Source of the DNA: a virus
Lineage: Duplodnaviria > Caudoviricetes
Virus record (IMG/VR): IMGVR_UViG_3300014204_000013
Span: 13,181-77,180 of that record
Direction: 5' to 3' (one strand)
DNA length: 64,000 bases
The notes under the pieces were generated by a model that saw nothing but the letters and a program-made list of their open reading frames with translations, was not told the DNA's origin and did no database searches. A program made the translations under genes and the position numbers. This document shows, piece after piece, positions 1 to 64,000 of the stretch (its first letter is position 1; each line of letters opens with the position of its first letter).

Positions 1-105
1 TTCATTGAGGCTAATCAAGGTAAGATGTCTGGTGCGGAGATTGCAAAGACGTTGGGGAGATCGAAGTCTTCGGTGAATAAGTGGATTGCGGAGAAGGTAG
101 TTTAG
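1..105 (+). CDS. 3' end of a helix-turn-helix protein (truncated by window edge)
   Basis: Frame 1 reads FIEANQGKMSGAEIAKTLGRSKSSVNKWIAEKVV-stop, a typical HTH pattern. Confidence 0.6.
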   Translation, partial: FIEANQGKMSGAEIAKTLGRSKSSVNKWIAEKVV

Positions 106-633
106 ATGGAGATTGAACTTACACAAGGAAAAGTTGCAATAGTAGATGAAAAATATGCTTATCTGAATGAGGTTAAGTGGAGTGCTACAAAAGATGGTAG
201 ACCTTCAAATCAAGTTTTTTATGCTTGTCGCGTTATAGGAACAAGAAAAGTACATAAAATGATTCTTATGCATCGTGTTATTCTTGAGAGTATGATTGGG
301 CGATCCATGATAGCAGGAGAACAATGTGATCATATAAATCATAACGGTTTAGACAACAAGTGTTTGAATTTAAGATTAACTACAGTACGTGAAAATCATT
401 GTAATCAACGAATCCAAGGAATAGATAAATCTAGTAAATATAAGGGTGTTCATTGGGATAAAAGTCGTTCTAAGTGGCAAGTTTCAATTAAAAATTACGG
501 AAAGCAGATATTTTTAGGACGATTTATAGATGAAGATGATGCTGCTTTTGCATATGACAGAGCGGCAATTAAATATCATGGAAACTTTGCGTATTTGAAT
601 TTTCCAGATATTGAAGAGATAGTTAAGTTTTAA
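106..633 (+). CDS. HNH homing endonuclease with C-terminal AP2 DNA-binding domain
   Basis: MHRVIL...CDHINHNGLDN..NLR HNH core, then SKYKGVHWDKSRSKWQVSI...LGRF..EDDAAFAYD AP2 motif. Confidence 0.9.
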   Translation: MEIELTQGKVAIVDEKYAYLNEVKWSATKDGRPSNQVFYACRVIGTRKVHKMILMHRVILESMIGRSMIAGEQCDHINHNGLDNKCLNLRLTTVRENHCNQRIQGIDKSSKYKGVHWDKSRSKWQVSIKNYGKQIFLGRFIDEDDAAFAYDRAAIKYHGNFAYLNFPDIEEIVKF

Positions 634-707
634 TTTACGTATATTTCTTTTTTACAAATTTGTTTATATACAACATTGTATATAGTACATTTTGGAGTGA
701 TACAAGA

Positions 708-947
708 ATGGCCTTTATACCAATCAAGGATATGGGGTCTGCTGGTCTCGTTTTGTCGGGATATGGCCGCCCATATCTTAAGAAAGCATCGTATGAAAAG
801 GGTTTCAATCCTGCTCACCTGCAGCCTTATCAGGCTTCTTTCAGCCAGGCTTCCAAGGAGTGCTCTGCTGCAACTCGTGGAATGTCCGGTATGGAGAGAG
901 CTAAGGCCAAGAGTGGCTGCATGTCCAGTGCTTTGGGTGGAAGGTAG
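708..947 (+). CDS. small basic Ala/Ser/Gly-rich protein (79 aa), possible virion or nucleoid protein
   Basis: ATG at 708 preceded by GGAGTGA RBS and TTTATATA; part of ORF 660..947; product unrecognised. Confidence 0.6.
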   Translation: MAFIPIKDMGSAGLVLSGYGRPYLKKASYEKGFNPAHLQPYQASFSQASKECSAATRGMSGMERAKAKSGCMSSALGGR

Positions 948-948
948 G

Positions 949-1200
949 CTAAGGCCTACCTAATATCTCTTTCAGCTTTTCTTCGTTTAATCTTTCTCCT
1001 GTGAACAAATAATCCACTGTGAAAAATTCTTCATCTACTTGTAATACGGGTGCAGATATCGCGAATATGCCATGGGTTCGTAATTCTGTTAGAGCTTCAG
1101 GTGTTGACATGTCTACTGCTTCAAAATTAGAGATGGCTGCCGCAAGTATCGCACACTTAGGGCAGTTAGGTGTCTTATAAATCTTAATTTGCATTTTCAA
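949..1200 (-). CDS. glutaredoxin/NrdH-like redoxin
   Basis: IKIYKTPNCPKC (CxxC) and SAPVLQV cis-Pro motif; ATG at 1194 is the probable start. Confidence 0.8.
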   Translation of the reverse strand: MKMQIKIYKTPNCPKCAILAAAISNFEAVDMSTPEALTELRTHGIFAISAPVLQVDEEFFTVDYLFTGERLNEEKLKEILGRP

Positions 1201-1320
1201 ACCTTTGGAGATGTGTCTGCCCAGGTGTCGCGCATGCTATCCTAGATCTATTGTAAATTGGCATGATTACCTCTAAATCTCGCTTATTACGTTCCTCGTT
1301 TATGTTACGTTCTTTTTTCA

Positions 1321-1803
1321 TCAGTAATGCCTCCTAATTTTTTCTGGATCTTTACCTAAAGCTGCCCATCGATTGTCGCTACCTGATTCTCGGTCATATT
1401 GATATCTGCAGCCCCAATACTCTCCGCACATGTGACATCTGTAAACCTGATAGCCCTGGCTGCCATTTTCGCGGTCTTTGCAGTTTATCGGGTGATTAAT
1501 TGCATTTAGTGCATCTGTCGAGTTGTTTCTACAATGATAACATAGTGGCTGATGAATTATGTGGTTTGCTGGAAAATCTGGAATAAAAAACATACTAAAT
1601 TTGCATGGAACCTTTCCCGATTTTAATTGATATGCTGCTACTAACTCATTGTTATCAATTCCCAAAGGTACGGCTTTACCTTCAATTTCTGCTACTACGT
1701 TATCTACATACATACCACCTGATTTTTTACAGGAGCAATAGCGCATTTCACCTATGACCATCTTTACGATATCGTGGCATTCTGGACAAAAGAATAGTTT
1801 CAT
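1321..1803 (-). CDS. Cys-rich hypothetical protein (several zinc-binding motifs)
   Basis: CPEC, CSC, CYHC, CHMC motifs. Confidence 0.65.
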   Translation of the reverse strand: MKLFFCPECHDIVKMVIGEMRYCSCKKSGGMYVDNVVAEIEGKAVPLGIDNNELVAAYQLKSGKVPCKFSMFFIPDFPANHIIHQPLCYHCRNNSTDALNAINHPINCKDRENGSQGYQVYRCHMCGEYWGCRYQYDRESGSDNRWAALGKDPEKIRRHY

Positions 1804-2162
1804 TTTGGTGCTCCGTATGTGACTACTTTATAGGGTTTTCCTTCAAGTTTCATACATTTGATCATGTTTTTGGTTCCGGGGGATGTACCATCCCAAAATG
1901 CTAATAATGCATCTGCATATTCACTCATGGCCGCATTTCTAATAGGCCCTGCAGCTTTACCATGTGTAGTCCAGTCAGCCAACATAAATTTAACTGGAAT
2001 AGATTTTTCTTCTGCCCATCGTTTTCCTAGTGAATCTGCTCCATTTGCACCGCCACAGACCACTTCATCTACAGAATCATAAAACTCAGTTAATCTACTC
2101 ATTGTCGCGCATAAAAGGGAATAATCTTCAAAATCCCGGCTACCTGCAATTATTAGTTTCAT
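1800..2162 (-). CDS. SLOG-superfamily protein (YspA/DUF2493-like)
   Basis: KLIIAGSRDF, VVCGGANGADSLG, GKAAGPIRN, FWDGTSPGT motifs. Confidence 0.85.
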   Translation of the reverse strand: MKLIIAGSRDFEDYSLLCATMSRLTEFYDSVDEVVCGGANGADSLGKRWAEEKSIPVKFMLADWTTHGKAAGPIRNAAMSEYADALLAFWDGTSPGTKNMIKCMKLEGKPYKVVTYGAPK

Positions 2163-2326
2163 GGATTCTCCTTTTCAAACTTGAATCTTCTAACTGATAT
2201 CAATGGTATCCATTCTGGCACCCCGTCTGCATGTTTGATCCACAATGTTGAGCCTCCAGCTCTCCAATTTATGATGTCATCAAATCTTTCTAAATATCCG
2301 TCAAGCCATCGTACTTCCAATTTCAT
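2159..2326 (-). CDS. 55-aa hypothetical protein (below ORF-track cutoff)
   Basis: Hand translation MKLEVRWLDGYLERFDD...FEKENP; overlaps both neighbours by 4 nt. Confidence 0.6.
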   Translation of the reverse strand: MKLEVRWLDGYLERFDDIINWRAGGSTLWIKHADGVPEWIPLISVRRFKFEKENP

Positions 2327-4917
2327 ACCTTACACCTACTTTTGACAGGTTTCTTATCATTTTTTATCCACACTAAAGCATCTTTGAACCATTGCTCAAA
2401 GAATTGCTTATTTTGATTGAAGAAATAACCAAAATTGGCATCTAGAATATAAGTCTCTGAGTAGTCCTGGGGGCCTCTGGTGCATCGTCCGGATGCCTGT
2501 TGAATATCAACAGCCGTTGTCATTCGATACCACATATCCATTCCGATTTTTGCGATATCCGATTCATTTCTTTTTACTACCCATTCACCCAAGCCTGGGT
2601 AGGGAACCTTTGCGATGATATTGCGTTGGAATTGATCTTTATCCAAGTTCAGTCCCTGGGCATATGCCACGCTAAACCAGATGCATTCCTTAGATGACAG
2701 GAATTTGTTGAGTGCTTCTTCGCGCAGGCCAGACTCCTGAATGAGCACTGATTGGTGTTTCATGTAAGGCCTAAACTTCTCAGCTAACCCGAAGCTATGG
2801 GCATGCACCAAGGTATTTTTTGGGCATGCTCGATGAATTTCCATGATTCTTTCAGCCATCAATGGGATGGTCTTGTCTTGGTTGTCTCGACTCATTTTTC
2901 CGACAGGCGTGTAATAGATTTTTCTCCGGCTAACTGGAATTGGGTGAGGAGCTTCAATTCTGGTAAAATTTTTAGTAAGCAGTGATGTAGTTGGGGTTCC
3001 GGAAGACATGATAACGAATTTGACCTTACTGGCCATCTGATTAAATGGGTATGCTCCATGAAGCAACTTAAAATTTCTCTCCTTATCTATGAAGTAGTCA
3101 TTAGGATCCTTGGCCATCTTTAGTATCCGGCCACACTTTGATACCAACCTGGTGGTTTTGTTGAGTTTGCGGGTTATATTCTGGATGTCACGTTGAAGTG
3201 AAGCCCTGGTTGATTCGAAGTTCATTCCCTCCAAGGATTCTTCCAGGGCCATTTCTTCGTCCTGTAGACTTATCATCCAGTCATGGATGGAGTTTACCAG
3301 GTTGTCGAGTTGAATATGGCCGGGTAGTGATATCGCGAAGTGTTCAAGCAGCTTATCCTCAAGTCCGGACGACTCATCTACAATAAGCACATCAGTTTCA
3401 ATCCTGTTATACATGTAGAAATCGAGGGTGCAAACTCCAAATTTTGATCCTTTGAAGGTATTTTTGGCCTGCATGTACTCGCATCGGCGGCATTTTACGG
3501 GTCTTCGTTTCATGAGGATGGCTGATCTGTAAGGGCAATCTGAGGCATCCAGGCCTTCAAATACGGCACATGGATAATTGCTTCGCCCCATGACTACGGG
3601 CAGTTTTAGTTTTAGATCATCGCGAATTTGTTGAACTAGATTACGCAATGGAGTAGTGTAGGTTACTTTGGTTATTTCTGGATAAGCATCTAGCATAGCA
3701 TTTCCAGTTACGGTGAGCATTAAAGAATTGTGTGTTACTGTAAAATCATTTAGCATAAATAAATGATCTCCAGATACTTCAAACCCATAATATTCATCGA
3801 TTTTATCAAATTCTACTGAAAATCCAGTTACGTTTGTATTTTTTATTTGGGTTCTTAGTATTGCTTTTTTTCTATTAACTTTGCATGGAACCGTGATTAG
3901 CAGATTTCCAGACAGGTATAGTTGATTATATATACCTGTAAAGTTTATTTTTTTTATGGTTCCTGTTTTAATGGATGTAGTTACGGATATTCCCAAGGAC
4001 CTTGCTAAAAATGCAATATCTTTTGATAGTTTGTTATCTTTTACTATCAATTCATATCCTTTTTCATGATAATATCCATCCGAATCTAATAATCCTGCAA
4101 GGAGTTCTAATCGATTTTCTATACTTGATGTAAGATATTCTATTGGTATTCTTTTTGTACTGTATTGTGTTTTTAAATCCTTAATAAAATTACTAAATAC
4201 GCTACCCTTTCCTTTTTGTTGGTCGTTACTTATGTAAAATGTAGGACATTGTGTTTTTTCAATGTTCTGATGTTCTATTCTAACATGTAAATTATTGGTT
4301 TTGGCATATTTAAATATATATTCCTTAATTTCGTTTTCTGGGTTTGTTATCTCTGGAAGTCCATTGGTTCCATCTCCGATCCATATACCTAATAAATATG
4401 GTGGAATTGGTAAATTTTTTATATTGGGTTCGAATTTAATAGCATTGGTATGCCATAGCTTGTAAATATGCTTAAATGTTTTACTTTTTGTTATATATTC
4501 ATTTATTGAAATATTTACAGTTTTACCTGCTTGATTGGTTCCATCGTTGGTTCGTATGAGATTTAATATGTGATTTCCATTGCAGGTGAATGCTTCCCCT
4601 CCACGTATTGGGGTTATTTTATACAATGGTCCAACCCCATATGATAAATTTAAAACTTGTCTTGGTAAAGAATCTGGGCCAATTAGCGTATCTCCAGTTT
4701 TAATGTCTTGCACTTTTTTAATAGATCCATCATACATTACAACTTCTGTATTTTTTTCAAAACATTTACCACTCCCTGTCGGGGATGCCAACTCAGCTAC
4801 TTTAGATATAATTTCTTTGTTTCTAATTTTTTCATAAGTATCCAAAATACCTTGAATGGCTTCACGTTGGCCAATTCTATAAGATGGATACACATTATAT
4901 TCATTAAGATCTTTCAT
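2323..4917 (-). CDS. XPD/Rad3/DinG-like SF2 helicase containing an intein
   Basis: Q motif (RIGQ), Walker A SPTGSGK|S split by intein, four-Cys Fe-S-like cluster, LIVDES, QGLNL, QQASGRCTR. Confidence 0.85.
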   Translation of the reverse strand: MKDLNEYNVYPSYRIGQREAIQGILDTYEKIRNKEIISKVAELASPTGSGKCFEKNTEVVMYDGSIKKVQDIKTGDTLIGPDSLPRQVLNLSYGVGPLYKITPIRGGEAFTCNGNHILNLIRTNDGTNQAGKTVNISINEYITKSKTFKHIYKLWHTNAIKFEPNIKNLPIPPYLLGIWIGDGTNGLPEITNPENEIKEYIFKYAKTNNLHVRIEHQNIEKTQCPTFYISNDQQKGKGSVFSNFIKDLKTQYSTKRIPIEYLTSSIENRLELLAGLLDSDGYYHEKGYELIVKDNKLSKDIAFLARSLGISVTTSIKTGTIKKINFTGIYNQLYLSGNLLITVPCKVNRKKAILRTQIKNTNVTGFSVEFDKIDEYYGFEVSGDHLFMLNDFTVTHNSLMLTVTGNAMLDAYPEITKVTYTTPLRNLVQQIRDDLKLKLPVVMGRSNYPCAVFEGLDASDCPYRSAILMKRRPVKCRRCEYMQAKNTFKGSKFGVCTLDFYMYNRIETDVLIVDESSGLEDKLLEHFAISLPGHIQLDNLVNSIHDWMISLQDEEMALEESLEGMNFESTRASLQRDIQNITRKLNKTTRLVSKCGRILKMAKDPNDYFIDKERNFKLLHGAYPFNQMASKVKFVIMSSGTPTTSLLTKNFTRIEAPHPIPVSRRKIYYTPVGKMSRDNQDKTIPLMAERIMEIHRACPKNTLVHAHSFGLAEKFRPYMKHQSVLIQESGLREEALNKFLSSKECIWFSVAYAQGLNLDKDQFQRNIIAKVPYPGLGEWVVKRNESDIAKIGMDMWYRMTTAVDIQQASGRCTRGPQDYSETYILDANFGYFFNQNKQFFEQWFKDALVWIKNDKKPVKSRCKV
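3727..4764 (-). mobile_element. intein (346 aa) with LAGLIDADG endonuclease in helicase Walker A
   Basis: Starts CFEKNTEVVMYDG, ends VTHN followed by Ser; YLLGIWIGDG and LLAGLLDSDG motifs; AT-richer than the exteins. Confidence 0.92.
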
Positions 4918-5198
4918 AGGTCCTCGATGATGGTGTAAAGTTTTAATAGAGTTGTTACGATTTTATTTTCCTTATTAAGAACGTAAAATCTACTCTTTCC
5001 ATCGGAGCTTATTGTCTTCAGAATATCTAACTCCTCAAGAACATCCCAAGCTTTGTACATGGTCCCTCTACCCATGCCAATCGATTCTGATATCTGTGAT
5101 TTATTGTAATTTTGTGGTGAATTGGTTACAAAAAATTCAAAGATTTTCATTGCTTGTTTATTTCCTATGAGGTCTATAAATCGTGTTATGCGTACCAC
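4914..5198 (-). CDS. winged-helix transcription regulator
   Basis: YNKSQISESIGMGRGTMYKAWDVLEELDIL...GKSRFYVLN. Confidence 0.75.
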   Translation of the reverse strand: MVRITRFIDLIGNKQAMKIFEFFVTNSPQNYNKSQISESIGMGRGTMYKAWDVLEELDILKTISSDGKSRFYVLNKENKIVTTLLKLYTIIEDL

Positions 5199-5261
5199 CT
5201 GCAGTACACATGTGTATCCAATAAGTTATATAGCTTTTGGGTGAACTTAGAAAAAAGAGAT

Positions 5262-5375
5262 GATAGGAAAACCCCCTATCGAGGCTGCAGGATAAGCCAC
5301 CTGCGGGGCAAGTTGATTGCCGCTCCGTTTCAGGCCCAGCCTGGTGCCACAGCGATTATAGCGCGGGCAGCTATA
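5262..5375. ncRNA. candidate small structured RNA (GC-rich intergenic multi-hairpin)
   Basis: Stems GATAGG/CCTATC (5262/5275), GCAGG/CCTGC (5287/5300), GGCAA/TTGCC (5307/5317), plus further pairings, in a GC-rich intergenic gap. Confidence 0.4.
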
Positions 5376-5394
5376 TTCATGATAGTGTACATTT

Positions 5395-5673
5395 TTACTT
5401 ACCACCGATAGTTACAATTTTCAATTTTCTCATTCGCTCCCAAGCAGGAGCGGGGTCGTATCCAAATCTGGCTTTCCATTGTTTAGCAGTCCAGCGTTGA
5501 GATGCTCCGTCCACATACATTGGTTCGGATCCAACCTCAGTAATACACCCAGTCACTATACGCTTTATAGCTTCCGGTGTTTTGCAGAAACTTGCGAAGT
5601 CTGCATCACTCAAACCGGCACCAAAATTGGTGCATTCACATTCTTCATTTGTGGGAACCTTTTTAAATTCCAT
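5395..5673 (-). CDS. hypothetical protein
   Basis: 92-aa ORF in operon-like arrangement. Confidence 0.6.
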   Translation of the reverse strand: MEFKKVPTNEECECTNFGAGLSDADFASFCKTPEAIKRIVTGCITEVGSEPMYVDGASQRWTAKQWKARFGYDPAPAWERMRKLKIVTIGGK

Positions 5674-5675
5674 GT

Positions 5676-6200
5676 TTACACCTCAGAGGTTTTGTTTATG
5701 TTGATTACGGTTTCATTTCCGTGTGGAGTTCCATCGGTGACATTGGTATCCATAGGATTGGGTGTATTTTGTGCGCGAGTGCTGCTTGCATTTATTACCC
5801 AGGATCCTATACCTTCGAGTTCGCCACTTGGGAATCCGGTTACTAGAACACCCATGCTTGAATTTTCGTAGGATTTGGTTTTGATAGATCCAATGCCGTT
5901 TCCTATTACTGTAGTGCTGGTTGCATCGGACTCTGTAATGATCGATCCTGTAAAGTCATTTAATCTAACTGCATAATCTTTTGCTCTAAATGAGTATCGT
6001 GCGGTTCCATCTGATATATTTAAACCAGAAGATAGTCCTCCGGCATATCTTTCTGCTCCGTAGTCCATAGTACCCTGGCCGATAGCTCTCATGGAAATCG
6101 GGCCATCTTGCCAGGCGTTGATAGTTCCAGTTATTTGAAAACTTTCTGATAGACCGTTTGCAAGTCCTATCAATATGAATAGGATTATCCAATATTTCAT
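5676..6200 (-). CDS. secreted or surface beta-rich protein
   Basis: Signal-peptide-like N-terminus MKYWIILFILIGLANG; Gly/Ser/Thr-rich body. Confidence 0.65.
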   Translation of the reverse strand: MKYWIILFILIGLANGLSESFQITGTINAWQDGPISMRAIGQGTMDYGAERYAGGLSSGLNISDGTARYSFRAKDYAVRLNDFTGSIITESDATSTTVIGNGIGSIKTKSYENSSMGVLVTGFPSGELEGIGSWVINASSTRAQNTPNPMDTNVTDGTPHGNETVININKTSEV

Positions 6201-6231
6201 ATGTATTTGGATGATCTCATTGGATATTAAG

Positions 6232-7893
6232 TTATTTGGCTAATTGTTCAGCAGTTGTACGATCATACCCTTCTAGCATGAATTGTTTAATTGTGTTTTC
6301 TTTATCAGATTTTGTAGTATCTTTTGCTATTTTTACATCTATAGTTGCGTTTTCTGATAATTTTCCAGGAATTGAGGTATAAGCTATAAGTTGCGGTTGA
6401 CTTCCAGTTTCTGGTTTTTTCAAAATTGCCTGTCCATATACACCAGATACATCTTTAAATGATTCTGGTGATATTAATATAATATCTTCTACTGGCAATC
6501 CTAAAATAGATTTAATAGGATCCCCACTACCCAGCATTCCAATCAATACGGGTGCTTTCCTTTTTCCTGTTGCCTGTGGTTCTATTAAAGCATACATTGA
6601 AAACAAATTACCAGAGATATCCTTTTTTTCTCCTGTCTTTATTGCAAGTATGGCATGACCTGTTGCTTTTTTATTTTTGGATAGATCTGAATCGGTAATT
6701 GCAATATATACGTTTTGTATTCCTGCTTTTTTTAATGCTTTTGCAGATTCTATAGAAAATTGTTCACATTGGAATGAAGTTCCGAGTCCGGATAATTCTT
6801 CGGATTCAGCATATTTATATTTATTATTAACTATTACTTTATTTTGATTTGAATTTAACCACCTAAGAGCCGCATTTACTTCGGTTAATCCAGTCTGATC
6901 CCCTTCAATAGTTATTGCTGTGTTTTCATCATATCCTTCACGTAAATAAGTAGCTGTGTTACCCGATTGTAATGGATCTATTGGTCTATTTATATATGAA
7001 TCTGGTGGGTATGATATTTGTATTTTTTTAAATGGTCTATCAATTAGTGTACCCTGGTTATAATTATTAGATTTTATTTCCCAACCCCATTTATCTATAT
7101 TGAATTCCATAGGGCTTACGCTCATTATCTTCATCGTCTTCGTCTTAGGTTTAACCGTGTACGTATTCAATTTCAGTGGGTTTTCCTGGAACTGCGTAAT
7201 GCTTTCTTTGGCCTTTTGGACGGAGATTTTCATGTCTAAGGAAGGTTCGATTTTAGGAGAGGTTATTTTAAATGTGGACTGTGGAACGGGTTTCGTTAGC
7301 TGGGATTTGAGAGATGGGTTGATTTGGTATTTGGTGTTGGAGACTTTGAAAGTGGGGGAGGGATTAGATATAAAGGCAGATTTGGAGGATGTTGCTTTAA
7401 AATTTATAGTTTTAGTTGGGGTATTGGCTGGAAGTATCCCGGTTTCTTTTTTCATGAGATTGGAAATACTACTGAATTTTTTAGTGTTAGATATTGTTTG
7501 GTCCATTATTCCAATTGCTGATTTTAAAGGTATTGTGTCTGATTTGCCTTTTATGGATTGAAGAGTGTTGAAATATTGTTGCTGAGTATAATTTAGACCA
7601 TGTTTGGCGGCTGTTGCTGCCTGGGCTACACGAAAGATACTGACGTTGCCGGAGGGGATGACAGGGTTTAGGCCTGTTTTTGGAGTGATGGTTGTGCGGG
7701 CATTTTGTTTGGCGACTGCAGAAACTATGGTTGGATTTGGTGTAACTGTTATGGGTTTTGATTGGAATGAGAGAGATACGCCGGCTACGTTGAGAGTGGG
7801 CGTTGTCTTTGCAATTGGTTTTAATCCAGGATTACGAGCGATAAGCTGGGAGACTGAAGTTGGAGATGATTTGTTATTTAATTGAATAACCAT
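6232..7893 (-). CDS. protein with long S/T/K/P-rich leader and C-terminal transglutaminase-like (papain-fold) domain
   Basis: FQCEQFS...GHAILAI...YALIEPQ resembles the Cys-His-(Asp/Glu) triad of transglutaminase-like proteases. Confidence 0.6.
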   Translation of the reverse strand: MVIQLNNKSSPTSVSQLIARNPGLKPIAKTTPTLNVAGVSLSFQSKPITVTPNPTIVSAVAKQNARTTITPKTGLNPVIPSGNVSIFRVAQAATAAKHGLNYTQQQYFNTLQSIKGKSDTIPLKSAIGIMDQTISNTKKFSSISNLMKKETGILPANTPTKTINFKATSSKSAFISNPSPTFKVSNTKYQINPSLKSQLTKPVPQSTFKITSPKIEPSLDMKISVQKAKESITQFQENPLKLNTYTVKPKTKTMKIMSVSPMEFNIDKWGWEIKSNNYNQGTLIDRPFKKIQISYPPDSYINRPIDPLQSGNTATYLREGYDENTAITIEGDQTGLTEVNAALRWLNSNQNKVIVNNKYKYAESEELSGLGTSFQCEQFSIESAKALKKAGIQNVYIAITDSDLSKNKKATGHAILAIKTGEKKDISGNLFSMYALIEPQATGKRKAPVLIGMLGSGDPIKSILGLPVEDIILISPESFKDVSGVYGQAILKKPETGSQPQLIAYTSIPGKLSENATIDVKIAKDTTKSDKENTIKQFMLEGYDRTTAEQLAK

Positions 7894-7925
7894 AATAAAT
7901 GGTTAATTTACAAGAATAAAAAGAT

Positions 7926-10900
7926 TTAGGTAAATAAAGTCTGTTGCCTAGATTTCAACTGTAGATCCATCTCACTGATTCCAAAACATGAAAATATCCT
8001 GGTTAGTGGAGGAATAAGTTGTTTTTGGAGGTAATATTCGGTATCTATGGGTAGGTTGTGCTCCAATACATATTCTGGATCTTCGGCGCGGCTGGTCATA
8101 AGTTGCTTTCGCTTTCCGCTTTTCGGGCCGCTTTTGATGATGATGAAGGGTATTCTGTCACCTAGCACATACTTATGAATACCGCGAGCATCTAGTTTTT
8201 TCATCAGTTCTGCATGGGGTTGTACCTGGTTATAGTTTTCTGGGTTACGGGTTAGTGTTCTGGAAAGTATTAAATCTTTTAGGATTGTGTGATTGGATGA
8301 TTTTACATTTTGTAGAGCTGTCCTGGCATGATTCAATGCCAGGTCTACGTTACCTTCTATGAGAATTAGTTCCAGGCATTTAGTTAAAGTCATAGCGGTT
8401 AGGTTGCACCAATCGCGACGTACTGTTTCAATTCCTTTTGCCTTTATGATTCCTTTATCGGCGGTTTCAAATCGATACATCGCATAATGCTTTTTCGCTA
8501 CGATGAGAAGTCTTTTTGCAAACGCTTCGAAGACGAGTTCCATGGGGGCTGGGAGGCCTGCAGTTGCAATTGTAGCAATTTCTTTACCAATGCTTTTGGC
8601 GATGTTAAAATCAACTCCACCTTTAATGGATATAAAAATAGAATCGGTATTGTGTAATAATATTTGACCCATACTATCTACAAATGTATGTGCATCTTCC
8701 ACTGATAAATCATATACATAACAATTTGACGAGCATTCTGTTATATTGGTATGTGTTGCCATTTTGGATTTTCCACTCCATTCTCTGATTGTATATTCAT
8801 GCTTATCTTCTCTAAATTTTGTCCTGTATTTTACATTTAATATTGATAATAGTGTAGATATTCCACTAGCTAATCTGGTTGATGTGGTTGAATATTCAAA
8901 ATGTCCACTGATATTAATATATCCATCGCCTCTTACTAATTCATTGAACAATATCAGTTGATCTTTTGACTCCATATTAAATATAAAATCTGGTAGTTTT
9001 TTATTTTTAGATTCATGCCCACATAATGCATTAAAAAAATGAGCACTTGCCATATTCATCATTTGCAACTTACGAGTTTCATCTTTATATGGATTTCCAC
9101 CATTGATAGATCTAATTTTCTTTTGAGATTCGATTACACACGTTTTTACATTATTTATAAACATGTGGTAGATATTTTCCATTTCAAGTAACCAATTTAC
9201 ATCAGTGTCGCATATGGCAGATCCTATTTTAGATCCAAAAGATGCACTACCTTCTGTAATATATCCACATAACAGAATTCCCAGTTTAAGCAATTCATCC
9301 TGATTATAAAATCGTTGAATTGATATTTTGGTATTTTGTCCACCACCCAGTTTTATAGTGTTTTCATGCTTTACGAAATATCGATTCATGAATTTGTAAT
9401 CTTTAACATATTCCCATAAATCTATTTGTGTAATATGTTTATCGGATTTTGGTATATTGCATCTGTACATTTTAGTAAATTGCATTTCAGTTGGTTTGGT
9501 TTTGTTTAAATCGATATCCATAAATGAATGATCTTCTGTTGTTACAGATTCACCGAATTTTTGATTTACCCGATATATTTTTTTAGTTGTAAAATGTCGC
9601 ATAATAAAATTAATTGGCTTCCATCCCAAATGCGTTAAAGCGTTCATTTCTGAAACTATAGCATATTCTTTACCGTTATGTATTTCGATATCATCTGCGT
9701 TATTAAATAATTCTTCTACAGGGATTACTTTTATAATCTCATTTTCTTGAATTGTAATACACCTATCACCCACAATGCTATCTCCAGATACTACTTCTAG
9801 TTCGTACTTCTTTTCTTCTAATTCGAAGTTTGAATGTTCTTTCACGATACTTTTAGTTCTAAGTAGATTTTCTCTGCCATATGCTGTAACTGAGTTTGTG
9901 ATGATGGGTGAGAATAGTCTGGCTCGGGTGTAGCCCGAGTAACCGTAAATTGAATTTAGTAGGATCTTCATGGCATATTGTTTGGCATCCAGGGCATCTT
10001 TCTCCTCGGGGGTAGCTGCAGTTTTCATTGCAGTCTTGGCTGCCAGGCGTTCGGCTAGCAGGGTTTTGAGAATGCGAGGGACTATGCCTATGTAAGTGGA
10101 TTGGCTGACAAATTTTCCACCGCATGGGGTAGTTATGATGTCTCCGGGGGGTTGCTCATCTCGGATTTCGGTGCTGTAGCAGAGATTGTAGGCCATCATG
10201 ATGGTTGGGTATAGCGATTTGTAGTCAAGAATAACTACGTCCTCTGTAAGTCCTATTTTTGGATCAAGAACGATGGCACCTTTAATGGTTTCGGCTTCCG
10301 AAATGTCGTCATCTTCTAAGGCTTGTTTGGTTCCCATGACACGGTGTTCTTCTTTAAATGCTCTGGATATTCGGGCTTCAATCATATGAGATTGGCCGCC
10401 GTTGACAACCACTTGAAGAAATGCACCACTAGCCTTGGAAAGTGCGAAGTATTTATTCATGAATCCTAATTGTTTAACTAGCATCATGACTAACGTTGAA
10501 TCTCGTCGGGAATATGAGATGAATTTATTGATACCCGAACCTTCCCAGAGAGCACGCATCTCTCCGGGTTTTACATCAAGTTTTTCACTATGCAGGATTT
10601 CTTTTGCTACATTTTTTAGGCTGTAGGATTTTAGGCGATATTTGTCCATGGCTTTGATGGCCGGCAGGGTATCCAAGACAATTCTACCTCGAATGGATAC
10701 TTTGTATTTGCCCATGAAACTGGTACACCAGGCTGGTTTGCCATCCCGAGACATTCTTAGCTTAACTTCTAAGATTTTGGCTCTATCGGTTATATATGGT
10801 ATATCGAATCCAACTATGTTATGGCCTGCAACTATGTCAGGATCAAACTCATTTATGATGAAATCTAATTTTTTTAACATATCCTTTTCATTGTCGGAGC

Positions 10901-11552
10901 AGATCACATCAGGTCGTGGGCAATCGATATCTTTTGCAACCATTACAACGTTGTTTTGACCTCGCCATTGAGGGTCAAATTCCAAGCTGATTAAGACTAT
11001 GGAGTTTACGTCTGCAGTTGGGAATGAACCATCGTCTTTTGGGAGAGTTTCTATATCGATGGCCATTGTTTTTAACGGGGCATTCTTTTTTTCATCTACG
11101 GAAATTATGTCTTCGTGTGAGATGGTTGGAGAGTCGGGAGTTATCACCCAGCCTGCCCCGCTTATCCCGTGATCTATGGCGAATCGATCTGCGAAAAGTA
11201 CGTCACTTTCGTAAGTTGTGTAACCATCGGAGGTGCAAAAGTCGTTTAAGAGCTTTGTATCCTTTGGATTTTTGACCGTTACTTTGAGCATATTCCTGGG
11301 TTTCGACTGGAAACCAAGGGGTCTAAATCTTTTGACATCTTGGAAACGCATCTCGATTCCAATTGAATCTCCTAATGCAGATAAATATTTCTCAGCCTGG
11401 GTTGGTGATGGGTGGTCTATGTAGAAATAAGGTAAAAAGCCAGTAACTCGTTTTGTGATAGATGTGCCGTTTTCTGTTATGCCAAAAAGTACAATTACGG
11501 GAAATCCGTTAAAATCGTAATTGTAAGTGGCATCGAGGATCTGGAATTTCAT
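7926..11552 (-). CDS. polB: family B DNA polymerase (archaeal type) containing an intein
   Basis: Exo motifs AIDIET, GHNIVGFDIPY, YSRRD; pol motifs LDYKSLYP, KILLNSIYGY, SGD|TDS; AKGIETVRRDW. Confidence 0.95.
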   Translation of the reverse strand: MKFQILDATYNYDFNGFPVIVLFGITENGTSITKRVTGFLPYFYIDHPSPTQAEKYLSALGDSIGIEMRFQDVKRFRPLGFQSKPRNMLKVTVKNPKDTKLLNDFCTSDGYTTYESDVLFADRFAIDHGISGAGWVITPDSPTISHEDIISVDEKKNAPLKTMAIDIETLPKDDGSFPTADVNSIVLISLEFDPQWRGQNNVVMVAKDIDCPRPDVICSDNEKDMLKKLDFIINEFDPDIVAGHNIVGFDIPYITDRAKILEVKLRMSRDGKPAWCTSFMGKYKVSIRGRIVLDTLPAIKAMDKYRLKSYSLKNVAKEILHSEKLDVKPGEMRALWEGSGINKFISYSRRDSTLVMMLVKQLGFMNKYFALSKASGAFLQVVVNGGQSHMIEARISRAFKEEHRVMGTKQALEDDDISEAETIKGAIVLDPKIGLTEDVVILDYKSLYPTIMMAYNLCYSTEIRDEQPPGDIITTPCGGKFVSQSTYIGIVPRILKTLLAERLAAKTAMKTAATPEEKDALDAKQYAMKILLNSIYGYSGYTRARLFSPIITNSVTAYGRENLLRTKSIVKEHSNFELEEKKYELEVVSGDSIVGDRCITIQENEIIKVIPVEELFNNADDIEIHNGKEYAIVSEMNALTHLGWKPINFIMRHFTTKKIYRVNQKFGESVTTEDHSFMDIDLNKTKPTEMQFTKMYRCNIPKSDKHITQIDLWEYVKDYKFMNRYFVKHENTIKLGGGQNTKISIQRFYNQDELLKLGILLCGYITEGSASFGSKIGSAICDTDVNWLLEMENIYHMFINNVKTCVIESQKKIRSINGGNPYKDETRKLQMMNMASAHFFNALCGHESKNKKLPDFIFNMESKDQLILFNELVRGDGYINISGHFEYSTTSTRLASGISTLLSILNVKYRTKFREDKHEYTIREWSGKSKMATHTNITECSSNCYVYDLSVEDAHTFVDSMGQILLHNTDSIFISIKGGVDFNIAKSIGKEIATIATAGLPAPMELVFEAFAKRLLIVAKKHYAMYRFETADKGIIKAKGIETVRRDWCNLTAMTLTKCLELILIEGNVDLALNHARTALQNVKSSNHTILKDLILSRTLTRNPENYNQVQPHAELMKKLDARGIHKYVLGDRIPFIIIKSGPKSGKRKQLMTSRAEDPEYVLEHNLPIDTEYYLQKQLIPPLTRIFSCFGISEMDLQLKSRQQTLFT
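8649..9779 (-). mobile_element. intein (377 aa) with LAGLIDADG-type endonuclease in PolB motif C
   Basis: Starts SIVGDRCITI, ends ILLHN followed by Thr; CGYITEGS and NELVRGDG motifs. Confidence 0.92.
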
Positions 11553-11983
11553 AATTTGGCAAGCCTCTCAAATGCTTCTTTATTTCGGCTCATACTTTCT
11601 AAAACGTGTTTTTGCATGGGGGATGGGAGTGAACTTAAAGGATCACCCATTAAGATTTTAAAGACAATAAATTCACCATATTTGGAATTGTATTTATCAA
11701 TTTCATTCCAAGTTTTAGTGTCAGATAATGGTACTGGGATCATTTCTTTCATAACTTCTTTCGGAACATCATAAACATGACGGGTTAAGATTACATCGGT
11801 AATGATACCCCACAATGCCCCTTTAACAGCGTACCCTCTTCTCAATTCTACCTTTCTTCCAACCCATATGGTTTTAGTGTTGAACCCTGGGCGTACTCCT
11901 CGAATCTCCCATTTCTTAGCTCCTGATAAAAAAAGGTCATACCATTGCTTGTTTAATGGTACAAAAAGTCGATCTTTACTCAT
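11549..11983 (-). CDS. ASCH/PUA-like domain protein
   Basis: LFVPLNKQWYDLFLSGAKKWEIR...GRKVELRRGY ASCH signature. Confidence 0.7.
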   Translation of the reverse strand: MSKDRLFVPLNKQWYDLFLSGAKKWEIRGVRPGFNTKTIWVGRKVELRRGYAVKGALWGIITDVILTRHVYDVPKEVMKEMIPVPLSDTKTWNEIDKYNSKYGEFIVFKILMGDPLSSLPSPMQKHVLESMSRNKEAFERLAKL

Positions 11984-12371
11984 ATTCCTCCGAAAATACT
12001 ATTCTGGTTATCTTGGCGTTTTTTAGCAGTTTTTGACACATCACACATGGGCTGTGAGTACAGTAAAGGGTTGCTCCCTCGATAGATACGCCATGTAAAG
12101 CCGCTTGGATTATCGCATTTGCTTCAGCATGGACTGCCCGACATCGCTCAAATCCGGTCGCGTGTTCTGGTTTAGAGCAACCAACATCAATGCAGTGTTC
12201 CTCACCTGTAGGAGCACCATTATATCCTGCAGATATGACATGACCATTTTTTACAAACATGGCACCTACATGCCGGTGGGTGCAAGTTGACCTGGCTGCT
12301 ACTACTTTTACCATTTCTAAGTAGTAGGTGTCTATGTCGGGTCTGGTGTCGATTAAGGTTTGGGTTTTCAT
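11976..12371 (-). CDS. dCMP deaminase
   Basis: STC...VGA, GYNG, HAEANA, HSPCVMC. Confidence 0.93.
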   Translation of the reverse strand: MKTQTLIDTRPDIDTYYLEMVKVVAARSTCTHRHVGAMFVKNGHVISAGYNGAPTGEEHCIDVGCSKPEHATGFERCRAVHAEANAIIQAALHGVSIEGATLYCTHSPCVMCQKLLKNAKITRIVFSEEYE

Positions 12372-12373
12372 GG

Positions 12374-12898
12374 TTACATCTCCGGAAAGTTTAGATGGGC
12401 GTATTTTCCATGGTATATTTTCTTAGCCGCATCTACGATGTGGGCAGCGTCATCTTCATTAGCAAATAGACCTAAGTAAATTGGTTTTCCGTTTTTTCGT
12501 ATTTGGGCGAACCATTTAGATCGATCTTTGTTCCAAGTTACTCCTTGATATTGACTCGACGTATGTGTGCCTTGTTTTCGACTATTCATGATATTTTGAG
12601 AATGTGTTGTAATTCTCAAATTATCAAGTGTGTTTTTTAGGCCATCGTGGTTGATGTGATCTATTTCCTCAGTTCTCAGCAGTGGCCTACCCAGTTTGGT
12701 TTCCATAATAACGCGATGCATACGAATGATCATACGTGTATTTTTTATAGATATCATACGTGCTGCATAATATCGATAATTTGATGCACGCCCTTCTTTT
12801 TTAGCATACCATTTATACTGATTTAGATATTCAAACTCGTCGTCTATTTGAGTTACCAGTCCAGAGGTTAATGAAAGTTCAATCATCTTTTTCCCCAA
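12374..12898 (-). CDS. HNH-AP2 homing endonuclease
   Basis: RMHRVI..DHINHDGLKNTLDNLR; SQYQGVTWNKDRSKW; paralogue of 106..633. Confidence 0.9.
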   Translation of the reverse strand: MGKKMIELSLTSGLVTQIDDEFEYLNQYKWYAKKEGRASNYRYYAARMISIKNTRMIIRMHRVIMETKLGRPLLRTEEIDHINHDGLKNTLDNLRITTHSQNIMNSRKQGTHTSSQYQGVTWNKDRSKWFAQIRKNGKPIYLGLFANEDDAAHIVDAAKKIYHGKYAHLNFPEM

Positions 12899-13194
12899 CC
12901 ACGAGCTTCAAAATCTTGGAAGCGTTCAAATGTATGTTGAATACCTAGTCGTAAGATATCTGCTGGCAGTACACCCAGATCGTAGCATAGTAACTCAATT
13001 TGTACAAGCGCATCTCCCAGCTCCAAAATTGCATTTGCTTTCAAAGCCGAAGTTTCTGCAGTGAAGATGCGAGCCTGCAGCAGCCCGTAAGCTACCAGGG
13101 CAAGTTCCTTGTTTAAAATGATGATTCGATCCTGTGGTGTTTTTTGATCTTTCTCCAAAAGATGAAGGGTCCTGGTTGTGCGTTCGAACATCAC
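12883..13194 (-). CDS. MazG-like nucleotide pyrophosphohydrolase
   Basis: LNKELA...ELGDALVQIELL all-alpha NTP-PPase motif. Confidence 0.7.
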   Translation of the reverse strand: MMFERTTRTLHLLEKDQKTPQDRIIILNKELALVAYGLLQARIFTAETSALKANAILELGDALVQIELLCYDLGVLPADILRLGIQHTFERFQDFEARGWGKR

Positions 13195-13909
13195 ACGCCC
13201 AAAAGAATGATTTTTTTATCAATGCTCTCACTGCATCGTAATCACGTTTATAGACATGTAGTGAATCATTTTTATCCACAATTCTGACGATTATGCAGTC
13301 GTTGGGGTCTATTACTTCGCGATAAAGCATGTCAATCAGTGCTATCAAATTGGATTGCCAGGCACCCCAGGCATCGCGAGATCTCCAATCAAAATGAACA
13401 GAAACCTTTCCATCACCTTCATGACGAATCCTTATACGCTGCAGACAGGGACTTGCGACGTTGCCCATATCTGCTTCTGGCTCCCAGGTGATAGCCTGAC
13501 TACGGTTTGATGAAATTCCGGTGCCTATTTGAACGGCTAGATCGTCTCTCATTGCTTGGAGCTGGTTGATGAATCCGTTGTACCTGGCAAGCCTATCGAA
13601 GTACATGTATGCGAATTTGGCATCTTCGGGTTTTAGATCATATTCTTTTAGATATGACCAGGTAAATTCGTTGCAGTACTGTTTTACCAGTTTGAATGGA
13701 TTATCGGGATGAATGCTCTTTTTTTCGATTTGTTGGATAGCATCTCCTTCTAGTATGATAGTTTGAACGGTATCTTTTGCTGGTTTTGGGTTGAATTTGT
13801 CTCCGAATACAATTTCTTTACCGAGACTGCAATTACGTAGTAGTTGAAGCCAGGCCTGGTTGAAGTTTAAAGATCGAACTTCATGGATGGGTGGTAATAT
13901 CGTTTCCAT
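12995..13909 (-). CDS. thyA: archaeal-type thymidylate synthase-like protein (natural end probably near 13190)
   Basis: SPCLQ catalytic Cys, RSRDAWGAWQSN, DSLHVY; last ~65 codons overlap MazG and look non-homologous. Confidence 0.8.
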   Translation of the reverse strand: METILPPIHEVRSLNFNQAWLQLLRNCSLGKEIVFGDKFNPKPAKDTVQTIILEGDAIQQIEKKSIHPDNPFKLVKQYCNEFTWSYLKEYDLKPEDAKFAYMYFDRLARYNGFINQLQAMRDDLAVQIGTGISSNRSQAITWEPEADMGNVASPCLQRIRIRHEGDGKVSVHFDWRSRDAWGAWQSNLIALIDMLYREVIDPNDCIIVRIVDKNDSLHVYKRDYDAVRALIKKSFFWACDVRTHNQDPSSFGERSKNTTGSNHHFKQGTCPGSLRAAAGSHLHCRNFGFESKCNFGAGRCACTN

Positions 13910-13927
13910 GAAGAAGATATTAGAGAG

Positions 13928-13955
13928 GGAACCTATTTAAAGGTTTTGATGGGTT
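13928..13955 (-). promoter_or_regulatory. conserved viral promoter (BRE/TATA), copy 1
   Basis: 28-bp exact repeat GGAACCTATTTAAAGGTTTTGATGGGTT; TTTAAATA on the minus strand ~25 nt upstream of the thyA ATG. Confidence 0.75.
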
Positions 13956-14008
13956 TGGCTTTATATGTAAAATTGGTTTTTCAAATACTAGTGTTGAATG
14001 TTATAAAC

Positions 14009-14119
14009 TCAATCAACTACGCTTTCTAAGTCTGCAAAGAGTTCATCTATACTGGAAAACGTCTTGCATTGCCCGGTTTCCAATTCGTCTATAGCTGTAA
14101 TTATCGTGTCTTTGGCCAT
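14009..14119 (-). CDS. RelB/DinJ-antitoxin C-terminus-like peptide (36 aa; ~51 aa from ATG 14165 if an A9 run were A8)
   Basis: Hand translation MAKDTIITAIDELETGQCKTFSSIDELFADLESVVD. Confidence 0.45.
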   Translation of the reverse strand: MAKDTIITAIDELETGQCKTFSSIDELFADLESVVD

Positions 14120-14231
14120 ATTCAATAATTGATGATTTGATGTTTTTTTTTAAATTCATGGACATGAAAGATAGTTAGCTTAATAAGATATAAAGGAATC
14201 GTTTAAGTAGTAGAACATCATGTAATATTGT

Positions 14232-14504
14232 ATGGCATCGATATTGGAAACATTGGCTGCTAAAGGCATAAATACTGCGCTGGACTTGGCTTTTAGATCT
14301 TCTCCGGTTAGCTGCAAAGATGTTGCTGCCGGAATGGGAATGGCTGGAGCTGCGTTGACTGATCTAAGTGGAAAGCTTGCAGATGGAAAAATAACGGAAG
14401 AGGAAATTCAGGATACTTTGGCTAAGGTTGGGGCTCTTGGAAATGATGGAGTAGGCCTGGCTGTGAAGGCTGCAGTTGGGAGATTGATAGAGCAGATTCT
14501 TTAG
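14232..14504 (+). CDS. small Ala/Gly/Leu-rich hypothetical protein
   Basis: 90-aa amphipathic ORF with an AT-rich promoter upstream. Confidence 0.6.
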   Translation: MASILETLAAKGINTALDLAFRSSPVSCKDVAAGMGMAGAALTDLSGKLADGKITEEEIQDTLAKVGALGNDGVGLAVKAAVGRLIEQIL

Positions 14505-14698
14505 ACCTTTTTACTTTTTTTAACAGATTCTGCACATACTCTTGCGGCTTGGGAAAATTGTTTCTGCTTTTCAAATACCGTTAGTTTTGATTGAATTTGT
14601 ACATATCCATTTTGTATTTTGGATGCGTTTTTAACAATAGGATAAGATTCAATACTTTTTAGCATGTTGTAAAATTTGATTATATCACTCATGACCAA
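14501..14698 (-). CDS. hypothetical protein
   Basis: 65-aa ORF overlapping the ERCC4 gene end. Confidence 0.5.
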   Translation of the reverse strand: MVMSDIIKFYNMLKSIESYPIVKNASKIQNGYVQIQSKLTVFEKQKQFSQAARVCAESVKKSKKV

Positions 14699-15435
14699 AT
14701 CCCTTCTGCTTCAAATATTTTCTGTGCTGATTTCCCTAACCTGCGGTTGTTTATTTTGATTTCTTCAAGCTGGGTGAGATCTCCGGAGTCATGACAGTTT
14801 TGTGCAAATGCCATGAATTCGATTACTGATCCAAATTGTTTGATTATAGATTCGGCACGCTCCCATCCAACACCTGGTAAATTTGTCAAAACGTTAATGG
14901 CATGCATGTTTTTGTAAGGGTGGCATAAAAGGTTCAGTGGTGGTGAATCTGTGATGTCGTGGAGCATGTACTGGATGAGAGTGCGGTAGGCAAAAATTGG
15001 GTCCCGAGAAAGGAATAATGGGGTTACTCCGATTTCTTTTATGTCACCCAGGATTACGAGAAGCATTTCTTCGGCTTTCATGATTTGATCTTCAGTTTTT
15101 TCAACTGGGCCATCTTCAGTCATATAGACGGTAGGGATTGCATCGCGAACATCTTCCATACTGCCAAAAATGGCTAAGTAGGCGGTGTCACAGTTTACAG
15201 CCAGGTCCATACACTGCCGACCTAACCTCCCCCTGGGTGGCAGGGATCCAAATAGGTCTTCTACGAGTTTTACTTCGGCACCTGCTTTTTTGTCGTTTCC
15301 TGTGAGTAGTATATCAAATGGTAGATTAGCTTCAGTTGGTGGAGATATGTACTTTTTATAATATATGGATGCGTCTTTTAGGAAATCTGGGCGCAGAGAC
15401 TGTTTTTCGTTGGTGTCGTACTGTAGGGTAAACAT
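14689..15435 (-). CDS. ERCC4/XPF-family structure-specific nuclease with HhH domain
   Basis: YDTNE, FDILL, AEVKLVEDLFGS..GRL..Q, and LPGVGWERAESIIKQFGS HhH. Confidence 0.8.
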   Translation of the reverse strand: MFTLQYDTNEKQSLRPDFLKDASIYYKKYISPPTEANLPFDILLTGNDKKAGAEVKLVEDLFGSLPPRGRLGRQCMDLAVNCDTAYLAIFGSMEDVRDAIPTVYMTEDGPVEKTEDQIMKAEEMLLVILGDIKEIGVTPLFLSRDPIFAYRTLIQYMLHDITDSPPLNLLCHPYKNMHAINVLTNLPGVGWERAESIIKQFGSVIEFMAFAQNCHDSGDLTQLEEIKINNRRLGKSAQKIFEAEGIWS

Positions 15436-15436
15436 T

Positions 15437-15676
15437 TTATTCCTTCATGGCATCACAGATACTATTACAGCAGTTACAAACGCTATCTGTTACCTGTTGA
15501 ATTGGACAAACTTCATCTGTGTCGTCATTTTGGGAAATGTAACCTGTTTTTTTAAGATGTTCTAGGCATTCCTCTACTATTTCGATAGGTAGTTTTATGT
15601 TATTTGCAATTTCTTCTACGGTTTTGCAGGACGATAGGGCGTTTATTACAATGTTTAGATCTTCTAGGGTAGCCAT
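15437..15676 (-). CDS. small winged-helix protein with Cys-rich C-terminus
   Basis: TVEEIANNIKLPIEIVEECLEHLKKTGYI; CNCCNSIC. Confidence 0.65.
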   Translation of the reverse strand: MATLEDLNIVINALSSCKTVEEIANNIKLPIEIVEECLEHLKKTGYISQNDDTDEVCPIQQVTDSVCNCCNSICDAMKE

Positions 15677-15692
15677 GAAAAAGAATAGGTTA

Positions 15693-15720
15693 GGAACCTA
15701 TTTAAAGGTTTTGATGGGTT
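15693..15720 (-). promoter_or_regulatory. conserved viral promoter, copy 2
   Basis: Identical 28-bp repeat to 13928..13955, same spacing to the ATG at 15676. Confidence 0.75.
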
Positions 15721-15819
15721 ATTAAAAGACAGGTGTCGTTTGAAAATTTTGGATCCAGTAAAGCATTGACCATATGGGATGGCCTTAAAAAGTGATAGGT
15801 TTCAAACCTATTTAAAAAC

Positions 15820-16650
15820 TTATGTAGTTACGTGTTTGTCATAATCTTTTAGGAAACTTCGTAGTTCAATCGGAGTTTTAAAAGAAATTTCGTCATCTTT
15901 CATAGATCCACCATATTTGAATAGTAAGTTATTGAATGTTTTGGTTTTGACAGATCCCGCATTGTTTTTGTCGTATCCTCGCGAATAAGATCCATCGGGA
16001 TATACCCATATTTTAATGGAATTTAGACTTGAGTAATCATTGTTTTTTATATTAGAATTGATAGTGTTAATAGCATTTTTAAATCCTTGATCAGTATCCT
16101 TCATTTCTGGATATAATACAGCTACGATTGCTTCAGTTGATAGTGTTGGGTTGTCTTTAATTAATTTAACTGCAGGTATGGCAATTTTACCAAACTTAAT
16201 AGATTGTTGTATATATGAGTCTGGAAATGTGAGAGTACCATTATTTATTATAAGACGATCACTGTTAACGCTCATCGTTTTTAATGGTGTATTTAATTTT
16301 GAAGGGAGCTTATATTTATTTACAATCGATTTGGGTTGAATCTGGTAGTTATCTGTAACTGTTTTGGATGGATTTTTAATTGTATTTAGATTTGATTTTG
16401 GAGTAATTGTTATACGGGCATTTTGTTTTACTACAGTGGATACGATAATTGGGTTTGCTTTAACTCCAGGAATTGGTGCTGAGGTTTTGATAGCTAAAGG
16501 TTTTAAACTAGGATTACGAGCCATGATACTAGATTGAGATTTAGTTGGAATAATCTTGGTAAGGGAAGACTTTTTAGTTGTACTGCCAACACGTACTGTT
16601 GATTTTGACGTTTTAGCTCCTATTTTAATTGTCATAGTAATAGATATCAT
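15820..16650 (-). CDS. hypothetical protein with the shared S/T/K/P-rich leader
   Basis: ARNPSLKP...KQNARITITP...KTMSV as in 6232..7893 and 17874..26462. Confidence 0.7.
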   Translation of the reverse strand: MISITMTIKIGAKTSKSTVRVGSTTKKSSLTKIIPTKSQSSIMARNPSLKPLAIKTSAPIPGVKANPIIVSTVVKQNARITITPKSNLNTIKNPSKTVTDNYQIQPKSIVNKYKLPSKLNTPLKTMSVNSDRLIINNGTLTFPDSYIQQSIKFGKIAIPAVKLIKDNPTLSTEAIVAVLYPEMKDTDQGFKNAINTINSNIKNNDYSSLNSIKIWVYPDGSYSRGYDKNNAGSVKTKTFNNLLFKYGGSMKDDEISFKTPIELRSFLKDYDKHVTT

Positions 16651-16699
16651 ATACGGATATATAAGCGTAATGGAATATATAGATTTTAAAAAAAAATAT

Positions 16700-17887
16700 C
16701 TAAGAAGTACTATTCAGAATAGCATCCCATGTTCGAAGATTTCCGATATTAGTAGGCACAACAAACTTAGCCCATAATGTTACCTCTGAACCATTTGCAG
16801 GCACGGATACTTGATATTGAGGCATTCCGGTGTATTCGAAATCACCGGAAGTTCCGTGAAGGATAACTCCCAACCATCCTTTCCATACAGCATTTCCACG
16901 ATTTCGGACTTTGTACCCGAACCATGTCTCTGCAGGTGGTGCCTTCACATAATTACATACAGGTGCTACCATTTCCAGTGTAGCAAGTTTGGTTGCAGGC
17001 GCGTTGTTGGATACACAACTGGATATCTGGACTCCAACCTGTTTTGCAACTATGGATTCAGCCTCGGGATTATATGTCTTAGCCTGGCCTTCCAAAATCA
17101 TAGTGTTGTTGATATTTATATCATCTGGATAATACACTTGGGCGACTTGACGGTTGTAAGAATCCATGCCTTTGATAACCAATCTAACTATAGAACCTGG
17201 GGGTATGTGCTCGCCAAGCCAGGTTTTAGCAGTTCTTCCGGATTGAAATTTTAATTCCGATGAGGATATGCCTTCCAGTCTAACCGTGAATTGAGTTGTT
17301 ACGCAAAGCTGTCCAACGGGACAAATTTGATTAGCTTCAAAGGTATCTCCATCTGTTATTGAGAGAACCCTGGCTGAAATAGTTGATCCGGTTACTGGTG
17401 TTACCATTGGTAGACTTGTTAAATATGTTCCTAAAGATTCATTTATATTTTCTGTACCCTTTGTAATTATGTACGAATTACCCATTGGTGTTAATGTTAC
17501 ATTTGAACCGATTGGTAAATGCAGATTTAAGTATGATTCTGCATCTACATCATTATCTTCGGTTGTTACAATTCCATATAATGTTATACTTTTAGGAGTG
17601 TAATCACATACGTTTCCTGATATGCAATCAAGCAGAACACTTACACTTGTTCCGCTATTTATTGCTACAATTCTAGCAGTTACTTCAATACCTGTTGTAG
17701 GGGGTATGTAGGTGCTACCCAATACTGAAAACATCCAGGATATATCATTAGAATTTACATCTGAGTCATTTTCTAAATCAGATTTGATTGCTTTAAGTAA
17801 TGCAGTTGAATTTATACGCCCAGTAGCAAAAAAATTATCGGATAGCCAGGATTTGCGAGTATCGGTTATCATTTTAGACACCTCCAT
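16700..17887 (-). CDS. staphylococcal-nuclease (thermonuclease) domain protein with a second, degenerate OB/SNase domain
   Basis: SITDGDTF, VRLEGISSSE, DSYNRQVAQVY, INNTMILEGQA; the earlier repeat lacks the catalytic DGDT. Confidence 0.8.
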   Translation of the reverse strand: MEVSKMITDTRKSWLSDNFFATGRINSTALLKAIKSDLENDSDVNSNDISWMFSVLGSTYIPPTTGIEVTARIVAINSGTSVSVLLDCISGNVCDYTPKSITLYGIVTTEDNDVDAESYLNLHLPIGSNVTLTPMGNSYIITKGTENINESLGTYLTSLPMVTPVTGSTISARVLSITDGDTFEANQICPVGQLCVTTQFTVRLEGISSSELKFQSGRTAKTWLGEHIPPGSIVRLVIKGMDSYNRQVAQVYYPDDININNTMILEGQAKTYNPEAESIVAKQVGVQISSCVSNNAPATKLATLEMVAPVCNYVKAPPAETWFGYKVRNRGNAVWKGWLGVILHGTSGDFEYTGMPQYQVSVPANGSEVTLWAKFVVPTNIGNLRTWDAILNSTS

Positions 17888-20800
17888 ATGCAGTAATTAA
17901 GTTTAATACATCGATAGCTGTAAATGTCCAGGTTCCGGTTATAGTAGGACTGGCTGCAGCTTTTGCTGCAGTAGCTAATGCATTGTCAGATTGAGATATC
18001 GCATATGCATATACGATATGATCTGGATTCAGCGCATTATCCCCACCAACTGCATTTATAAATTGCTCTGCTTTGGTTAAAGTGGTTCCAGAGGATGGGT
18101 AAAGGGTGACAGATTTACGAGCTATGCTTCCGGCGTAAACTTGTACAGGGATCGTATATGACTTGTAGCCAGACTTTTGGATGGTTACGGTATGAACTCC
18201 TGCTTCGACCTCAATTATTACGTCTGTGTCGCCTATCTTTGCACCATTTTCATAGACTTCAGCACCCAGGCCTGCGGTGTCGATGAAGATTCCGGTTTGG
18301 CCGGTTGATTTGGAGTATGAGCTTCCACCGCTCTTTGAAGAATATCCGCTACCACTACCGCCACTTTTTGATCCGGTAGATGAACAGTTGTAAGTACATG
18401 CCCAATTATCTTCTTTTGATAAGAAACCTGTTATGTCTTTTCCACCGCTATTTATGTATTCTGCATATTTTCCTGTATCTAGTGTGTATTCTGCACCTCC
18501 CTCAGATGACTTCTTTTGGTTGATATCATATTGGCCTGTTACTGGATTTAGCAGTTTTCCACTTTGAATTATGCTTGAAGTGTGTGGATATCCAGTATCA
18601 TCTATCCAAGATACCGTATTACCGGATGCAGTCAATTTAAATTTGGATGGATCATTTTGCCTAGCAGTAAATGCAGCAGCTTGGGCTGCCGGCATAAATT
18701 GCTCTATTCTGGCACCAGAGTCAACCATTCCATTGGCTTTGTACTCATTGATTTTTTTAGCTAACTGTTCGGGATCACTTATAGTAGCTAAATCCGCAGC
18801 AACCATTTTATTGATTGCTTCTGCTGGAAATAAGGCTTTCATTTGGGCTGCTGTCATGTCTGGGTATGCTGTTTTGAGTTTTGCTGCATCTAAACTCCCA
18901 TCTGGCTTAATAAATGCAGATCTCCAAACCTGAGCATCACCAGGCTGGGTGCCTCCGAAAGTTGCATATCGTGTCAATGCATCCATTGTAGTTGGAGCTA
19001 CAGCTATTGTAGCCGTTTGATCAGAATTTAAACCAGTTAATGCTGTTCCTGGGGATGCACCAGTTGGGGGTAATGTTCCATCTTTAGCAGTGAGTGCTTT
19101 AGTATAAGCTTGTAATGCCATTTCAGATGTTGCCCCGCCCTTTACGACCTGGGCGTAAGCTGCACTAAAATCGTCCGTTAAAATCTTTTTGGCACCTTGG
19201 TTAGCGGCTGCCTGCATATGTCCCAGACCTACTTGAACTGCCAAAGCTGGGTCCGTTATGCCAAGACCCTGAGCGATCATATTGTTTGGGCCTATACTCC
19301 CGTCCGGTTGGATATCATAGACTCTACCAGTGAAATCTGCATCCCAATATTGAACTTTATCGGGGTTGGCTGCAAAATAAGCTGGCCATTCGCTTTCTGG
19401 ACGAATTTTACCCCAACATCCAGGACCTTGGGTACATCCTACGTCTGGTATCCATAGACCAGCATTGGTGATTTTTCCGAGTTTGTCTTTTATTTGTGCG
19501 TTTGCTGCATAATCCATGTACCATTTGAAACCAATAGCTGCAGGAAACAGCATGGAAAAACCAGGGATATTTTCCAATGCCCAATCAAATGGAGCAAGCA
19601 TATCATTTATTTTATTCATTGCGGGTAGACCAGTTTCATTCATCTGTTTGGCAAATTGATCTATAGGTGAATTGAATCCAACCATCTGAATCAAAGACTG
19701 GGTGCCTTCTTCTGCAGCGAAGTAAATGAAGAATGCACCGTTTACTGCTAAATAAGTTGCTACTACCCCAGTTACTGCTCTTAGTTTATGAGTGGCTACC
19801 CATTTAGCTGCTTTTCCAGCAGATCCGATTACAGTTCCTCGAATGAACCTACTGAATGTGCTTCTGGGCAATGTTGCTTGAATTTCGGCTAGTTTTTCCA
19901 TATCTTCGATAGTGTAGATCCGTTTGGTGTAAAGCTGATCTACGAAATCTTTAGCGCCTTTACTTAGGTTTGCAAATTTTGGATCGGATTTTACAGATGC
20001 GATAATTGCATCTTGAGCAGCCTTTTGGAATTGAGTTGCAACGTCTGGATTGATATCGTAAACTTTATTGAAAGCTTCATCTGCAAATTTTTCATCTTTC
20101 AATGCAGTTTTGACATCGGTATCTGATAGCAACTTTCGAAGCTCTGATGTTTTGTCTGCAATAGATGAATCTAATATGCTGTTGATCTTCATTCTTCCAA
20201 GATCGGAGCTTACTGATATCCCCTCATAGGCTTTTGCATTATCAAATATACGTTCCATTTGCTGGTAATCCGTTTGACTGAGTGCTCTGGTCTTTGCTTT
20301 GCTTATTAGTTCTTGATCAGATCTTGTCATCTTTGTGATGGTACTATCTGTAATACGATTAGCAGCACCCTGGTAGTTAAGGCCCATGATCTTTTCTGCC
20401 TGGGAGCGATCACTGCCGAGCTTTGATGCAATTTTGGATGCTAGATCTTCTGCTTCTGATCGGGACATGTTTTGAATTGTCTCGATAAGGGCTTCATCTT
20501 TGGATATTAGGTTTTCAAATGCCTTTTTACCTTCTGAAACTGGTAAATTGTTTAATTCGGTAAGCAATTCGTTGATTTTACCAGTACCTGTTCTGATGTT
20601 GGATGCTTTGGCCTTTGAGATAGCCAAATCGTCCCATTGGGCTTTATTATATGCTTTAAGTTTAGATTCTGCTGCAGTCAGCCTTCCTTTGGCAGCTACT
20701 TTTTCAGCAGCCAAAGCTTTGTTTTTTGGATCTGCGGATGCCTTTGCTGAAGCTGTAGCGTAATCATCGCTAAGTTTAGCTACCTCGTCTGCTGAATTGA

Positions 20801-23800
20801 TGATATTAGATCTGGTTGCTTCAAGCTTTGCTGCAGCTTCAGAATATTCAGATGCTAATGTAGTCGGGGATATTGTTTCGGAAATAGTCTGGGGTATTTC
20901 TTGTACGGCAGGTTCTGGTATTATTTCTGTTTGTATTGATTCTTCTGGTGATGATCTGAGATTGTCGATCATGTTTGATCGGGATTCATCTAAATATTTT
21001 GTGAGATATGGTAGATCATCGCCTGATAGGTTCCGTATTTCGTTAGCATTGGATTCTATGAATGTTCTAAATTCATCTGCACCCAGGGCCTGGATATCTG
21101 TGCCGGCCAGGCCTACAACTCGGATGGCATCACGTTCAATTACGTTCACGGTTTTTCCGAGCTGGAAAGCTCCGGATTTGCTTGCTTCTCGAACTGTGCT
21201 CCAAACTAGACCGCTGGGGGTCATGAGATCGATTTTAACGAACTCTTGAGTCATGTCGCTGGTTAAACCACCAGAACTGGTTAGACCTGACCATTCTGCC
21301 TCTGAAGCAGCATATGGGTCAGCCTTAGTGATAGATATGACTTTGCTTCCATCTGCATCTGCTGGTATTTGGAATTGAGTTTGAACATTGGTTGGTTTTT
21401 CCCAGAAGTACATATCGATTGGTTTTACTGCAAAGTTGATTGCTTCGTCTGCAGTAGTTATTAGATCGCTTTTTCGGATAAATGAAATTGATCCTTCTGG
21501 TGATTTAACTATCCAACCGGGAAGTTTTTTGTATGTATATTCGACAGCTAGAGCACCATCACTTCCTGCAGTAAATACGCCACTGTTGAATGATTTGGCA
21601 AATGCAGTTTCCATAGTCGATGATGTAGGTGATTTTGGGGTTGAAATTAGGATGTCACTATACTTGTTATTTCCAAGTACCAATTCAGCCAGTCCATAAT
21701 CTGAATTTTGCGAAGTCCACCAGGTGGGCATTTCGGATATGAGAGATTTGGCTGATTTAAGGGCTTCTACGATTTTGTCCCAGGTTTGGGTTGCTTGGAG
21801 AGTCCAGGACCCTTTCAAAGAGTTGAATTTATTTAACAGGTTTGAAATGGTACTAGGTTCTCCTGCATAATATCCTAGTTCGGCTTGGATGATATTTTTG
21901 CTTTCATCTGGGATGGTGGTGTATTCATCCATAGCAAGCAATTTTCCAATGTTCTCTTCAGCTTTGGTTTGATGAACGATTATTTCTTTTTCAGGTGGTA
22001 GACCGGATAATTTGATTTCTGAATCCGACATCTGGCTAATTGCATCTCTATTGCCAGTTACCATGTTTTCGAAATCATTCATTGGCATGAGATTGGCTGA
22101 AGTTTCTCCTCCGGTAGCTGCATCGAAGGCTGCCTGGCCCTCTGGTGACATTTGAGATCTGAGGAATTGTGCTCGGGATATCTCGGCTTCAGTTAGAGAT
22201 TCACCGTTCTTGGCTTTGACTAGAATCTGGGTGTCTGATTCGGATTTTATGATTCGGTCAAAGTCAGAAGTTTGCACAAATTGGTCCCAGGCGCTTAGGG
22301 TTTGTTCGGCACCACCAGTCCTGGTTGCCACTTGAGCAACTGAATTATCATAGGCATACTGCAGGTTTGGAACATATGATGAATAATCTGATGGGGTTTG
22401 ATAGGTTGAAACTTGCGTTGGGGTGGGTGTATTTCGGGCAGCAAGGTATGCAGCATATTCATCTGGTGTTTGTCTTACATTGGTATATGGGTTTAGGATT
22501 GAGAATGTTCCATCAGAATTCTTAAAGTAGTAATATCCTTCTGGGTTCCAGATGGGTGTTTCTGCCGATCCGATTAGCTTAACATAGACATCTTTTTCCA
22601 GCCAGTTTCCAGTCTGTGGGTCCATGTATTGGACTGCCTTAGTAGCATCGTTGGTTCTGATTCTGGCATTATTCATAGAGCTGTCTACGCCATATGTGAA
22701 TGTTGGGTTGTTGAGTGCGATGGCGGCCCGTTCTGCGTCTAACTGGGCCTTTGTCACCCAACCCCCTGCAGAGTCCTGGTACATGGTTACGTCATATAAT
22801 CCCGTAGTTGGATTTTTAGTTAGTTTGGTGTAAGTATTGGTGGTTGCATCATATTTGGCTCTGCGGGCTTCATTACGGGTGGTTAAGAGTGATTCGTACT
22901 CTTTGGTAGACATTATTGCACTGGTTTCGGGATCTTTAACTTCCCACGTTTTTCCACCATCTAGACTGCGGATTTCAGCTCCCCAATCCGAATTCATGGT
23001 CCAGGTTGAGTAATCTGTTGCCCCAGTGGTAGTTCCTCCACTATAACCTTCACTACCGCCCATTCCTCCACTGCCTTCTCCACCCATGCCGCCGCTACCT
23101 TCCCCATACATATCTTCGGCCCTGGCTGCCCATTCTGCTTCTTCAGAGGCTAGAGTGGGTTCCGCACCATTGGATGCTATTTTAGTTTCATAGTCGGATT
23201 GAGCTGCGGCTTGCTTAATTTCGTCAGTGAGTGTTGCGGTAGGAGCTTTAACTGATACTGTTCCTTTAAGTCCAGATTCCGGATCCGCCCAGGATACATG
23301 AAATACGTTATCAGCTTCATTTACGGACGAAGTTAATTTTACAACACTTGCATGCCCAGTTTCATCTACTTCTTGTACACTCAATATTCCTTTTACATTT
23401 GGATCATAGTCTTCAGCAACGGAAAGGAATCTAGGGTTGGTTTTACTGCCATAGTTGATGTATTTTTGACCATCGGCACCTCTATATACACCTTGACCGA
23501 GATCTTCTGTAAGTTGTATATCATTTGCAGTTAATGGTTTGTATTCTGTAGGACTACTTCCATATTTTGCAACATCTTTTGCAATAGACTCTTCTAATTG
23601 TTTTAGTGATGCTGCAGTGGTTTCACTTATGCTTTTGGTTGGTGTAACTGTCGATGTAGATTGTTTAACTTTAATTTTTCCATCAGGACCCATTTCCAAA
23701 GTAGCCTTGGGTGTTTCGAATTTGGTGGATTCAGATGATATTGTCTTGGTTTTTGGGGTTCTAGAAAGATCAGATTCGATATCAAAGGTTTCTTTACCGA

Positions 23801-26462
23801 TGGTTGCTTTAATTTTAGAAGTTGCAGGGTCTATTGACGCTTTGCCTACTTCTATTCCATTTTCTAATATTTTTCCTTCTCGGGTTAATTCTAATGCTTT
23901 TGCAGCCAGTTTTCCAGTAGTGGTGACTGGTTTCATTGGAATTAATCCAGCTAAAACTAGGTTTGCACCAGGACTTAGTGTTACTGCGTCATAGAATAAT
24001 GAAATCGCATCAATAGAATGTGCATTTCCAAAATCTTCCATATTTTCAAAGGTATTTATGTTAAATCGAAGATCTGGATTGTTTGAATTTAAGTCTCGGT
24101 TATATTGTTCTAATTCGGTTTTACTCATGGCACTTTGGATAACTGGTTCAAATTTATCACCCAATTCCTGGGAGATTTTATTTCTCAATTGAGTATCGGT
24201 TGATGCTCCTAATAGAACTCTCGGATTGCTTTTTGCAATTTTATCTAAATCAGATGCACTTGCAGATTTGATTGCATCTGAAAATATCTCATATGAAGTT
24301 ACTCCACCTACAGACGGGATATTTCTAAGGGATACGCCGGGTGCAGTTAATTGTTTAAGAATCATGTCCTTTGCAAGTATTCCTTCTACAGTATCCTGTA
24401 ACTCATATCCATTTGGGTATTCTGGTCTATTTACTTTTCCGAATAAATTGCCTAGATAGGATACGGTTTTTCCTATGATACTTGTATCTTGTGATTCCGC
24501 TGCTTGTTTTTGGGCAGCCGTTAGAGGAACAATTTTACCAAGTCCTGCCTGTACCATTCTTTCTTCATATGGTAGGAGCGCAGTTTTAGCTTCGGTTATA
24601 AGACTACCAGGTTCCCCGAAATCTGCAACTGGAACACTTGCAACGGGCGCGGTGGCTATCTTTTCAAGTACTTTTGTACCCAAATCGGCGGTTTCGGCTT
24701 CGGTAAGTCCAATAAATTTGGCTTTGGCTAATGCCCATTCAGGTACTGCAGTAGGTATATTATTTGAATTTTTTACAACTGTAGGTTCTACATAAAATAG
24801 GCTTTTATCGATTACTGCATCTGGTCTATATGATTTTAAATCTAATGTGATTTTTCCAGTTTCTTTTCCCGCATTAACACCTGCGCCGCTTCCTAATGTT
24901 TGTGGTACTATTCCCATTTTTCCACTGGCCATCGCAGTGGCCATTTGGGTATCAGACCAACCAGTGGCTTTTAATGAAGTATATACGTCTGGATCAACTT
25001 TAACAATTGTTCCAGTACTAGATTTTATCGATATTGCGTTTTTAATAGTTGATTTTGATGATATTACATCATTTCCAATTGAGCCTGTGTTATCAAAATC
25101 CAATGCTCCTGCAGCTTGGGCTTCTGCTTTAGTTCTTGCATCTTTTTGAGCTTGGGTTTCGGGTTCTGCTTTTTTAGTAGTGCTGGGTTTGGATGGTGCT
25201 TTAGTTTTATCATTGGTAATAGATCCGGGTGGGTTAGCTGCAGGAATGGCATCTGATTTTCCAGAACTTTTCTTAATGTCTTGAATGGTTTTTTCTAACG
25301 GGGTTGGATTTACCAAATCGAATCCGGGTATATTCATTGATTCAGTTCCACCCACGCTCATGATACCCAATTTGGTTTTACCGGCTTCTATTCGGGCATT
25401 GGCTGCAGCAGTCGCACCATTTTTGACAATGCTCGACAATTTTGATATTAGGGCTTCGTGGTCATTCTTGACCGTGGCATCCGATGCAATTTTCATGTTT
25501 ATTACGTTATCATTTGCCACTGAAGCTACGGTTTTTAGATTTCGTGCATCTGACGTAGATGCCGCCTTTTTCATTCCAGACGTAACCAAATTCGATATGG
25601 ATTTTATTGCATTTATTGCGGTTATATTGTTTACCTCATTGGTAGCAACGGATTTAGTGGTAATTGTGTTAATTCTAGCCTTTGATAATGTGGATAAAGA
25701 GGATAGTTGTGGAGCAATGAGCTGATTAAAATTCTCTGAAGCGTTTTGACCACTTAATGCCTTTGCCACTATGGAATTTATTTTAGCGGTAACATCTTCA
25801 TTGTCTGCTATTTTTGCACCATTTACCCAATTAAGGTCAGTACGACCTGCAATAGTAGCTGATGCTTTGTTTGCAACGTCTACTATTTTTTTAACTGTAT
25901 CGTTGATGGTGGGTGATAATGTGGGAATTGTAACGGTTGGTGTGTTAAGTAAGCTATTGGTGGGGATGGTTGTTATTTTAGGAGCAGATGCTTTTGATTC
26001 TGCTAATATAGCTGCAAGGGTTTGAGTTACAGTCGGTGCGGGTGGTTTGACAGGTTCAACTACTCCGGGTACACTGGATAGCTGAATTGCTATTGGTTTA
26101 ACTGAAACTGGTGATAAATTTTCCTGTAAAGTAAGATTGGTTCGAGCATTACTAACTTGTACTGCTGTTTGTAAGGTTTTATTTACTACTACAGATGGGA
26201 TAGGAGTTGGTGTTTTTACCGTAGTAAGAGGTTTTAAACTTGGATTACGATCAATTAATGTTTGCTGCGCCGAGGATACCGACGCGGTGGGTGTAGGAAC
26301 TAACCTAGTCTGTGTAACGTATGATACACCAGAAGGAGCAGCTACTGCAGGCCTGGAAACCGCAGGTGGATTATATACCGATACAGGAGTTGAAGATTTA
26401 ATTCCAGAGGACCCGCCAATGGAAACTGTAGCTCTGGATCCTCCACTAAGTTGGATTACCAT
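17874..26462 (-). CDS. giant 2862-aa protein: low-complexity leader, helical middle, hydrophobic segment, C-terminal PEGA domain
   Basis: Uninterrupted ORF; TM-like LRAVTGVVATYLAVNGAFFIYFAA (~19705-19785); PEGA-like GIFIDT..GAEVY..G..IG....GVHTVTIQKSGY (~18105-18300). Confidence 0.8.
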   Translation of the reverse strand: MVIQLSGGSRATVSIGGSSGIKSSTPVSVYNPPAVSRPAVAAPSGVSYVTQTRLVPTPTASVSSAQQTLIDRNPSLKPLTTVKTPTPIPSVVVNKTLQTAVQVSNARTNLTLQENLSPVSVKPIAIQLSSVPGVVEPVKPPAPTVTQTLAAILAESKASAPKITTIPTNSLLNTPTVTIPTLSPTINDTVKKIVDVANKASATIAGRTDLNWVNGAKIADNEDVTAKINSIVAKALSGQNASENFNQLIAPQLSSLSTLSKARINTITTKSVATNEVNNITAINAIKSISNLVTSGMKKAASTSDARNLKTVASVANDNVINMKIASDATVKNDHEALISKLSSIVKNGATAAANARIEAGKTKLGIMSVGGTESMNIPGFDLVNPTPLEKTIQDIKKSSGKSDAIPAANPPGSITNDKTKAPSKPSTTKKAEPETQAQKDARTKAEAQAAGALDFDNTGSIGNDVISSKSTIKNAISIKSSTGTIVKVDPDVYTSLKATGWSDTQMATAMASGKMGIVPQTLGSGAGVNAGKETGKITLDLKSYRPDAVIDKSLFYVEPTVVKNSNNIPTAVPEWALAKAKFIGLTEAETADLGTKVLEKIATAPVASVPVADFGEPGSLITEAKTALLPYEERMVQAGLGKIVPLTAAQKQAAESQDTSIIGKTVSYLGNLFGKVNRPEYPNGYELQDTVEGILAKDMILKQLTAPGVSLRNIPSVGGVTSYEIFSDAIKSASASDLDKIAKSNPRVLLGASTDTQLRNKISQELGDKFEPVIQSAMSKTELEQYNRDLNSNNPDLRFNINTFENMEDFGNAHSIDAISLFYDAVTLSPGANLVLAGLIPMKPVTTTGKLAAKALELTREGKILENGIEVGKASIDPATSKIKATIGKETFDIESDLSRTPKTKTISSESTKFETPKATLEMGPDGKIKVKQSTSTVTPTKSISETTAASLKQLEESIAKDVAKYGSSPTEYKPLTANDIQLTEDLGQGVYRGADGQKYINYGSKTNPRFLSVAEDYDPNVKGILSVQEVDETGHASVVKLTSSVNEADNVFHVSWADPESGLKGTVSVKAPTATLTDEIKQAAAQSDYETKIASNGAEPTLASEEAEWAARAEDMYGEGSGGMGGEGSGGMGGSEGYSGGTTTGATDYSTWTMNSDWGAEIRSLDGGKTWEVKDPETSAIMSTKEYESLLTTRNEARRAKYDATTNTYTKLTKNPTTGLYDVTMYQDSAGGWVTKAQLDAERAAIALNNPTFTYGVDSSMNNARIRTNDATKAVQYMDPQTGNWLEKDVYVKLIGSAETPIWNPEGYYYFKNSDGTFSILNPYTNVRQTPDEYAAYLAARNTPTPTQVSTYQTPSDYSSYVPNLQYAYDNSVAQVATRTGGAEQTLSAWDQFVQTSDFDRIIKSESDTQILVKAKNGESLTEAEISRAQFLRSQMSPEGQAAFDAATGGETSANLMPMNDFENMVTGNRDAISQMSDSEIKLSGLPPEKEIIVHQTKAEENIGKLLAMDEYTTIPDESKNIIQAELGYYAGEPSTISNLLNKFNSLKGSWTLQATQTWDKIVEALKSAKSLISEMPTWWTSQNSDYGLAELVLGNNKYSDILISTPKSPTSSTMETAFAKSFNSGVFTAGSDGALAVEYTYKKLPGWIVKSPEGSISFIRKSDLITTADEAINFAVKPIDMYFWEKPTNVQTQFQIPADADGSKVISITKADPYAASEAEWSGLTSSGGLTSDMTQEFVKIDLMTPSGLVWSTVREASKSGAFQLGKTVNVIERDAIRVVGLAGTDIQALGADEFRTFIESNANEIRNLSGDDLPYLTKYLDESRSNMIDNLRSSPEESIQTEIIPEPAVQEIPQTISETISPTTLASEYSEAAAKLEATRSNIINSADEVAKLSDDYATASAKASADPKNKALAAEKVAAKGRLTAAESKLKAYNKAQWDDLAISKAKASNIRTGTGKINELLTELNNLPVSEGKKAFENLISKDEALIETIQNMSRSEAEDLASKIASKLGSDRSQAEKIMGLNYQGAANRITDSTITKMTRSDQELISKAKTRALSQTDYQQMERIFDNAKAYEGISVSSDLGRMKINSILDSSIADKTSELRKLLSDTDVKTALKDEKFADEAFNKVYDINPDVATQFQKAAQDAIIASVKSDPKFANLSKGAKDFVDQLYTKRIYTIEDMEKLAEIQATLPRSTFSRFIRGTVIGSAGKAAKWVATHKLRAVTGVVATYLAVNGAFFIYFAAEEGTQSLIQMVGFNSPIDQFAKQMNETGLPAMNKINDMLAPFDWALENIPGFSMLFPAAIGFKWYMDYAANAQIKDKLGKITNAGLWIPDVGCTQGPGCWGKIRPESEWPAYFAANPDKVQYWDADFTGRVYDIQPDGSIGPNNMIAQGLGITDPALAVQVGLGHMQAAANQGAKKILTDDFSAAYAQVVKGGATSEMALQAYTKALTAKDGTLPPTGASPGTALTGLNSDQTATIAVAPTTMDALTRYATFGGTQPGDAQVWRSAFIKPDGSLDAAKLKTAYPDMTAAQMKALFPAEAINKMVAADLATISDPEQLAKKINEYKANGMVDSGARIEQFMPAAQAAAFTARQNDPSKFKLTASGNTVSWIDDTGYPHTSSIIQSGKLLNPVTGQYDINQKKSSEGGAEYTLDTGKYAEYINSGGKDITGFLSKEDNWACTYNCSSTGSKSGGSGSGYSSKSGGSSYSKSTGQTGIFIDTAGLGAEVYENGAKIGDTDVIIEVEAGVHTVTIQKSGYKSYTIPVQVYAGSIARKSVTLYPSSGTTLTKAEQFINAVGGDNALNPDHIVYAYAISQSDNALATAAKAAASPTITGTWTFTAIDVLNLITAYGGV

Positions 26463-26560
26463 TACTTTTTCTCCTTAGCGAGGCGTTTTAATGCTTCTTT
26501 GAGATCCTTATCCACTTGCTCATTGGCCTTTCTTGCAGCTTCCTTCAGGTCTTTATCCAT
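26462..26560 (-). CDS. 32-aa charged helical micro-protein
   Basis: MDKDLKEAARKANEQVDKDLKEALKRLAKEKK; TAATG stop/start overlap with the giant ORF. Confidence 0.5.
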   Translation of the reverse strand: MDKDLKEAARKANEQVDKDLKEALKRLAKEKK

Positions 26561-26690
26561 GTCAATCACTTATCCAACCATTGTATCTAAGAACTATAAA
26601 TAGAAGCAACATAGATAAGTCTTATGCAAATAAAAGTGCAATGTGGACCCATTGAAATGGTAGAGATGCCCCAACTTCGCGATTTCGGAG

Positions 26691-27917
26691 GTGAAGACGA
26701 TGCCAGAAACCGATCTGACAGACCTGAGTTACCCGAGTGAGGATATTCTTGCCATCGATAGTAAGATAGATGCTTTGGCAAGACAGTGGCTGGTTAGGAT
26801 TCAGACCAATTTTTGGCAGTTCGATGCTGCAGTTAGAACCAGGGTTACTTGGTTTAATGATCAGCACTACAACCCATTAAAAATTTATGAGGGGATTCAA
26901 GATCATTATCTGGCATTGCTTGCGGATTTGAATAAGTTTAAGCAATTTCTTGATGATAACGGATTTCCTAAGACGAGTTCATATTACAATTATTATAATG
27001 CGTATGCTCTTTATTATCAAGGATATGCAGATGTCGCAAAGCCTCCTGCATTGGTTCAAGAGGAATTAGATAGAGGAAAGTTAGTTGGGATCTGTGACAA
27101 AGTTGATGACGGTGATACCATATTTGTAGATGGTAAAGAAGTTAGATTGGCCGGCATCAATTCTCAGGAAAAGGGAACCTTCCGGGGAGCTGGCCAGGCC
27201 ACCCAGCGCATGAGAGAACTGGCACTTGGAAAGACGGTAACAGTATATTTTGACCCGAACACGCCGCTGGAGATGTACCGTAGGGTACTGGGTGCAGTAT
27301 ATCTTGGAGATGGGGATCGCGAAGATTTATTTACCAGATCAGATTGGAAAGAAATATTCCTGAACTACATCATGGTTAATGAGTGCCTGGCTGAGCCTAA
27401 TGATAAGGGTAGAAACATGTACATCGATCCAGACATGATCAAAGGGGCCTGGCAGAAATGTAAGCTTGCTGATTCTCCAGACATGGTTAGAGTTCACTTC
27501 AAATCTACACCCACTCATGCCAGGTTATATGTCGATGGTAAGGACATGATGACAGCTACTCCTGATTTTGTGGATCTATCGCCAGGTAAGCATCATTTTG
27601 TGCTGGCTGCGGAGGGCTGCAGCGCCTGGCATGAGGATATCGAAGTTGGATTTGGAGATAACAAGATTTTCCGTAAGCTTATGCCATTACCAGTAGCAAA
27701 CGGAATGATTAGTGTCTTTACTACACCGGATGACTGCGATATCATAATGAATGATATGCCGCAGGGAATTGCGCCTTTGATTGGAGTTCAGATGATCGCG
27801 AGTGCCCCGGTTGTAATTGTGGCGGTAAAAGAAGGATATGAATCTAAAACGATAAGCATTGTCCCAATGGCAGGCCGAAACATTGATGTAACCTTTGACC
27901 TACTCCAAAAGATTTAA
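26691..27917 (+). CDS. thermonuclease (SNase) with two C-terminal PEGA domains
   Basis: VDDGDTI, VRLAGINSQE, MYRRVLGAVY; FKSTPTHARLYVDG and VFTTPDDCDIIMN PEGA repeats. Confidence 0.85.
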   Translation: MKTMPETDLTDLSYPSEDILAIDSKIDALARQWLVRIQTNFWQFDAAVRTRVTWFNDQHYNPLKIYEGIQDHYLALLADLNKFKQFLDDNGFPKTSSYYNYYNAYALYYQGYADVAKPPALVQEELDRGKLVGICDKVDDGDTIFVDGKEVRLAGINSQEKGTFRGAGQATQRMRELALGKTVTVYFDPNTPLEMYRRVLGAVYLGDGDREDLFTRSDWKEIFLNYIMVNECLAEPNDKGRNMYIDPDMIKGAWQKCKLADSPDMVRVHFKSTPTHARLYVDGKDMMTATPDFVDLSPGKHHFVLAAEGCSAWHEDIEVGFGDNKIFRKLMPLPVANGMISVFTTPDDCDIIMNDMPQGIAPLIGVQMIASAPVVIVAVKEGYESKTISIVPMAGRNIDVTFDLLQKI

Positions 27918-27998
27918 GTAGTTGGAAAGAATAGTAGAGTATATCCTGGCACTGCCCAGTCAGGTTGCTGAAGTCTCGCCAATAGAAACACATCGTTT

Positions 27999-28390
27999 CC
28001 CCGGTGCCATTGTGTACCTCCTTTCCACCGGGGTTATGATTATCTATGAGAAAAATGCGGTATAGAATTGTGTATGAGAGGCAGTGGAGAGGTCTGCTTC
28101 TCTCATAGTTATGAAGAAATTCACAAGGGGTCAACAAGGGCTGCGTAAATAGATTCGACCATGGGGTGAGAGTACATGGGTTTCTACGCAGCCCATGCGA
28201 TTATCCGGCTCGGTAAGTCCCAAGGAAAGAATGAGGATCTCATGTCCAGACGAATACTTGGGGTCGAGCCAATTTACAGTTCCATGTGTCACCACAGAAC
28301 CATAAGATTGTGCGATCTTATGATTAAGGCTGGCTGTTCTTTGAAACGTGTTGGCAGGCGGGTGAACTCCCTGAAACCTGCCAGGCCTTA
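27999..28390. ncRNA. candidate large structured ncRNA (~400 nt), class unassigned
   Basis: At least six long nested stems in an ORF-free gap between convergent genes; see findings. Confidence 0.65.
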
Positions 28391-28393
28391 ATA

Positions 28394-28786
28394 TTATAGT
28401 GTTAAAGGTAAAATAGCTGCTTTTCCATCAGGTTTTTGAATTTTAATGATCTTCCCTATCTCTGTTAGATCTATTCCATCTTCGCTAAAAATAAGTAGAA
28501 CTCCCTTTCCTCGAATAATTCCATCTGCCAGGGAGTATACGGTGACTGGGTGATTGCTGCTTTCGGTTTTGGCTATACTGGTTTCCAGAAAACCATCATC
28601 AACCATGCTTTTGAGATGTGTTTTGAAGCGATTGATTTTTTTAAGTCGATCCCCATTATTTTCTTTACCATCAGCATCCAATTCTATGCCATAAATTTCG
28701 CGCACTAAATCCGTTACTGATCTACCACCATTAGCATAGAGTAGTTCGATGGCTTTTAGATCTTCCTTATTCATTTGCCAGGTCAT
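28394..28786 (-). CDS. winged-helix DNA-binding protein
   Basis: GRSVTDLVREIYG...FKTHLKSMVDDGFL...TVYSL. Confidence 0.6.
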   Translation of the reverse strand: MTWQMNKEDLKAIELLYANGGRSVTDLVREIYGIELDADGKENNGDRLKKINRFKTHLKSMVDDGFLETSIAKTESSNHPVTVYSLADGIIRGKGVLLIFSEDGIDLTEIGKIIKIQKPDGKAAILPLTL

Positions 28787-29622
28787 TCTTTGATTCCTGC
28801 CATTGCAGATTGTATATCTGGATATTCTTTTCGATATATTCCTGCTGCGATTTTCATTTTATATTTTTGAAGTTTACCTTCTAGTAAAGGATCAGACATG
28901 ATAGACTTTGAAAATTCTAACCAAGCGTTAGTTTTTCCTGCAGGCTTGGGTGTATTGGGTTTATCTGATATAATTTCACGTTCCAATCCAGCCGCCATGA
29001 AATTTTCATCGATAACGCTCATAGTTTTATCTATCAGATGAGACAGCTCAGATTCACATTCTTGGTTCCCATGTTTGCATAATACCGCTACGTATGTGCC
29101 CTGGGCGCTTACGATTTCAGCATCCTCTGAGCACATTGAGCATGATTCCGAGTCTTTACGTTCTTGTTCCATCAATTTTGAAAAATCATCAAGTTTTCCC
29201 AGTTTGATTTTTTCCAACCCATCCAGATAAACTTGGGCTTTCTGGATCGCGAGTTTCGAAACTTCTGGATCTACATCGCGAACCTTTTTGTATTCTCCTT
29301 TTGTAGGTGTGACTTTAGTAACTACTGATTTTACAGTAGTTGCAATGGTGGGGGTATTTGGTTTCCATGCAGGCCTTTTGTAGTGTTCTAAATAGGCAGG
29401 TGATACATAAAATGCACATCCGCACATTTGATCTTCCGGGGGTTTGGCTGGATCTTTTATTCGAGAAATTGCGTCTTCACAGGGGCATGACGGGGCGTGT
29501 TTGCAGGGACATTGACCTTCATTTTCAGCCAACACTGTCACCCATTCCTGGGGGCTAGTGCGGCTGTGAATCTCGAACCCATTCTGCTGTGCAAAGTCGA
29601 TCAATTCTTGGGCTTTATCCAT
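28783..29622 (-). CDS. protein with N-terminal ferredoxin:thioredoxin reductase catalytic-subunit-like domain
   Basis: FAQQNGF...GQCPCKHAPSCPC...CGCAFYV mirrors the FTR CPC/CPC/CHC-LF pattern; additional CSMC, C, C. Confidence 0.55.
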   Translation of the reverse strand: MDKAQELIDFAQQNGFEIHSRTSPQEWVTVLAENEGQCPCKHAPSCPCEDAISRIKDPAKPPEDQMCGCAFYVSPAYLEHYKRPAWKPNTPTIATTVKSVVTKVTPTKGEYKKVRDVDPEVSKLAIQKAQVYLDGLEKIKLGKLDDFSKLMEQERKDSESCSMCSEDAEIVSAQGTYVAVLCKHGNQECESELSHLIDKTMSVIDENFMAAGLEREIISDKPNTPKPAGKTNAWLEFSKSIMSDPLLEGKLQKYKMKIAAGIYRKEYPDIQSAMAGIKE

Positions 29623-30050
29623 TATACTCCGGCCTCCAACCTAAGAATTCGAATGATTTTCATTGTTTTTTCAGATATCGGTTTGTTTTCTGCTTCTTGC
29701 TTGGCTGCCCAGGCCAATAGAGCTGCAGAATTGGCACTATTATGCTGTTGGGCAAATTTGATAGATGCTTCAATAAAAGCTTCTGGGTCTTCAGAATTCT
29801 CGATAGCTCTAAGCATAACGGATTCTGCACTTTTTACGCTTTTGATGTCTTTAGCTTCCTCTTCTAATTGACTGCGGCATTTTGCCTTTGATTCTGGATC
29901 TGGAAGAAACTCGCACACCGCACGAGTGGTTGCCCATGCAGTCATTATGCCGGGAAGTAGGCAGGGCATGCATGTTTTTTCTTCTTCTTCAGAAGGTTGT
30001 TCAGATATTTCATCTACACGACTATCTACGGCATTTGCATTCTCATCCAT
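29622..30050 (-). CDS. hypothetical protein with CxxC
   Basis: TCMPCL, two further Cys; helical. Confidence 0.6.
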   Translation of the reverse strand: MDENANAVDSRVDEISEQPSEEEEKTCMPCLLPGIMTAWATTRAVCEFLPDPESKAKCRSQLEEEAKDIKSVKSAESVMLRAIENSEDPEAFIEASIKFAQQHNSANSAALLAWAAKQEAENKPISEKTMKIIRILRLEAGV

Positions 30051-30062
30051 ATTGTAAACCTC

Positions 30063-30497
30063 TCATCGCTTAATATAATAAGTTTCTTTTAGATTTGGTA
30101 AATTTAATGGATCTACGATTTGTGCAGTACCATCTAAAATGGCAGAAATCAGTCGAGATAATACTGAATTTGGGAATAAAACGATAGGAACTTCTCCTCG
30201 GGTCATCAGATCAAACATCTCTGCTATTATGGATTCCTTACGTACATTATCTGGCAGCTCCTGGGTGGGTTCGCCTTCGCGAATTAAACGATCAGCCACC
30301 AGGTGATAATGAGCAGACCATGCCGATTCAAGGCTATTAGTTGCTTCTAAAACATCTTGTACTGTCTGGTTATCATGAAATAATCTACGGTGATTGGGAC
30401 CTTCTTTTGATAAAATATCCATTATCTGGTGAACCTCTGGACATTTATGACCTATCATTATATCGTCTATATTATAATGAATTTCATGCTGGGGCAT
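30063..30497 (-). CDS. His-rich putative metal-binding protein (DUF6915-like pattern)
   Basis: VHQIMD..GPNHRRLFHD..AHYHLVAD. Confidence 0.5.
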   Translation of the reverse strand: MPQHEIHYNIDDIMIGHKCPEVHQIMDILSKEGPNHRRLFHDNQTVQDVLEATNSLESAWSAHYHLVADRLIREGEPTQELPDNVRKESIIAEMFDLMTRGEVPIVLFPNSVLSRLISAILDGTAQIVDPLNLPNLKETYYIKR

Positions 30498-30732
30498 CTG
30501 GTTGACCTTCCATGGTATTCATAGCTTTTAACAGCTCTCCAGTTGTGAATTTAATGCAGAATGTAGTGTAATTGTATTGATTGTCTTTTGTTGTTAATCC
30601 GCACCTGGCTGCGAATTCAGATGCACTCATGATGTCTGGTAAATCAGCCACCCCTGCACTACCTTGCATTAGATATTTGTGGCCTACTTTATTTGGCGCT
30701 TTATCCCACATATATATGTGAAGAAACAGCAT
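30484..30732 (-). CDS. hypothetical protein
   Basis: 82-aa ORF heading the minus-strand operon; true start may be internal. Confidence 0.5.
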   Translation of the reverse strand: MLFLHIYMWDKAPNKVGHKYLMQGSAGVADLPDIMSASEFAARCGLTTKDNQYNYTTFCIKFTTGELLKAMNTMEGQPDAPA

Positions 30733-30765
30733 TATTTATATAGCTTTGTATTATACAATAGATTT

Positions 30766-31950
30766 ATGGGAACCAGTAAGAAGGTAGGCAGGCCAGCCTC
30801 AGATGAAGTGTCTACAGAGGCTGCCAAGCAGGTATTGGATGCAAAAAAGATTATTTCTGACGAAACTACCGATAATCTGCTAGAAAGGGCTAATGCAATG
30901 CTGGAAAATACTGCAAAAACTACACTTTTGAATGCAGCTATCCACAATGCGAAAAAGGCTGAAGTATTTGCTAAACGGGAACTGGAGGAAGCGAAACAGG
31001 AAGACGAACCGAAAATATCCAAGTCATCGGGCTTCAAAATGCATGGCATGTCTCCAGATGACATCCGAACGATAGCCGAGAGTTTACCTGAAGATAAGCG
31101 TGAAAATTTCATAAGACAATCATTAGGAATGCAGTCTTATAATAACAATCCATTGAATGCATTTATGCAAGCTAAAAATCCAAACCCCGTTGCAGCCAAT
31201 CCTGCGGCTGGATTGTCATTTAGCGATTCGTTGCAGGCTATGATGGCTATGATGACATTAAATATGAATCAAGCTCAGATGAGAGCTGATGAATGGCGAC
31301 AGCAGCAGGAGCATGAGGAAAAAGCACATCGTAGAAGGATGGATGAACTTCGTGAATTGAAGGGTGGTGCTGTCACCCAGGAATCTGGACCAAATCCACA
31401 GGTTGAGGCTATGAAAGTCCAATTGGATTTTTTTAAAGAAACCATTAAAGAAAATCGCGAGCTTATAAAAGAACTGACCACTGCTCAAAAAGCGGATACT
31501 GGTGGAGATGATTTAAGAAAAGAGATTATGGAACTTACGAAACAAAATCTAGAGATCAAGAATACAGAGCTTGCTCAGAAGTTTGCCAGTTTGGAAGCAA
31601 GATTGGGTGATGCTCAGCGGAACACCATGAATATCAAAGACCTCATAGCTCAAGCCAATTCTGCAGGTGCGAATCTGCATCAGGGAGATGCAACGGACCT
31701 ACAAATTCAGAACGAACATGATTATAAAATGGAAGAGCTAAAGATAAGAACACAGGAGGCAACTGCTGAAAGAGAAGCTAGACGAGCTGAGGCAGAGGCC
31801 AAGGCAGCAGAGGCTTACAGGCAAACTGAGTTACTTAAAACAATAGCTACTGAAGTGGGAAAAGCTGTTGTGCAGAGTAAAATAGGGCCGGTTAAGGATT
31901 TGAATTCGTCCAGTCCTGGTGTTAAGGCTATCGTAGGGGCGATGAAATGA
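30766..31950 (+). CDS. long coiled-coil protein
   Basis: E/K/Q/A-rich heptads; ATG at 30766 follows TATA-like ATTTATATA. Confidence 0.75.
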   Translation: MGTSKKVGRPASDEVSTEAAKQVLDAKKIISDETTDNLLERANAMLENTAKTTLLNAAIHNAKKAEVFAKRELEEAKQEDEPKISKSSGFKMHGMSPDDIRTIAESLPEDKRENFIRQSLGMQSYNNNPLNAFMQAKNPNPVAANPAAGLSFSDSLQAMMAMMTLNMNQAQMRADEWRQQQEHEEKAHRRRMDELRELKGGAVTQESGPNPQVEAMKVQLDFFKETIKENRELIKELTTAQKADTGGDDLRKEIMELTKQNLEIKNTELAQKFASLEARLGDAQRNTMNIKDLIAQANSAGANLHQGDATDLQIQNEHDYKMEELKIRTQEATAEREARRAEAEAKAAEAYRQTELLKTIATEVGKAVVQSKIGPVKDLNSSSPGVKAIVGAMK

Positions 31951-32306
31951 GTTTATCCGGATTAGATGTTATTCTGGATACGTTTAAGTCTATGACAAAC
32001 GAAATTCCAGATGAGGCAACGGTTAAAGGTTTACTGATGCAATCAACTGTTCTTGGAGTGGATGCTTCTATTAAAGTTATTATCAAATCAAATACCTGGA
32101 TAACTGCATTGCCCTATTTGCATGAAGCTGTTGGTGATATTCCGGAAGATCAAAATCATGAGATTGCGGTAAGGTTGTTAAATGTGGCAGAAGAACTTTG
32201 GCCAAGCTTTATATCAAGCGTGGAACATAGTAAAAAGAAGACTACTCACATCGCGAATATGCTAAAACTGATAATTCAGGAGATTCGAAATGGCTCTACC
32301 GATTGA
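31947..32306 (+). CDS. hypothetical helical protein
   Basis: ATGA overlap with the upstream gene. Confidence 0.65.
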   Translation: MSLSGLDVILDTFKSMTNEIPDEATVKGLLMQSTVLGVDASIKVIIKSNTWITALPYLHEAVGDIPEDQNHEIAVRLLNVAEELWPSFISSVEHSKKKTTHIANMLKLIIQEIRNGSTD

Positions 32307-33147
32307 AATTTTAAAAGACGATAAATATGGAATTAATGGACCGTTTCGGGTCTACCATGTACCGGAAGGTCAAGGTTTGAAAGATGGAGCAATTGAAGAT
32401 TTTAGGCAACCAATTGATTTCGATGGAAATCATAGACCTCTTGTCTATCTGCAGCTTACAAAAAATCCATTAACTAAAAAATTTGTGCCATATTCAATTT
32501 ATTATGATGCAACTGCATATACGGATGAAATGATTATGGCAATTCCTACGTTAGGTGAAGTTGGGCAGAAATGTTCCTATTGTCAAGCTCGAAACGATGC
32601 AACAAAGGCTTTGGCTATTCCCGAAGAATCCTCTATTGAACCCACATCATTCGAAAGGGTGTCACAGACAATTCAAAATGCACAAAGACCTGTAGATGCA
32701 CCTGTGAAATACATGGATATGGGTAATATTGTAACCCCGTCATTTGTTTCTGCCGGGATCGATGTGTTATCTAAAGTTTTTTGTGAACCCCTGGGTGAAG
32801 CTCTTATCAAGATTGGGATGGCCGGATTGACATCGATTGCTGCTGGTTGGGCTTCGGAAGGAGGCACCCAGGCTGCTTGGCGAAAGATATCCGAGGACAT
32901 AGTTCGCGACTACAAAATATGTCCGACTGATATACCAAAAATTCAGCAAAACGTTGTCGCGATGAAAGATGCCCTCATGAAAGATCGAGGAAATATCATA
33001 GGAGCTGTATCTGCCGGCGCGTTTAAGAATTTTGGAAAGATCGCAAAAGAGCATGGATTCGAAGTTTCGGCACAAGGGCAGTTTGCCGGTAGAGCGTCTG
33101 TCGCGATTTCACCCATGCAAAGAGGACCTGGGAGGGCTATAGATTGA
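32290..33147 (+). CDS. hypothetical protein with CxxC and hydrophobic segment
   Basis: KCSYCQ; LIKIGMAGLTSIAAGW. Confidence 0.7.
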   Translation: MALPIEILKDDKYGINGPFRVYHVPEGQGLKDGAIEDFRQPIDFDGNHRPLVYLQLTKNPLTKKFVPYSIYYDATAYTDEMIMAIPTLGEVGQKCSYCQARNDATKALAIPEESSIEPTSFERVSQTIQNAQRPVDAPVKYMDMGNIVTPSFVSAGIDVLSKVFCEPLGEALIKIGMAGLTSIAAGWASEGGTQAAWRKISEDIVRDYKICPTDIPKIQQNVVAMKDALMKDRGNIIGAVSAGAFKNFGKIAKEHGFEVSAQGQFAGRASVAISPMQRGPGRAID

Positions 33148-33356
33148 GTCTTACAGATATTAAGAAGGCAATTGGATTACTTCGCAGTGGGGCGTTATAT
33201 CCAGCCACTCTTCGCGAAGCACAGCAGTTGGTGATATCAAGTGGCCAGCGAGTAAATGATATTGGAGTAGCAATATATTATGCTGAAAAAGGTGATAGGG
33301 AGAATGCGAGGAAGGCTGCAGGGAAGGCTGCAGATACATTAGCTAGGATGGTTTAA
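33144..33356 (+). CDS. small hypothetical protein
   Basis: 70-aa ORF with start/stop overlap. Confidence 0.6.
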   Translation: MSLTDIKKAIGLLRSGALYPATLREAQQLVISSGQRVNDIGVAIYYAEKGDRENARKAAGKAADTLARMV

Positions 33357-34148
33357 TTCTGACATTTCTTTTTTAGTGTAGTAACTATGTCCATCATAGA
33401 TTTCATCTATAATATGATGGAATATTGCTTCCCAACGAGGTCTATTTGAGTTTGTTCGGATATGGCATTTACGGCACAACGCTGCAAAATGTACAGGTTT
33501 TCCATCGCAGCAGGCGTTTTTGTCATAGGTTACGTGATGACAGGAAAGAAGTTCTTTGTTCTCTTCTGTTGTTTTTCCACATATGATACATCTATATTTA
33601 AAAAATGCTCTTATACGTCTTCGTAAATCCTGAGTCCATTTTGGACAATAAGGTTCGAAACTTTTACCTCCTTCCCATCGTCCATTTTTTTCTCCAAAAT
33701 TCATACAATTTGCACGATTATTTGGACGTTCCATAACCTTTCTTACAGCGATAGATGTTTTTAATCTTGCATCTGGATTCAAATATCTGGCTTTTACTAT
33801 GTCTGACATCTTTTTCCGATATTCTGGAGTTTGGGTTGTTTTCGATATAGATGCTGATAATTTTGCTCTAGTTTCCATGGTTATGATTCTAGGTTTACGT
33901 GCTGATATATTTTTACGTACTTCTGGATTTGTCATTGCATGTTTCGTAGCTATTGATATTCGTTGTTTATCTTCAGATGTAAATGTATAAGCTTTACGAT
34001 TTTTTAATAGTTTCGCCCGTTCTACCGGATCTTCAAATCGTTTTTTTGCAGCCAATGATCGTTTTGCTTTGGTTTCAGGGGTTTGGCTTTTTAATTTATT
34101 AGCTGCAGATATCTTAGCTTTATGTTCATCTGAAAGATGTTTAGTCAT
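33339..34148 (-). CDS. HNH homing endonuclease with NUMOD3-like repeats
   Basis: HLSDEHKAKIS, TPETKAKRS, TRAKLS repeats; CIICG...SCHHV...LCRKCH HNH. Confidence 0.8.
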   Translation of the reverse strand: MTKHLSDEHKAKISAANKLKSQTPETKAKRSLAAKKRFEDPVERAKLLKNRKAYTFTSEDKQRISIATKHAMTNPEVRKNISARKPRIITMETRAKLSASISKTTQTPEYRKKMSDIVKARYLNPDARLKTSIAVRKVMERPNNRANCMNFGEKNGRWEGGKSFEPYCPKWTQDLRRRIRAFFKYRCIICGKTTEENKELLSCHHVTYDKNACCDGKPVHFAALCRKCHIRTNSNRPRWEAIFHHIIDEIYDGHSYYTKKEMSELNHPS

Positions 34149-34157
34149 GTTGGAATC

Positions 34158-34322
34158 TCAGTCTACTGCAAGTTTTTGCCTAGTTTTTTGCATTTCGGGA
34201 TGGTTTGACATCCACTGTTTAATAAGTTCACGAACTACAGCACTGGCTGAAGTATCATTTATACGACATCTGATCATGAAGTCCTTTTGATCAAGATCAT
34301 TCATCTTTACTACAAGTGGCAT
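34158..34322 (-). CDS. ribbon-helix-helix regulator (54 aa, below ORF-track cutoff)
   Basis: Hand translation MPLVVKMNDLDQKDFMIRCRINDTSASAVVRELIKQWMS... Confidence 0.65.
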   Translation of the reverse strand: MPLVVKMNDLDQKDFMIRCRINDTSASAVVRELIKQWMSNHPEMQKTRQKLAVD

Positions 34323-34450
34323 ATGATATACTTGGTAATTATGATATATATAGTTAGCTATACTTTACTATGATATGATATATATAGAAGAGTATTTATA
34401 TCATGTAATGTTGTATATATGTAATTGCTATGATGCAAGGAGTGTAAAAT

Positions 34451-35632
34451 ATGGTACAAGGTTATGGACGAATGGTGGTAAATTTCAAGTTCCCATTCAG
34501 CGTTACGGCAACTACGCCGGGAGCTTCTGTGCAATGTGGGGATGATCCGGCCTACGTTTACGAATTTGGCCTCAGCCGATACGCAAAACCATGGGAAGCG
34601 GCTCCAGATATGTGCGCAGAGCTTGAGGGTATCGAAATCATCGGCCCAGTAGATGCAATGGGTGTCAGAGTACCTATTAAGAGAGTAGCACCCGTTATTG
34701 CAGGTAACGATATCGGTGAGAATATTTCCATCAATGAAAAGATGGCCCCTGCATTGCGCGATGGATCTCCTGAAATTAATTATCCGTTCCGAGAGAGGCA
34801 GACAGCAATTAACTTTGGTAAAGCCCTTCTTATGGGTGGACCTGCTGATACGACTTCTGTTAAGATCGGCCCTGGCGACACACTAAATTTCAAGGTAGAG
34901 TTCCCGACACTAGCACATGGCGGCGACGCGGCCATCAATACAGATATGGAAATTAAGGCTCACATTGCCTTCGCGAAGGGACAGGATCAGATGCTTAATG
35001 CTCTGAAGGCCTCTCCAGTAGCTGAAGTTTCTGCTGCAGCCAATTCCAACCAGATCAGACAGTATGCAGTCCTGGGCGATATGGAGATTGCAGATGTTAT
35101 TGGTGCTCAAGTTATCGATAGATCTGTTCCGGCAACTCTGGATTCCTGGTCCAGCCTAAACATGGGTCAAAATGCAGATGATCCTCAGATTAAGCGCATA
35201 ATGATATACAGCAAGAACAATCAGCCCACTACACCTAACCAAGAAATGGAATTAGTACGCGACGGCCAGTATGTACAGGTGCCTTTCCAGAGTCTGCGGT
35301 GGACAGCCACAGACAAGAAGTTCTACAGATTCACCCACTGCGGTGTTGTACCCCACCCCAACAACTTCCAGATAAAGTTCGAAAAGGGCAACAGTCGCTT
35401 CCCTCAGATCTTTAACTGTGAAACCGTCGATAATCCCTTCGTCATGCCTCAGCAGAGACTGGTTGCTAACCAGCGTTTCAATGGTCCAACTGAGCTTGCC
35501 AGGCCTTACACCCTCATGAAGGAGATCGGTTCCGTGAAGATCACTGACAACGGCGTTGCAATTCCAGCCTGGGCTGCAGGTGTCAGGGGATTCGAGATTG
35601 CGCTTTGGGGCTATGAATACACCCTCGCATAG
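34451..35632 (+). CDS. putative major capsid protein (beta-rich, possibly double jelly-roll)
   Basis: 393 aa, two beta-rich halves separated by a helix, first gene of the structural module, C-ending codon bias; fold is inference. Confidence 0.5.
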   Translation: MVQGYGRMVVNFKFPFSVTATTPGASVQCGDDPAYVYEFGLSRYAKPWEAAPDMCAELEGIEIIGPVDAMGVRVPIKRVAPVIAGNDIGENISINEKMAPALRDGSPEINYPFRERQTAINFGKALLMGGPADTTSVKIGPGDTLNFKVEFPTLAHGGDAAINTDMEIKAHIAFAKGQDQMLNALKASPVAEVSAAANSNQIRQYAVLGDMEIADVIGAQVIDRSVPATLDSWSSLNMGQNADDPQIKRIMIYSKNNQPTTPNQEMELVRDGQYVQVPFQSLRWTATDKKFYRFTHCGVVPHPNNFQIKFEKGNSRFPQIFNCETVDNPFVMPQQRLVANQRFNGPTELARPYTLMKEIGSVKITDNGVAIPAWAAGVRGFEIALWGYEYTLA

Positions 35633-35641
35633 GGGATACTA

Positions 35642-36433
35642 ATGGCCTTTATAATTTTTCCGATAGGTGATGTCTCCCTTAATACCATCCAGGGAGTATC
35701 GGACTACTGGGTGAGACTCCCGGTAAACGCCAAGCCCATTCGCAACATTACTACTCAACTCTGGGGTAGTTTGGCACTGGCCCTGGCCGGTGGAGCAAAA
35801 GGAGTATTCCTTGAATCTTTGAAAGTTGCTGATTCTGTCGTAATCGACAACTGTGAAGATGCATGGGACAGTGCCGTAGCAGCCAACACCACAAATGCGG
35901 TAGACCTGGTTGATTTCAAGGTAGGTACTGCTTCCGTGAAGCATGTTTGTGCCGCAGCGATGGCTGCAGATGTGTTTACCACAGAAGTAGTAGCTCCCGG
36001 AGATCTCGATACCTATACCCATATTGAGGTATGGCTAAAGAGCAGTGTAGATATGGCTGCCGACAGCCTCAGAATTCTACTGGATGATACTGCAGATTGT
36101 GCATCCGTTCTGGAAACCCTAAGTGCTCCAGCCCTGGTTGCAAACGTCTGGAAACACTGCAGAATAGCTCTCGCCAATCCCCAGCTTGACCTGGCCATCA
36201 TCTCTGCCGGCCTCCAATTCCATATTGATGTAGGGGCCTGTAATGTCTGGATGGATGATCTTCGCGCAGTAACTCTTGCACGTTCTGTCGAAGTTCTAAA
36301 AGTGGATGACTTCAATCCAGATGACATGTATTTCGCACTGTCTGCTGGAATTGAATCTGATGACTGCAAGACCAATCGTAAATTGATGGTCTATTACACC
36401 AGCCCTGATGAAGACGATCAGTGCTCTAATTAA
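35642..36433 (+). CDS. virion structural protein with inserted carbohydrate-binding-like domain, paralogue A
   Basis: 263 aa; IDNCEDAW...YTHIEVWLKS...W.H.RIAL..VWMDDLRA. Confidence 0.6.
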   Translation: MAFIIFPIGDVSLNTIQGVSDYWVRLPVNAKPIRNITTQLWGSLALALAGGAKGVFLESLKVADSVVIDNCEDAWDSAVAANTTNAVDLVDFKVGTASVKHVCAAAMAADVFTTEVVAPGDLDTYTHIEVWLKSSVDMAADSLRILLDDTADCASVLETLSAPALVANVWKHCRIALANPQLDLAIISAGLQFHIDVGACNVWMDDLRAVTLARSVEVLKVDDFNPDDMYFALSAGIESDDCKTNRKLMVYYTSPDEDDQCSN

Positions 36434-36445
36434 AGGTGATTAAAA

Positions 36446-37237
36446 ATGTTTTGTATATTTCCAATAGGGGATGTCTCTCTCAATACCATTCAGGGTGTAT
36501 CTGATTATTGGGTAAGACTTCCAGTGGGTGCAAAACCCATCCGTAACATTACCACCCAGCTCTGGGGTAGTCTCGCTCTAGCACTCGCAGGTGGGTGTAA
36601 AGGTGTCTTTATGGAATCTCTCAGAGTTGCAGATTCTGTAATTATTGATAATTGTGAAGATGCTTGGGATGAAGCAGTCGGTGCGGATGTCACTGCTACT
36701 TTGGATAACGTTGATTTCAAAGTAGGAGCTGGAAGCTGTCAGTTTGATTTCGTAGTGGCTACTGCTGCAGGTGCTCTTACCACTGAAGTAGTAGCTCCTG
36801 GCGATCTCGACATCTATACTCACATTGAGTACTGGATCAAGTCCACCAAGGCAACAACTGCGGGCGATCTGACATTGAATGTGGCTGCTGACGCTAAGTG
36901 TGCCACTCCGTTAGAAACTTTGAACGTGCCTGCTCTTACCGCTAACGTCTGGACTCACGTTAGAACTGCTCTCGCCAACCCCCAGCTTGACCTGGCCATC
37001 ATATCTGTAGGCATTGCATATGCAGTGGACACTGCAGATATCTACAGCATTAACATTGATGATATCAGAGCAGTGACCCTTGCACGTTCTGTTGAGGTTT
37101 TGAAGGTGGATGATTTCTCTCCAGATGACATGTACTTCGCGCTGTCTGATGGAATTGAAAATGAAGGGGGTAAGACAAATCGTGTTCTAATGGTATATTA
37201 CACCTCACCGGATGAAGACGATCAGTGCAGCAGTTAG
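36446..37237 (+). CDS. virion structural protein, paralogue B (tandem duplicate)
   Basis: 263 aa; near-identical termini to 35642..36433. Confidence 0.6.
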   Translation: MFCIFPIGDVSLNTIQGVSDYWVRLPVGAKPIRNITTQLWGSLALALAGGCKGVFMESLRVADSVIIDNCEDAWDEAVGADVTATLDNVDFKVGAGSCQFDFVVATAAGALTTEVVAPGDLDIYTHIEYWIKSTKATTAGDLTLNVAADAKCATPLETLNVPALTANVWTHVRTALANPQLDLAIISVGIAYAVDTADIYSINIDDIRAVTLARSVEVLKVDDFSPDDMYFALSDGIENEGGKTNRVLMVYYTSPDEDDQCSS

Positions 37238-37302
37238 AAGAATATTCTTCTAGCCACTTTTTTATAACAAATTATATTAACACATACTACAATGTATCCG
37301 AT

Positions 37303-37731
37303 ATGTCACTATCGGGTAGAAGAGTTACGGTAAGCCCCCCACCAACTCCAACATGTCCTCCAGGACAATCGTATCAAATTGATCATCAGAAATGTGCTCC
37401 TGATTACAATTTGAATTGTCCGGATACCATGATGAGAGATTCTGTTGGAGTGTGCATACCCAAACCGTTGTTATGTCCCAATGGTAATATTGTAAATGGT
37501 CAATGTGTCCCATTACCCGAACCCCCTATACAGTCAGCTCCATGTCCATCTAGTTTTCCTATGGCATCTGATGGTAAATGTATAGGTGCTGCAATCTGTC
37601 CATCCGGATCGAGTATAGTTAATGGTATCTGTAGGACACCTGACATTGTGGTACCAAAAATATGCACACCCGGAACAATTGAAATTAGCGGAAAATGTGT
37701 TGATATTACAAAAATTACTACTGTTTTATGA
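37303..37731 (+). CDS. Cys-rich repeat protein (CPxG..GxC repeats)
   Basis: CPPG, CPDT..GVC, CPNG..GQC, CPSS..GKC, CPSG..GIC, CTPG..GKC. Confidence 0.65.
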   Translation: MSLSGRRVTVSPPPTPTCPPGQSYQIDHQKCAPDYNLNCPDTMMRDSVGVCIPKPLLCPNGNIVNGQCVPLPEPPIQSAPCPSSFPMASDGKCIGAAICPSGSSIVNGICRTPDIVVPKICTPGTIEISGKCVDITKITTVL

Positions 37732-37737
37732 TAGGAG

Positions 37738-38094
37738 ATGTACAAAATGGAATATGGCGTAGCTGTTGGATTAAACGGGTTAAAATCTGTATCTCAAACG
37801 TCTAACGTAGGATCGGCTATAGCAAACGGACTTAATGTGTCAGCTAATCCAGATGGATCGAAAAATGTACATATGGGATATGGTGGAATAATTACAACTC
37901 CTCCTCCAAGTTGCCCATCAACACATGCTGGGTTGTGTATTTTAAAATCCGGGATATCTGAAAAAGCATGTCCATCTGGATCACCTGCAGATTCAGCAGG
38001 GGTTTGTAAAACCTCTGGGGCTGTCATGGAACAAATCTGCCCATCCGGTACAGTTAAAGATTCACTTGGTAGGTGTGTATGGGTTCCACCTTAA
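37738..38094 (+). CDS. Cys-rich repeat protein
   Basis: CPSTHAGLC, CPSG..GVC, CPSG..GRC. Confidence 0.65.
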   Translation: MYKMEYGVAVGLNGLKSVSQTSNVGSAIANGLNVSANPDGSKNVHMGYGGIITTPPPSCPSTHAGLCILKSGISEKACPSGSPADSAGVCKTSGAVMEQICPSGTVKDSLGRCVWVPP

Positions 38095-38095
38095 T

Positions 38096-38323
38096 TTATT
38101 TTAGAAAATTTATTGTACTCCTAATGTCTATCATTATTTTATCTACATCCAAATCTTTATTTACATTTGGTGGAAATATAATAAGTACACCATGGCTCAT
38201 TACTTGTACGGTATCATGATGTTTTAATTTATTTTCTTTACACCAAACCTTTGGCAATGTAACCCGTAACGAAGATCCCCCGGACTGAGTTACCATTACA
38301 TCAGTTAATTTTGGCATTATCAA
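38096..38323 (-). CDS. AbrB/SpoVT/MazE-type swapped-hairpin regulator
   Basis: VTQSGGSSLRVTLPKVWCKENKLKHHDTVQV. Confidence 0.75.
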   Translation of the reverse strand: MIMPKLTDVMVTQSGGSSLRVTLPKVWCKENKLKHHDTVQVMSHGVLIIFPPNVNKDLDVDKIMIDIRSTINFLK

Positions 38324-38432
38324 TAGTCTATATTCAAAGTATTTAACTTATTTCCTAAAAATCATTTATTCATACATACATATTTAACTTATTCAACATA
38401 TCTTTTTATAATTAGCTAAAATATAACTATGT

Positions 38433-39506
38433 ATGACATTTTTTGCCAAACCCGGATATGCCCAGTACTGCCCAGAGGTACTTCCAGAAGTATCAGTGGA
38501 CAATGTAGTGGTAGCAGGTACAGAAATCTGTAAATATGAAAATTACGGGAAGCGCCTTCTCGAAATTCGAAATCTGGTTTCGTCCAGGCCTGCAGCCAAT
38601 CCCATAGAAACCGTAATCCATACAGATATTAGCGGTGAATCCCAAAAGCTATATTCTGCCGGCCAGGGTAACGTCCGGGTTGATATGATTGACACTTTTG
38701 CAAATAAAACCAGAGCACGCGAATTTGTTTCCATTAGACAGAGGAGTGTAGGCGGTGCAGAAGCCAATATTATTAATCGATGTCATGTTGTAGTTCGGAA
38801 TTACAATCTTCTCGATCTTTATCGATGGGGTGTTAAACCTGATGATGCCATTACAGTAATTGATCCAACAAAACAGGAAGCCGATAAACAGCGCATACTG
38901 GCTGCTGCTAACATAGTTGAGCGTGCAACCGTGGGTGAACTCCCTAATCATATCGATCTTCTCAGCCCCTCTATCGAGGAACAATTTGAAGATATCAAGG
39001 AACTAGATCGCCAAATTCCAGCTTTGGCAGCTAACGGTGGCAGCCATGTCCTGGGTGGATCCTGGATTTCAGTGCCTCCCGGCTATGTCGCCGTGATCCT
39101 GGCTGTAGGAATAGACGCGCAACAGATAGTTCTTGATCTGGCCGCAGGCACTGGGCCTTTCAGATGCTGCTACATTTACATAAGTCGCGACGATCTAGAA
39201 AATTACGTTCGAATGGATGCCGCAGGAATGCCAAATATCATGTCAGGCGCTGCAGGGCAGTCTGATTTTGACATGAGAATGTATATCCCCGTGACAAAGA
39301 GATTCCAGCTCCAGATCGTAAATAATCACGCAATAAGTCCAACTGTTGCTAATCTTAGAGTACGAATGAGATACGGTCTTCGCAAGATGACGCTCATAGA
39401 TCATGAAAAGTGGGCAATTCCCTACAACACTAATGATCAGGTTGCAGCAACAGCATTGCTTGAAAAATTTGGAGTCAAGGATAAGGTCATAATTGGCGAG
39501 CAGTAG
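38433..39506 (+). CDS. second capsid-like beta-rich structural protein
   Basis: 357 aa, two beta-rich regions each ending in a basic beta-strand then a helix; own TATA promoter; fold is inference. Confidence 0.45.
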   Translation: MTFFAKPGYAQYCPEVLPEVSVDNVVVAGTEICKYENYGKRLLEIRNLVSSRPAANPIETVIHTDISGESQKLYSAGQGNVRVDMIDTFANKTRAREFVSIRQRSVGGAEANIINRCHVVVRNYNLLDLYRWGVKPDDAITVIDPTKQEADKQRILAAANIVERATVGELPNHIDLLSPSIEEQFEDIKELDRQIPALAANGGSHVLGGSWISVPPGYVAVILAVGIDAQQIVLDLAAGTGPFRCCYIYISRDDLENYVRMDAAGMPNIMSGAAGQSDFDMRMYIPVTKRFQLQIVNNHAISPTVANLRVRMRYGLRKMTLIDHEKWAIPYNTNDQVAATALLEKFGVKDKVIIGEQ

Positions 39507-39513
39507 GGGCACC

Positions 39514-39885
39514 ATGCCAAACTACAGCCACATTCCTTTTTCCATCTACCGCCAATCCTTTGGTGGTGTTGGAGATGCGGGTCTTAAACGTTATGACATA
39601 ATGCAGGGTGACTCATCTCAATCCGGGTTGGGTGTTCCAGCGAAATCTATTGCAATAACCAACCACGGCCCCGGAATTATTTATTATCAACTTAGTTCCA
39701 ATGGAGTTGATATTTCGGTAGTAGATGGTCTTGATTCTGGTCAAGCAAAAATATTCTCTGCAGATGAAGGAGTTTATGTATCAGTGATTTCATTATATTC
39801 AGACAATGCGGCTACTGTATTCTCATTTATCGCAACTCCCGGAATTTGGACAGATGAAGAACTGGCTGACTTATTTGGAGGCTAA
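39514..39885 (+). CDS. small single-jelly-roll-like protein (penton/vertex candidate)
   Basis: AKSIAITNHGPGIIYYQLS...VYVSVISLYS...FSFIA all-beta pattern, 123 aa. Confidence 0.45.
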   Translation: MPNYSHIPFSIYRQSFGGVGDAGLKRYDIMQGDSSQSGLGVPAKSIAITNHGPGIIYYQLSSNGVDISVVDGLDSGQAKIFSADEGVYVSVISLYSDNAATVFSFIATPGIWTDEELADLFGG

Positions 39886-39887
39886 AA

Positions 39888-40931
39888 ATGCCAACCATAG
39901 TAATGTTTACCATCAAGACTGATATCGATAGTCTTTATCTTAGTCGTGATGCAGGGGGGACTTTATTCGTTGATAAAGCATATGCAGGAGCATCGGATAG
40001 CAATGATGGTCTTTCAGCTACTTCACCCAAGCTCACCATCATGGGGGCTGTAAACGCTGCCGGTCCCGGTTGGACTATTCGAATAGCCCCCGGATCATAC
40101 GCTGAAAATGTGGTAATTCCTGCAGGGTCTGATGGAATTCAATTAGTTGGTCGTGCTCGCGATGGACCAAATAAGACATCGATAGCCCCAACTACAGGTA
40201 ATCCGCTTACAATTAATTGCAGTTATGCTGAAATTTCCTATTTGGAATTAGTGGATATAACTGCAATTGCAGGATCTACCTGCCTATCAGTAACTGGATA
40301 TCGTCATAAAATCCATGATATTGCAGTCATGGGTGCTAGTGATGGTTGCATTGGAATTAGTCTTTCTAATGTAGACTACGGAGAAATTCATGACTGCTAT
40401 CTTAATGGAGCATATGTACTTAATGGTATTGGAATTCTCATAATTGGTGATTCCATTGGAACTAGAATATATCATAATTATATAACAAAATGGGGTAGTG
40501 GATCAAGCGATCCAGCTCATGTGCCTGGTGATCCTCTCGCTCATAATGGATATGGCATCGGCAGAGATCATGATGCTCAACGTATTGCGATTGAAGAAAA
40601 CGACATTATAGATAATTTCGTTGGGGTTTATTTCTATCCACCACCCGGAGCTACGGGCCTTGAAGGTGACTATGTAGGCCATAACAATTTTCTGGAAAAT
40701 CGTAGTTATGATGTATGGGATTCACATGCACATCCAACATCTGCTATTGCCATAGACGAGAATTTTTATGGTTATACTACAGGATCTAATAATTGGTATG
40801 ATGATCCCAACGGAGACAACATCGCAGACCTGATAGTTATATGCGGGACCACAAACCGAGATAGACACCCGGTTCCAAGTCCTTATAGTTGGAAGAATAA
40901 CAAAGGAAATTCTAGGGTAGGAGTGATTTAA
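39888..40931 (+). CDS. parallel beta-helix (pectin-lyase-like) spike protein
   Basis: LFVDK..DSNDGLS...PKLTIMGAV..IAPGSYAENVVI; repeated GI.I/I.N strands. Confidence 0.75.
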   Translation: MPTIVMFTIKTDIDSLYLSRDAGGTLFVDKAYAGASDSNDGLSATSPKLTIMGAVNAAGPGWTIRIAPGSYAENVVIPAGSDGIQLVGRARDGPNKTSIAPTTGNPLTINCSYAEISYLELVDITAIAGSTCLSVTGYRHKIHDIAVMGASDGCIGISLSNVDYGEIHDCYLNGAYVLNGIGILIIGDSIGTRIYHNYITKWGSGSSDPAHVPGDPLAHNGYGIGRDHDAQRIAIEENDIIDNFVGVYFYPPPGATGLEGDYVGHNNFLENRSYDVWDSHAHPTSAIAIDENFYGYTTGSNNWYDDPNGDNIADLIVICGTTNRDRHPVPSPYSWKNNKGNSRVGVI

Positions 40932-41050
40932 ATTGGATAAACCCATCATATCTGAAAAGGGTGAATCGCCTGGAACTCTACCAGATGAAGCCCCAATACC
41001 AATTGCAATTGTCAAAAATAAAGTACCAAAAATTGATGAGGTGATGCCAA

Positions 41051-42622
41051 TTGCATGATAAATGTAATCCAACTCCCAACGATGTAGCCTACATCGATCC
41101 ATTTAAAGATTCTCATCTTGACACCACGTTTTGGGTTTCCGCAGTTACGGGTGGTGTAACTGTAACTGAGGGTATTGGTCTTTTATCTATAGACCATGAA
41201 ATTGCAGCCGTAGTAGGATCTGGCAGTATTACAACTCTTAAAAAATTTGGATGGCATCAAACAATTTCTGCAGGTTTGACATTAGTAACCGGATCAATTG
41301 CTGGGGATGGAAATCATGCCGAAGCAGGAATTACCCTTTACAAAGATGCAACCCACTTCGTAAAATTTGGACCATATAGAGACACAGCAGCCGGTACAAA
41401 CCGTCTATCCATGCTTCATTATCAAAATGGTGGAGCAGATAACTATGTTGCTTTTTCAGCTACTATTTGTGATGCTCTTTCTCATCAATATACCATAGTA
41501 ATGCTTGAAAATCGAGCAATTTTATTGTTAGATGGTGCGATAGTTTATGATTTTGAGTTGGTAGGGTTTGTAGATTATACTGTAGCATTAGATGCAACGG
41601 TAACTGCAGTAGGAGATCACGTACATGCTAATTTTGCCAATTTCATGTGCATCAAAAACACAGATTTTATATCATCGTTATTTCAAGCAAACTCTTCTGC
41701 AGCTTTAATTGCTATGCTAACGGCTACCGATCTAGTAGTTGATGATATTCATGCGGATCTTATAACTGTAGACGGCATTGCCGATGATATTAAAGCACAA
41801 GTATTGTTAATGGATACAAAACACATGTTCTCGGGTCATATAGACCTCCCTAACACCACAGCGGTCGAACTTACGTTTGACTCGGCTACTCATGGAGATC
41901 AGTTTGAGTTGGTCCTGGCTGCAGCTCTGGGTATGGGTATAATGGAAAAGGCAGTAGTAAGTGATAATGGATCTTACACCGATTTCACCAGTCAATGCAA
42001 TAGCCTGACAACCAGAGATGTGAGAATGCTTCCTGCAGTTCCAGTAACTAACCAGGATGCTTTCATAGTAATGGCTGCAGCTAAATTTTGTTACATTGAT
42101 GTCTATATGGAAGGTGGAATAGTAAATACCAACAACGTGATCGCTATCCAATACTACAAAGATGATCACACTTGGGTAAACATTCCCGGAGTTACAGATG
42201 GTACATTTGACACCCAGTCTCTGGGTAAGAGTGGTCGTGTAAGTTTCTCACCCCCGGCAGACTGGGATACTCAGACTCTGGATGGATTTACAGGGTATGC
42301 AGTTCGATTTTACGTAACAACCGCAGGCGCAGATGTACCATACGCAACACATATCCAGCTTAGTGATGATACGTCTGAATCATTTGATCAAGTGGCAGGA
42401 GTGTTTGATACCCTATTGGTATATATTAAACGAAATTTCCCAACCATCGGATATCAAACGATGATTGGTGACAAAATGGAGTACGTTCAAGCAATCGGAA
42501 TTAGAGATGTAGATATAAACGGGTATAGATGCTACGGTGATACCAAAATAGGATTTCAACTGGGTGCAACTCCAGGAAAAAATGTGGCCATACCTTATTT
42601 CGGATTTACTCGGAGGCTTTAA
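41051..42622 (+). CDS. receptor-binding or spike protein with ConA-like lectin domain
   Basis: DPFKD..LDTTFW...HQYTIV..RAILLLDG; TTG start after GAGGTGA RBS. Confidence 0.55.
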   Translation: MHDKCNPTPNDVAYIDPFKDSHLDTTFWVSAVTGGVTVTEGIGLLSIDHEIAAVVGSGSITTLKKFGWHQTISAGLTLVTGSIAGDGNHAEAGITLYKDATHFVKFGPYRDTAAGTNRLSMLHYQNGGADNYVAFSATICDALSHQYTIVMLENRAILLLDGAIVYDFELVGFVDYTVALDATVTAVGDHVHANFANFMCIKNTDFISSLFQANSSAALIAMLTATDLVVDDIHADLITVDGIADDIKAQVLLMDTKHMFSGHIDLPNTTAVELTFDSATHGDQFELVLAAALGMGIMEKAVVSDNGSYTDFTSQCNSLTTRDVRMLPAVPVTNQDAFIVMAAAKFCYIDVYMEGGIVNTNNVIAIQYYKDDHTWVNIPGVTDGTFDTQSLGKSGRVSFSPPADWDTQTLDGFTGYAVRFYVTTAGADVPYATHIQLSDDTSESFDQVAGVFDTLLVYIKRNFPTIGYQTMIGDKMEYVQAIGIRDVDINGYRCYGDTKIGFQLGATPGKNVAIPYFGFTRRL

Positions 42623-44356
42623 ATGTCTAATATTGCATCAAAAATTCAAAGTAAAATACAGCCCTTGGATGCCAGAAGCATCCAGGAGGTATGTTTTTTA
42701 GGCGATACTTCAGTATCCGCTAACTTAATAACCGATATACCAAAAAGTATATTGGTTGGAAAATCTCAAGATAGTATTGTCGAAATTAAAAGTATTCAAT
42801 TATCAGATTTGAATGATCAAACTCAACCTAAATGGATAGAAGATTATAACACGGAAATAGAAAAATCAACAGCATGGTTAAAACTGGAAGGCATATTATC
42901 AACTATTAGACCAGTATCAATAATGTCATGTGTTCCATCTGATATGTTTGCTGACGCAGGTGCATTTATTCCAGGTGCTCCTGCACAAATAAATTCAAGT
43001 GGGGAAGCATCAAAAATATTAATTACAGGAATAGGTAATAAAGAAGTTGTGCTTTTTACTGATGCAACCTATTCTAATGCTTATGCAGGATATGCTCTTT
43101 ATCCATCTGTATCCAGACAGATGTATTTATCTCCTGAAGGAAATTTATATATTTTCATAAGTTTAATTTATGGCGGATCTGCACATTCAAGATGTATCTA
43201 TGGCAAATCCACGGATGGTGGAGTTAATTGGGTATGGACCGAAGTTGATCCAACAGAAGCTGAAGGACATGCACATACCGCATTAGCAGTAGACAAATAT
43301 GGGGATATTCATTTTGTTTGGGCAACTACGGATCATACTAATTTGTTATATAAATTAAAACATGCAAAATTAAATGTAAAAACCGGAGTGATTGGTAGCA
43401 TTTCAACCATAAATGACAATGCCAAAATTTGGAATATATGCCCTTCAATTCAAATTGCTTCAGATGGAGAAAAACTTCATATAATGTGGTTGAGCGCAAC
43501 TGATAGTACGGCATATCCAAACATTTATTCTAGAACTGTAAATTTTAATGGTTCACTTGAAGCCATAGAGCAAATTACATCTGATGGTGGATCAAATATT
43601 TCCTATCAATATATTACAATGGATACAGATAATAATGGATATCGACATGTGGTATCCATAGCAAAGAAAAATGCAACCACCGAATTTAATATATATTACA
43701 AATATGAAAATGGTGGTGGATGGCAAGCAGCTCAACAGTTAAATTACGAAGCAGATGAAAATAAAGCAGCTCATTATATGTCTAATATACTTATTGATAA
43801 GAATAACAATATTTATATTGCATATGATATTGGGCCTTTCGATTCAACAACAAAGACCCCATTATACATACGAAAACTTTTTAATGGATCGACCTACCCA
43901 AGGGTTACAGTGCAAGCCGGAAATCCAGATATAGGTGGAACAATCCCTCACATGCAATTTGATAAAAATGAAAATATTACAATTGTATATATGAGCAATA
44001 CCGCTCCTGATACTTATAATGCTAGGAACATAACCAAAAATTTGGAAGTTGGAGATAGAATTATACTCCATGAAGTAGAAGCAGGACATGATCTATCCTA
44101 TATTCACACACCCACTGGTATGTTTCCTAACATTTCTGGCATCAATCCCAATGTAGCTCAACAAAATCTATTTTATGTTTATGCAGATTATGTTACGGGT
44201 GTGCCTGGTGCTATTGATATTAAATTAGGATATGTTCGTGATTGCATAATGGGCAATCCAATTTTACCTCCTAGACTAAATGTTAATAATATAAATATTC
44301 GTGGATCTATAAGTAGATCAAAATTTAATGGTATGGCAAATCCAGCCTTACTTTAA
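42623..44356 (+). CDS. BNR/sialidase-like beta-propeller protein
   Basis: KSTDGGVNW Asp-box; repeated D..G..HxVW/Y blades. Confidence 0.7.
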   Translation: MSNIASKIQSKIQPLDARSIQEVCFLGDTSVSANLITDIPKSILVGKSQDSIVEIKSIQLSDLNDQTQPKWIEDYNTEIEKSTAWLKLEGILSTIRPVSIMSCVPSDMFADAGAFIPGAPAQINSSGEASKILITGIGNKEVVLFTDATYSNAYAGYALYPSVSRQMYLSPEGNLYIFISLIYGGSAHSRCIYGKSTDGGVNWVWTEVDPTEAEGHAHTALAVDKYGDIHFVWATTDHTNLLYKLKHAKLNVKTGVIGSISTINDNAKIWNICPSIQIASDGEKLHIMWLSATDSTAYPNIYSRTVNFNGSLEAIEQITSDGGSNISYQYITMDTDNNGYRHVVSIAKKNATTEFNIYYKYENGGGWQAAQQLNYEADENKAAHYMSNILIDKNNNIYIAYDIGPFDSTTKTPLYIRKLFNGSTYPRVTVQAGNPDIGGTIPHMQFDKNENITIVYMSNTAPDTYNARNITKNLEVGDRIILHEVEAGHDLSYIHTPTGMFPNISGINPNVAQQNLFYVYADYVTGVPGAIDIKLGYVRDCIMGNPILPPRLNVNNINIRGSISRSKFNGMANPALL

Positions 44357-44799
44357 TTTTTTTCTATAGATTCCCCCGTAATAACAACATTTTTTCGTCT
44401 ATCCTTCTGATATATCTCTTCAGGTGTGCTACATATTTCTCGAATATTTGCTATACTGATCACTTTTCCAATACAGGATGATGTGTTGATTACAGCCTGT
44501 TTTGTTTCTATTCCCACCCAACCATCGGTTAATTTAACTATTGCAATGCAATGGCCGTTTGGCTGGCCATCTGGCATTGGTTTGTCTTCTATGATTGCGA
44601 TGCCCATAGTATAACCTAAATTTTGTAATAATTTATAATTTGCAATAGACATATCTACGCAATCGAATATATCTAATTCTGGTTTATATATAAAATGATA
44701 TGAGTTTAATATGCCTTGGAGCTTTACTAATTCATCATTTACCGCTATACTGGGTACGACACTTATCAACATTATTGTAATCATAAGCATTTTAAGCAT
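44353..44799 (-). CDS. secreted transglutaminase-like/cysteine-protease domain protein
   Basis: Signal peptide; FDCVDMS, GHCIAIV, IE triad pattern. Confidence 0.65.
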   Translation of the reverse strand: MLKMLMITIMLISVVPSIAVNDELVKLQGILNSYHFIYKPELDIFDCVDMSIANYKLLQNLGYTMGIAIIEDKPMPDGQPNGHCIAIVKLTDGWVGIETKQAVINTSSCIGKVISIANIREICSTPEEIYQKDRRKNVVITGESIEKN

Positions 44800-44848
44800 A
44801 TCAACCTCATTAGGTAAGCTAATATAAAAGAACCACTAACATATCTAT

Positions 44849-45790
44849 ATGACTCGTCCCACTACACGTTTCCCTCGTTGGCGCTGGCAACAAGTATTAG
44901 ATGAAAATGATCATATTTTACTAGAAGGTGATCAATCATGCTATTTTAACCGCCTCATGGATCTTGGTCAACCAATTGAAGATAATGATGCTGCAACCAA
45001 AAAATACGTAGATGATAATAGCGGAACCGGCAGTGGTGAAATCAACACAGCCAGCAACCTGGGTGCTGGGGATGGACTTTACAGCGCGAAAGTTGGAGTA
45101 GATCTGAAATTCAAATCTCTAACTGAAGGAACCGGCATAACTTTAACTCCCGGAGCTAACGAAATTGAAATAGCATCACATGCGAATACTAATGATCCTA
45201 GCGTGGATGAGAAGGCAGCCATGGCTGGAACTTCAGGCACTGCTCCGGATGCAACCAATCCTTTTGTTGATAATGCTGACACTAGAATGTCTGATAGCAG
45301 GACACCCACTGCGCATAATCATGATGGATCTGCTATTAATGCAGGCACTATAGATGGTGACAGGCTCCCAGCATTGGATGCTGCCAAACGGGGTGGTGTC
45401 CCAGCAACTGGAGTACCTTCGGGTAAATTTTTAAAAGATAATGGTTCTTGGGATGTACCTGTAGCAGCCGGAATAGATGGTCCGTATAGAGTTAAACATG
45501 ACGACGCATCTCCTGTAACTCTTTTTTCTACGACCGAATTCTGTGAAATTAAAATAGTAGCTGCTAAATGTATTGTAGCAGATGCTGCAGCTACTTTAGA
45601 AATAGGATTTGCCGGAAACACAGCAGCTTTAATGTCAAACGTTGAAATGCCTAAGCTATTAAACGGTAAAAAAGTAAATATATTTCCAACAGCTACTATT
45701 GAAGCAATAACCCCAGTTATAGCCACAATTGGCGGTGGGGGAGTAACTGGAGAATGGGATGTTTGGTTCGAAGTTGTGAGGTTTACATGA
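44849..45790 (+). CDS. fibre/spike protein
   Basis: DAATKKYVD, NTASNLG.G.GL...DLKFKSL..G.GITL and KFLKDNGSW motifs common in phage fibres. Confidence 0.65.
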   Translation: MTRPTTRFPRWRWQQVLDENDHILLEGDQSCYFNRLMDLGQPIEDNDAATKKYVDDNSGTGSGEINTASNLGAGDGLYSAKVGVDLKFKSLTEGTGITLTPGANEIEIASHANTNDPSVDEKAAMAGTSGTAPDATNPFVDNADTRMSDSRTPTAHNHDGSAINAGTIDGDRLPALDAAKRGGVPATGVPSGKFLKDNGSWDVPVAAGIDGPYRVKHDDASPVTLFSTTEFCEIKIVAAKCIVADAAATLEIGFAGNTAALMSNVEMPKLLNGKKVNIFPTATIEAITPVIATIGGGGVTGEWDVWFEVVRFT

Positions 45791-47211
45791 AGCTAATTAA
45801 TATGGTTATTGTGTTATCTATTCTTCTCGCAATTGTTGGAGGAGGATTGGCGGCAAAAAACGGGCCGTGGGATGGCAGAACAGGAGCAAATATAACTCTG
45901 GACAATGCTTACGTCAAGGGTGCTCTGGCAGGCATAGCCACAAACGATGTATCTAACATGGGACAGCTATGGATGAAGGTAAACAAGTCCGGCGACACCA
46001 TGACGGGGGCGCTGAATGTCGTCAACGGCACCGGTCAGGCTGCGGTATCCTATGCTCAACTTTGGGATAATCGCGATTTTACAGTATCTTATGACGGCAT
46101 CATCAAGCAAAAAAGCTCCACGTTCTACGGCATAAATGGGGCAGGAACCGTAATCAGCAGCGGCATGGATTTCGGCACGGTTTTCAACACGCTTGTAGAC
46201 TCTCTGAGGACTGGCCAGAGCTGCCCGGCCACAATCGCCATAGATTGCCCAAGCGTAACCAATACATCAACATGCTATTTATATTCTGAAATGAATGTTG
46301 TGGGCATCGGCAGGCCACATATCAGCACGGCCATTGATCGCCCGATCTTCAAATCTAACGCCTCCAATTACCACAGCGGATTTGCTCTTAGGGGACTCTA
46401 TTTGCGTTTCACCGGGGCGGGACATTACACTAGCAGGCACATTGAGATATATAATGCGTCATATAATTACATAGATGAAATATATACAATGATGCCAAAT
46501 ACGCATTACGACGACACCAACCACGGCGGCATTCTGTTCGACGGCACAAGTGGCACGACCTGGCTAAATTATATTACAAATAGCCACATATCGCAAGTCA
46601 CCATTAGAAATTCTACCGATAACTGGATAGACAAATGCTCGATAGTCAATTGGGAGATGACCAACCATGCCATACTATTAATAGGCACCTGCAACAATGC
46701 CAAAATAACTGAAAATCACATAATCTGTCCATCCGGTGCTGTATCACCTGCTGGCATTTATACCGATTCAGCACAGTTCGGTATTCAGGTTCTAGGGAAT
46801 TGGTTTGAGCCACAGGATGCTTGGTCATCTGGCGAGTTCCAGGGAGGGATATTCAGCAACGGTCTGTGGACCTTCTGCGATGTGTCCAATAACCACTTCA
46901 ATTCGTTAGGCGGGGCAGGACTAAATTTCAACGGCGGGTTTTCCTATGGCACCATAAATAGGAACAATTTTTACAATGTGAATCTCGCTAATAATGTTGG
47001 CTTCCGGTGCATTTCATTTGGGTCTGGGGCTTATAACTCAATCAGCAATAATGTGGCCTATGCAAACGGCCAAACCACAAAAGCATCATTCTGTTGGGGA
47101 TCGGATTATTCGTCATATTCTGCGAATGTCATTAATGGAGATTTCTCAGACGACATAAATCCGATAGGTACCGGATCAAAAGAAAACGGGACCATTTCGG
47201 TACTCCATTAA
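45787..47211 (+). CDS. signal-peptide-bearing beta-helix (pectate-lyase-like) protein
   Basis: MKLINMVIVLSILLAIVGGGLA; KVNKSGDTMTGAL; Asn-rich beta-helix repeats. Confidence 0.7.
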   Translation: MKLINMVIVLSILLAIVGGGLAAKNGPWDGRTGANITLDNAYVKGALAGIATNDVSNMGQLWMKVNKSGDTMTGALNVVNGTGQAAVSYAQLWDNRDFTVSYDGIIKQKSSTFYGINGAGTVISSGMDFGTVFNTLVDSLRTGQSCPATIAIDCPSVTNTSTCYLYSEMNVVGIGRPHISTAIDRPIFKSNASNYHSGFALRGLYLRFTGAGHYTSRHIEIYNASYNYIDEIYTMMPNTHYDDTNHGGILFDGTSGTTWLNYITNSHISQVTIRNSTDNWIDKCSIVNWEMTNHAILLIGTCNNAKITENHIICPSGAVSPAGIYTDSAQFGIQVLGNWFEPQDAWSSGEFQGGIFSNGLWTFCDVSNNHFNSLGGAGLNFNGGFSYGTINRNNFYNVNLANNVGFRCISFGSGAYNSISNNVAYANGQTTKASFCWGSDYSSYSANVINGDFSDDINPIGTGSKENGTISVLH

Positions 47212-47221
47212 AACAATAGCA

Positions 47222-47275
47222 CCCCGGCCCACGCAAACCTCTTCGTGTGGCCGGGTTACTATTTTTTACTTTTTT
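47222..47275 (+). terminator. hairpin plus T-tract ending the structural operon
   Basis: CCCGGCC-CACG...CGTG-T-GGCCGGG followed by ATTTTTTACTTTTTT. Confidence 0.65.
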
Positions 47276-47314
47276 ACCGAACTTTTAAATACTTTGATCG
47301 CATTTATCATTATT

Positions 47315-47440
47315 ATGAAGGTAACTTACGTCGATAATGGAAAGCAAATCGAAAAAGCATTTGCAACGGAAGAAGAAGGAAAACAACTAAAAGCAGCTCT
47401 TAAAACAAAAGGCATTAAAAATGCAAAATGGGAATGGTAA
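47315..47440 (+). CDS. 41-aa basic micro-protein
   Basis: MKVTYVDNGKQIEKAFATEEEGKQLKAALKTKGIKNAKWEW; TTTAAATA upstream. Confidence 0.5.
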   Translation: MKVTYVDNGKQIEKAFATEEEGKQLKAALKTKGIKNAKWEW

Positions 47441-47447
47441 AAAAAAA

Positions 47448-47711
47448 TTACTCGGGAAATTCTGGCGTAAATTCTGCCAGAACTGTTTCCCCGAGTTTGA
47501 CATTTCCCAGTATTTCCTCGACACCCACCTTATCAGGTCCCTCGATTTTAAGAGTTACCTTATACACCCCATCATCCACAACAATGGACTCAGTAGCGGT
47601 TACAGTGTAACCCGTTTTTTTTGTACCCTTGGATGTAAGCTTGGGAGGTTTTGGTCCACTGGTGGTTATCAACAAATTAACTGTCATTCCTAACCACCCA
47701 CTCAATACCAA
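47448..47711 (-). CDS. small beta-rich hypothetical protein
   Basis: 87-aa ORF downstream of MC1; likely start 47687. Confidence 0.55.
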   Translation of the reverse strand: MVLSGWLGMTVNLLITTSGPKPPKLTSKGTKKTGYTVTATESIVVDDGVYKVTLKIEGPDKVGVEEILGNVKLGETVLAEFTPEFPE

Positions 47712-48111
47712 CCTTTTTCACATGTGGAATATTTATCATTGGACCCAACCATGCCGGATCCTTATCTGTCTTTGCTCGTTGAATTTTGGATCCCGCAAAC
47801 ACATGCACCTTAACTTCTGTGATCTTCCCTTCCTGAGTATTTCGAGATCGGCGTACCCCAGTTTCCCGTAGTCTAATATCTGTTATGCCCTGATTTGCTA
47901 TTTTCAAAGCAGCCTGTCTAGGGGCCTTTCCTGCATATCTGCCAATATCGTTATTATTGATATCCAACAGACAGAAATTCCGCACAACTCTTTTTACGGA
48001 ACTTGCTTTTACGGGCGTAGTCTTAGTCTTATCCGTCTTCATCGAAGACTTGGTTGCCTTATTGGCAACCGTCTTTTTATCCTTCTTAATAGCCATTTTA
48101 TTCCTCTTCAT
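47677..48111 (-). CDS. non-histone chromosomal protein MC1 homologue with Lys/Thr-rich N-terminal tail
   Basis: RNFCLLD...GRYAGKAPRQAALKIAN..IRLRETG..KVHVF..PAW...PHVKK matches the Methanosarcina MC1 pattern. Confidence 0.9.
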   Translation of the reverse strand: MKRNKMAIKKDKKTVANKATKSSMKTDKTKTTPVKASSVKRVVRNFCLLDINNNDIGRYAGKAPRQAALKIANQGITDIRLRETGVRRSRNTQEGKITEVKVHVFAGSKIQRAKTDKDPAWLGPMINIPHVKKVGIEWVVRNDS

Positions 48112-48173
48112 TACTTATTTTGGTGTAAAAAGTACATCAACAATTGACCAAATTAGGTCTTTCCTAATAGTCA

Positions 48174-49646
48174 TTACTTTTCAATCTCCAGCCATGCTTT
48201 CAATTTTTCACCCATCTCTACATCCGGTACAAAATGCTGCTGATCAAACAAATTGGTTCTATCTTTTACAACCTCGGCAACATGATCTTGAGACAAGTCA
48301 AGCTGCATGGTCATGTCGTAAATGAACCCTTGTCGCTGAATCGATTCTGTGCCGATTTTTCGAACTTGGGTTCTACCACTAGACGAATCCATAACATATT
48401 CAACTTTTGATCTTAATGTTACTATGATATGAATTTTAGATCCAATGATAGTATCCATTAAACGATTTTGTTTTGCCGTAACCGGTGCCCATGCTGTGAA
48501 ACTATTTCCACCGCGTTTTGTTGCTTCAGAATGAGCTTCTAACGCACCCCCTTCCCCTTGCCAATAGGGGCTAGCACTGTCTATCACCAAAACCTGGTAT
48601 CCAGCAACTTCTGCCATTTTTATGGCAGTTATTAACCGTTCTACTTGGAATGGTGGTTCCATTTCCATTACATCATATTGTCCAATAGTAACCGTTCCAA
48701 CTGTTGCGCCTTCATATAATTGAGCCGATTTACCTTCACTATCAACAACTGCAATCTTGCTCCAATCCTTAGTTATCCCGTATGCAATAAGCAATGCGGA
48801 AACCGTTTTACCACTACCCGAAAAACCAGACAGTGATAACCTAAGCTTGGCATTTTGACGCTTGGCTTTCTTAAACATACCAGGAGATAAAGTTTGAGTT
48901 GGAGTCGGAACTGCATCTTGTTTAGCTGATGGCTGAATTACCGGGGCCTTTGGTTGTGCCGGCACCGTCTTTGGAGCGGCTGGTTGACTTGCCACCTGCT
49001 TTGGATCAACCTTTCCATTCATGATATCATCAAGTGAAGGCGCTGGTGCTTTTGGGGCATCTATTACAGATTCAGCTTTCGATTTTTCAGTCACTTTTCC
49101 TCCTATCGTGGCACTGGCTGCAGCAGCCATAGCCTTCGGAGAATTACCCAATGCATTGGCCCTCTGCACATCTCCGTGTGCCTTGGTTCCGGGTATGACT
49201 GAATCAGGTGCCGATAAATCTTCCTTAGTCTTTTTCTTTCCTTTTTCAGGCTTAGTAAAGTGAGCCGGAGGCTTATTAGAAGGTTCTGGACAGGTTCTAC
49301 CTAAATTATCTACTTCCCCACCTGGTTCCCCTGGAGTTCCAGGCTCACCCGTAGGTTCGGAATCTCCCCCAGGATTTACAGTTTCAGCTTTCTCCTGATT
49401 TTCTGCAATTGCAGTCTGCAACGCCTTGGTAAAGTGCTTTTTAATCTTTACCAAAGACGATGCCTGATCAAGATTGTCTCCATCCTTTGGTCTAACTTTC
49501 AAAATTTTAAGCTCATCATCGGTCCCCTGATCAAATCCAATATCACCATACTGTGTACGAATTATGCCTTCAGTTCCCTCGACTATTGCCTCATAATCGA
49601 ATTTTTCAGCATACTCCGTTAAAAATGTTTTCAAGAATTCTTTCAT
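48174..49646 (-). CDS. AAA_24-like phage ATPase with long disordered N-terminal extension
   Basis: KLRLSLSGFSGSGKT, IAVVDSE, VLVIDSAS..WQGEGG, HIIVTLRSK. Confidence 0.8.
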   Translation of the reverse strand: MKEFLKTFLTEYAEKFDYEAIVEGTEGIIRTQYGDIGFDQGTDDELKILKVRPKDGDNLDQASSLVKIKKHFTKALQTAIAENQEKAETVNPGGDSEPTGEPGTPGEPGGEVDNLGRTCPEPSNKPPAHFTKPEKGKKKTKEDLSAPDSVIPGTKAHGDVQRANALGNSPKAMAAAASATIGGKVTEKSKAESVIDAPKAPAPSLDDIMNGKVDPKQVASQPAAPKTVPAQPKAPVIQPSAKQDAVPTPTQTLSPGMFKKAKRQNAKLRLSLSGFSGSGKTVSALLIAYGITKDWSKIAVVDSEGKSAQLYEGATVGTVTIGQYDVMEMEPPFQVERLITAIKMAEVAGYQVLVIDSASPYWQGEGGALEAHSEATKRGGNSFTAWAPVTAKQNRLMDTIIGSKIHIIVTLRSKVEYVMDSSSGRTQVRKIGTESIQRQGFIYDMTMQLDLSQDHVAEVVKDRTNLFDQQHFVPDVEMGEKLKAWLEIEK

Positions 49647-49647
49647 A

Positions 49648-49878
49648 CTACCTCTTAATATATGGATCCATGTCTTCTGCTATCTCTCTTCCAATCGATG
49701 ACAATTTCATCATTAAATGACTGGCTGCCCAGTGCTTGCCAGCTCTAACACCCAATGCAAAAGCTCTCAACTCAAGCTCTCCCATATCCTCAACTAGGAT
49801 ACTTTTAACGTCGCTTTGAGAATTTGAACTATTTGCAAATCTCTCCATCCTATCATTAATATATTCAGCATCGTCCAT
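49648..49878 (-). CDS. hypothetical protein
   Basis: Co-oriented ORF in a tight array. Confidence 0.6.
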   Translation of the reverse strand: MDDAEYINDRMERFANSSNSQSDVKSILVEDMGELELRAFALGVRAGKHWAASHLMMKLSSIGREIAEDMDPYIKR

Positions 49879-49885
49879 ATTGCAC

Positions 49886-50470
49886 CTATTTATTGAATTG
49901 TTGCTGAACCAACTTAACAGTTTCAGTTTGATGTTTTATCGCAGACTGCATTCTAACCTGCATATGATTCAAAACCTCACCCATGATAGTTCTTTGGAAT
50001 AAAACCCCTCTAATAATTCCCTTTTTAGTATCTATATCCAAAGTTTCCCATTTCTCAAGAATATCATCAATCGATGTCGCTTCTTTTACAATCGTAGAAT
50101 ACTCATTTACAATCTCATCGAAATCCTGTCTTGATACTCCAAGCGTCCTTATGATTATAGCATCCTGATCAGTGTACTTTTTTACCTCCGCATTGAATTC
50201 GTTAAATTTAGGTCCAGCTATAAGCATAACCGGAGCATCTTTTTCTCCCTTCTTTACAGCCAGAACCTCGGCTGCTAGTAGCCTTTCAATATACAAAATT
50301 GAATTATCCACCATCTTAGCAGATTCTTCAGGAGTAGTTGGATTCTTATTAAACAATGCTACCTGCAACGCATCCTTGGACATCGTAAAATCAGGTTTCA
50401 ATTCTCCAAGCTTCTGCATAGGTACTTTTTCGTCATACATTACCTCAATTATTTCCTTAATTTTATCCAT
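49886..50470 (-). CDS. hypothetical helical protein
   Basis: 194-aa ORF with GGAGGT RBS. Confidence 0.7.
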   Translation of the reverse strand: MDKIKEIIEVMYDEKVPMQKLGELKPDFTMSKDALQVALFNKNPTTPEESAKMVDNSILYIERLLAAEVLAVKKGEKDAPVMLIAGPKFNEFNAEVKKYTDQDAIIIRTLGVSRQDFDEIVNEYSTIVKEATSIDDILEKWETLDIDTKKGIIRGVLFQRTIMGEVLNHMQVRMQSAIKHQTETVKLVQQQFNK

Positions 50471-50552
50471 GTTTTACCTCCAATTTTCAAGACGTTACCA
50501 CAACTAACGATTAAACGTATAAATAGATTTTGGTTAGATCGAAAAAAGAACA

Positions 50553-50738
50553 TCAACTCAACTTCAGAACTATCTCATCATCTTCATCATCAATTTTCTC
50601 AAAATTCATTCTAAATGTTCCTTCCTCCCACCTCCGACTCTTGGCCTTTAACTTCGCCTCCACAAAAGCATCATCGACGTTTTCAAAGTCACCCACCACC
50701 AACATTTTAAACCCTTGAGAGATCGTAGTGTGAATCAT
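50553..50738 (-). CDS. hypothetical protein
   Basis: 61-aa ORF, ATGA overlap. Confidence 0.55.
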   Translation of the reverse strand: MIHTTISQGFKMLVVGDFENVDDAFVEAKLKAKSRRWEEGTFRMNFEKIDDEDDEIVLKLS

Positions 50739-50902
50739 AGTCTTCCCGAAACCCTAATCATAGCTTCAATAATCTCGACCCATGAAAATTTAGTCTCCTC
50801 ATTTTCCCTTGCACTTATCGCTTTAATCTTTATTCCATCCGGCGTTGCTTCTACTTTTAAAAAAAGGTGCTCATTACCATTATTATAAAGCATATCTACC
50901 AT
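50735..50902 (-). CDS. 55-aa hypothetical protein (below cutoff)
   Basis: Hand translation MVDMLYNNGNEHLFLKVEATPDG...; GGAG RBS. Confidence 0.5.
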   Translation of the reverse strand: MVDMLYNNGNEHLFLKVEATPDGIKIKAISARENEETKFSWVEIIEAMIRVSGRL

Positions 50903-51261
50903 GTGTATTCTCCCATTTATCAGTTTTTACCATTTCCACCATTTCGTCTAATGGTAAATTCCAATTTTCTGCCATAAATCCCAAAAGTAACATTGTACTT
51001 AAAATTAGCTTCCAAATATGGATAGTCTTATAAAATCTATGAATAATATGAATATGACACCAACTAAAATCAGACCATATATCTTAATCTTTATAATTTC
51101 ATTCTCAAGTTTTTTTATTCGCTCCTTCTCATTTACGCTCATATTTCAAACCTCCGATAACATCGTAATGACTTTATTTGCAGGCGCGAAACTTAATTTG
51201 CATAACTGTGATTAAATACCATCCGTATTCTGGAGTCAATCGATCATAATCAACATCCTGA

Positions 51262-51615
51262 TTATCTCGAATGAATTCTAATAATTTCTTTATCTTTTCG
51301 TCCATCCAACCACTTCTCAAATGCCTTTATCGGTTTGTTTTTACGTTTCTGCAACGCCTGGTAAGCCTTAAATTCTTTTACATACTGCTCCACCCATTCT
51401 CGCCCAGGCATAGGTCCCCATCTCTCGATACATTCCGGACCTACACCCCTGGCAAACGACAATTCATCAGTCAACAATCTTCCGCAAAAATAGCAGGTGG
51501 TTACTCCGTCACCCTTGGGGGTATAACCCGGTAATCCTGGCATCACTCGCCCGTCTTTAACCAGAACCCTGATTATTTTTAATCCAAATTCATCTTCCAT
51601 CAAAATCACTACCAA
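51262..51615 (-). CDS. DUF6011-like zinc-finger protein
   Basis: CYFCGRLLTDELS.ARGVGPEC. Confidence 0.7.
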   Translation of the reverse strand: MVVILMEDEFGLKIIRVLVKDGRVMPGLPGYTPKGDGVTTCYFCGRLLTDELSFARGVGPECIERWGPMPGREWVEQYVKEFKAYQALQKRKNKPIKAFEKWLDGRKDKEIIRIHSR

Positions 51616-51686
51616 TAAGTCCAGTCACTGGAGAAAAGGGAGTCATGAAGGGAATAATGACTGAGGGAAACCCCAATGATATCTGT

Positions 51687-51923
51687 TTATGGTAGCACCT
51701 TTGACAACTCATCAAACAATTTTATCCACTCTTTGCCTTTATTTGTTGTAGTATAAAAGACTCTTCCCCTATGTTCAACCGAAACATATTCTCCAACCAA
51801 TAACACCGCAATATATTTTTTAAAAACATTGGTTTGGATATTTGATATCTTACAGATATCTGTCATATGCCGGCCTTCTGCAGCCAGCATGATATCCTTA
51901 ATCAATCCAAAGGCTTCTCGCAT
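51687..51923 (-). CDS. archaeal winged-helix regulator
   Basis: IIKDI-like start, TDICKISNI..Y...L...YYTTTNKGKEW-type wing motif. Confidence 0.7.
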   Translation of the reverse strand: MREAFGLIKDIMLAAEGRHMTDICKISNIQTNVFKKYIAVLLVGEYVSVEHRGRVFYTTTNKGKEWIKLFDELSKVLP

Positions 51924-52192
51924 ATTTCCTCTTGTGCGGCCCTCAATACATCATGAATCTTCACAGCATCCGGGCAATACTCGCAAAGTACTAACCTGGC
52001 TGCCTCATTTTTAAGTGCATCTAAAGCCATGCAAATACCGTATTTAGCAACCAGCTTTTGCATTTCAAGTTTTACAATTTTACTTTTATCTTCTTTAACA
52101 AGTTCTTTTTCCATTTTAGATATATCCGAAAATTCATGAATGTTTAACGGAATTGATCGATTTATCGTTTTTTGCCCTCCGATTATTTCCAT
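51902..52192 (-). CDS. hypothetical protein
   Basis: 96-aa ORF in array. Confidence 0.55.
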   Translation of the reverse strand: MEIIGGQKTINRSIPLNIHEFSDISKMEKELVKEDKSKIVKLEMQKLVAKYGICMALDALKNEAARLVLCEYCPDAVKIHDVLRAAQEEICEKPLD

Positions 52193-52348
52193 GCTCTATT
52201 TCCTCCTAAAAACCACAAATTCAAATTAACACCTTTAACTGGTATCGATGTCCTCTTAGGTCCAAGTTGACCATCGCATTCCGGACACCTCAAAGGATAA
52301 TCTCGAAATGCCCAGAAGCGATGACATTTACCAAGACAGAACATTACA

Positions 52349-53092
52349 TCACATCTTATGAGATTCCTGTTTCATCAATTCCTCGGCCAGTGCTAACTTT
52401 CGAGATCGGAAATATTTCTTTAAAATCGTTCTACCTTCATCCTTCCTAAAAGAAACATCCCTAGTCATCCAGTCCCAAACAAACTGAGGATTACCGTATT
52501 TCTTTTCGGCCATCGCATTAGCCAACAATGAAGGAACAAAATAATTTTCCTCCATATGACTCAACAGATGACCTACCCCATCGCCAAAAGCAGGCTTACC
52601 TGCCGTAGTTTTCATAAGACATTCCCAGCAATCTCCACCATCTGGATGTTCGAGTCCATTTTCAACGATATGATTCACAAACCCATCGATGTATCCTTTG
52701 ACCATCTTATCAACTTTTTTCTTGTAATATTCCGTACTGGCAGGGACCTGGGGATTAAGAACTACTCCATCTTTGATGGTCATATTATCGTAGAATACAG
52801 ATCCTCCGATATACCACATGCCGTTATTAGCTGTAACTCGAAGACCTTGACACAGGAGAGCATCATTTATTCTTTCTTTCGTAGTTACTGTTCTCAATCC
52901 ACCAGAATTAAGAGTTATGGTGCCATCCGGAGCAAAAATAACGATGTTGGTATCATGCAGCCTGATTGCAAGGTTATTTCCATCGATCTCAGTTCCGCAT
53001 AAAGGTATTATGCGGGTATGGTTCCCAATGGGTTTGCCATTTTCCTTGGACCTGGCTGTACTTAGCAGTGCTTTCGCTCCATTGTAATCCAT
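52349..53092 (-). CDS. conserved phage-type hypothetical protein
   Basis: IRLHDTNIV..ITLNSGG.RTVTTKERIN motif typical of phage small-gene regions. Confidence 0.65.
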   Translation of the reverse strand: MDYNGAKALLSTARSKENGKPIGNHTRIIPLCGTEIDGNNLAIRLHDTNIVIFAPDGTITLNSGGLRTVTTKERINDALLCQGLRVTANNGMWYIGGSVFYDNMTIKDGVVLNPQVPASTEYYKKKVDKMVKGYIDGFVNHIVENGLEHPDGGDCWECLMKTTAGKPAFGDGVGHLLSHMEENYFVPSLLANAMAEKKYGNPQFVWDWMTRDVSFRKDEGRTILKKYFRSRKLALAEELMKQESHKM

Positions 53093-53515
53093 TTATATCA
53101 TCTCTTTAATTCTTAGTAATAATTCATCATTAATGTCATTTACATATCTTTCTTTAAAGGCTACAAGAGCCTTATAAATTTGATCTGCTTCTTTAGTATT
53201 CAATTCAATAATCATCACAATTACTCCTTTATTTTTTCGCCTCTTACTGGGCATAAAGTGTTACAAGCAACGCATTTGGCAGTATATCCATTCCATCTGC
53301 ACCCTACTACTCGATTGTCTTTTCTAATTGCAGTTAAATTAGAGATACCTATCCTAGATCGCATTTTAATCATTCCTCATCACAAACATGCCCGAAATCT
53401 GTTATCTCCTTTTTTATGGCACATGTTCCAAAACCATCCTTAACTTGTTTCCAGTTATTACAAAACGCGCATATTTCAACGCATGGTGGCCGAACAAATT
53501 TTGACATAATTCACC

Positions 53516-53770
53516 TCAACAAACTATCTGAATCTGTGTTCCATTTTCAAAGGTTAATAAACCATCTCGGGTTATATTGAACCCGTACCCCGGACCCAGG
53601 ACATAAACGATTTCTTCGGAAGTCATATTTTCCATGCCCGGAATGACCCCGATATAAGGGTTACAGTTGCAAATAGATGCATTGCCTATGCCGGTTATCG
53701 TGGTCGCCGTGTCGAGGGATGGCTGGGCAGCTCCCAGGCCGATGATTAAAAAGATTAAAAGCCACTGCAT
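53516..53770 (-). CDS. small secreted protein
   Basis: Signal peptide MQWLLIFLIIGLGAAQ. Confidence 0.55.
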   Translation of the reverse strand: MQWLLIFLIIGLGAAQPSLDTATTITGIGNASICNCNPYIGVIPGMENMTSEEIVYVLGPGYGFNITRDGLLTFENGTQIQIVC

Positions 53771-53807
53771 TTACTCACCTATCGCCATAGTATCCATTTT
53801 GTTATCT

Positions 53808-54572
53808 CTAATACAGCAATTCCTCAACAGCTTTCTGCAATGCTTCTTTCAGGTTATCCTCAAAAGTCTCTGGATAATATTCTTCACACCAGGCGACCTT
53901 CTCATCGTTATCCATGTTTTCAATTTCAGATTCTTCATCTTCAGTAAAACTTTCCTTTTCATTGGTGGCTATATCGTCAGCTACCTGCCATTTAATTTCC
54001 TCAACATCGATATCGTTGATGTTGTTTATCAGATTTCTCCATTCACTGTAAACTGCATTTCCATAAGTAAACGCAGCTTTAGTAGCCAATATATCGGTGT
54101 AGTCATCACTGCCTTCCCACAAACCGCTATCAGTTTCTTCATGCTCTGATAGATCATTCAGTAATTCTATTGCATCCTTCGGATTATACCACCTATCAAT
54201 AATGGTTTCATGGAAAGTGCTATCTCCATGAGCATAGTCATTGTTCATATCATCACTGGCTTCACCATCATCCAGCAACTGTTGAACAATCTCATCCACG
54301 AAATTATCTCTGATGAGATCCTTAGCATCCACTTCGGCCTGGGTGCTGTAAGAAGGCTTTGGATTTGCATAAATACTGTAGCTCAAATACTCTACAAATT
54401 TATCCAATGGTCCAGTGTCATGATCCATCGCATAAGACATCACCATTCTCATTAGATTGGCCTTGAAAATCTGTTTTGCCTCTTTACCTAAACGATAAGA
54501 ATCCACATATTCATTATGTTCTGGCTGTGGTTTATCGTTAATCGTAACATCAAGACTTAATTTAACTTCCAT
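53808..54572 (-). CDS. highly acidic hypothetical protein
   Basis: 254 aa, D/E-rich. Confidence 0.7.
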   Translation of the reverse strand: MEVKLSLDVTINDKPQPEHNEYVDSYRLGKEAKQIFKANLMRMVMSYAMDHDTGPLDKFVEYLSYSIYANPKPSYSTQAEVDAKDLIRDNFVDEIVQQLLDDGEASDDMNNDYAHGDSTFHETIIDRWYNPKDAIELLNDLSEHEETDSGLWEGSDDYTDILATKAAFTYGNAVYSEWRNLINNINDIDVEEIKWQVADDIATNEKESFTEDEESEIENMDNDEKVAWCEEYYPETFEDNLKEALQKAVEELLY

Positions 54573-54576
54573 ATCA

Positions 54577-54981
54577 TCACCACGACACCGTGAAAATTCT
54601 TTTTCCTTTTCGAGCTTGCAACCACGTTACTACATCATGTTCAGACTTGATTGAATATCCGGATTTATTTGGTACCTTCATCGCTTCGCCTATTTTCGCA
54701 ATCAACTCATCGTCAATTACAGGTAAATCTTCTCCAATTATGTCTACTAACTTTCCAATTGGGCCTGGAACAAATTCATCTGAATCCGTAACCGCAGCCT
54801 TCAGCCATGATACTTCGCCTACATCTATGCGTTCAGTGCCTAAGATTTTATCAAAAACTTCATTACTAAACGACTTTTTTGAAAGATCGAAATATTTAGA
54901 ACCAAATGTATGTGAATTGAATTCAGCCAGGTCCTCTTCAGCTATACCTTCAAAAATATGGATACATAAATCTGCGCTCAT
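54577..54981 (-). CDS. hypothetical protein
   Basis: 134-aa ORF, overlapping start/stop. Confidence 0.65.
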   Translation of the reverse strand: MSADLCIHIFEGIAEEDLAEFNSHTFGSKYFDLSKKSFSNEVFDKILGTERIDVGEVSWLKAAVTDSDEFVPGPIGKLVDIIGEDLPVIDDELIAKIGEAMKVPNKSGYSIKSEHDVVTWLQARKGKRIFTVSW

Positions 54982-55373
54982 TCTCGCTCCGTTTCGTTTA
55001 ATAACTCTTCATAAGTTGAAGCTGATCCCAGGAACATTCTAAGACTCTTTGCACCGTCTACAACAGCCAACCATATTCTTTCTGCTTTTCTGCTATCGGT
55101 ATCATAGCCAAAATCATCACACCAATCTTCAAAAGAAGCTGCATTCTCATATCCAGAAGCTTCCTGAGCTAGGCAATCCAATACCTCTTCGCATGTTGGT
55201 TTTTCTGATAATGCTTTTCCTTTACTAAAGAAAGTTCTTAAATTTACATTCTCCCTGGTTAAAACACATTCATAATTGAACATATCGTCATAATCCATAT
55301 GTGGATTTCTAACTACAGATGTGCTTTTCATGCTAATTTTATGCTTTATACAAAAATCTCTAATCGATATCAT
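54978..55373 (-). CDS. phage-type hypothetical protein
   Basis: FEDWCDDFGYDTDSRKA motif. Confidence 0.65.
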   Translation of the reverse strand: MISIRDFCIKHKISMKSTSVVRNPHMDYDDMFNYECVLTRENVNLRTFFSKGKALSEKPTCEEVLDCLAQEASGYENAASFEDWCDDFGYDTDSRKAERIWLAVVDGAKSLRMFLGSASTYEELLNETERE

Positions 55374-55562
55374 TTACAATGCCTCCACTAGCTCAGCTAT
55401 AAGCTGTTTAACATCTTTTGTTGAAAGTTCTACATGTTCTAAACATTCAACATCATTGCTTATGCTTAGTTGAACTTGATCGTTTGCGAATTTTACTACA
55501 TTCACACGTTTTTTACCAATCGGTCTAAAATTAAGAATCCGTTTTCGAATTTCTTCACTCAT
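55374..55562 (-). CDS. hypothetical protein
   Basis: Abutting ORF in array. Confidence 0.55.
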   Translation of the reverse strand: MSEEIRKRILNFRPIGKKRVNVVKFANDQVQLSISNDVECLEHVELSTKDVKQLIAELVEAL

Positions 55563-55761
55563 TCTTATCCTCTGCAGCTTTTCGATATTCCTCAGTTACC
55601 CTTTTAAACGTATCTGGTGCAATCTCAATTGATCGCAAGACTGGGTGATTTAGAATCACCATCGCTTTAATCAATGAGTCCTTCGCATCTGACAGATTTA
55701 ATTTTTCCAACTGTTCAATTGCTTTTTTAACGTGTTCTCTGGCATCTGAAACGAGTATCAT
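55555..55761 (-). CDS. hypothetical protein
   Basis: Abutting ORF in array. Confidence 0.55.
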   Translation of the reverse strand: MILVSDAREHVKKAIEQLEKLNLSDAKDSLIKAMVILNHPVLRSIEIAPDTFKRVTEEYRKAAEDKNE

Positions 55762-56058
55762 TTAAACCTCCAGTCCATGCTTTTTAAGACTGTCATTTAA
55801 CAATTCTTCAAATTTATCTCTTTTTAAACGAGATTTTTTGTCTCCACCATCGATCCAATTCAAATGTTTTCCAGTTGTCGGACCCCAGAGATTTTCACTT
55901 ACTTGGCAGTCATTGTGGCCATCTTCAAATGCAATTACGGTCTTATAGCTAAAATATAGCATTAGACTACCAAGCCAAATTTTCAGGCAATGCCCAGAAT
56001 AGTTATCAGATGAATAATTTCCATATGTTCCTACAGAGAACCTTAATTTATCCGGCAT
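55762..56058 (-). CDS. phage-type hypothetical protein
   Basis: YFSYKTVIAF..SENLWGPTTGKHLNWIDG. Confidence 0.65.
   Translation of the reverse strand: MPDKLRFSVGTYGNYSSDNYSGHCLKIWLGSLMLYFSYKTVIAFEDGHNDCQVSENLWGPTTGKHLNWIDGGDKKSRLKRDKFEELLNDSLKKHGLEV

Positions 56059-64000: not shown

Follow-up and report, generated by a model that had tools for sequence, protein, structure and literature searches.

In phage T4, a short N-terminal sequence (CTS) is the sole feature common to diverse internal proteins, and it suffices to load its carriers, foreign proteins included, into the assembling particle (PMC3012670). The CTS has about 10 residues, binds the HK97-type prohead scaffolding core and is removed by the prohead protease gp21. 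Longer N-terminal propeptides, of 111-254 aa, are found on several head proteins, paralogues included, and on ejection proteins of SPN3US, phiKZ and 201phi2-1; they hold multiple copies of a short motif, and those of SPN3US undergo several cleavages (PMC10052503). For these giant phages, cleavage at the motif (A/S/G-X-E chemistry) is proven, and the prohead protease (gp245/gp175) has been identified. The N-terminal peptides of adenovirus pVI and pVII compete for one hexon site (bioRxiv 10.1101/857581; review PMC4246237). As unrelated proteins with N-terminal peptides, these would be a relevant parallel to the locus described here if its capsid were of the double jelly-roll type.

Different tailspikes of dual-tailspike phages have N-terminal anchors in common, and the adenovirus fibre tail binds the penton base. 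In such anchors the head changes faster than the N-terminal part, and copies within a genome stay alike, fitting one docking site; each anchor is either a folded domain or one short peptide, and the proteins that carry them are proven virion proteins. LapG (Peptidase_C93, BTLCP) cleaves the retention module at the N-terminus of the giant adhesin LapA, in a bacterial, periplasmic system with a di-alanine site.

We analysed a 64,000-nt window (coordinates below refer to it) of the IMG/VR record IMGVR_UViG_3300014204_000013. The genome has 77 kb and probably belongs to an archaeal virus, and the same virus is present in landfill and groundwater metagenomes. The initial annotation of this window had proposed a leader common to three unrelated proteins as a virion-sorting or packaging signal with no described equivalent; the latter statement was too strong, since the T4 CTS, the propeptides of SPN3US and phiKZ-like phages, the adenovirus pVI and pVII N-peptides and fibre anchors follow the same logic. 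As with the CTS, the same N-terminal sequence is carried by otherwise unrelated proteins of one virus; as with fibre and spike anchors, a conserved N-terminus, matched within the genome, is combined with exchangeable C-terminal heads; and as in SPN3US, phiKZ and 201phi2-1, the N-terminal extensions are long and repeat a short motif. Unlike the CTS, the module has 60-100 residues and several motifs, comes from a giant protein with internal copies, and is accompanied by no detected prohead or maturation protease gene. Unlike fibre and spike anchors, it is built of linear-motif arrays, has internal copies in a 2862-residue protein and is carried by putative, not proven, virion proteins.

A homologous N-terminal module on three proteins

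Proteins A, B and C have in common a homologous N-terminal module of about 60 residues, encoded as follows.

6232..7893, minus strand: gene A, 553 aa, with a leader (aa 1-259) and a putative transglutaminase-like Cys-His-Asp payload
7654..7866, minus strand: shared-module copy of A, aa 10-80, with box 1 and box 2
15820..16650, minus strand: gene B, 276 aa, with a leader and an orphan 150-aa payload without homologues
16372..16548, minus strand: shared-module copy of B, aa 35-93
17874..26462, minus strand: gene C, giant 2862-aa protein, the ancestral carrier of the leader
26100..26279, minus strand: shared-module copy of C, aa 62-121

By BLASTP, the leaders of A and B match at E 7e-12 (51% over 65 aa) and those of B and C at E 3e-9, and the link between A and C runs only via B. 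Box 1 (RNPxLKP) stands at aa 20, 45 and 72 of A, B and C respectively, and box 2 (NAR[TI]x[IL]T) at aa 64, 77 and 105; when the whole 77,180-bp genome was scanned in six frames, both boxes turned up only in these three ORFs. Over the first 100 residues the net charge is +10 (A), +16 (B) and +7 (C), and Asp and Glu are nearly absent. The payloads show no mutual similarity at E<=0.1. The leader reported on the three proteins is real, and the sequence facts first given for it (boxes, positions, basic leaders) all hold on re-examination, as do the lack of relationship beyond the leader and the MVIQL start of two of the proteins, which are A and C. These alignments indicate a truly portable leader module, homologous on unrelated payloads.

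The giant protein and its homologues

The module copies of C belong to a larger array, and five further features of the giant are needed to describe it.

26403..26462, minus strand: N-terminal box of C (MVIQL...TVSIGGSS)
25383..25940, minus strand: helical domain of ~190 aa (aa ~175-360), kept in giants of all clades
25353..25376, minus strand: TKLGIMSV, aa 363-370, aligned with TKTITFKT of other giants
23622..23645, minus strand: TPTKSISE, aa 940-947, a degenerate internal motif copy that is weak in C itself
18099..18293, minus strand: C-terminal PEGA domain, aa 2724-2788

At least 34 homologues of C, of 1800-3650 aa, occur in related virus genomes of 60-85 kb, and all of them carry N-terminal arrays of RN-x-GLKP type and strand-like TKTIxFK type motifs. 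In the N-terminal 100-400 residues of the giants, short linear motifs lie within Ser/Thr/Pro-rich linkers: a Met-x-hydrophobic-x-hydrophobic-Gly box, a helix-like x-L-x-A-R-N-x-G-L-K-P box and amphipathic strand-like TKTIxFK boxes. All full-length giants have the N-terminal box of C at their very start, and the A-like proteins and B have related forms of it. For B, the start is probably the sixth codon (MTIKIG..., giving 271 aa from Met6), because MTIKIG matches this family-wide box. The alignments show that the module originates from the N-terminus of the giant, that the leader proper of C ends near aa 175, and that the helical domain is part of the giant and outside the portable leader.

Motif copies in giants also lie at conserved internal domain borders. 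In clade 1, box 1 appears again at ~aa 1160, adjoining KTKTISF; in clade 2, TKTIxFK recurs at ~14/48/100/150/375/700/1200, in alignable positions. The TKTITFKT motif reaches up to 9 copies per giant, internal sites included. At the site equivalent to aa 940-947 of C, clade-1 giants have box 1 and KTKTISF, and clade-2 giants TKTIxFK. The equivalences of box 2 with TKTIxFK and of MSV (see below) with TKTITFKT are based on short alignments. The giant has no PHROG match and no PDB sequence match; for a model of its core (aa 1120-1810, pLDDT 75), Foldseek returned nothing from PDB or BFVD and no more than generic helical matches from VIA (Z<=6.3), and the Atlas score of the giant is 0.77. The PEGA domain is of a kind typical of surface proteins.

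Distribution and evolution of the leader copies

Run against 1.84 billion representatives, an HMM of the module retrieved only B, C, the A orthologue P0006 and P0007, a PEGA protein carrying four box-1 repeats. A LysM reading, raised by a weak match (P0008), was rejected: there is no LysM at E<=0.1, and the likeness is limited to L-x-x-x-N-P-x-L. Absence of the motifs from orthologues would have spoken against the initial proposal; a box profile search with an orthologue check instead found the leader kept in P0006, from locus L004, and in the A-like protein of locus L010. In the latter, aa 49-139 of the giant and aa 19-109 of the A-like protein are 69% identical over 91 aa (E 2e-29). Leader copies on non-giant proteins occur only in the sublineage of this virus, L010 and L004; 12 other related loci show no such sharing, nor do five whole IMG/VR records queried with a clade-1 leader. 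Profile and pattern scans (box 1 plus box 2) of viral and metagenome contigs gave no further carriers, with 42 and 66 pattern matches removed at the tblastn step, where short true relatives may be lost. One pattern match, in L006, is a chance occurrence in a non-coding frame. GenBank phages yielded no DNA or protein match.

Module identity within a genome is 59, 45 and 38% in this virus and 61% in L010, and between C and its giant orthologue in L010 it is 30%. Modules that are more alike within a genome than between orthologues point to concerted evolution. At identical residues, codon identity is 63% for the L010 pair, 54% for A-B and 34% for A-C, against ~35% expected, a pattern that reflects recent DNA exchange together with long-term selection. 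Upstream, A and B each have their own TATA-like region, and C follows a small ORF with a ribosome-binding site; these differences rule out co-duplicated promoters. Since the promoter regions are not common to the three genes, the copied unit is coding sequence and not regulation.

Gene A and its payload

One feature of A bears on its possible activity.

6604..6885, minus strand: weak Peptidase_C93/transglutaminase-like core, aa 337-430

Cys376, His413 and a following Asp are invariant across three orthologues, and the order of secondary structures fits a papain/transglutaminase-like core. The match to Pfam PF06035 (Peptidase_C93) reaches 16.7-18.1 bits (E 0.002-0.006) against a cut-off of 27, and the orthologues of A do not match this family. 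Nothing was found for the payload in a profile search of PDB sequences or in NCBIfam; its Atlas neighbours are transglutaminase-like (score 0.90), and the AF2 model, from an alignment of 2 sequences, has a pLDDT of only 32 and is unusable. The papain-like domain first attributed to A comes down to a sub-threshold family match with conserved Cys, His and Asp; the transglutaminase-like assignment is weak and not family-wide. In most relatives the slot of A is filled by unrelated proteins, so that A cannot be the maturation protease of the family. The setting resembles LapG and LapA, with a putative transglutaminase-like cysteine peptidase encoded alongside a giant, putative surface protein whose N-terminal module would control where it goes; A differs in its sub-threshold C93 match, in bearing the leader itself and in being without a counterpart in most relatives.

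Between A and P0006, the N-terminal halves are near-identical over long stretches and similarity collapses past KIM[SA]V. Conservation of the leader above that of the payload is, as judged from this pair, an anchor-plus-variable-head pattern. B is an orphan confined to the genome of this virus.

The MSV junctions and the question of cleavage

The tripeptide MSV stands at aa 257 (A), 126 (B) and 368 (C), in the contexts MKIMSV, LKTMSV and LGIMSV. In C it belongs to the TKLGIMSV listed above; the other two are placed as follows.

7117..7125, minus strand: M-S-V junction of A, aa 257-259, ending the conserved motif NPLKLNTYT...KIM[SAT]V
16267..16275, minus strand: M-S-V junction of B, aa 126-128

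MSV occurs five times in 22,568 residues (99 ORFs), once each in A, B and C. It had been described as encoded by the same DNA, ACGCTCAT at 7118, 16268 and 25354; the Ser codon is indeed AGC in all three, but ATG and GT are forced and the DNA upstream is not conserved, which also rules out a shared internal start or promoter at this point. The placing of MSV just before the globular part does not extend to C, where it marks the end of the helical domain and a low-complexity linker follows.

The initial annotation had further suggested that a viral protease removes the leader at MSV. As a dedicated cleavage site MSV finds no support: orthologues of A have MAV and MTV and those of C have IMSS and IMEF, and MSV aligns with the TKTITFKT that is repeated in the giants. 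By these alignments it is a local variant of that motif and no unique cleavage site. A cutting enzyme is likewise unsupported: in Pfam and PHROGs scans of ORFs of at least 100 aa and many shorter ones no peptidase family came up, be it S77/S78/S80/U35 or a similar type, a search that a highly divergent enzyme could escape. Pfam and PHROGs also detected no HK97 capsid, scaffold or prohead protease genes. In contrast to adenovirus, the genome has no adenain-like Peptidase_C5 gene, and the (M/L/I)XGG-X or (M/L/I)XGX-G consensus is absent at the junctions of A, B and C. The motif, an amphipathic Thr/Ile/Phe/Lys strand, also differs from the A/S/G-X-E sites of the giant phages.

Composition and genomic setting

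Cysteine is extremely depleted in all three proteins, with 4 residues in 2862 in C (P 6e-20), 1 in 553 in A (P 2e-4) and 0 in 276 in B (P 4e-3); in the other proteins of the virus it makes up 2.0%. This common depletion suggests a common fate. The gene adjoining A encodes a protein with a true Sec signal peptide that is likewise Cys-poor. No Sec or Tat signal was found in the leaders themselves (maximal 19-residue Kyte-Doolittle values of 1.1 for A and 0.96 for B; R-N, not R-R), and N-glycosylation sequons in A, B and C are depleted, not enriched. The three genes share strand and block with replication genes (PolB, dCMP deaminase, thymidylate synthase-like, helicase) and lie outside the putative structural block at 34-47 kb.

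Discussion

We tentatively favor reading the leader as a portable N-terminal module for assembly or docking, ancestrally that of the giant, which most likely brings A, B and C to one assembly site. In the sublineage of this virus, L010 and L004, accessory proteins, one or two in number, received a copied piece of 60-100 residues from the array: A, with its transglutaminase-like payload, and the orphan B. Its motifs may bind a common partner, probably by strand addition, and the partner would most plausibly be a virion component (capsid shell or vertex) or the N-terminal stalk of the giant itself. A and B would thereby be recruited to the location of the giant, their variable C-terminal domains would serve as payloads open to exchange, and cleavage would be unnecessary. 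We infer a virion location for all three proteins. It counts against an assembly module that most relatives do without leader-bearing accessory proteins and that A, B and C are encoded within the replication block.

There are other possible explanations for the shared leader. The motifs could be sites of a viral or host maturation protease, with the leaders cut off and the giant processed as a polyprotein at its internal copies. Leaders of 125-370 aa with several motif copies are indeed like the 111-254-aa propeptides of SPN3US (PMC10052503), the internal copies sit at conserved domain borders of the giants, the similarity of A orthologues collapses exactly past KIM[SAT]V, and A has a possible Cys-His-Asp peptidase-like core. 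We nevertheless consider processing unlikely, as no ORF besides A matches a peptidase family in Pfam or PHROGs, the A-type domain is missing from most motif-bearing genomes of the family, and the motif is a beta-branched-rich amphipathic strand without the small P1/P1' residues of viral maturation sites. Additionally, the residues that follow the motif are not conserved, and cuts at all copies would leave the N-termini of clade-2 giants as peptides of 30-50 aa. The internal copies as such would suit a multi-point tether and processing sites equally. Quite unlikely, in our view, is an export or host-envelope signal that acts by a non-classical route or as a tether to the host surface and not in the virion. 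The leaders lack a hydrophobic h-region and a twin arginine, and for another protein the virus relies on an ordinary Sec signal; sequons are depleted, the leaders of other clades contain acidic residues, and internal motif copies would be unexpected. For such a signal speak the Cys depletion common to the clear signal-peptide protein, the PEGA domain on the giant, the basic and nearly acid-free first 100 residues, and the Ser/Thr/Pro-rich linkers, which are common in archaeal surface proteins.

The module could also have no common function, if A and B arose when recombination joined a duplicate of the 5' part of the giant gene to new domains. In the A-B and L010 pairs identical codons are in excess, which reflects recent DNA exchange and fits this view, as do the limitation of sharing to one sublineage and the occurrence of B in one genome only. 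Such hitch-hiking becomes very unlikely in view of the A-type leader, which is kept across three diverged genomes and changes more slowly than its payload, and of the A-C pair, which is synonymously saturated yet retains the boxes. The pairing of giant and A-like leaders is also independently maintained in L010, with the sequences co-varying, and promoters were not co-duplicated. Hardly to be expected is a basic nucleic-acid-binding tail by which the proteins travel with viral DNA: the net positive charge and the near absence of Asp and Glu would suit it, but acid-free leaders are found in this sublineage only, the conserved units of clades 1 and 2 contain Asp and Glu, conservation lies in specific motifs and not in charge, and no DNA-binding family was matched.

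If the docking module serves as an address tag, it opens a way into the structural biology of an uncultured virus group and marks the proteins that travel together (the 2862-residue giant, a putative cysteine peptidase/transglutaminase and an orphan). Grafting of the tag would then be a route by which such viruses gain new particle-associated functions, and the co-variation of modules within a genome predicts a specific binding partner. A bolder extension, for which the chances seem slim, is that a family of archaeal viruses of 60-85 kb pins the giant at several points to the capsid by an RN-x-GLKP/TKTIxFK code, which one sublineage has turned into a tag for loading new enzymes into or onto the particle. 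Should the tag also be cut and the capsid be a double jelly-roll, a maturation or cargo-loading system would for the first time be known from a prokaryotic virus of that kingdom, one that parallels in function the precursor processing of adenovirus and giant viruses.

Database gene calls for two giant orthologues leave out their leaders, and one call for A has 333 aa, missing the N-terminal 220 residues; leaders of this kind can be dropped from annotation in this way.

A shared leader on three unrelated proteins

Three open reading frames, listed below, share an N-terminal leader ahead of unrelated C-terminal parts (payloads), as the initial annotation had proposed, and the motif positions reported there were all verified. 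The homologous module within the leader measures about 60 residues.

6232-7893 (-): A, 553 aa
15820-16650 (-): B, 276 aa
17874-26462 (-): C, the giant protein, 2862 aa

By BLASTP, the leaders of A and B match with E 7e-12 (51% over 65 aa) and those of B and C with E 3e-9; A and C can be linked only via B. Judged from these sequences, the leaders are truly homologous. When the entire genome was scanned in six frames, box 1 (RNPxLKP) and box 2 (NAR[TI]x[IL]T) turned up in A, B and C alone. The junction tripeptide MSV occurs five times among 99 ORFs (22,568 residues in total), with A, B and C having one each. That MSV is encoded by the same DNA adds little, because the serine codon alone is free to vary. 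The DNA upstream of MSV is unconserved and thus gives no hint of a common internal start. An additional short motif, (L/I)Q-x-IK...GKSD(T/A)IP, is common to A (aa ~111-122, 7528-7563 (-), N-terminal of MSV) and C (aa ~391-405, 25248-25292 (-), directly after MSV); it is strongly kept in A orthologues and alone is not significant (E 0.4).

Motif arrays in a family of giant proteins

A module profile searched against 1.84 billion representative proteins gave four matches of interest: B, C, the A orthologue P0006 (contig L004) and P0007; a fifth, the LysM-repeat protein P0008, is regarded as chance. No homologue of B was found at all. C belongs to a family with at least 34 other members, 1800-3650 residues long. 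The contigs that carry them reach 85 kb and keep the gene order, with a divergent nuclease/PEGA gene upstream and a 390-400-aa SNase-like gene downstream of the giant (C, 17874-26462 (-), and L007-L019). All of these homologues begin with short motifs of common types embedded in Ser/Thr/Pro-rich linkers, including a box of the MV(I/R)(Q)LG...TVSIGGSS kind. Clade-1 giants have one to three copies of an N-terminal unit ending LAARN-x-GLKPL, and clade-2 giants carry the strand-like motif TKTIxFK in four to six copies, in many cases after a helix-like DLAAALKNL unit. The motifs recur internally, with box 1 at about residue 1160 of clade-1 giants (KTKTISF following six residues on) and TKTIxFK at about 375, 700 and 1200 of clade-2 giants; these sites align with each other and with a degenerate copy in C. 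Leaders of clade-1 giants (P0017 and P0019; L019 and L015/L016) contain near-perfect tandem duplications of 50-70-aa Pro-rich units of the YDKPISQTPAAQ... type, which indicates that leader arrays grow and shrink through tandem repeat expansion. The best-conserved part of the giant is its core (aa ~1120-1830), which opens with repeated strand-hairpin-plus-helix units; a model of aa 1120-1810 (pLDDT 75) showed no recognisable fold in PDB or BFVD.

P0007 is a PEGA protein of 1059 aa on an unrelated 8.4-kb contig (L005, 86-3265 (+)), and its box-1 repeats show that box 1 reaches beyond this virus family. It resembles a miniature giant: the N-terminal box is giant-like, a box-1-like repeat ([IL]-x-R-[NS]-P-x-L-K) occurs four times, and the C-terminus holds three PEGA domains. 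One database gene call for A (P0009; 6232-7893 (-)) is a 333-aa product from Met221 and so lacks leader sequence. In L010 (at 5455-6033) and L011 (at 9443-10000), the giant's called start is an internal one, about 190 residues past the conserved MV(I/L)QL start; these leaders are therefore under-represented among database proteins.

Concerted evolution of the modules

The relatives examined comprised 13 related loci with 10-kb flanks each and five whole IMG/VR records (three complete), the records being searched with a clade-1 leader. Among them, the motif array occurs on a non-giant protein only in the closest relative, L010, where the giant (residues 49-139) and an A-like protein of 547 aa (residues 19-109) share 69% identity (E 2e-29). 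Identity of aligned modules is 59, 45 and 38% within our genome and 61% within L010, compared to 30% between C and the L010 giant and 47% between A orthologues; modules thus cluster with their genome rather than with their protein type. Where residues are identical, the same codon is used in 63% of cases for the L010 pair and 54% for A and B, against an expected ~35%, which shows recent DNA exchange between module copies. Codons of A and C are at expectation with the boxes kept, so the boxes persist past synonymous saturation.

Upstream regions are not common to the copies, A, B and the A orthologues having their own TATA-like regions and C lying behind a small conserved ORF and a ribosome-binding site, and the copied unit is therefore the coding sequence. 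The small ORF ends just upstream of the giant start and is followed by AGGAG, conserved between our genome (26463-26582) and L010 (5335-5454), so that translation of the giant, unlike that of A and B, probably starts within a polycistronic message; in L007 the equivalent position holds a called ORF of 33 aa. Between A and its orthologue, conservation is much higher across the N-terminal half than in the payload, and similarity collapses directly after the junction motif, a pattern typical of a conserved anchor that carries an exchangeable head. The slot of gene A holds a different gene in most relatives, for example a beta-helix protein without the leader. In a groundwater run, one contig of a related strain, at low depth, connects 15250 directly with 16864 and would thereby lack gene B; the joint is unreliable, with only 22 matching letters on one side.

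The MSV junction and the payload of A

MSV had been proposed as a possible viral-protease cut site. When the giants are aligned, C residues 175-360 correspond to a helical domain kept in all clades, and TKLGIMSV of C aligns to TPTKTITFKT of most clade-2 giants. The same position reads TKLSIMSS in L010 and NTIMEFKS in L011, and the A orthologues have KIMAV and KIMTV at the junction. Read from this alignment, MSV is a local, diverged form of a family-wide strand motif, which removes the main argument for a unique cleavage site ending a signal. Box 2 (ARTTITPK in A-type leaders, NTKTVISP in the L010 giant) appears to be a further copy of this strand motif.

One of the three proteins had been suggested to carry a papain-like domain. 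Cys, His and Asp are each invariant in three A orthologues, and protein-atlas neighbours of A are transglutaminase-like with a score of 0.90; the match to Peptidase_C93 (transglutaminase-like cysteine peptidase) is sub-threshold (17-18 bits, cut-off 27) and absent in A orthologues, and the AF2 model of the payload failed (pLDDT 32). A putative Peptidase_C93/transglutaminase-like payload is plausible. Judged by its absence from most motif-bearing genomes, the A-type domain cannot be the enzyme for which the motifs evolved.

Composition and possible function

Cysteine content of the leader-bearing proteins (P against 2.0% in the rest of the proteome)
Protein	Cys/residues	P
C	4/2862	6e-20
A	1/553	2e-4
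B	0/276	4e-3

Few proteins of the genome contain as little cysteine as A, B and C (the signal-peptide protein encoded next to A is equally poor), and the only cysteine in A is its putative catalytic residue. N-glycosylation sequons are also depleted in all three. The cysteine depletion is independent, indirect support for a destination shared by the three and distinct from that of the surrounding replication proteins. Three more (nearly) cysteine-free proteins without the leader, helical/charged or low-complexity, are candidates for other particle-associated or scaffolding proteins:

30679-31950 (+)
48174-49646 (-)
49886-50470 (-)

We tentatively favor a docking or assembly module. The motif array would bind a common partner, probably through strand addition, with a virion component or the N-terminal stalk of the giant itself as candidates; a piece of the array grafted onto A and B would recruit both to the same place as the giant, with internal copies acting as a multi-point tether. 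Docking would explain the multiplicity of motifs and the internal copies, as well as within-genome matching, slower evolution of leader than payload, and shared composition. Virion location, binding partner and any cleavage are what we infer.

The main rival, a propeptide or polyprotein, has its best precedent in SPN3US-like phages, whose propeptides are long and multiply cut (PMC10052503), but no protease gene was detected in the genome and the motif chemistry is unfavourable, which leaves it unlikely. As adenovirus pVI shows, the docking and propeptide models do not exclude each other. Non-classical export or host-surface targeting is improbable: the leaders of A, B and C hold no hydrophobic segment, and directly downstream of A lies a gene with a conventional signal peptide, so export by this virus, where needed, follows the normal route. 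Functionless hitch-hiking after recombination, set beside the exchange between copies and the persistence of the boxes, appears slightly less probable still, and DNA binding by the leader, whose residues 1-100 are basic and nearly without acidic residues, is very unlikely. That unrelated virus proteins can share one N-terminal address is familiar from the capsid targeting sequence of T4 (PMC3012670), the propeptides of giant phages and fibre anchor modules. New here are the sequences, the virus group, an architecture of motif arrays with further copies inside a giant protein, and concerted evolution that can be demonstrated.

Virus genome and host

The IMG/VR record is a complete genome of 77,180 bp with direct terminal repeats (the window being its bases 13181-77180), and landfill and groundwater metagenomes each hold a letter-for-letter identical virus. 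Pfam and PHROG scans of the ORFs of at least 100 aa and many shorter ones gave no terminase, portal, HK97 capsid or peptidase family. It encodes a family B DNA polymerase, dCMP deaminase, HNH endonuclease and thymidylate-synthase-like protein, and its MC1 chromatin protein and DUF1699 indicate an archaeal host, probably methanogen-related. An intein (Hint and LAGLIDADG homing endonuclease; Pfam) lies inside an XPD/Rad3-type helicase (2323-4917 (-)); PHROG 'terminase large subunit' matches of this helicase cover the same residues and are therefore not evidence for a terminase. The polymerase (7926-11552 (-)) has 1208 aa, compared to 871-934 aa in relatives L007 and L008, and its PHROG match falls in two stretches, which suggests an insertion of about 300 aa, possibly another intein.

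Follow-up and report, generated by a model that had tools for sequence, protein, structure and literature searches.

Very large proteins have been described in viruses of different kinds. In the alphasphaerolipoviruses SH1, HCIV-1, HHIV-2 and PH1, which are tailless, membrane-containing viruses of archaea, the structural protein VP1 is very large and fast-evolving, with its C-terminal part being more conserved. VP1 is associated with the lipid vesicle in SH1 (PMC6441041), and in HCIV-1, where it extends to residue 1608 or beyond, it is counted among the putative vertex-complex proteins (PMC4958249). For the giant viral protein described here, VP1 offers a precedent by analogy only: VP1 is a virion protein, whereas the giant is known from genes alone, it lacks the PCNA domains of HCIV-1 VP1, and a tblastn search of 50,697 records at E 0.01, a collection that may lack SH1 and HCIV-1, found no similarity between the two. 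Among phages, Iyer and colleagues reportedly described polyvalent giant virion proteins in 2017. The giant resembles these as a multidomain virus protein of exceptional size, and weak BFVD matches of its core are of such a type, but no enzymatic effector domain was detected in it, and its nuclease-like partners are encoded by separate genes.

The protein is encoded in a window of 64,000 nucleotides (IMGVR_UViG_3300014204_000013:13181-77180), taken from a 77,180-bp record that represents an entire virus genome, bounded by direct terminal repeats. The host is probably an archaeon of the methane cycle. The giant gene accounts for 11% of the 77-kb genome. Scans with Pfam and PHROGs detected neither terminase, portal and HK97 capsid genes nor tail tube and chaperone genes among the ORFs tested, although very divergent tail genes could escape such scans. 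The gene belongs to a compact arrangement with two nuclease-like proteins, termed SN1 and SN2, which comprises the following elements:

26594..26605, minus strand: candidate promoter, the TATA-box-like TTCTATTTATAG, some 35 nt upstream of the leader ORF
26462..26560, minus strand: predicted leader ORF of 32 aa, charged, helical and conserved, whose stop overlaps the start of the giant gene (TAATG)
17874..26462, minus strand: giant gene (P0001), 2862 aa, in which module A (residues 1 to ~1865) is fused to module B (~1865 to 2862)
16700..17887, minus strand: SN1 (P0002), 395 aa, directly after the giant gene
16688..16696, minus strand: T9 run, candidate archaeal terminator closing the operon, 4 nt past the SN1 stop
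26691..27917, plus strand: SN2 (P0003), 408 aa, divergent from the giant operon

The three long ORFs are real, as the preliminary description of this DNA had assumed. The start of SN1 overlaps the stop of the giant gene by 14 nt, or follows it by 1 nt if Met6 is the start, and the likely true start of SN2 is the ATG at 26700, with GGAGGTGA before it. TATA-like boxes are found 26-32 nt 5' of the start codon at most operon heads of the genome, and the relative L025 carries the same element at equal distance from a leader ORF of 33 aa in the same place, so that we infer a promoter function for it. T-runs come after SN1 in L004-L011, and a promoter motif does so in L025 and L026. The overlaps of starts and stops, a TATA box and a leader ORF that are both conserved, and the T-runs past SN1 delimit a self-contained operon, which reads in the order TATA box, leader ORF, giant, SN1 and T-run. 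It adjoins genes of replication and nucleotide metabolism on the same strand, encoding a ThyA-like protein, dCMP deaminase and PolB.

At every locus with a fetched flank (12 loci on the SN2 side and 10 on the SN1 side), in two clades, the genes follow one another as SN2, giant, SN1, with giant proteins that are 41-65% identical across the clades. Since this order recurs in each of these relatives, the arrangement is not due to chance, which bears out the linkage of the nucleases to the giant that had been proposed. In the nearest clade, the giant is encoded by two adjacent genes, A of 2515 aa and B of 1111 aa, a form found in five contigs including L025 and L026, where A ends in a tail with a Gly/Ala-rich hydrophobic segment (Kyte-Doolittle 1.8). 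In two other groups the fusion joints differ, lying near residue 100 of B in one and near residue 33 in the other. Being adjacent when split and fused at differing points, A and B therefore act together. This composition from two modules, which are separate genes in the closest clade, had not been recognized in the preliminary description. On contigs of up to ~85 kb, the length of the giant in relatives lies between about 2700 and 3650 aa, the split pair totalling 3626, and its PEGA domains number between one and three, with three in the relative P0009. A varying PEGA number is what would be expected of a distal binding array. All homologues found for the giant and for SN2 reside in the same virus lineage. 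The module is lineage-specific and self-contained, and is carried by a large virus without detectable tail or terminase genes.

Within the giant protein, the following parts can be distinguished from composition, conservation and structure prediction:

25863..26462, minus strand: variable N-terminal region rich in Ser, Thr, Pro and Val, residues 1-200, delimited by composition and low conservation
23043..25037, minus strand: first conserved half of module A, residues 476-1140, of which 724-812 give a borderline match to DUF4197
23059..23106, minus strand: tandem repeat (24 nt x 2.0) found by repeat analysis, encoding a Gly-rich linker with two copies of EGSGGMGG
20973..23042, minus strand: most conserved core, residues 1141-1830, AF2 model with a pLDDT of 76
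19863..20870, minus strand: start of module B, a charged and presumably coiled-coil stalk, residues 1865-2200, assigned by composition and homology to gene B of L025 and L026
19458..19865, minus strand: long helical bundle, residues 2200-2335, that includes two hydrophobic helices, from model and hydropathy
18099..18293, minus strand: PEGA domain, residues 2724-2788, with a Pfam score of 32.7 bits (cut-off 20.8)
17883..18074, minus strand: small, highly conserved helical C-terminal domain, residues 2797-2860, pLDDT about 90

About 1350 residues of the giant form conserved globular domains. Searches with Pfam, PHROGs and NCBIfam identified only the PEGA domain and the borderline DUF4197 match, with no enzymatic effector domain, and a very weak PHROG match to a tail assembly chaperone (E 0.075). 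A protein-atlas feature search for the first conserved half of module A returned nothing. As judged from these comparisons and from tblastn against 50,697 phage and archaeal-virus records, which gave no match at E 0.01, the giant appears to have no known relatives outside its own virus lineage. The core is predicted to consist of four beta-hairpin-plus-helix repeats followed by a helical and an alpha/beta domain. Its model has no significant match in PDB or BFVD, the weak BFVD matches being of the minor capsid protein type with an E of 4e-4 but a TM of only ~0.1, and its sequence retrieves just 9 cluster representatives in 1.84 billion proteins, all from the same virus lineage. Its function can thus not be read from any informative fold match. 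The structural matches of the helical bundle are generic (Z at most 9.5), and an invariant C-x5-C motif follows it at residues 2343-2349. The model of the PEGA domain superimposes on the transthyretin-like domain of carboxypeptidase D over 69 residues with a Z of 8.7 and an rmsd of 1.7 Å, and Foldseek assigns the same relationship a prob of 1.0. A short motif (RNPSLKPL ... NAR) in the N-terminus of the giant, present in 2-4 copies in the giants of relatives, recurs at the N-termini of the ORFs at 15820-16650 and 6232-7893, which suggests one shared docking partner for the three proteins.

The preliminary description had correctly placed the Gly-rich repeat and the PEGA domain near the C-terminus, and relatives also conserve a Gly-rich linker. 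Conversely, the leader that it ascribed to the protein is contradicted by an N-terminus without a hydrophobic stretch. Of its hydrophobic segment there remains the sole Kyte-Doolittle peak of the giant, at residues 2230-2250, which is marginal (mean 1.6) and located by the model inside a soluble-looking helical bundle, so that a membrane-spanning apparatus for delivery or ejection, as had been proposed, finds little support.

Between them, the two nuclease-like proteins contain domains assigned to the SNase (PF00565, COG1525 YncB, PHROG 452) and PEGA (PF08308) families, the latter sharing its fold with the transthyretin-like carboxypeptidase regulatory domain, a fold checked on the copy of the giant:

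17057-17395, minus strand: SNase domain of SN1, residues about 165-277, from Pfam and phrog_452
Residues 1-125, plus strand: N-terminal domain of SN2, nearly invariant in the alignment
27078-27440, plus strand: SNase-like domain of SN2, residues 130-250, from phrog_452 and homologues
27483-27686, plus strand: first PEGA domain of SN2, Pfam 26.4 bits against a cut-off of 20.8
27693-27914, plus strand: second PEGA domain of SN2, below the Pfam cut-off

In SN1, the SNase assignment made earlier is upheld by a Pfam match to residues 202-273 (31.1 bits against a cut-off of 21) and by phrog_452 'endonuclease' (E 1e-10). At ~30% identity, the domain resembles SNase genes of two Ralstonia jumbo phages, RP12 and RP31, that are annotated simply as nucleases. 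It is preceded by a helical region and by a degenerate OB/SNase-like repeat, an extra copy unusual for the family that holds a C-x5-C loop, and it is followed by a beta domain, the repeat and the beta domain being read from the alignment. The description of SN2 as an SNase followed by two PEGA domains holds at Pfam cut-offs for the first PEGA domain, whereas the SNase and the second PEGA remain below them. The SNase-like domain lacks a Pfam match in the window copy and is sub-threshold in five of five relatives (best E 0.006); the protein matches phrog_452 (E 8e-6), a 49%-identical homologue has a precomputed PF00565 hit, and homologues are named 'endonuclease YncB (thermonuclease family)' by JGI. 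A profile of SN2 found no hit among PDB sequences, and hhalign aligns the SNase motifs of SN2 and SN1, yet with an E of 0.002 and a prob of 13%. The second PEGA, with an E of 0.15 in the window copy and down to 7e-4 in relatives, scores 12.4 to 19.9 bits in four of four sequences (cut-off 20.8) over profile positions 2-67 of 71, PEGA being the best family match in all four and the sole one in three. The PEGA domains of the giant and SN2, earlier described as shared, belong to the same family and show no closer kinship (BLASTP E 0.22, hhalign E 0.36); by these comparisons, kinship among the PEGA copies, and likewise among the SNase copies, does not go beyond the family level.

The family motifs DGDT, R-L-x-G-I...E and Y-x-R are retained and contain what we take to be the equivalents of Asp21, Arg35, Glu43 and Arg87 in the numbering of the S. 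aureus enzyme. In both SNase domains of the present virus, the calcium-site residue equivalent to Asp40 is altered, an observation that goes beyond the preliminary description. In SN1 it is Ser in 8 of 8 sequences (GISSSE or GVSSGE), with the other four equivalents kept, and in SN2 it is Asn (GINSQE) in the window copy and five clade-mates and Asp (GIDSAE) in the other clade. As the canonical residue is missing in both, a role in cutting DNA is uncertain. SN1 and SN2 further differ from the family in their fusion to lineage-specific N-terminal domains and PEGA or Ig-like beta-sandwiches, and the PEGA domains here belong to virus proteins that lack secretion signals. The typical site of action of SNase enzymes is outside the cell, and with no signal peptide in the giant, SN1 or SN2, a role outside would require carriage by the virion or release on lysis.

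A complex predicted for giant residues 2611-2862 and SN1 scores 0.59 (runs 0.55-0.64, best control 0.00), with runs agreeing in at least 40% of contacts and a partner pLDDT of at least 65. Calibration gave 58 passes among 80 solved complexes and 2 among 110 mismatched pairs, and since those at scores up to 0.60 comprise 7 of the solved complexes and both mismatched pairs, passes in this range are more often wrong than right unless there is a good prior. The model thus hints at, but only weakly supports, docking of SN1 on this region.

Our leading interpretation, held tentatively and with somewhat less than even confidence, is that the module is virion-associated, with the giant serving as a scaffold with a PEGA tip that carries SN1 for contact with the host envelope, entry or release, a function that we infer. 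Repeated motifs and hydrophobic helices would tie the giant to the particle or the membrane of the particle, with PEGA presented at its far end, while SN1, made in step with the giant, would dock on the C-terminal part of the latter. SN2 would likewise be bound to the particle, its invariant N-terminus serving as the anchor for an SNase-like domain and two PEGA domains; the latter vary more than the nearly invariant first 125 residues, in line with the pattern of particle-anchored binding proteins. Together, the three proteins would attach to the envelope or matrix of the host, where they would cut DNA at entry or release, for which enzymatic spikes of tailed phages may provide a parallel. This virion-associated reading is weakened by the position of the operon beside same-strand replication and nucleotide genes and by hydrophobic helices that are marginal and modelled as a soluble bundle.

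The same neighbourhood and the lack of signal peptides suit an unpackaged intracellular takeover module, in which SN1 and SN2 would degrade host or competitor DNA and the giant would act as a cytoplasmic scaffold, for example by organizing a replication or assembly compartment, as does the resemblance of SN1 to the plainly annotated RP12 and RP31 nucleases. We consider this unlikely, as a T-run and a separate promoter motif part the operon from the nucleotide genes, and PEGA or Ig-like beta-sandwiches with variable PEGA number fit binding modules better than cytoplasmic nucleases. The 3'-phosphates left by SNase enzymes are poorly suited to nucleotide salvage.

Rather improbable, in our view, is a role of the giant as a skeleton for capsid assembly, or as a 'tape measure' that sets capsid size, in a large tailless icosahedral virus, analogous to PRD1 P30, PBCV-1 P2 and ASFV M1249L. 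Short motifs repeated along its extended regions would then attach to capsomers or membrane proteins, and the nucleases would be neighbours serving another purpose. Linear motifs repeated in Pro/Thr-rich extended regions and shared with two other ORFs, the long charged stalk and hydrophobic helices, the variable length and the absence of tail genes among the ORFs tested are in line with such a role; but ~1350 globular residues are, to our knowledge, unlike the extended tape measures of such viruses, and the C-terminal PEGA array and tight coupling to SN1 would be left unexplained.

With tail tape-measure proteins of head-tail viruses, the giant shares large size, helical stretches and hydrophobic helices, besides the very weak chaperone match. 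Assignment to this group was considered and rejected: the giant is neither part of a tail module nor all-helical and extended, as its models contain beta-hairpin repeats, an alpha/beta domain, a beta domain and PEGA, its neighbours are nuclease-like and nucleotide-metabolism genes in a genome where the hallmark head and tail genes were not found among the ORFs tested, and it is unmatched in 50,697 phage records. A conventional tape measure is thus largely refuted and very improbable, as the preliminary description had anticipated; that the nucleases might be unlinked in relatives, which it had named together with a conventional tape measure as speaking against its reading, was likewise not observed. 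Its other suggestion, a surface-displayed competition system, which could also be a secreted one with cell-type nuclease toxins on a giant adhesin, is equally remote. According to its Pfam description, PEGA occurs in surface-layer-like proteins, and SNase enzymes are often secreted; but signal peptides and secretion genes are lacking, the 77-kb element is an entire virus genome with its direct terminal repeats rather than part of a cell, and the homologues found for the giant and SN2 all lie within one virus lineage.

Returning to a virion-associated module, a bolder and quite improbable proposal is that it constitutes a new type of entry device, used by a large archaeal virus without a tail. 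Hydrophobic helices sheltered within the giant would enter the host membrane upon contact, with PEGA domains holding the envelope and the attached SNase-type proteins acting at the entry site. If this were true, the device would do the job that the tail does in head-tail viruses.

The giant gene and the genes of its two nuclease-like partners, SN1 and SN2, lie exactly where the preliminary description had placed them and are part of the following arrangement:

26691-27917 (+), SN2, 408 aa
26594-26605, conserved TATA-like element upstream of the 32-aa ORF
26462-26560 (-), conserved 32-aa ORF, highly charged and helical, directly upstream of the giant gene and also present in L025, a related locus with a split giant
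17874-26462 (-), giant protein, 2862 aa
23059-23106, tandem repeat of 24 nt x2 in the giant gene, encoding the Gly-rich EGSGGMGG repeat noted before
16700-17887 (-), SN1, 395 aa
after the SN1 stop, T9 run
7926-11552, intein-containing polymerase ORF
2323-4917, intein-containing helicase ORF

The TATA-like element, the overlap between the stop of the 32-aa ORF and the start of the giant gene (TAATG), the SN1 start that is overlapped or abutted by the giant stop and the T9 run together separate this module from the downstream nucleotide and replication genes. At the position following SN1, relatives carry either T-runs or the promoter motif of the next operon, and a scan for bacterial-type promoters and terminators revealed no enrichment. 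For the 32-aa ORF, roles as a leader peptide or as a small partner are both conceivable. The start of SN2 is ambiguous, with GTG called at 26691 and an ATG at 26700 that is preceded by GGAGGTGA at ribosome-binding distance. A promoter-like motif, ATCAAAACCTTTAAATAGGTTCC, occurs in near-identical copies at 13910-13950, 15677-15720 and 57094-57130, upstream of the ORFs 12995-13909, 15437-15676 and 56311-57093. Since it heads several operons and is also found 3' of SN1 in L025 and L026, the latter equally carrying a split giant, this type of motif may mark one temporal gene class.

Within the giant protein, a PEGA domain (PF08308) close to the C-terminus was detected by Pfam at residues 2724-2788, along with a borderline match to DUF4197, and a search of NCBIfam returned no match. 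The leader proposed previously is not present, and the hydrophobic segment is reduced to one peak of marginal strength; a classical transmembrane protein was among the readings rejected. The core of the protein (residues 1141-1830) was modelled with a pLDDT of 76 and combines four beta-hairpin-plus-helix repeats with one helical and one alpha/beta domain. Used as a whole segment, it found no match in the PDB with Foldseek at an E-value of 0.001, only generic helices in a wider structure search (VIA, best Z 6.7) and a best E-value of 4e-4 at a TM-score of about 0.1 in BFVD. This core of roughly 700 residues forms a conserved family that, searched as a whole segment, has no match to a solved structure. 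For the preceding residues 476-1140, scores in a protein atlas search were at most 0.78. The model of residues 2200-2862 (pLDDT 75.5) shows first a long helical bundle that holds the hydrophobic helices, then a helical and a small beta domain and, past a Gly/Ser linker, the PEGA domain followed by a well-defined C-terminal helical domain. Fold searches with this whole segment found a clear structural relative for PEGA only; matches of the helical bundle to designed nanopores and Cry/PirB toxins were discarded, as their Z-scores of at most 9.5 are below a meaningful level for helices. A C-x5-C motif located C-terminal to the bundle is invariant in all 12 aligned sequences of this C-terminal module, and relatives of the giant contain between one and three PEGA copies.

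The assignment of SN1 as an SNase protein is borne out by a Pfam SNase domain (PF00565) and a match to the 'endonuclease' family PHROG 452. The SNase-PEGA-PEGA architecture ascribed to SN2 holds for one PEGA domain detected by Pfam and finds partial support for its SNase-like part, which matches PHROG 452 with an E-value of 8e-6 and gives sub-threshold Pfam SNase matches in five of five relatives; homologues of SN2 are named thermonuclease by JGI, and one of 49% identity has a PF00565 match. The second PEGA is sub-threshold, yet it is the best family match in all four sequences. No SNase was retrieved from PDB sequences with SN1 or SN2, whether as single queries or as profiles. None of the PEGA and SNase copies is a close paralogue of one in another of the three proteins, and a recent duplication between these proteins was rejected. 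Both SNase-like domains retain the DGDT, R-L-x-G-I...E and Y-x-R motifs, whereas the equivalent of Asp40, a calcium-ligand position of SNase, is Ser in eight of eight SN1 sequences and, in SN2, Asn in the clade of the window and Asp in the other clade. Selection clearly acts on these domains, but activity cannot be taken for granted.

Homologues of the giant (n=33) range from 1800 to 3650 aa. The core profile, compared to 1.84 billion proteins, retrieved only nine cluster representatives, every one from this lineage; the giant has no match among 50,697 GenBank phage records, and the SN2 homologues found are confined to the same virus lineage. The comparison covered eight loci from IMG/VR, six from JGI metagenomes and two MAG contigs. 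A scan of viral contigs with a single protein detected zero related loci, and a metagenome scan detected zero with an alignment and six with one protein as query. The genome scan identified two contigs only, both binned into bacterial MAGs: L012 (JBAZIT010000029.1) and L013 (JBBACV010000185.1), filed in GenBank within MAGs labelled Omnitrophota and Acholeplasmataceae. These labels are probably due to misbinning and offer no clue to the host. One SN2 homologue is recorded at NCBI as 'PEGA domain-containing protein [Candidatus Omnitrophica bacterium]'. Wherever flanks are present, the order of SN2 (divergent), giant, SN1, a 248-aa ORF, nucleotide genes and polymerase is maintained; an unlinking of the nuclease genes in relatives, which would have counted against the preliminary interpretation, was thus not observed.

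In the clade that is nearest to the window by other genes (SN2 about 71-73% and the capsid-sized ORF 34451-35632 about 85-86% identical), the giant is encoded by two genes, A (2515 aa) and B (1111 aa), where B begins 2 nt past the stop of A and is followed by SN1, which overlaps its end. B immediately follows A in five contigs. The split form of A ends in a tail of about 370 aa, in which a coiled-coil-like stretch and a hydrophobic segment rich in Gly and Ala are accompanied by a terminal motif; this tail is absent from every fused giant. The core is joined to about residue 100 of B in the giant of the window, whereas the joint is at about residue 33 of B in the IMG/VR clade, and fusion or fission has thus occurred more than once. 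These repeated events provide good evidence for A and B functioning as one unit.

Other regions hint at docking. Residues 1-125 of SN2 are nearly invariant. A motif of about 60 residues (RNPSLKP ... NAR) is shared between the N-terminal region of the giant and the start of the ORFs 15820-16650(-) (E 1e-7) and 6232-7893(-) (E 1e-3). The former looks like an insertion, as it has no tblastn match in the fetched loci covering that flank; the latter weakly matches a cysteine protease of the transglutaminase-like type (E 0.006). The N-terminal short motif is found in two to four copies in giants of the IMG/VR clade, and the split clade contains another repeated short motif instead. When giant residues 2611-2862 were modelled in complex with SN1, the score was 0.59 (runs 0.55-0.64) compared to 0.00 for the best control, a weakly supportive result in a range where wrong passes outnumber right ones unless backed by a good prior. 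Because translational coupling and fixed adjacency provide a fair prior, we take the model as a mild plus for a possible pairing of the C-terminal part of the giant with SN1.

The window covers bases 13181-77180 of an IMG/VR virus record of 77,180 bp, which has direct terminal repeats, with an exact repeat of 123 bp, and is rated complete. Its family-B DNA polymerase, whose best matches are from haloarchaeal viruses at 27% identity, and its helicase each carry inteins; it also encodes a dCMP deaminase and a thymidylate-synthase-like gene. Operon heads show TATA-like boxes about 26-32 nt upstream and gene ends show T-runs. Taken together, these features point to a divergent virus that probably infects an archaeal host. 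Its DNA is contained in three metagenome runs, one from a landfill and two from groundwater, with no RNA run among those listed with this sequence. An HNH-AP2 homing-type endonuclease is present in two copies, 106-633(+) and 12374-12898(-), of 48.5% identity, which, together with the inteins, makes the genome rich in selfish elements. Tandem paralogues at 35642-36433 and 36446-37237 (+), each of 263 aa and 70% identical, correspond to a single tblastn-matched region in the related loci L023 and L025. The ORF 39888-40931(+), of 347 aa, matches DUF1565 (E 2e-6), a right-handed beta-helix family, and weakly a tail-fibre PHROG; its product is a candidate for a spike that binds receptors or acts as a depolymerase.

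The giant gene alone makes up 11% of the genome, and the module is kept in every relative. We tentatively favour a virion-associated module, in which SN1 would be carried by the giant, a scaffold with PEGA at its end, and SN2 would be another particle-bound protein, of the SNase-PEGA type. The module would work at the envelope or matrix of the host, either on entry or on release. Its closest parallel is VP1 of SH1 and HCIV-1, which is very large, fast-evolving and associated with lipid vesicles or vertices (PMC6441041, PMC4958249); as no sequence homology was found, the likeness is one of analogy only. That the giant is instead an intracellular takeover scaffold equipped with nucleases appears unlikely, and a role as capsid skeleton or size ruler slightly more so. 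A tail tape measure, already doubted in the preliminary description, is very unlikely, since terminase, portal, HK97 capsid and tail genes were not found among the scanned ORFs, and we consider the cell-type surface competition system once proposed equally improbable.

To our knowledge, large tailless archaeal viruses from methane-rich habitats are almost unknown. The module offers a rare handle on their attachment to hosts and on the opening of these, with testable parts comprising two nuclease-like enzymes and a recognisable binding domain, and the natural pair of split and fused forms flags interacting modules. If the proteins reside on the particle, they would represent a new design of spike or anchor, and a rare instance of SNase-type proteins borne by a virion; if they do not, the module would constitute a new intracellular takeover scaffold.
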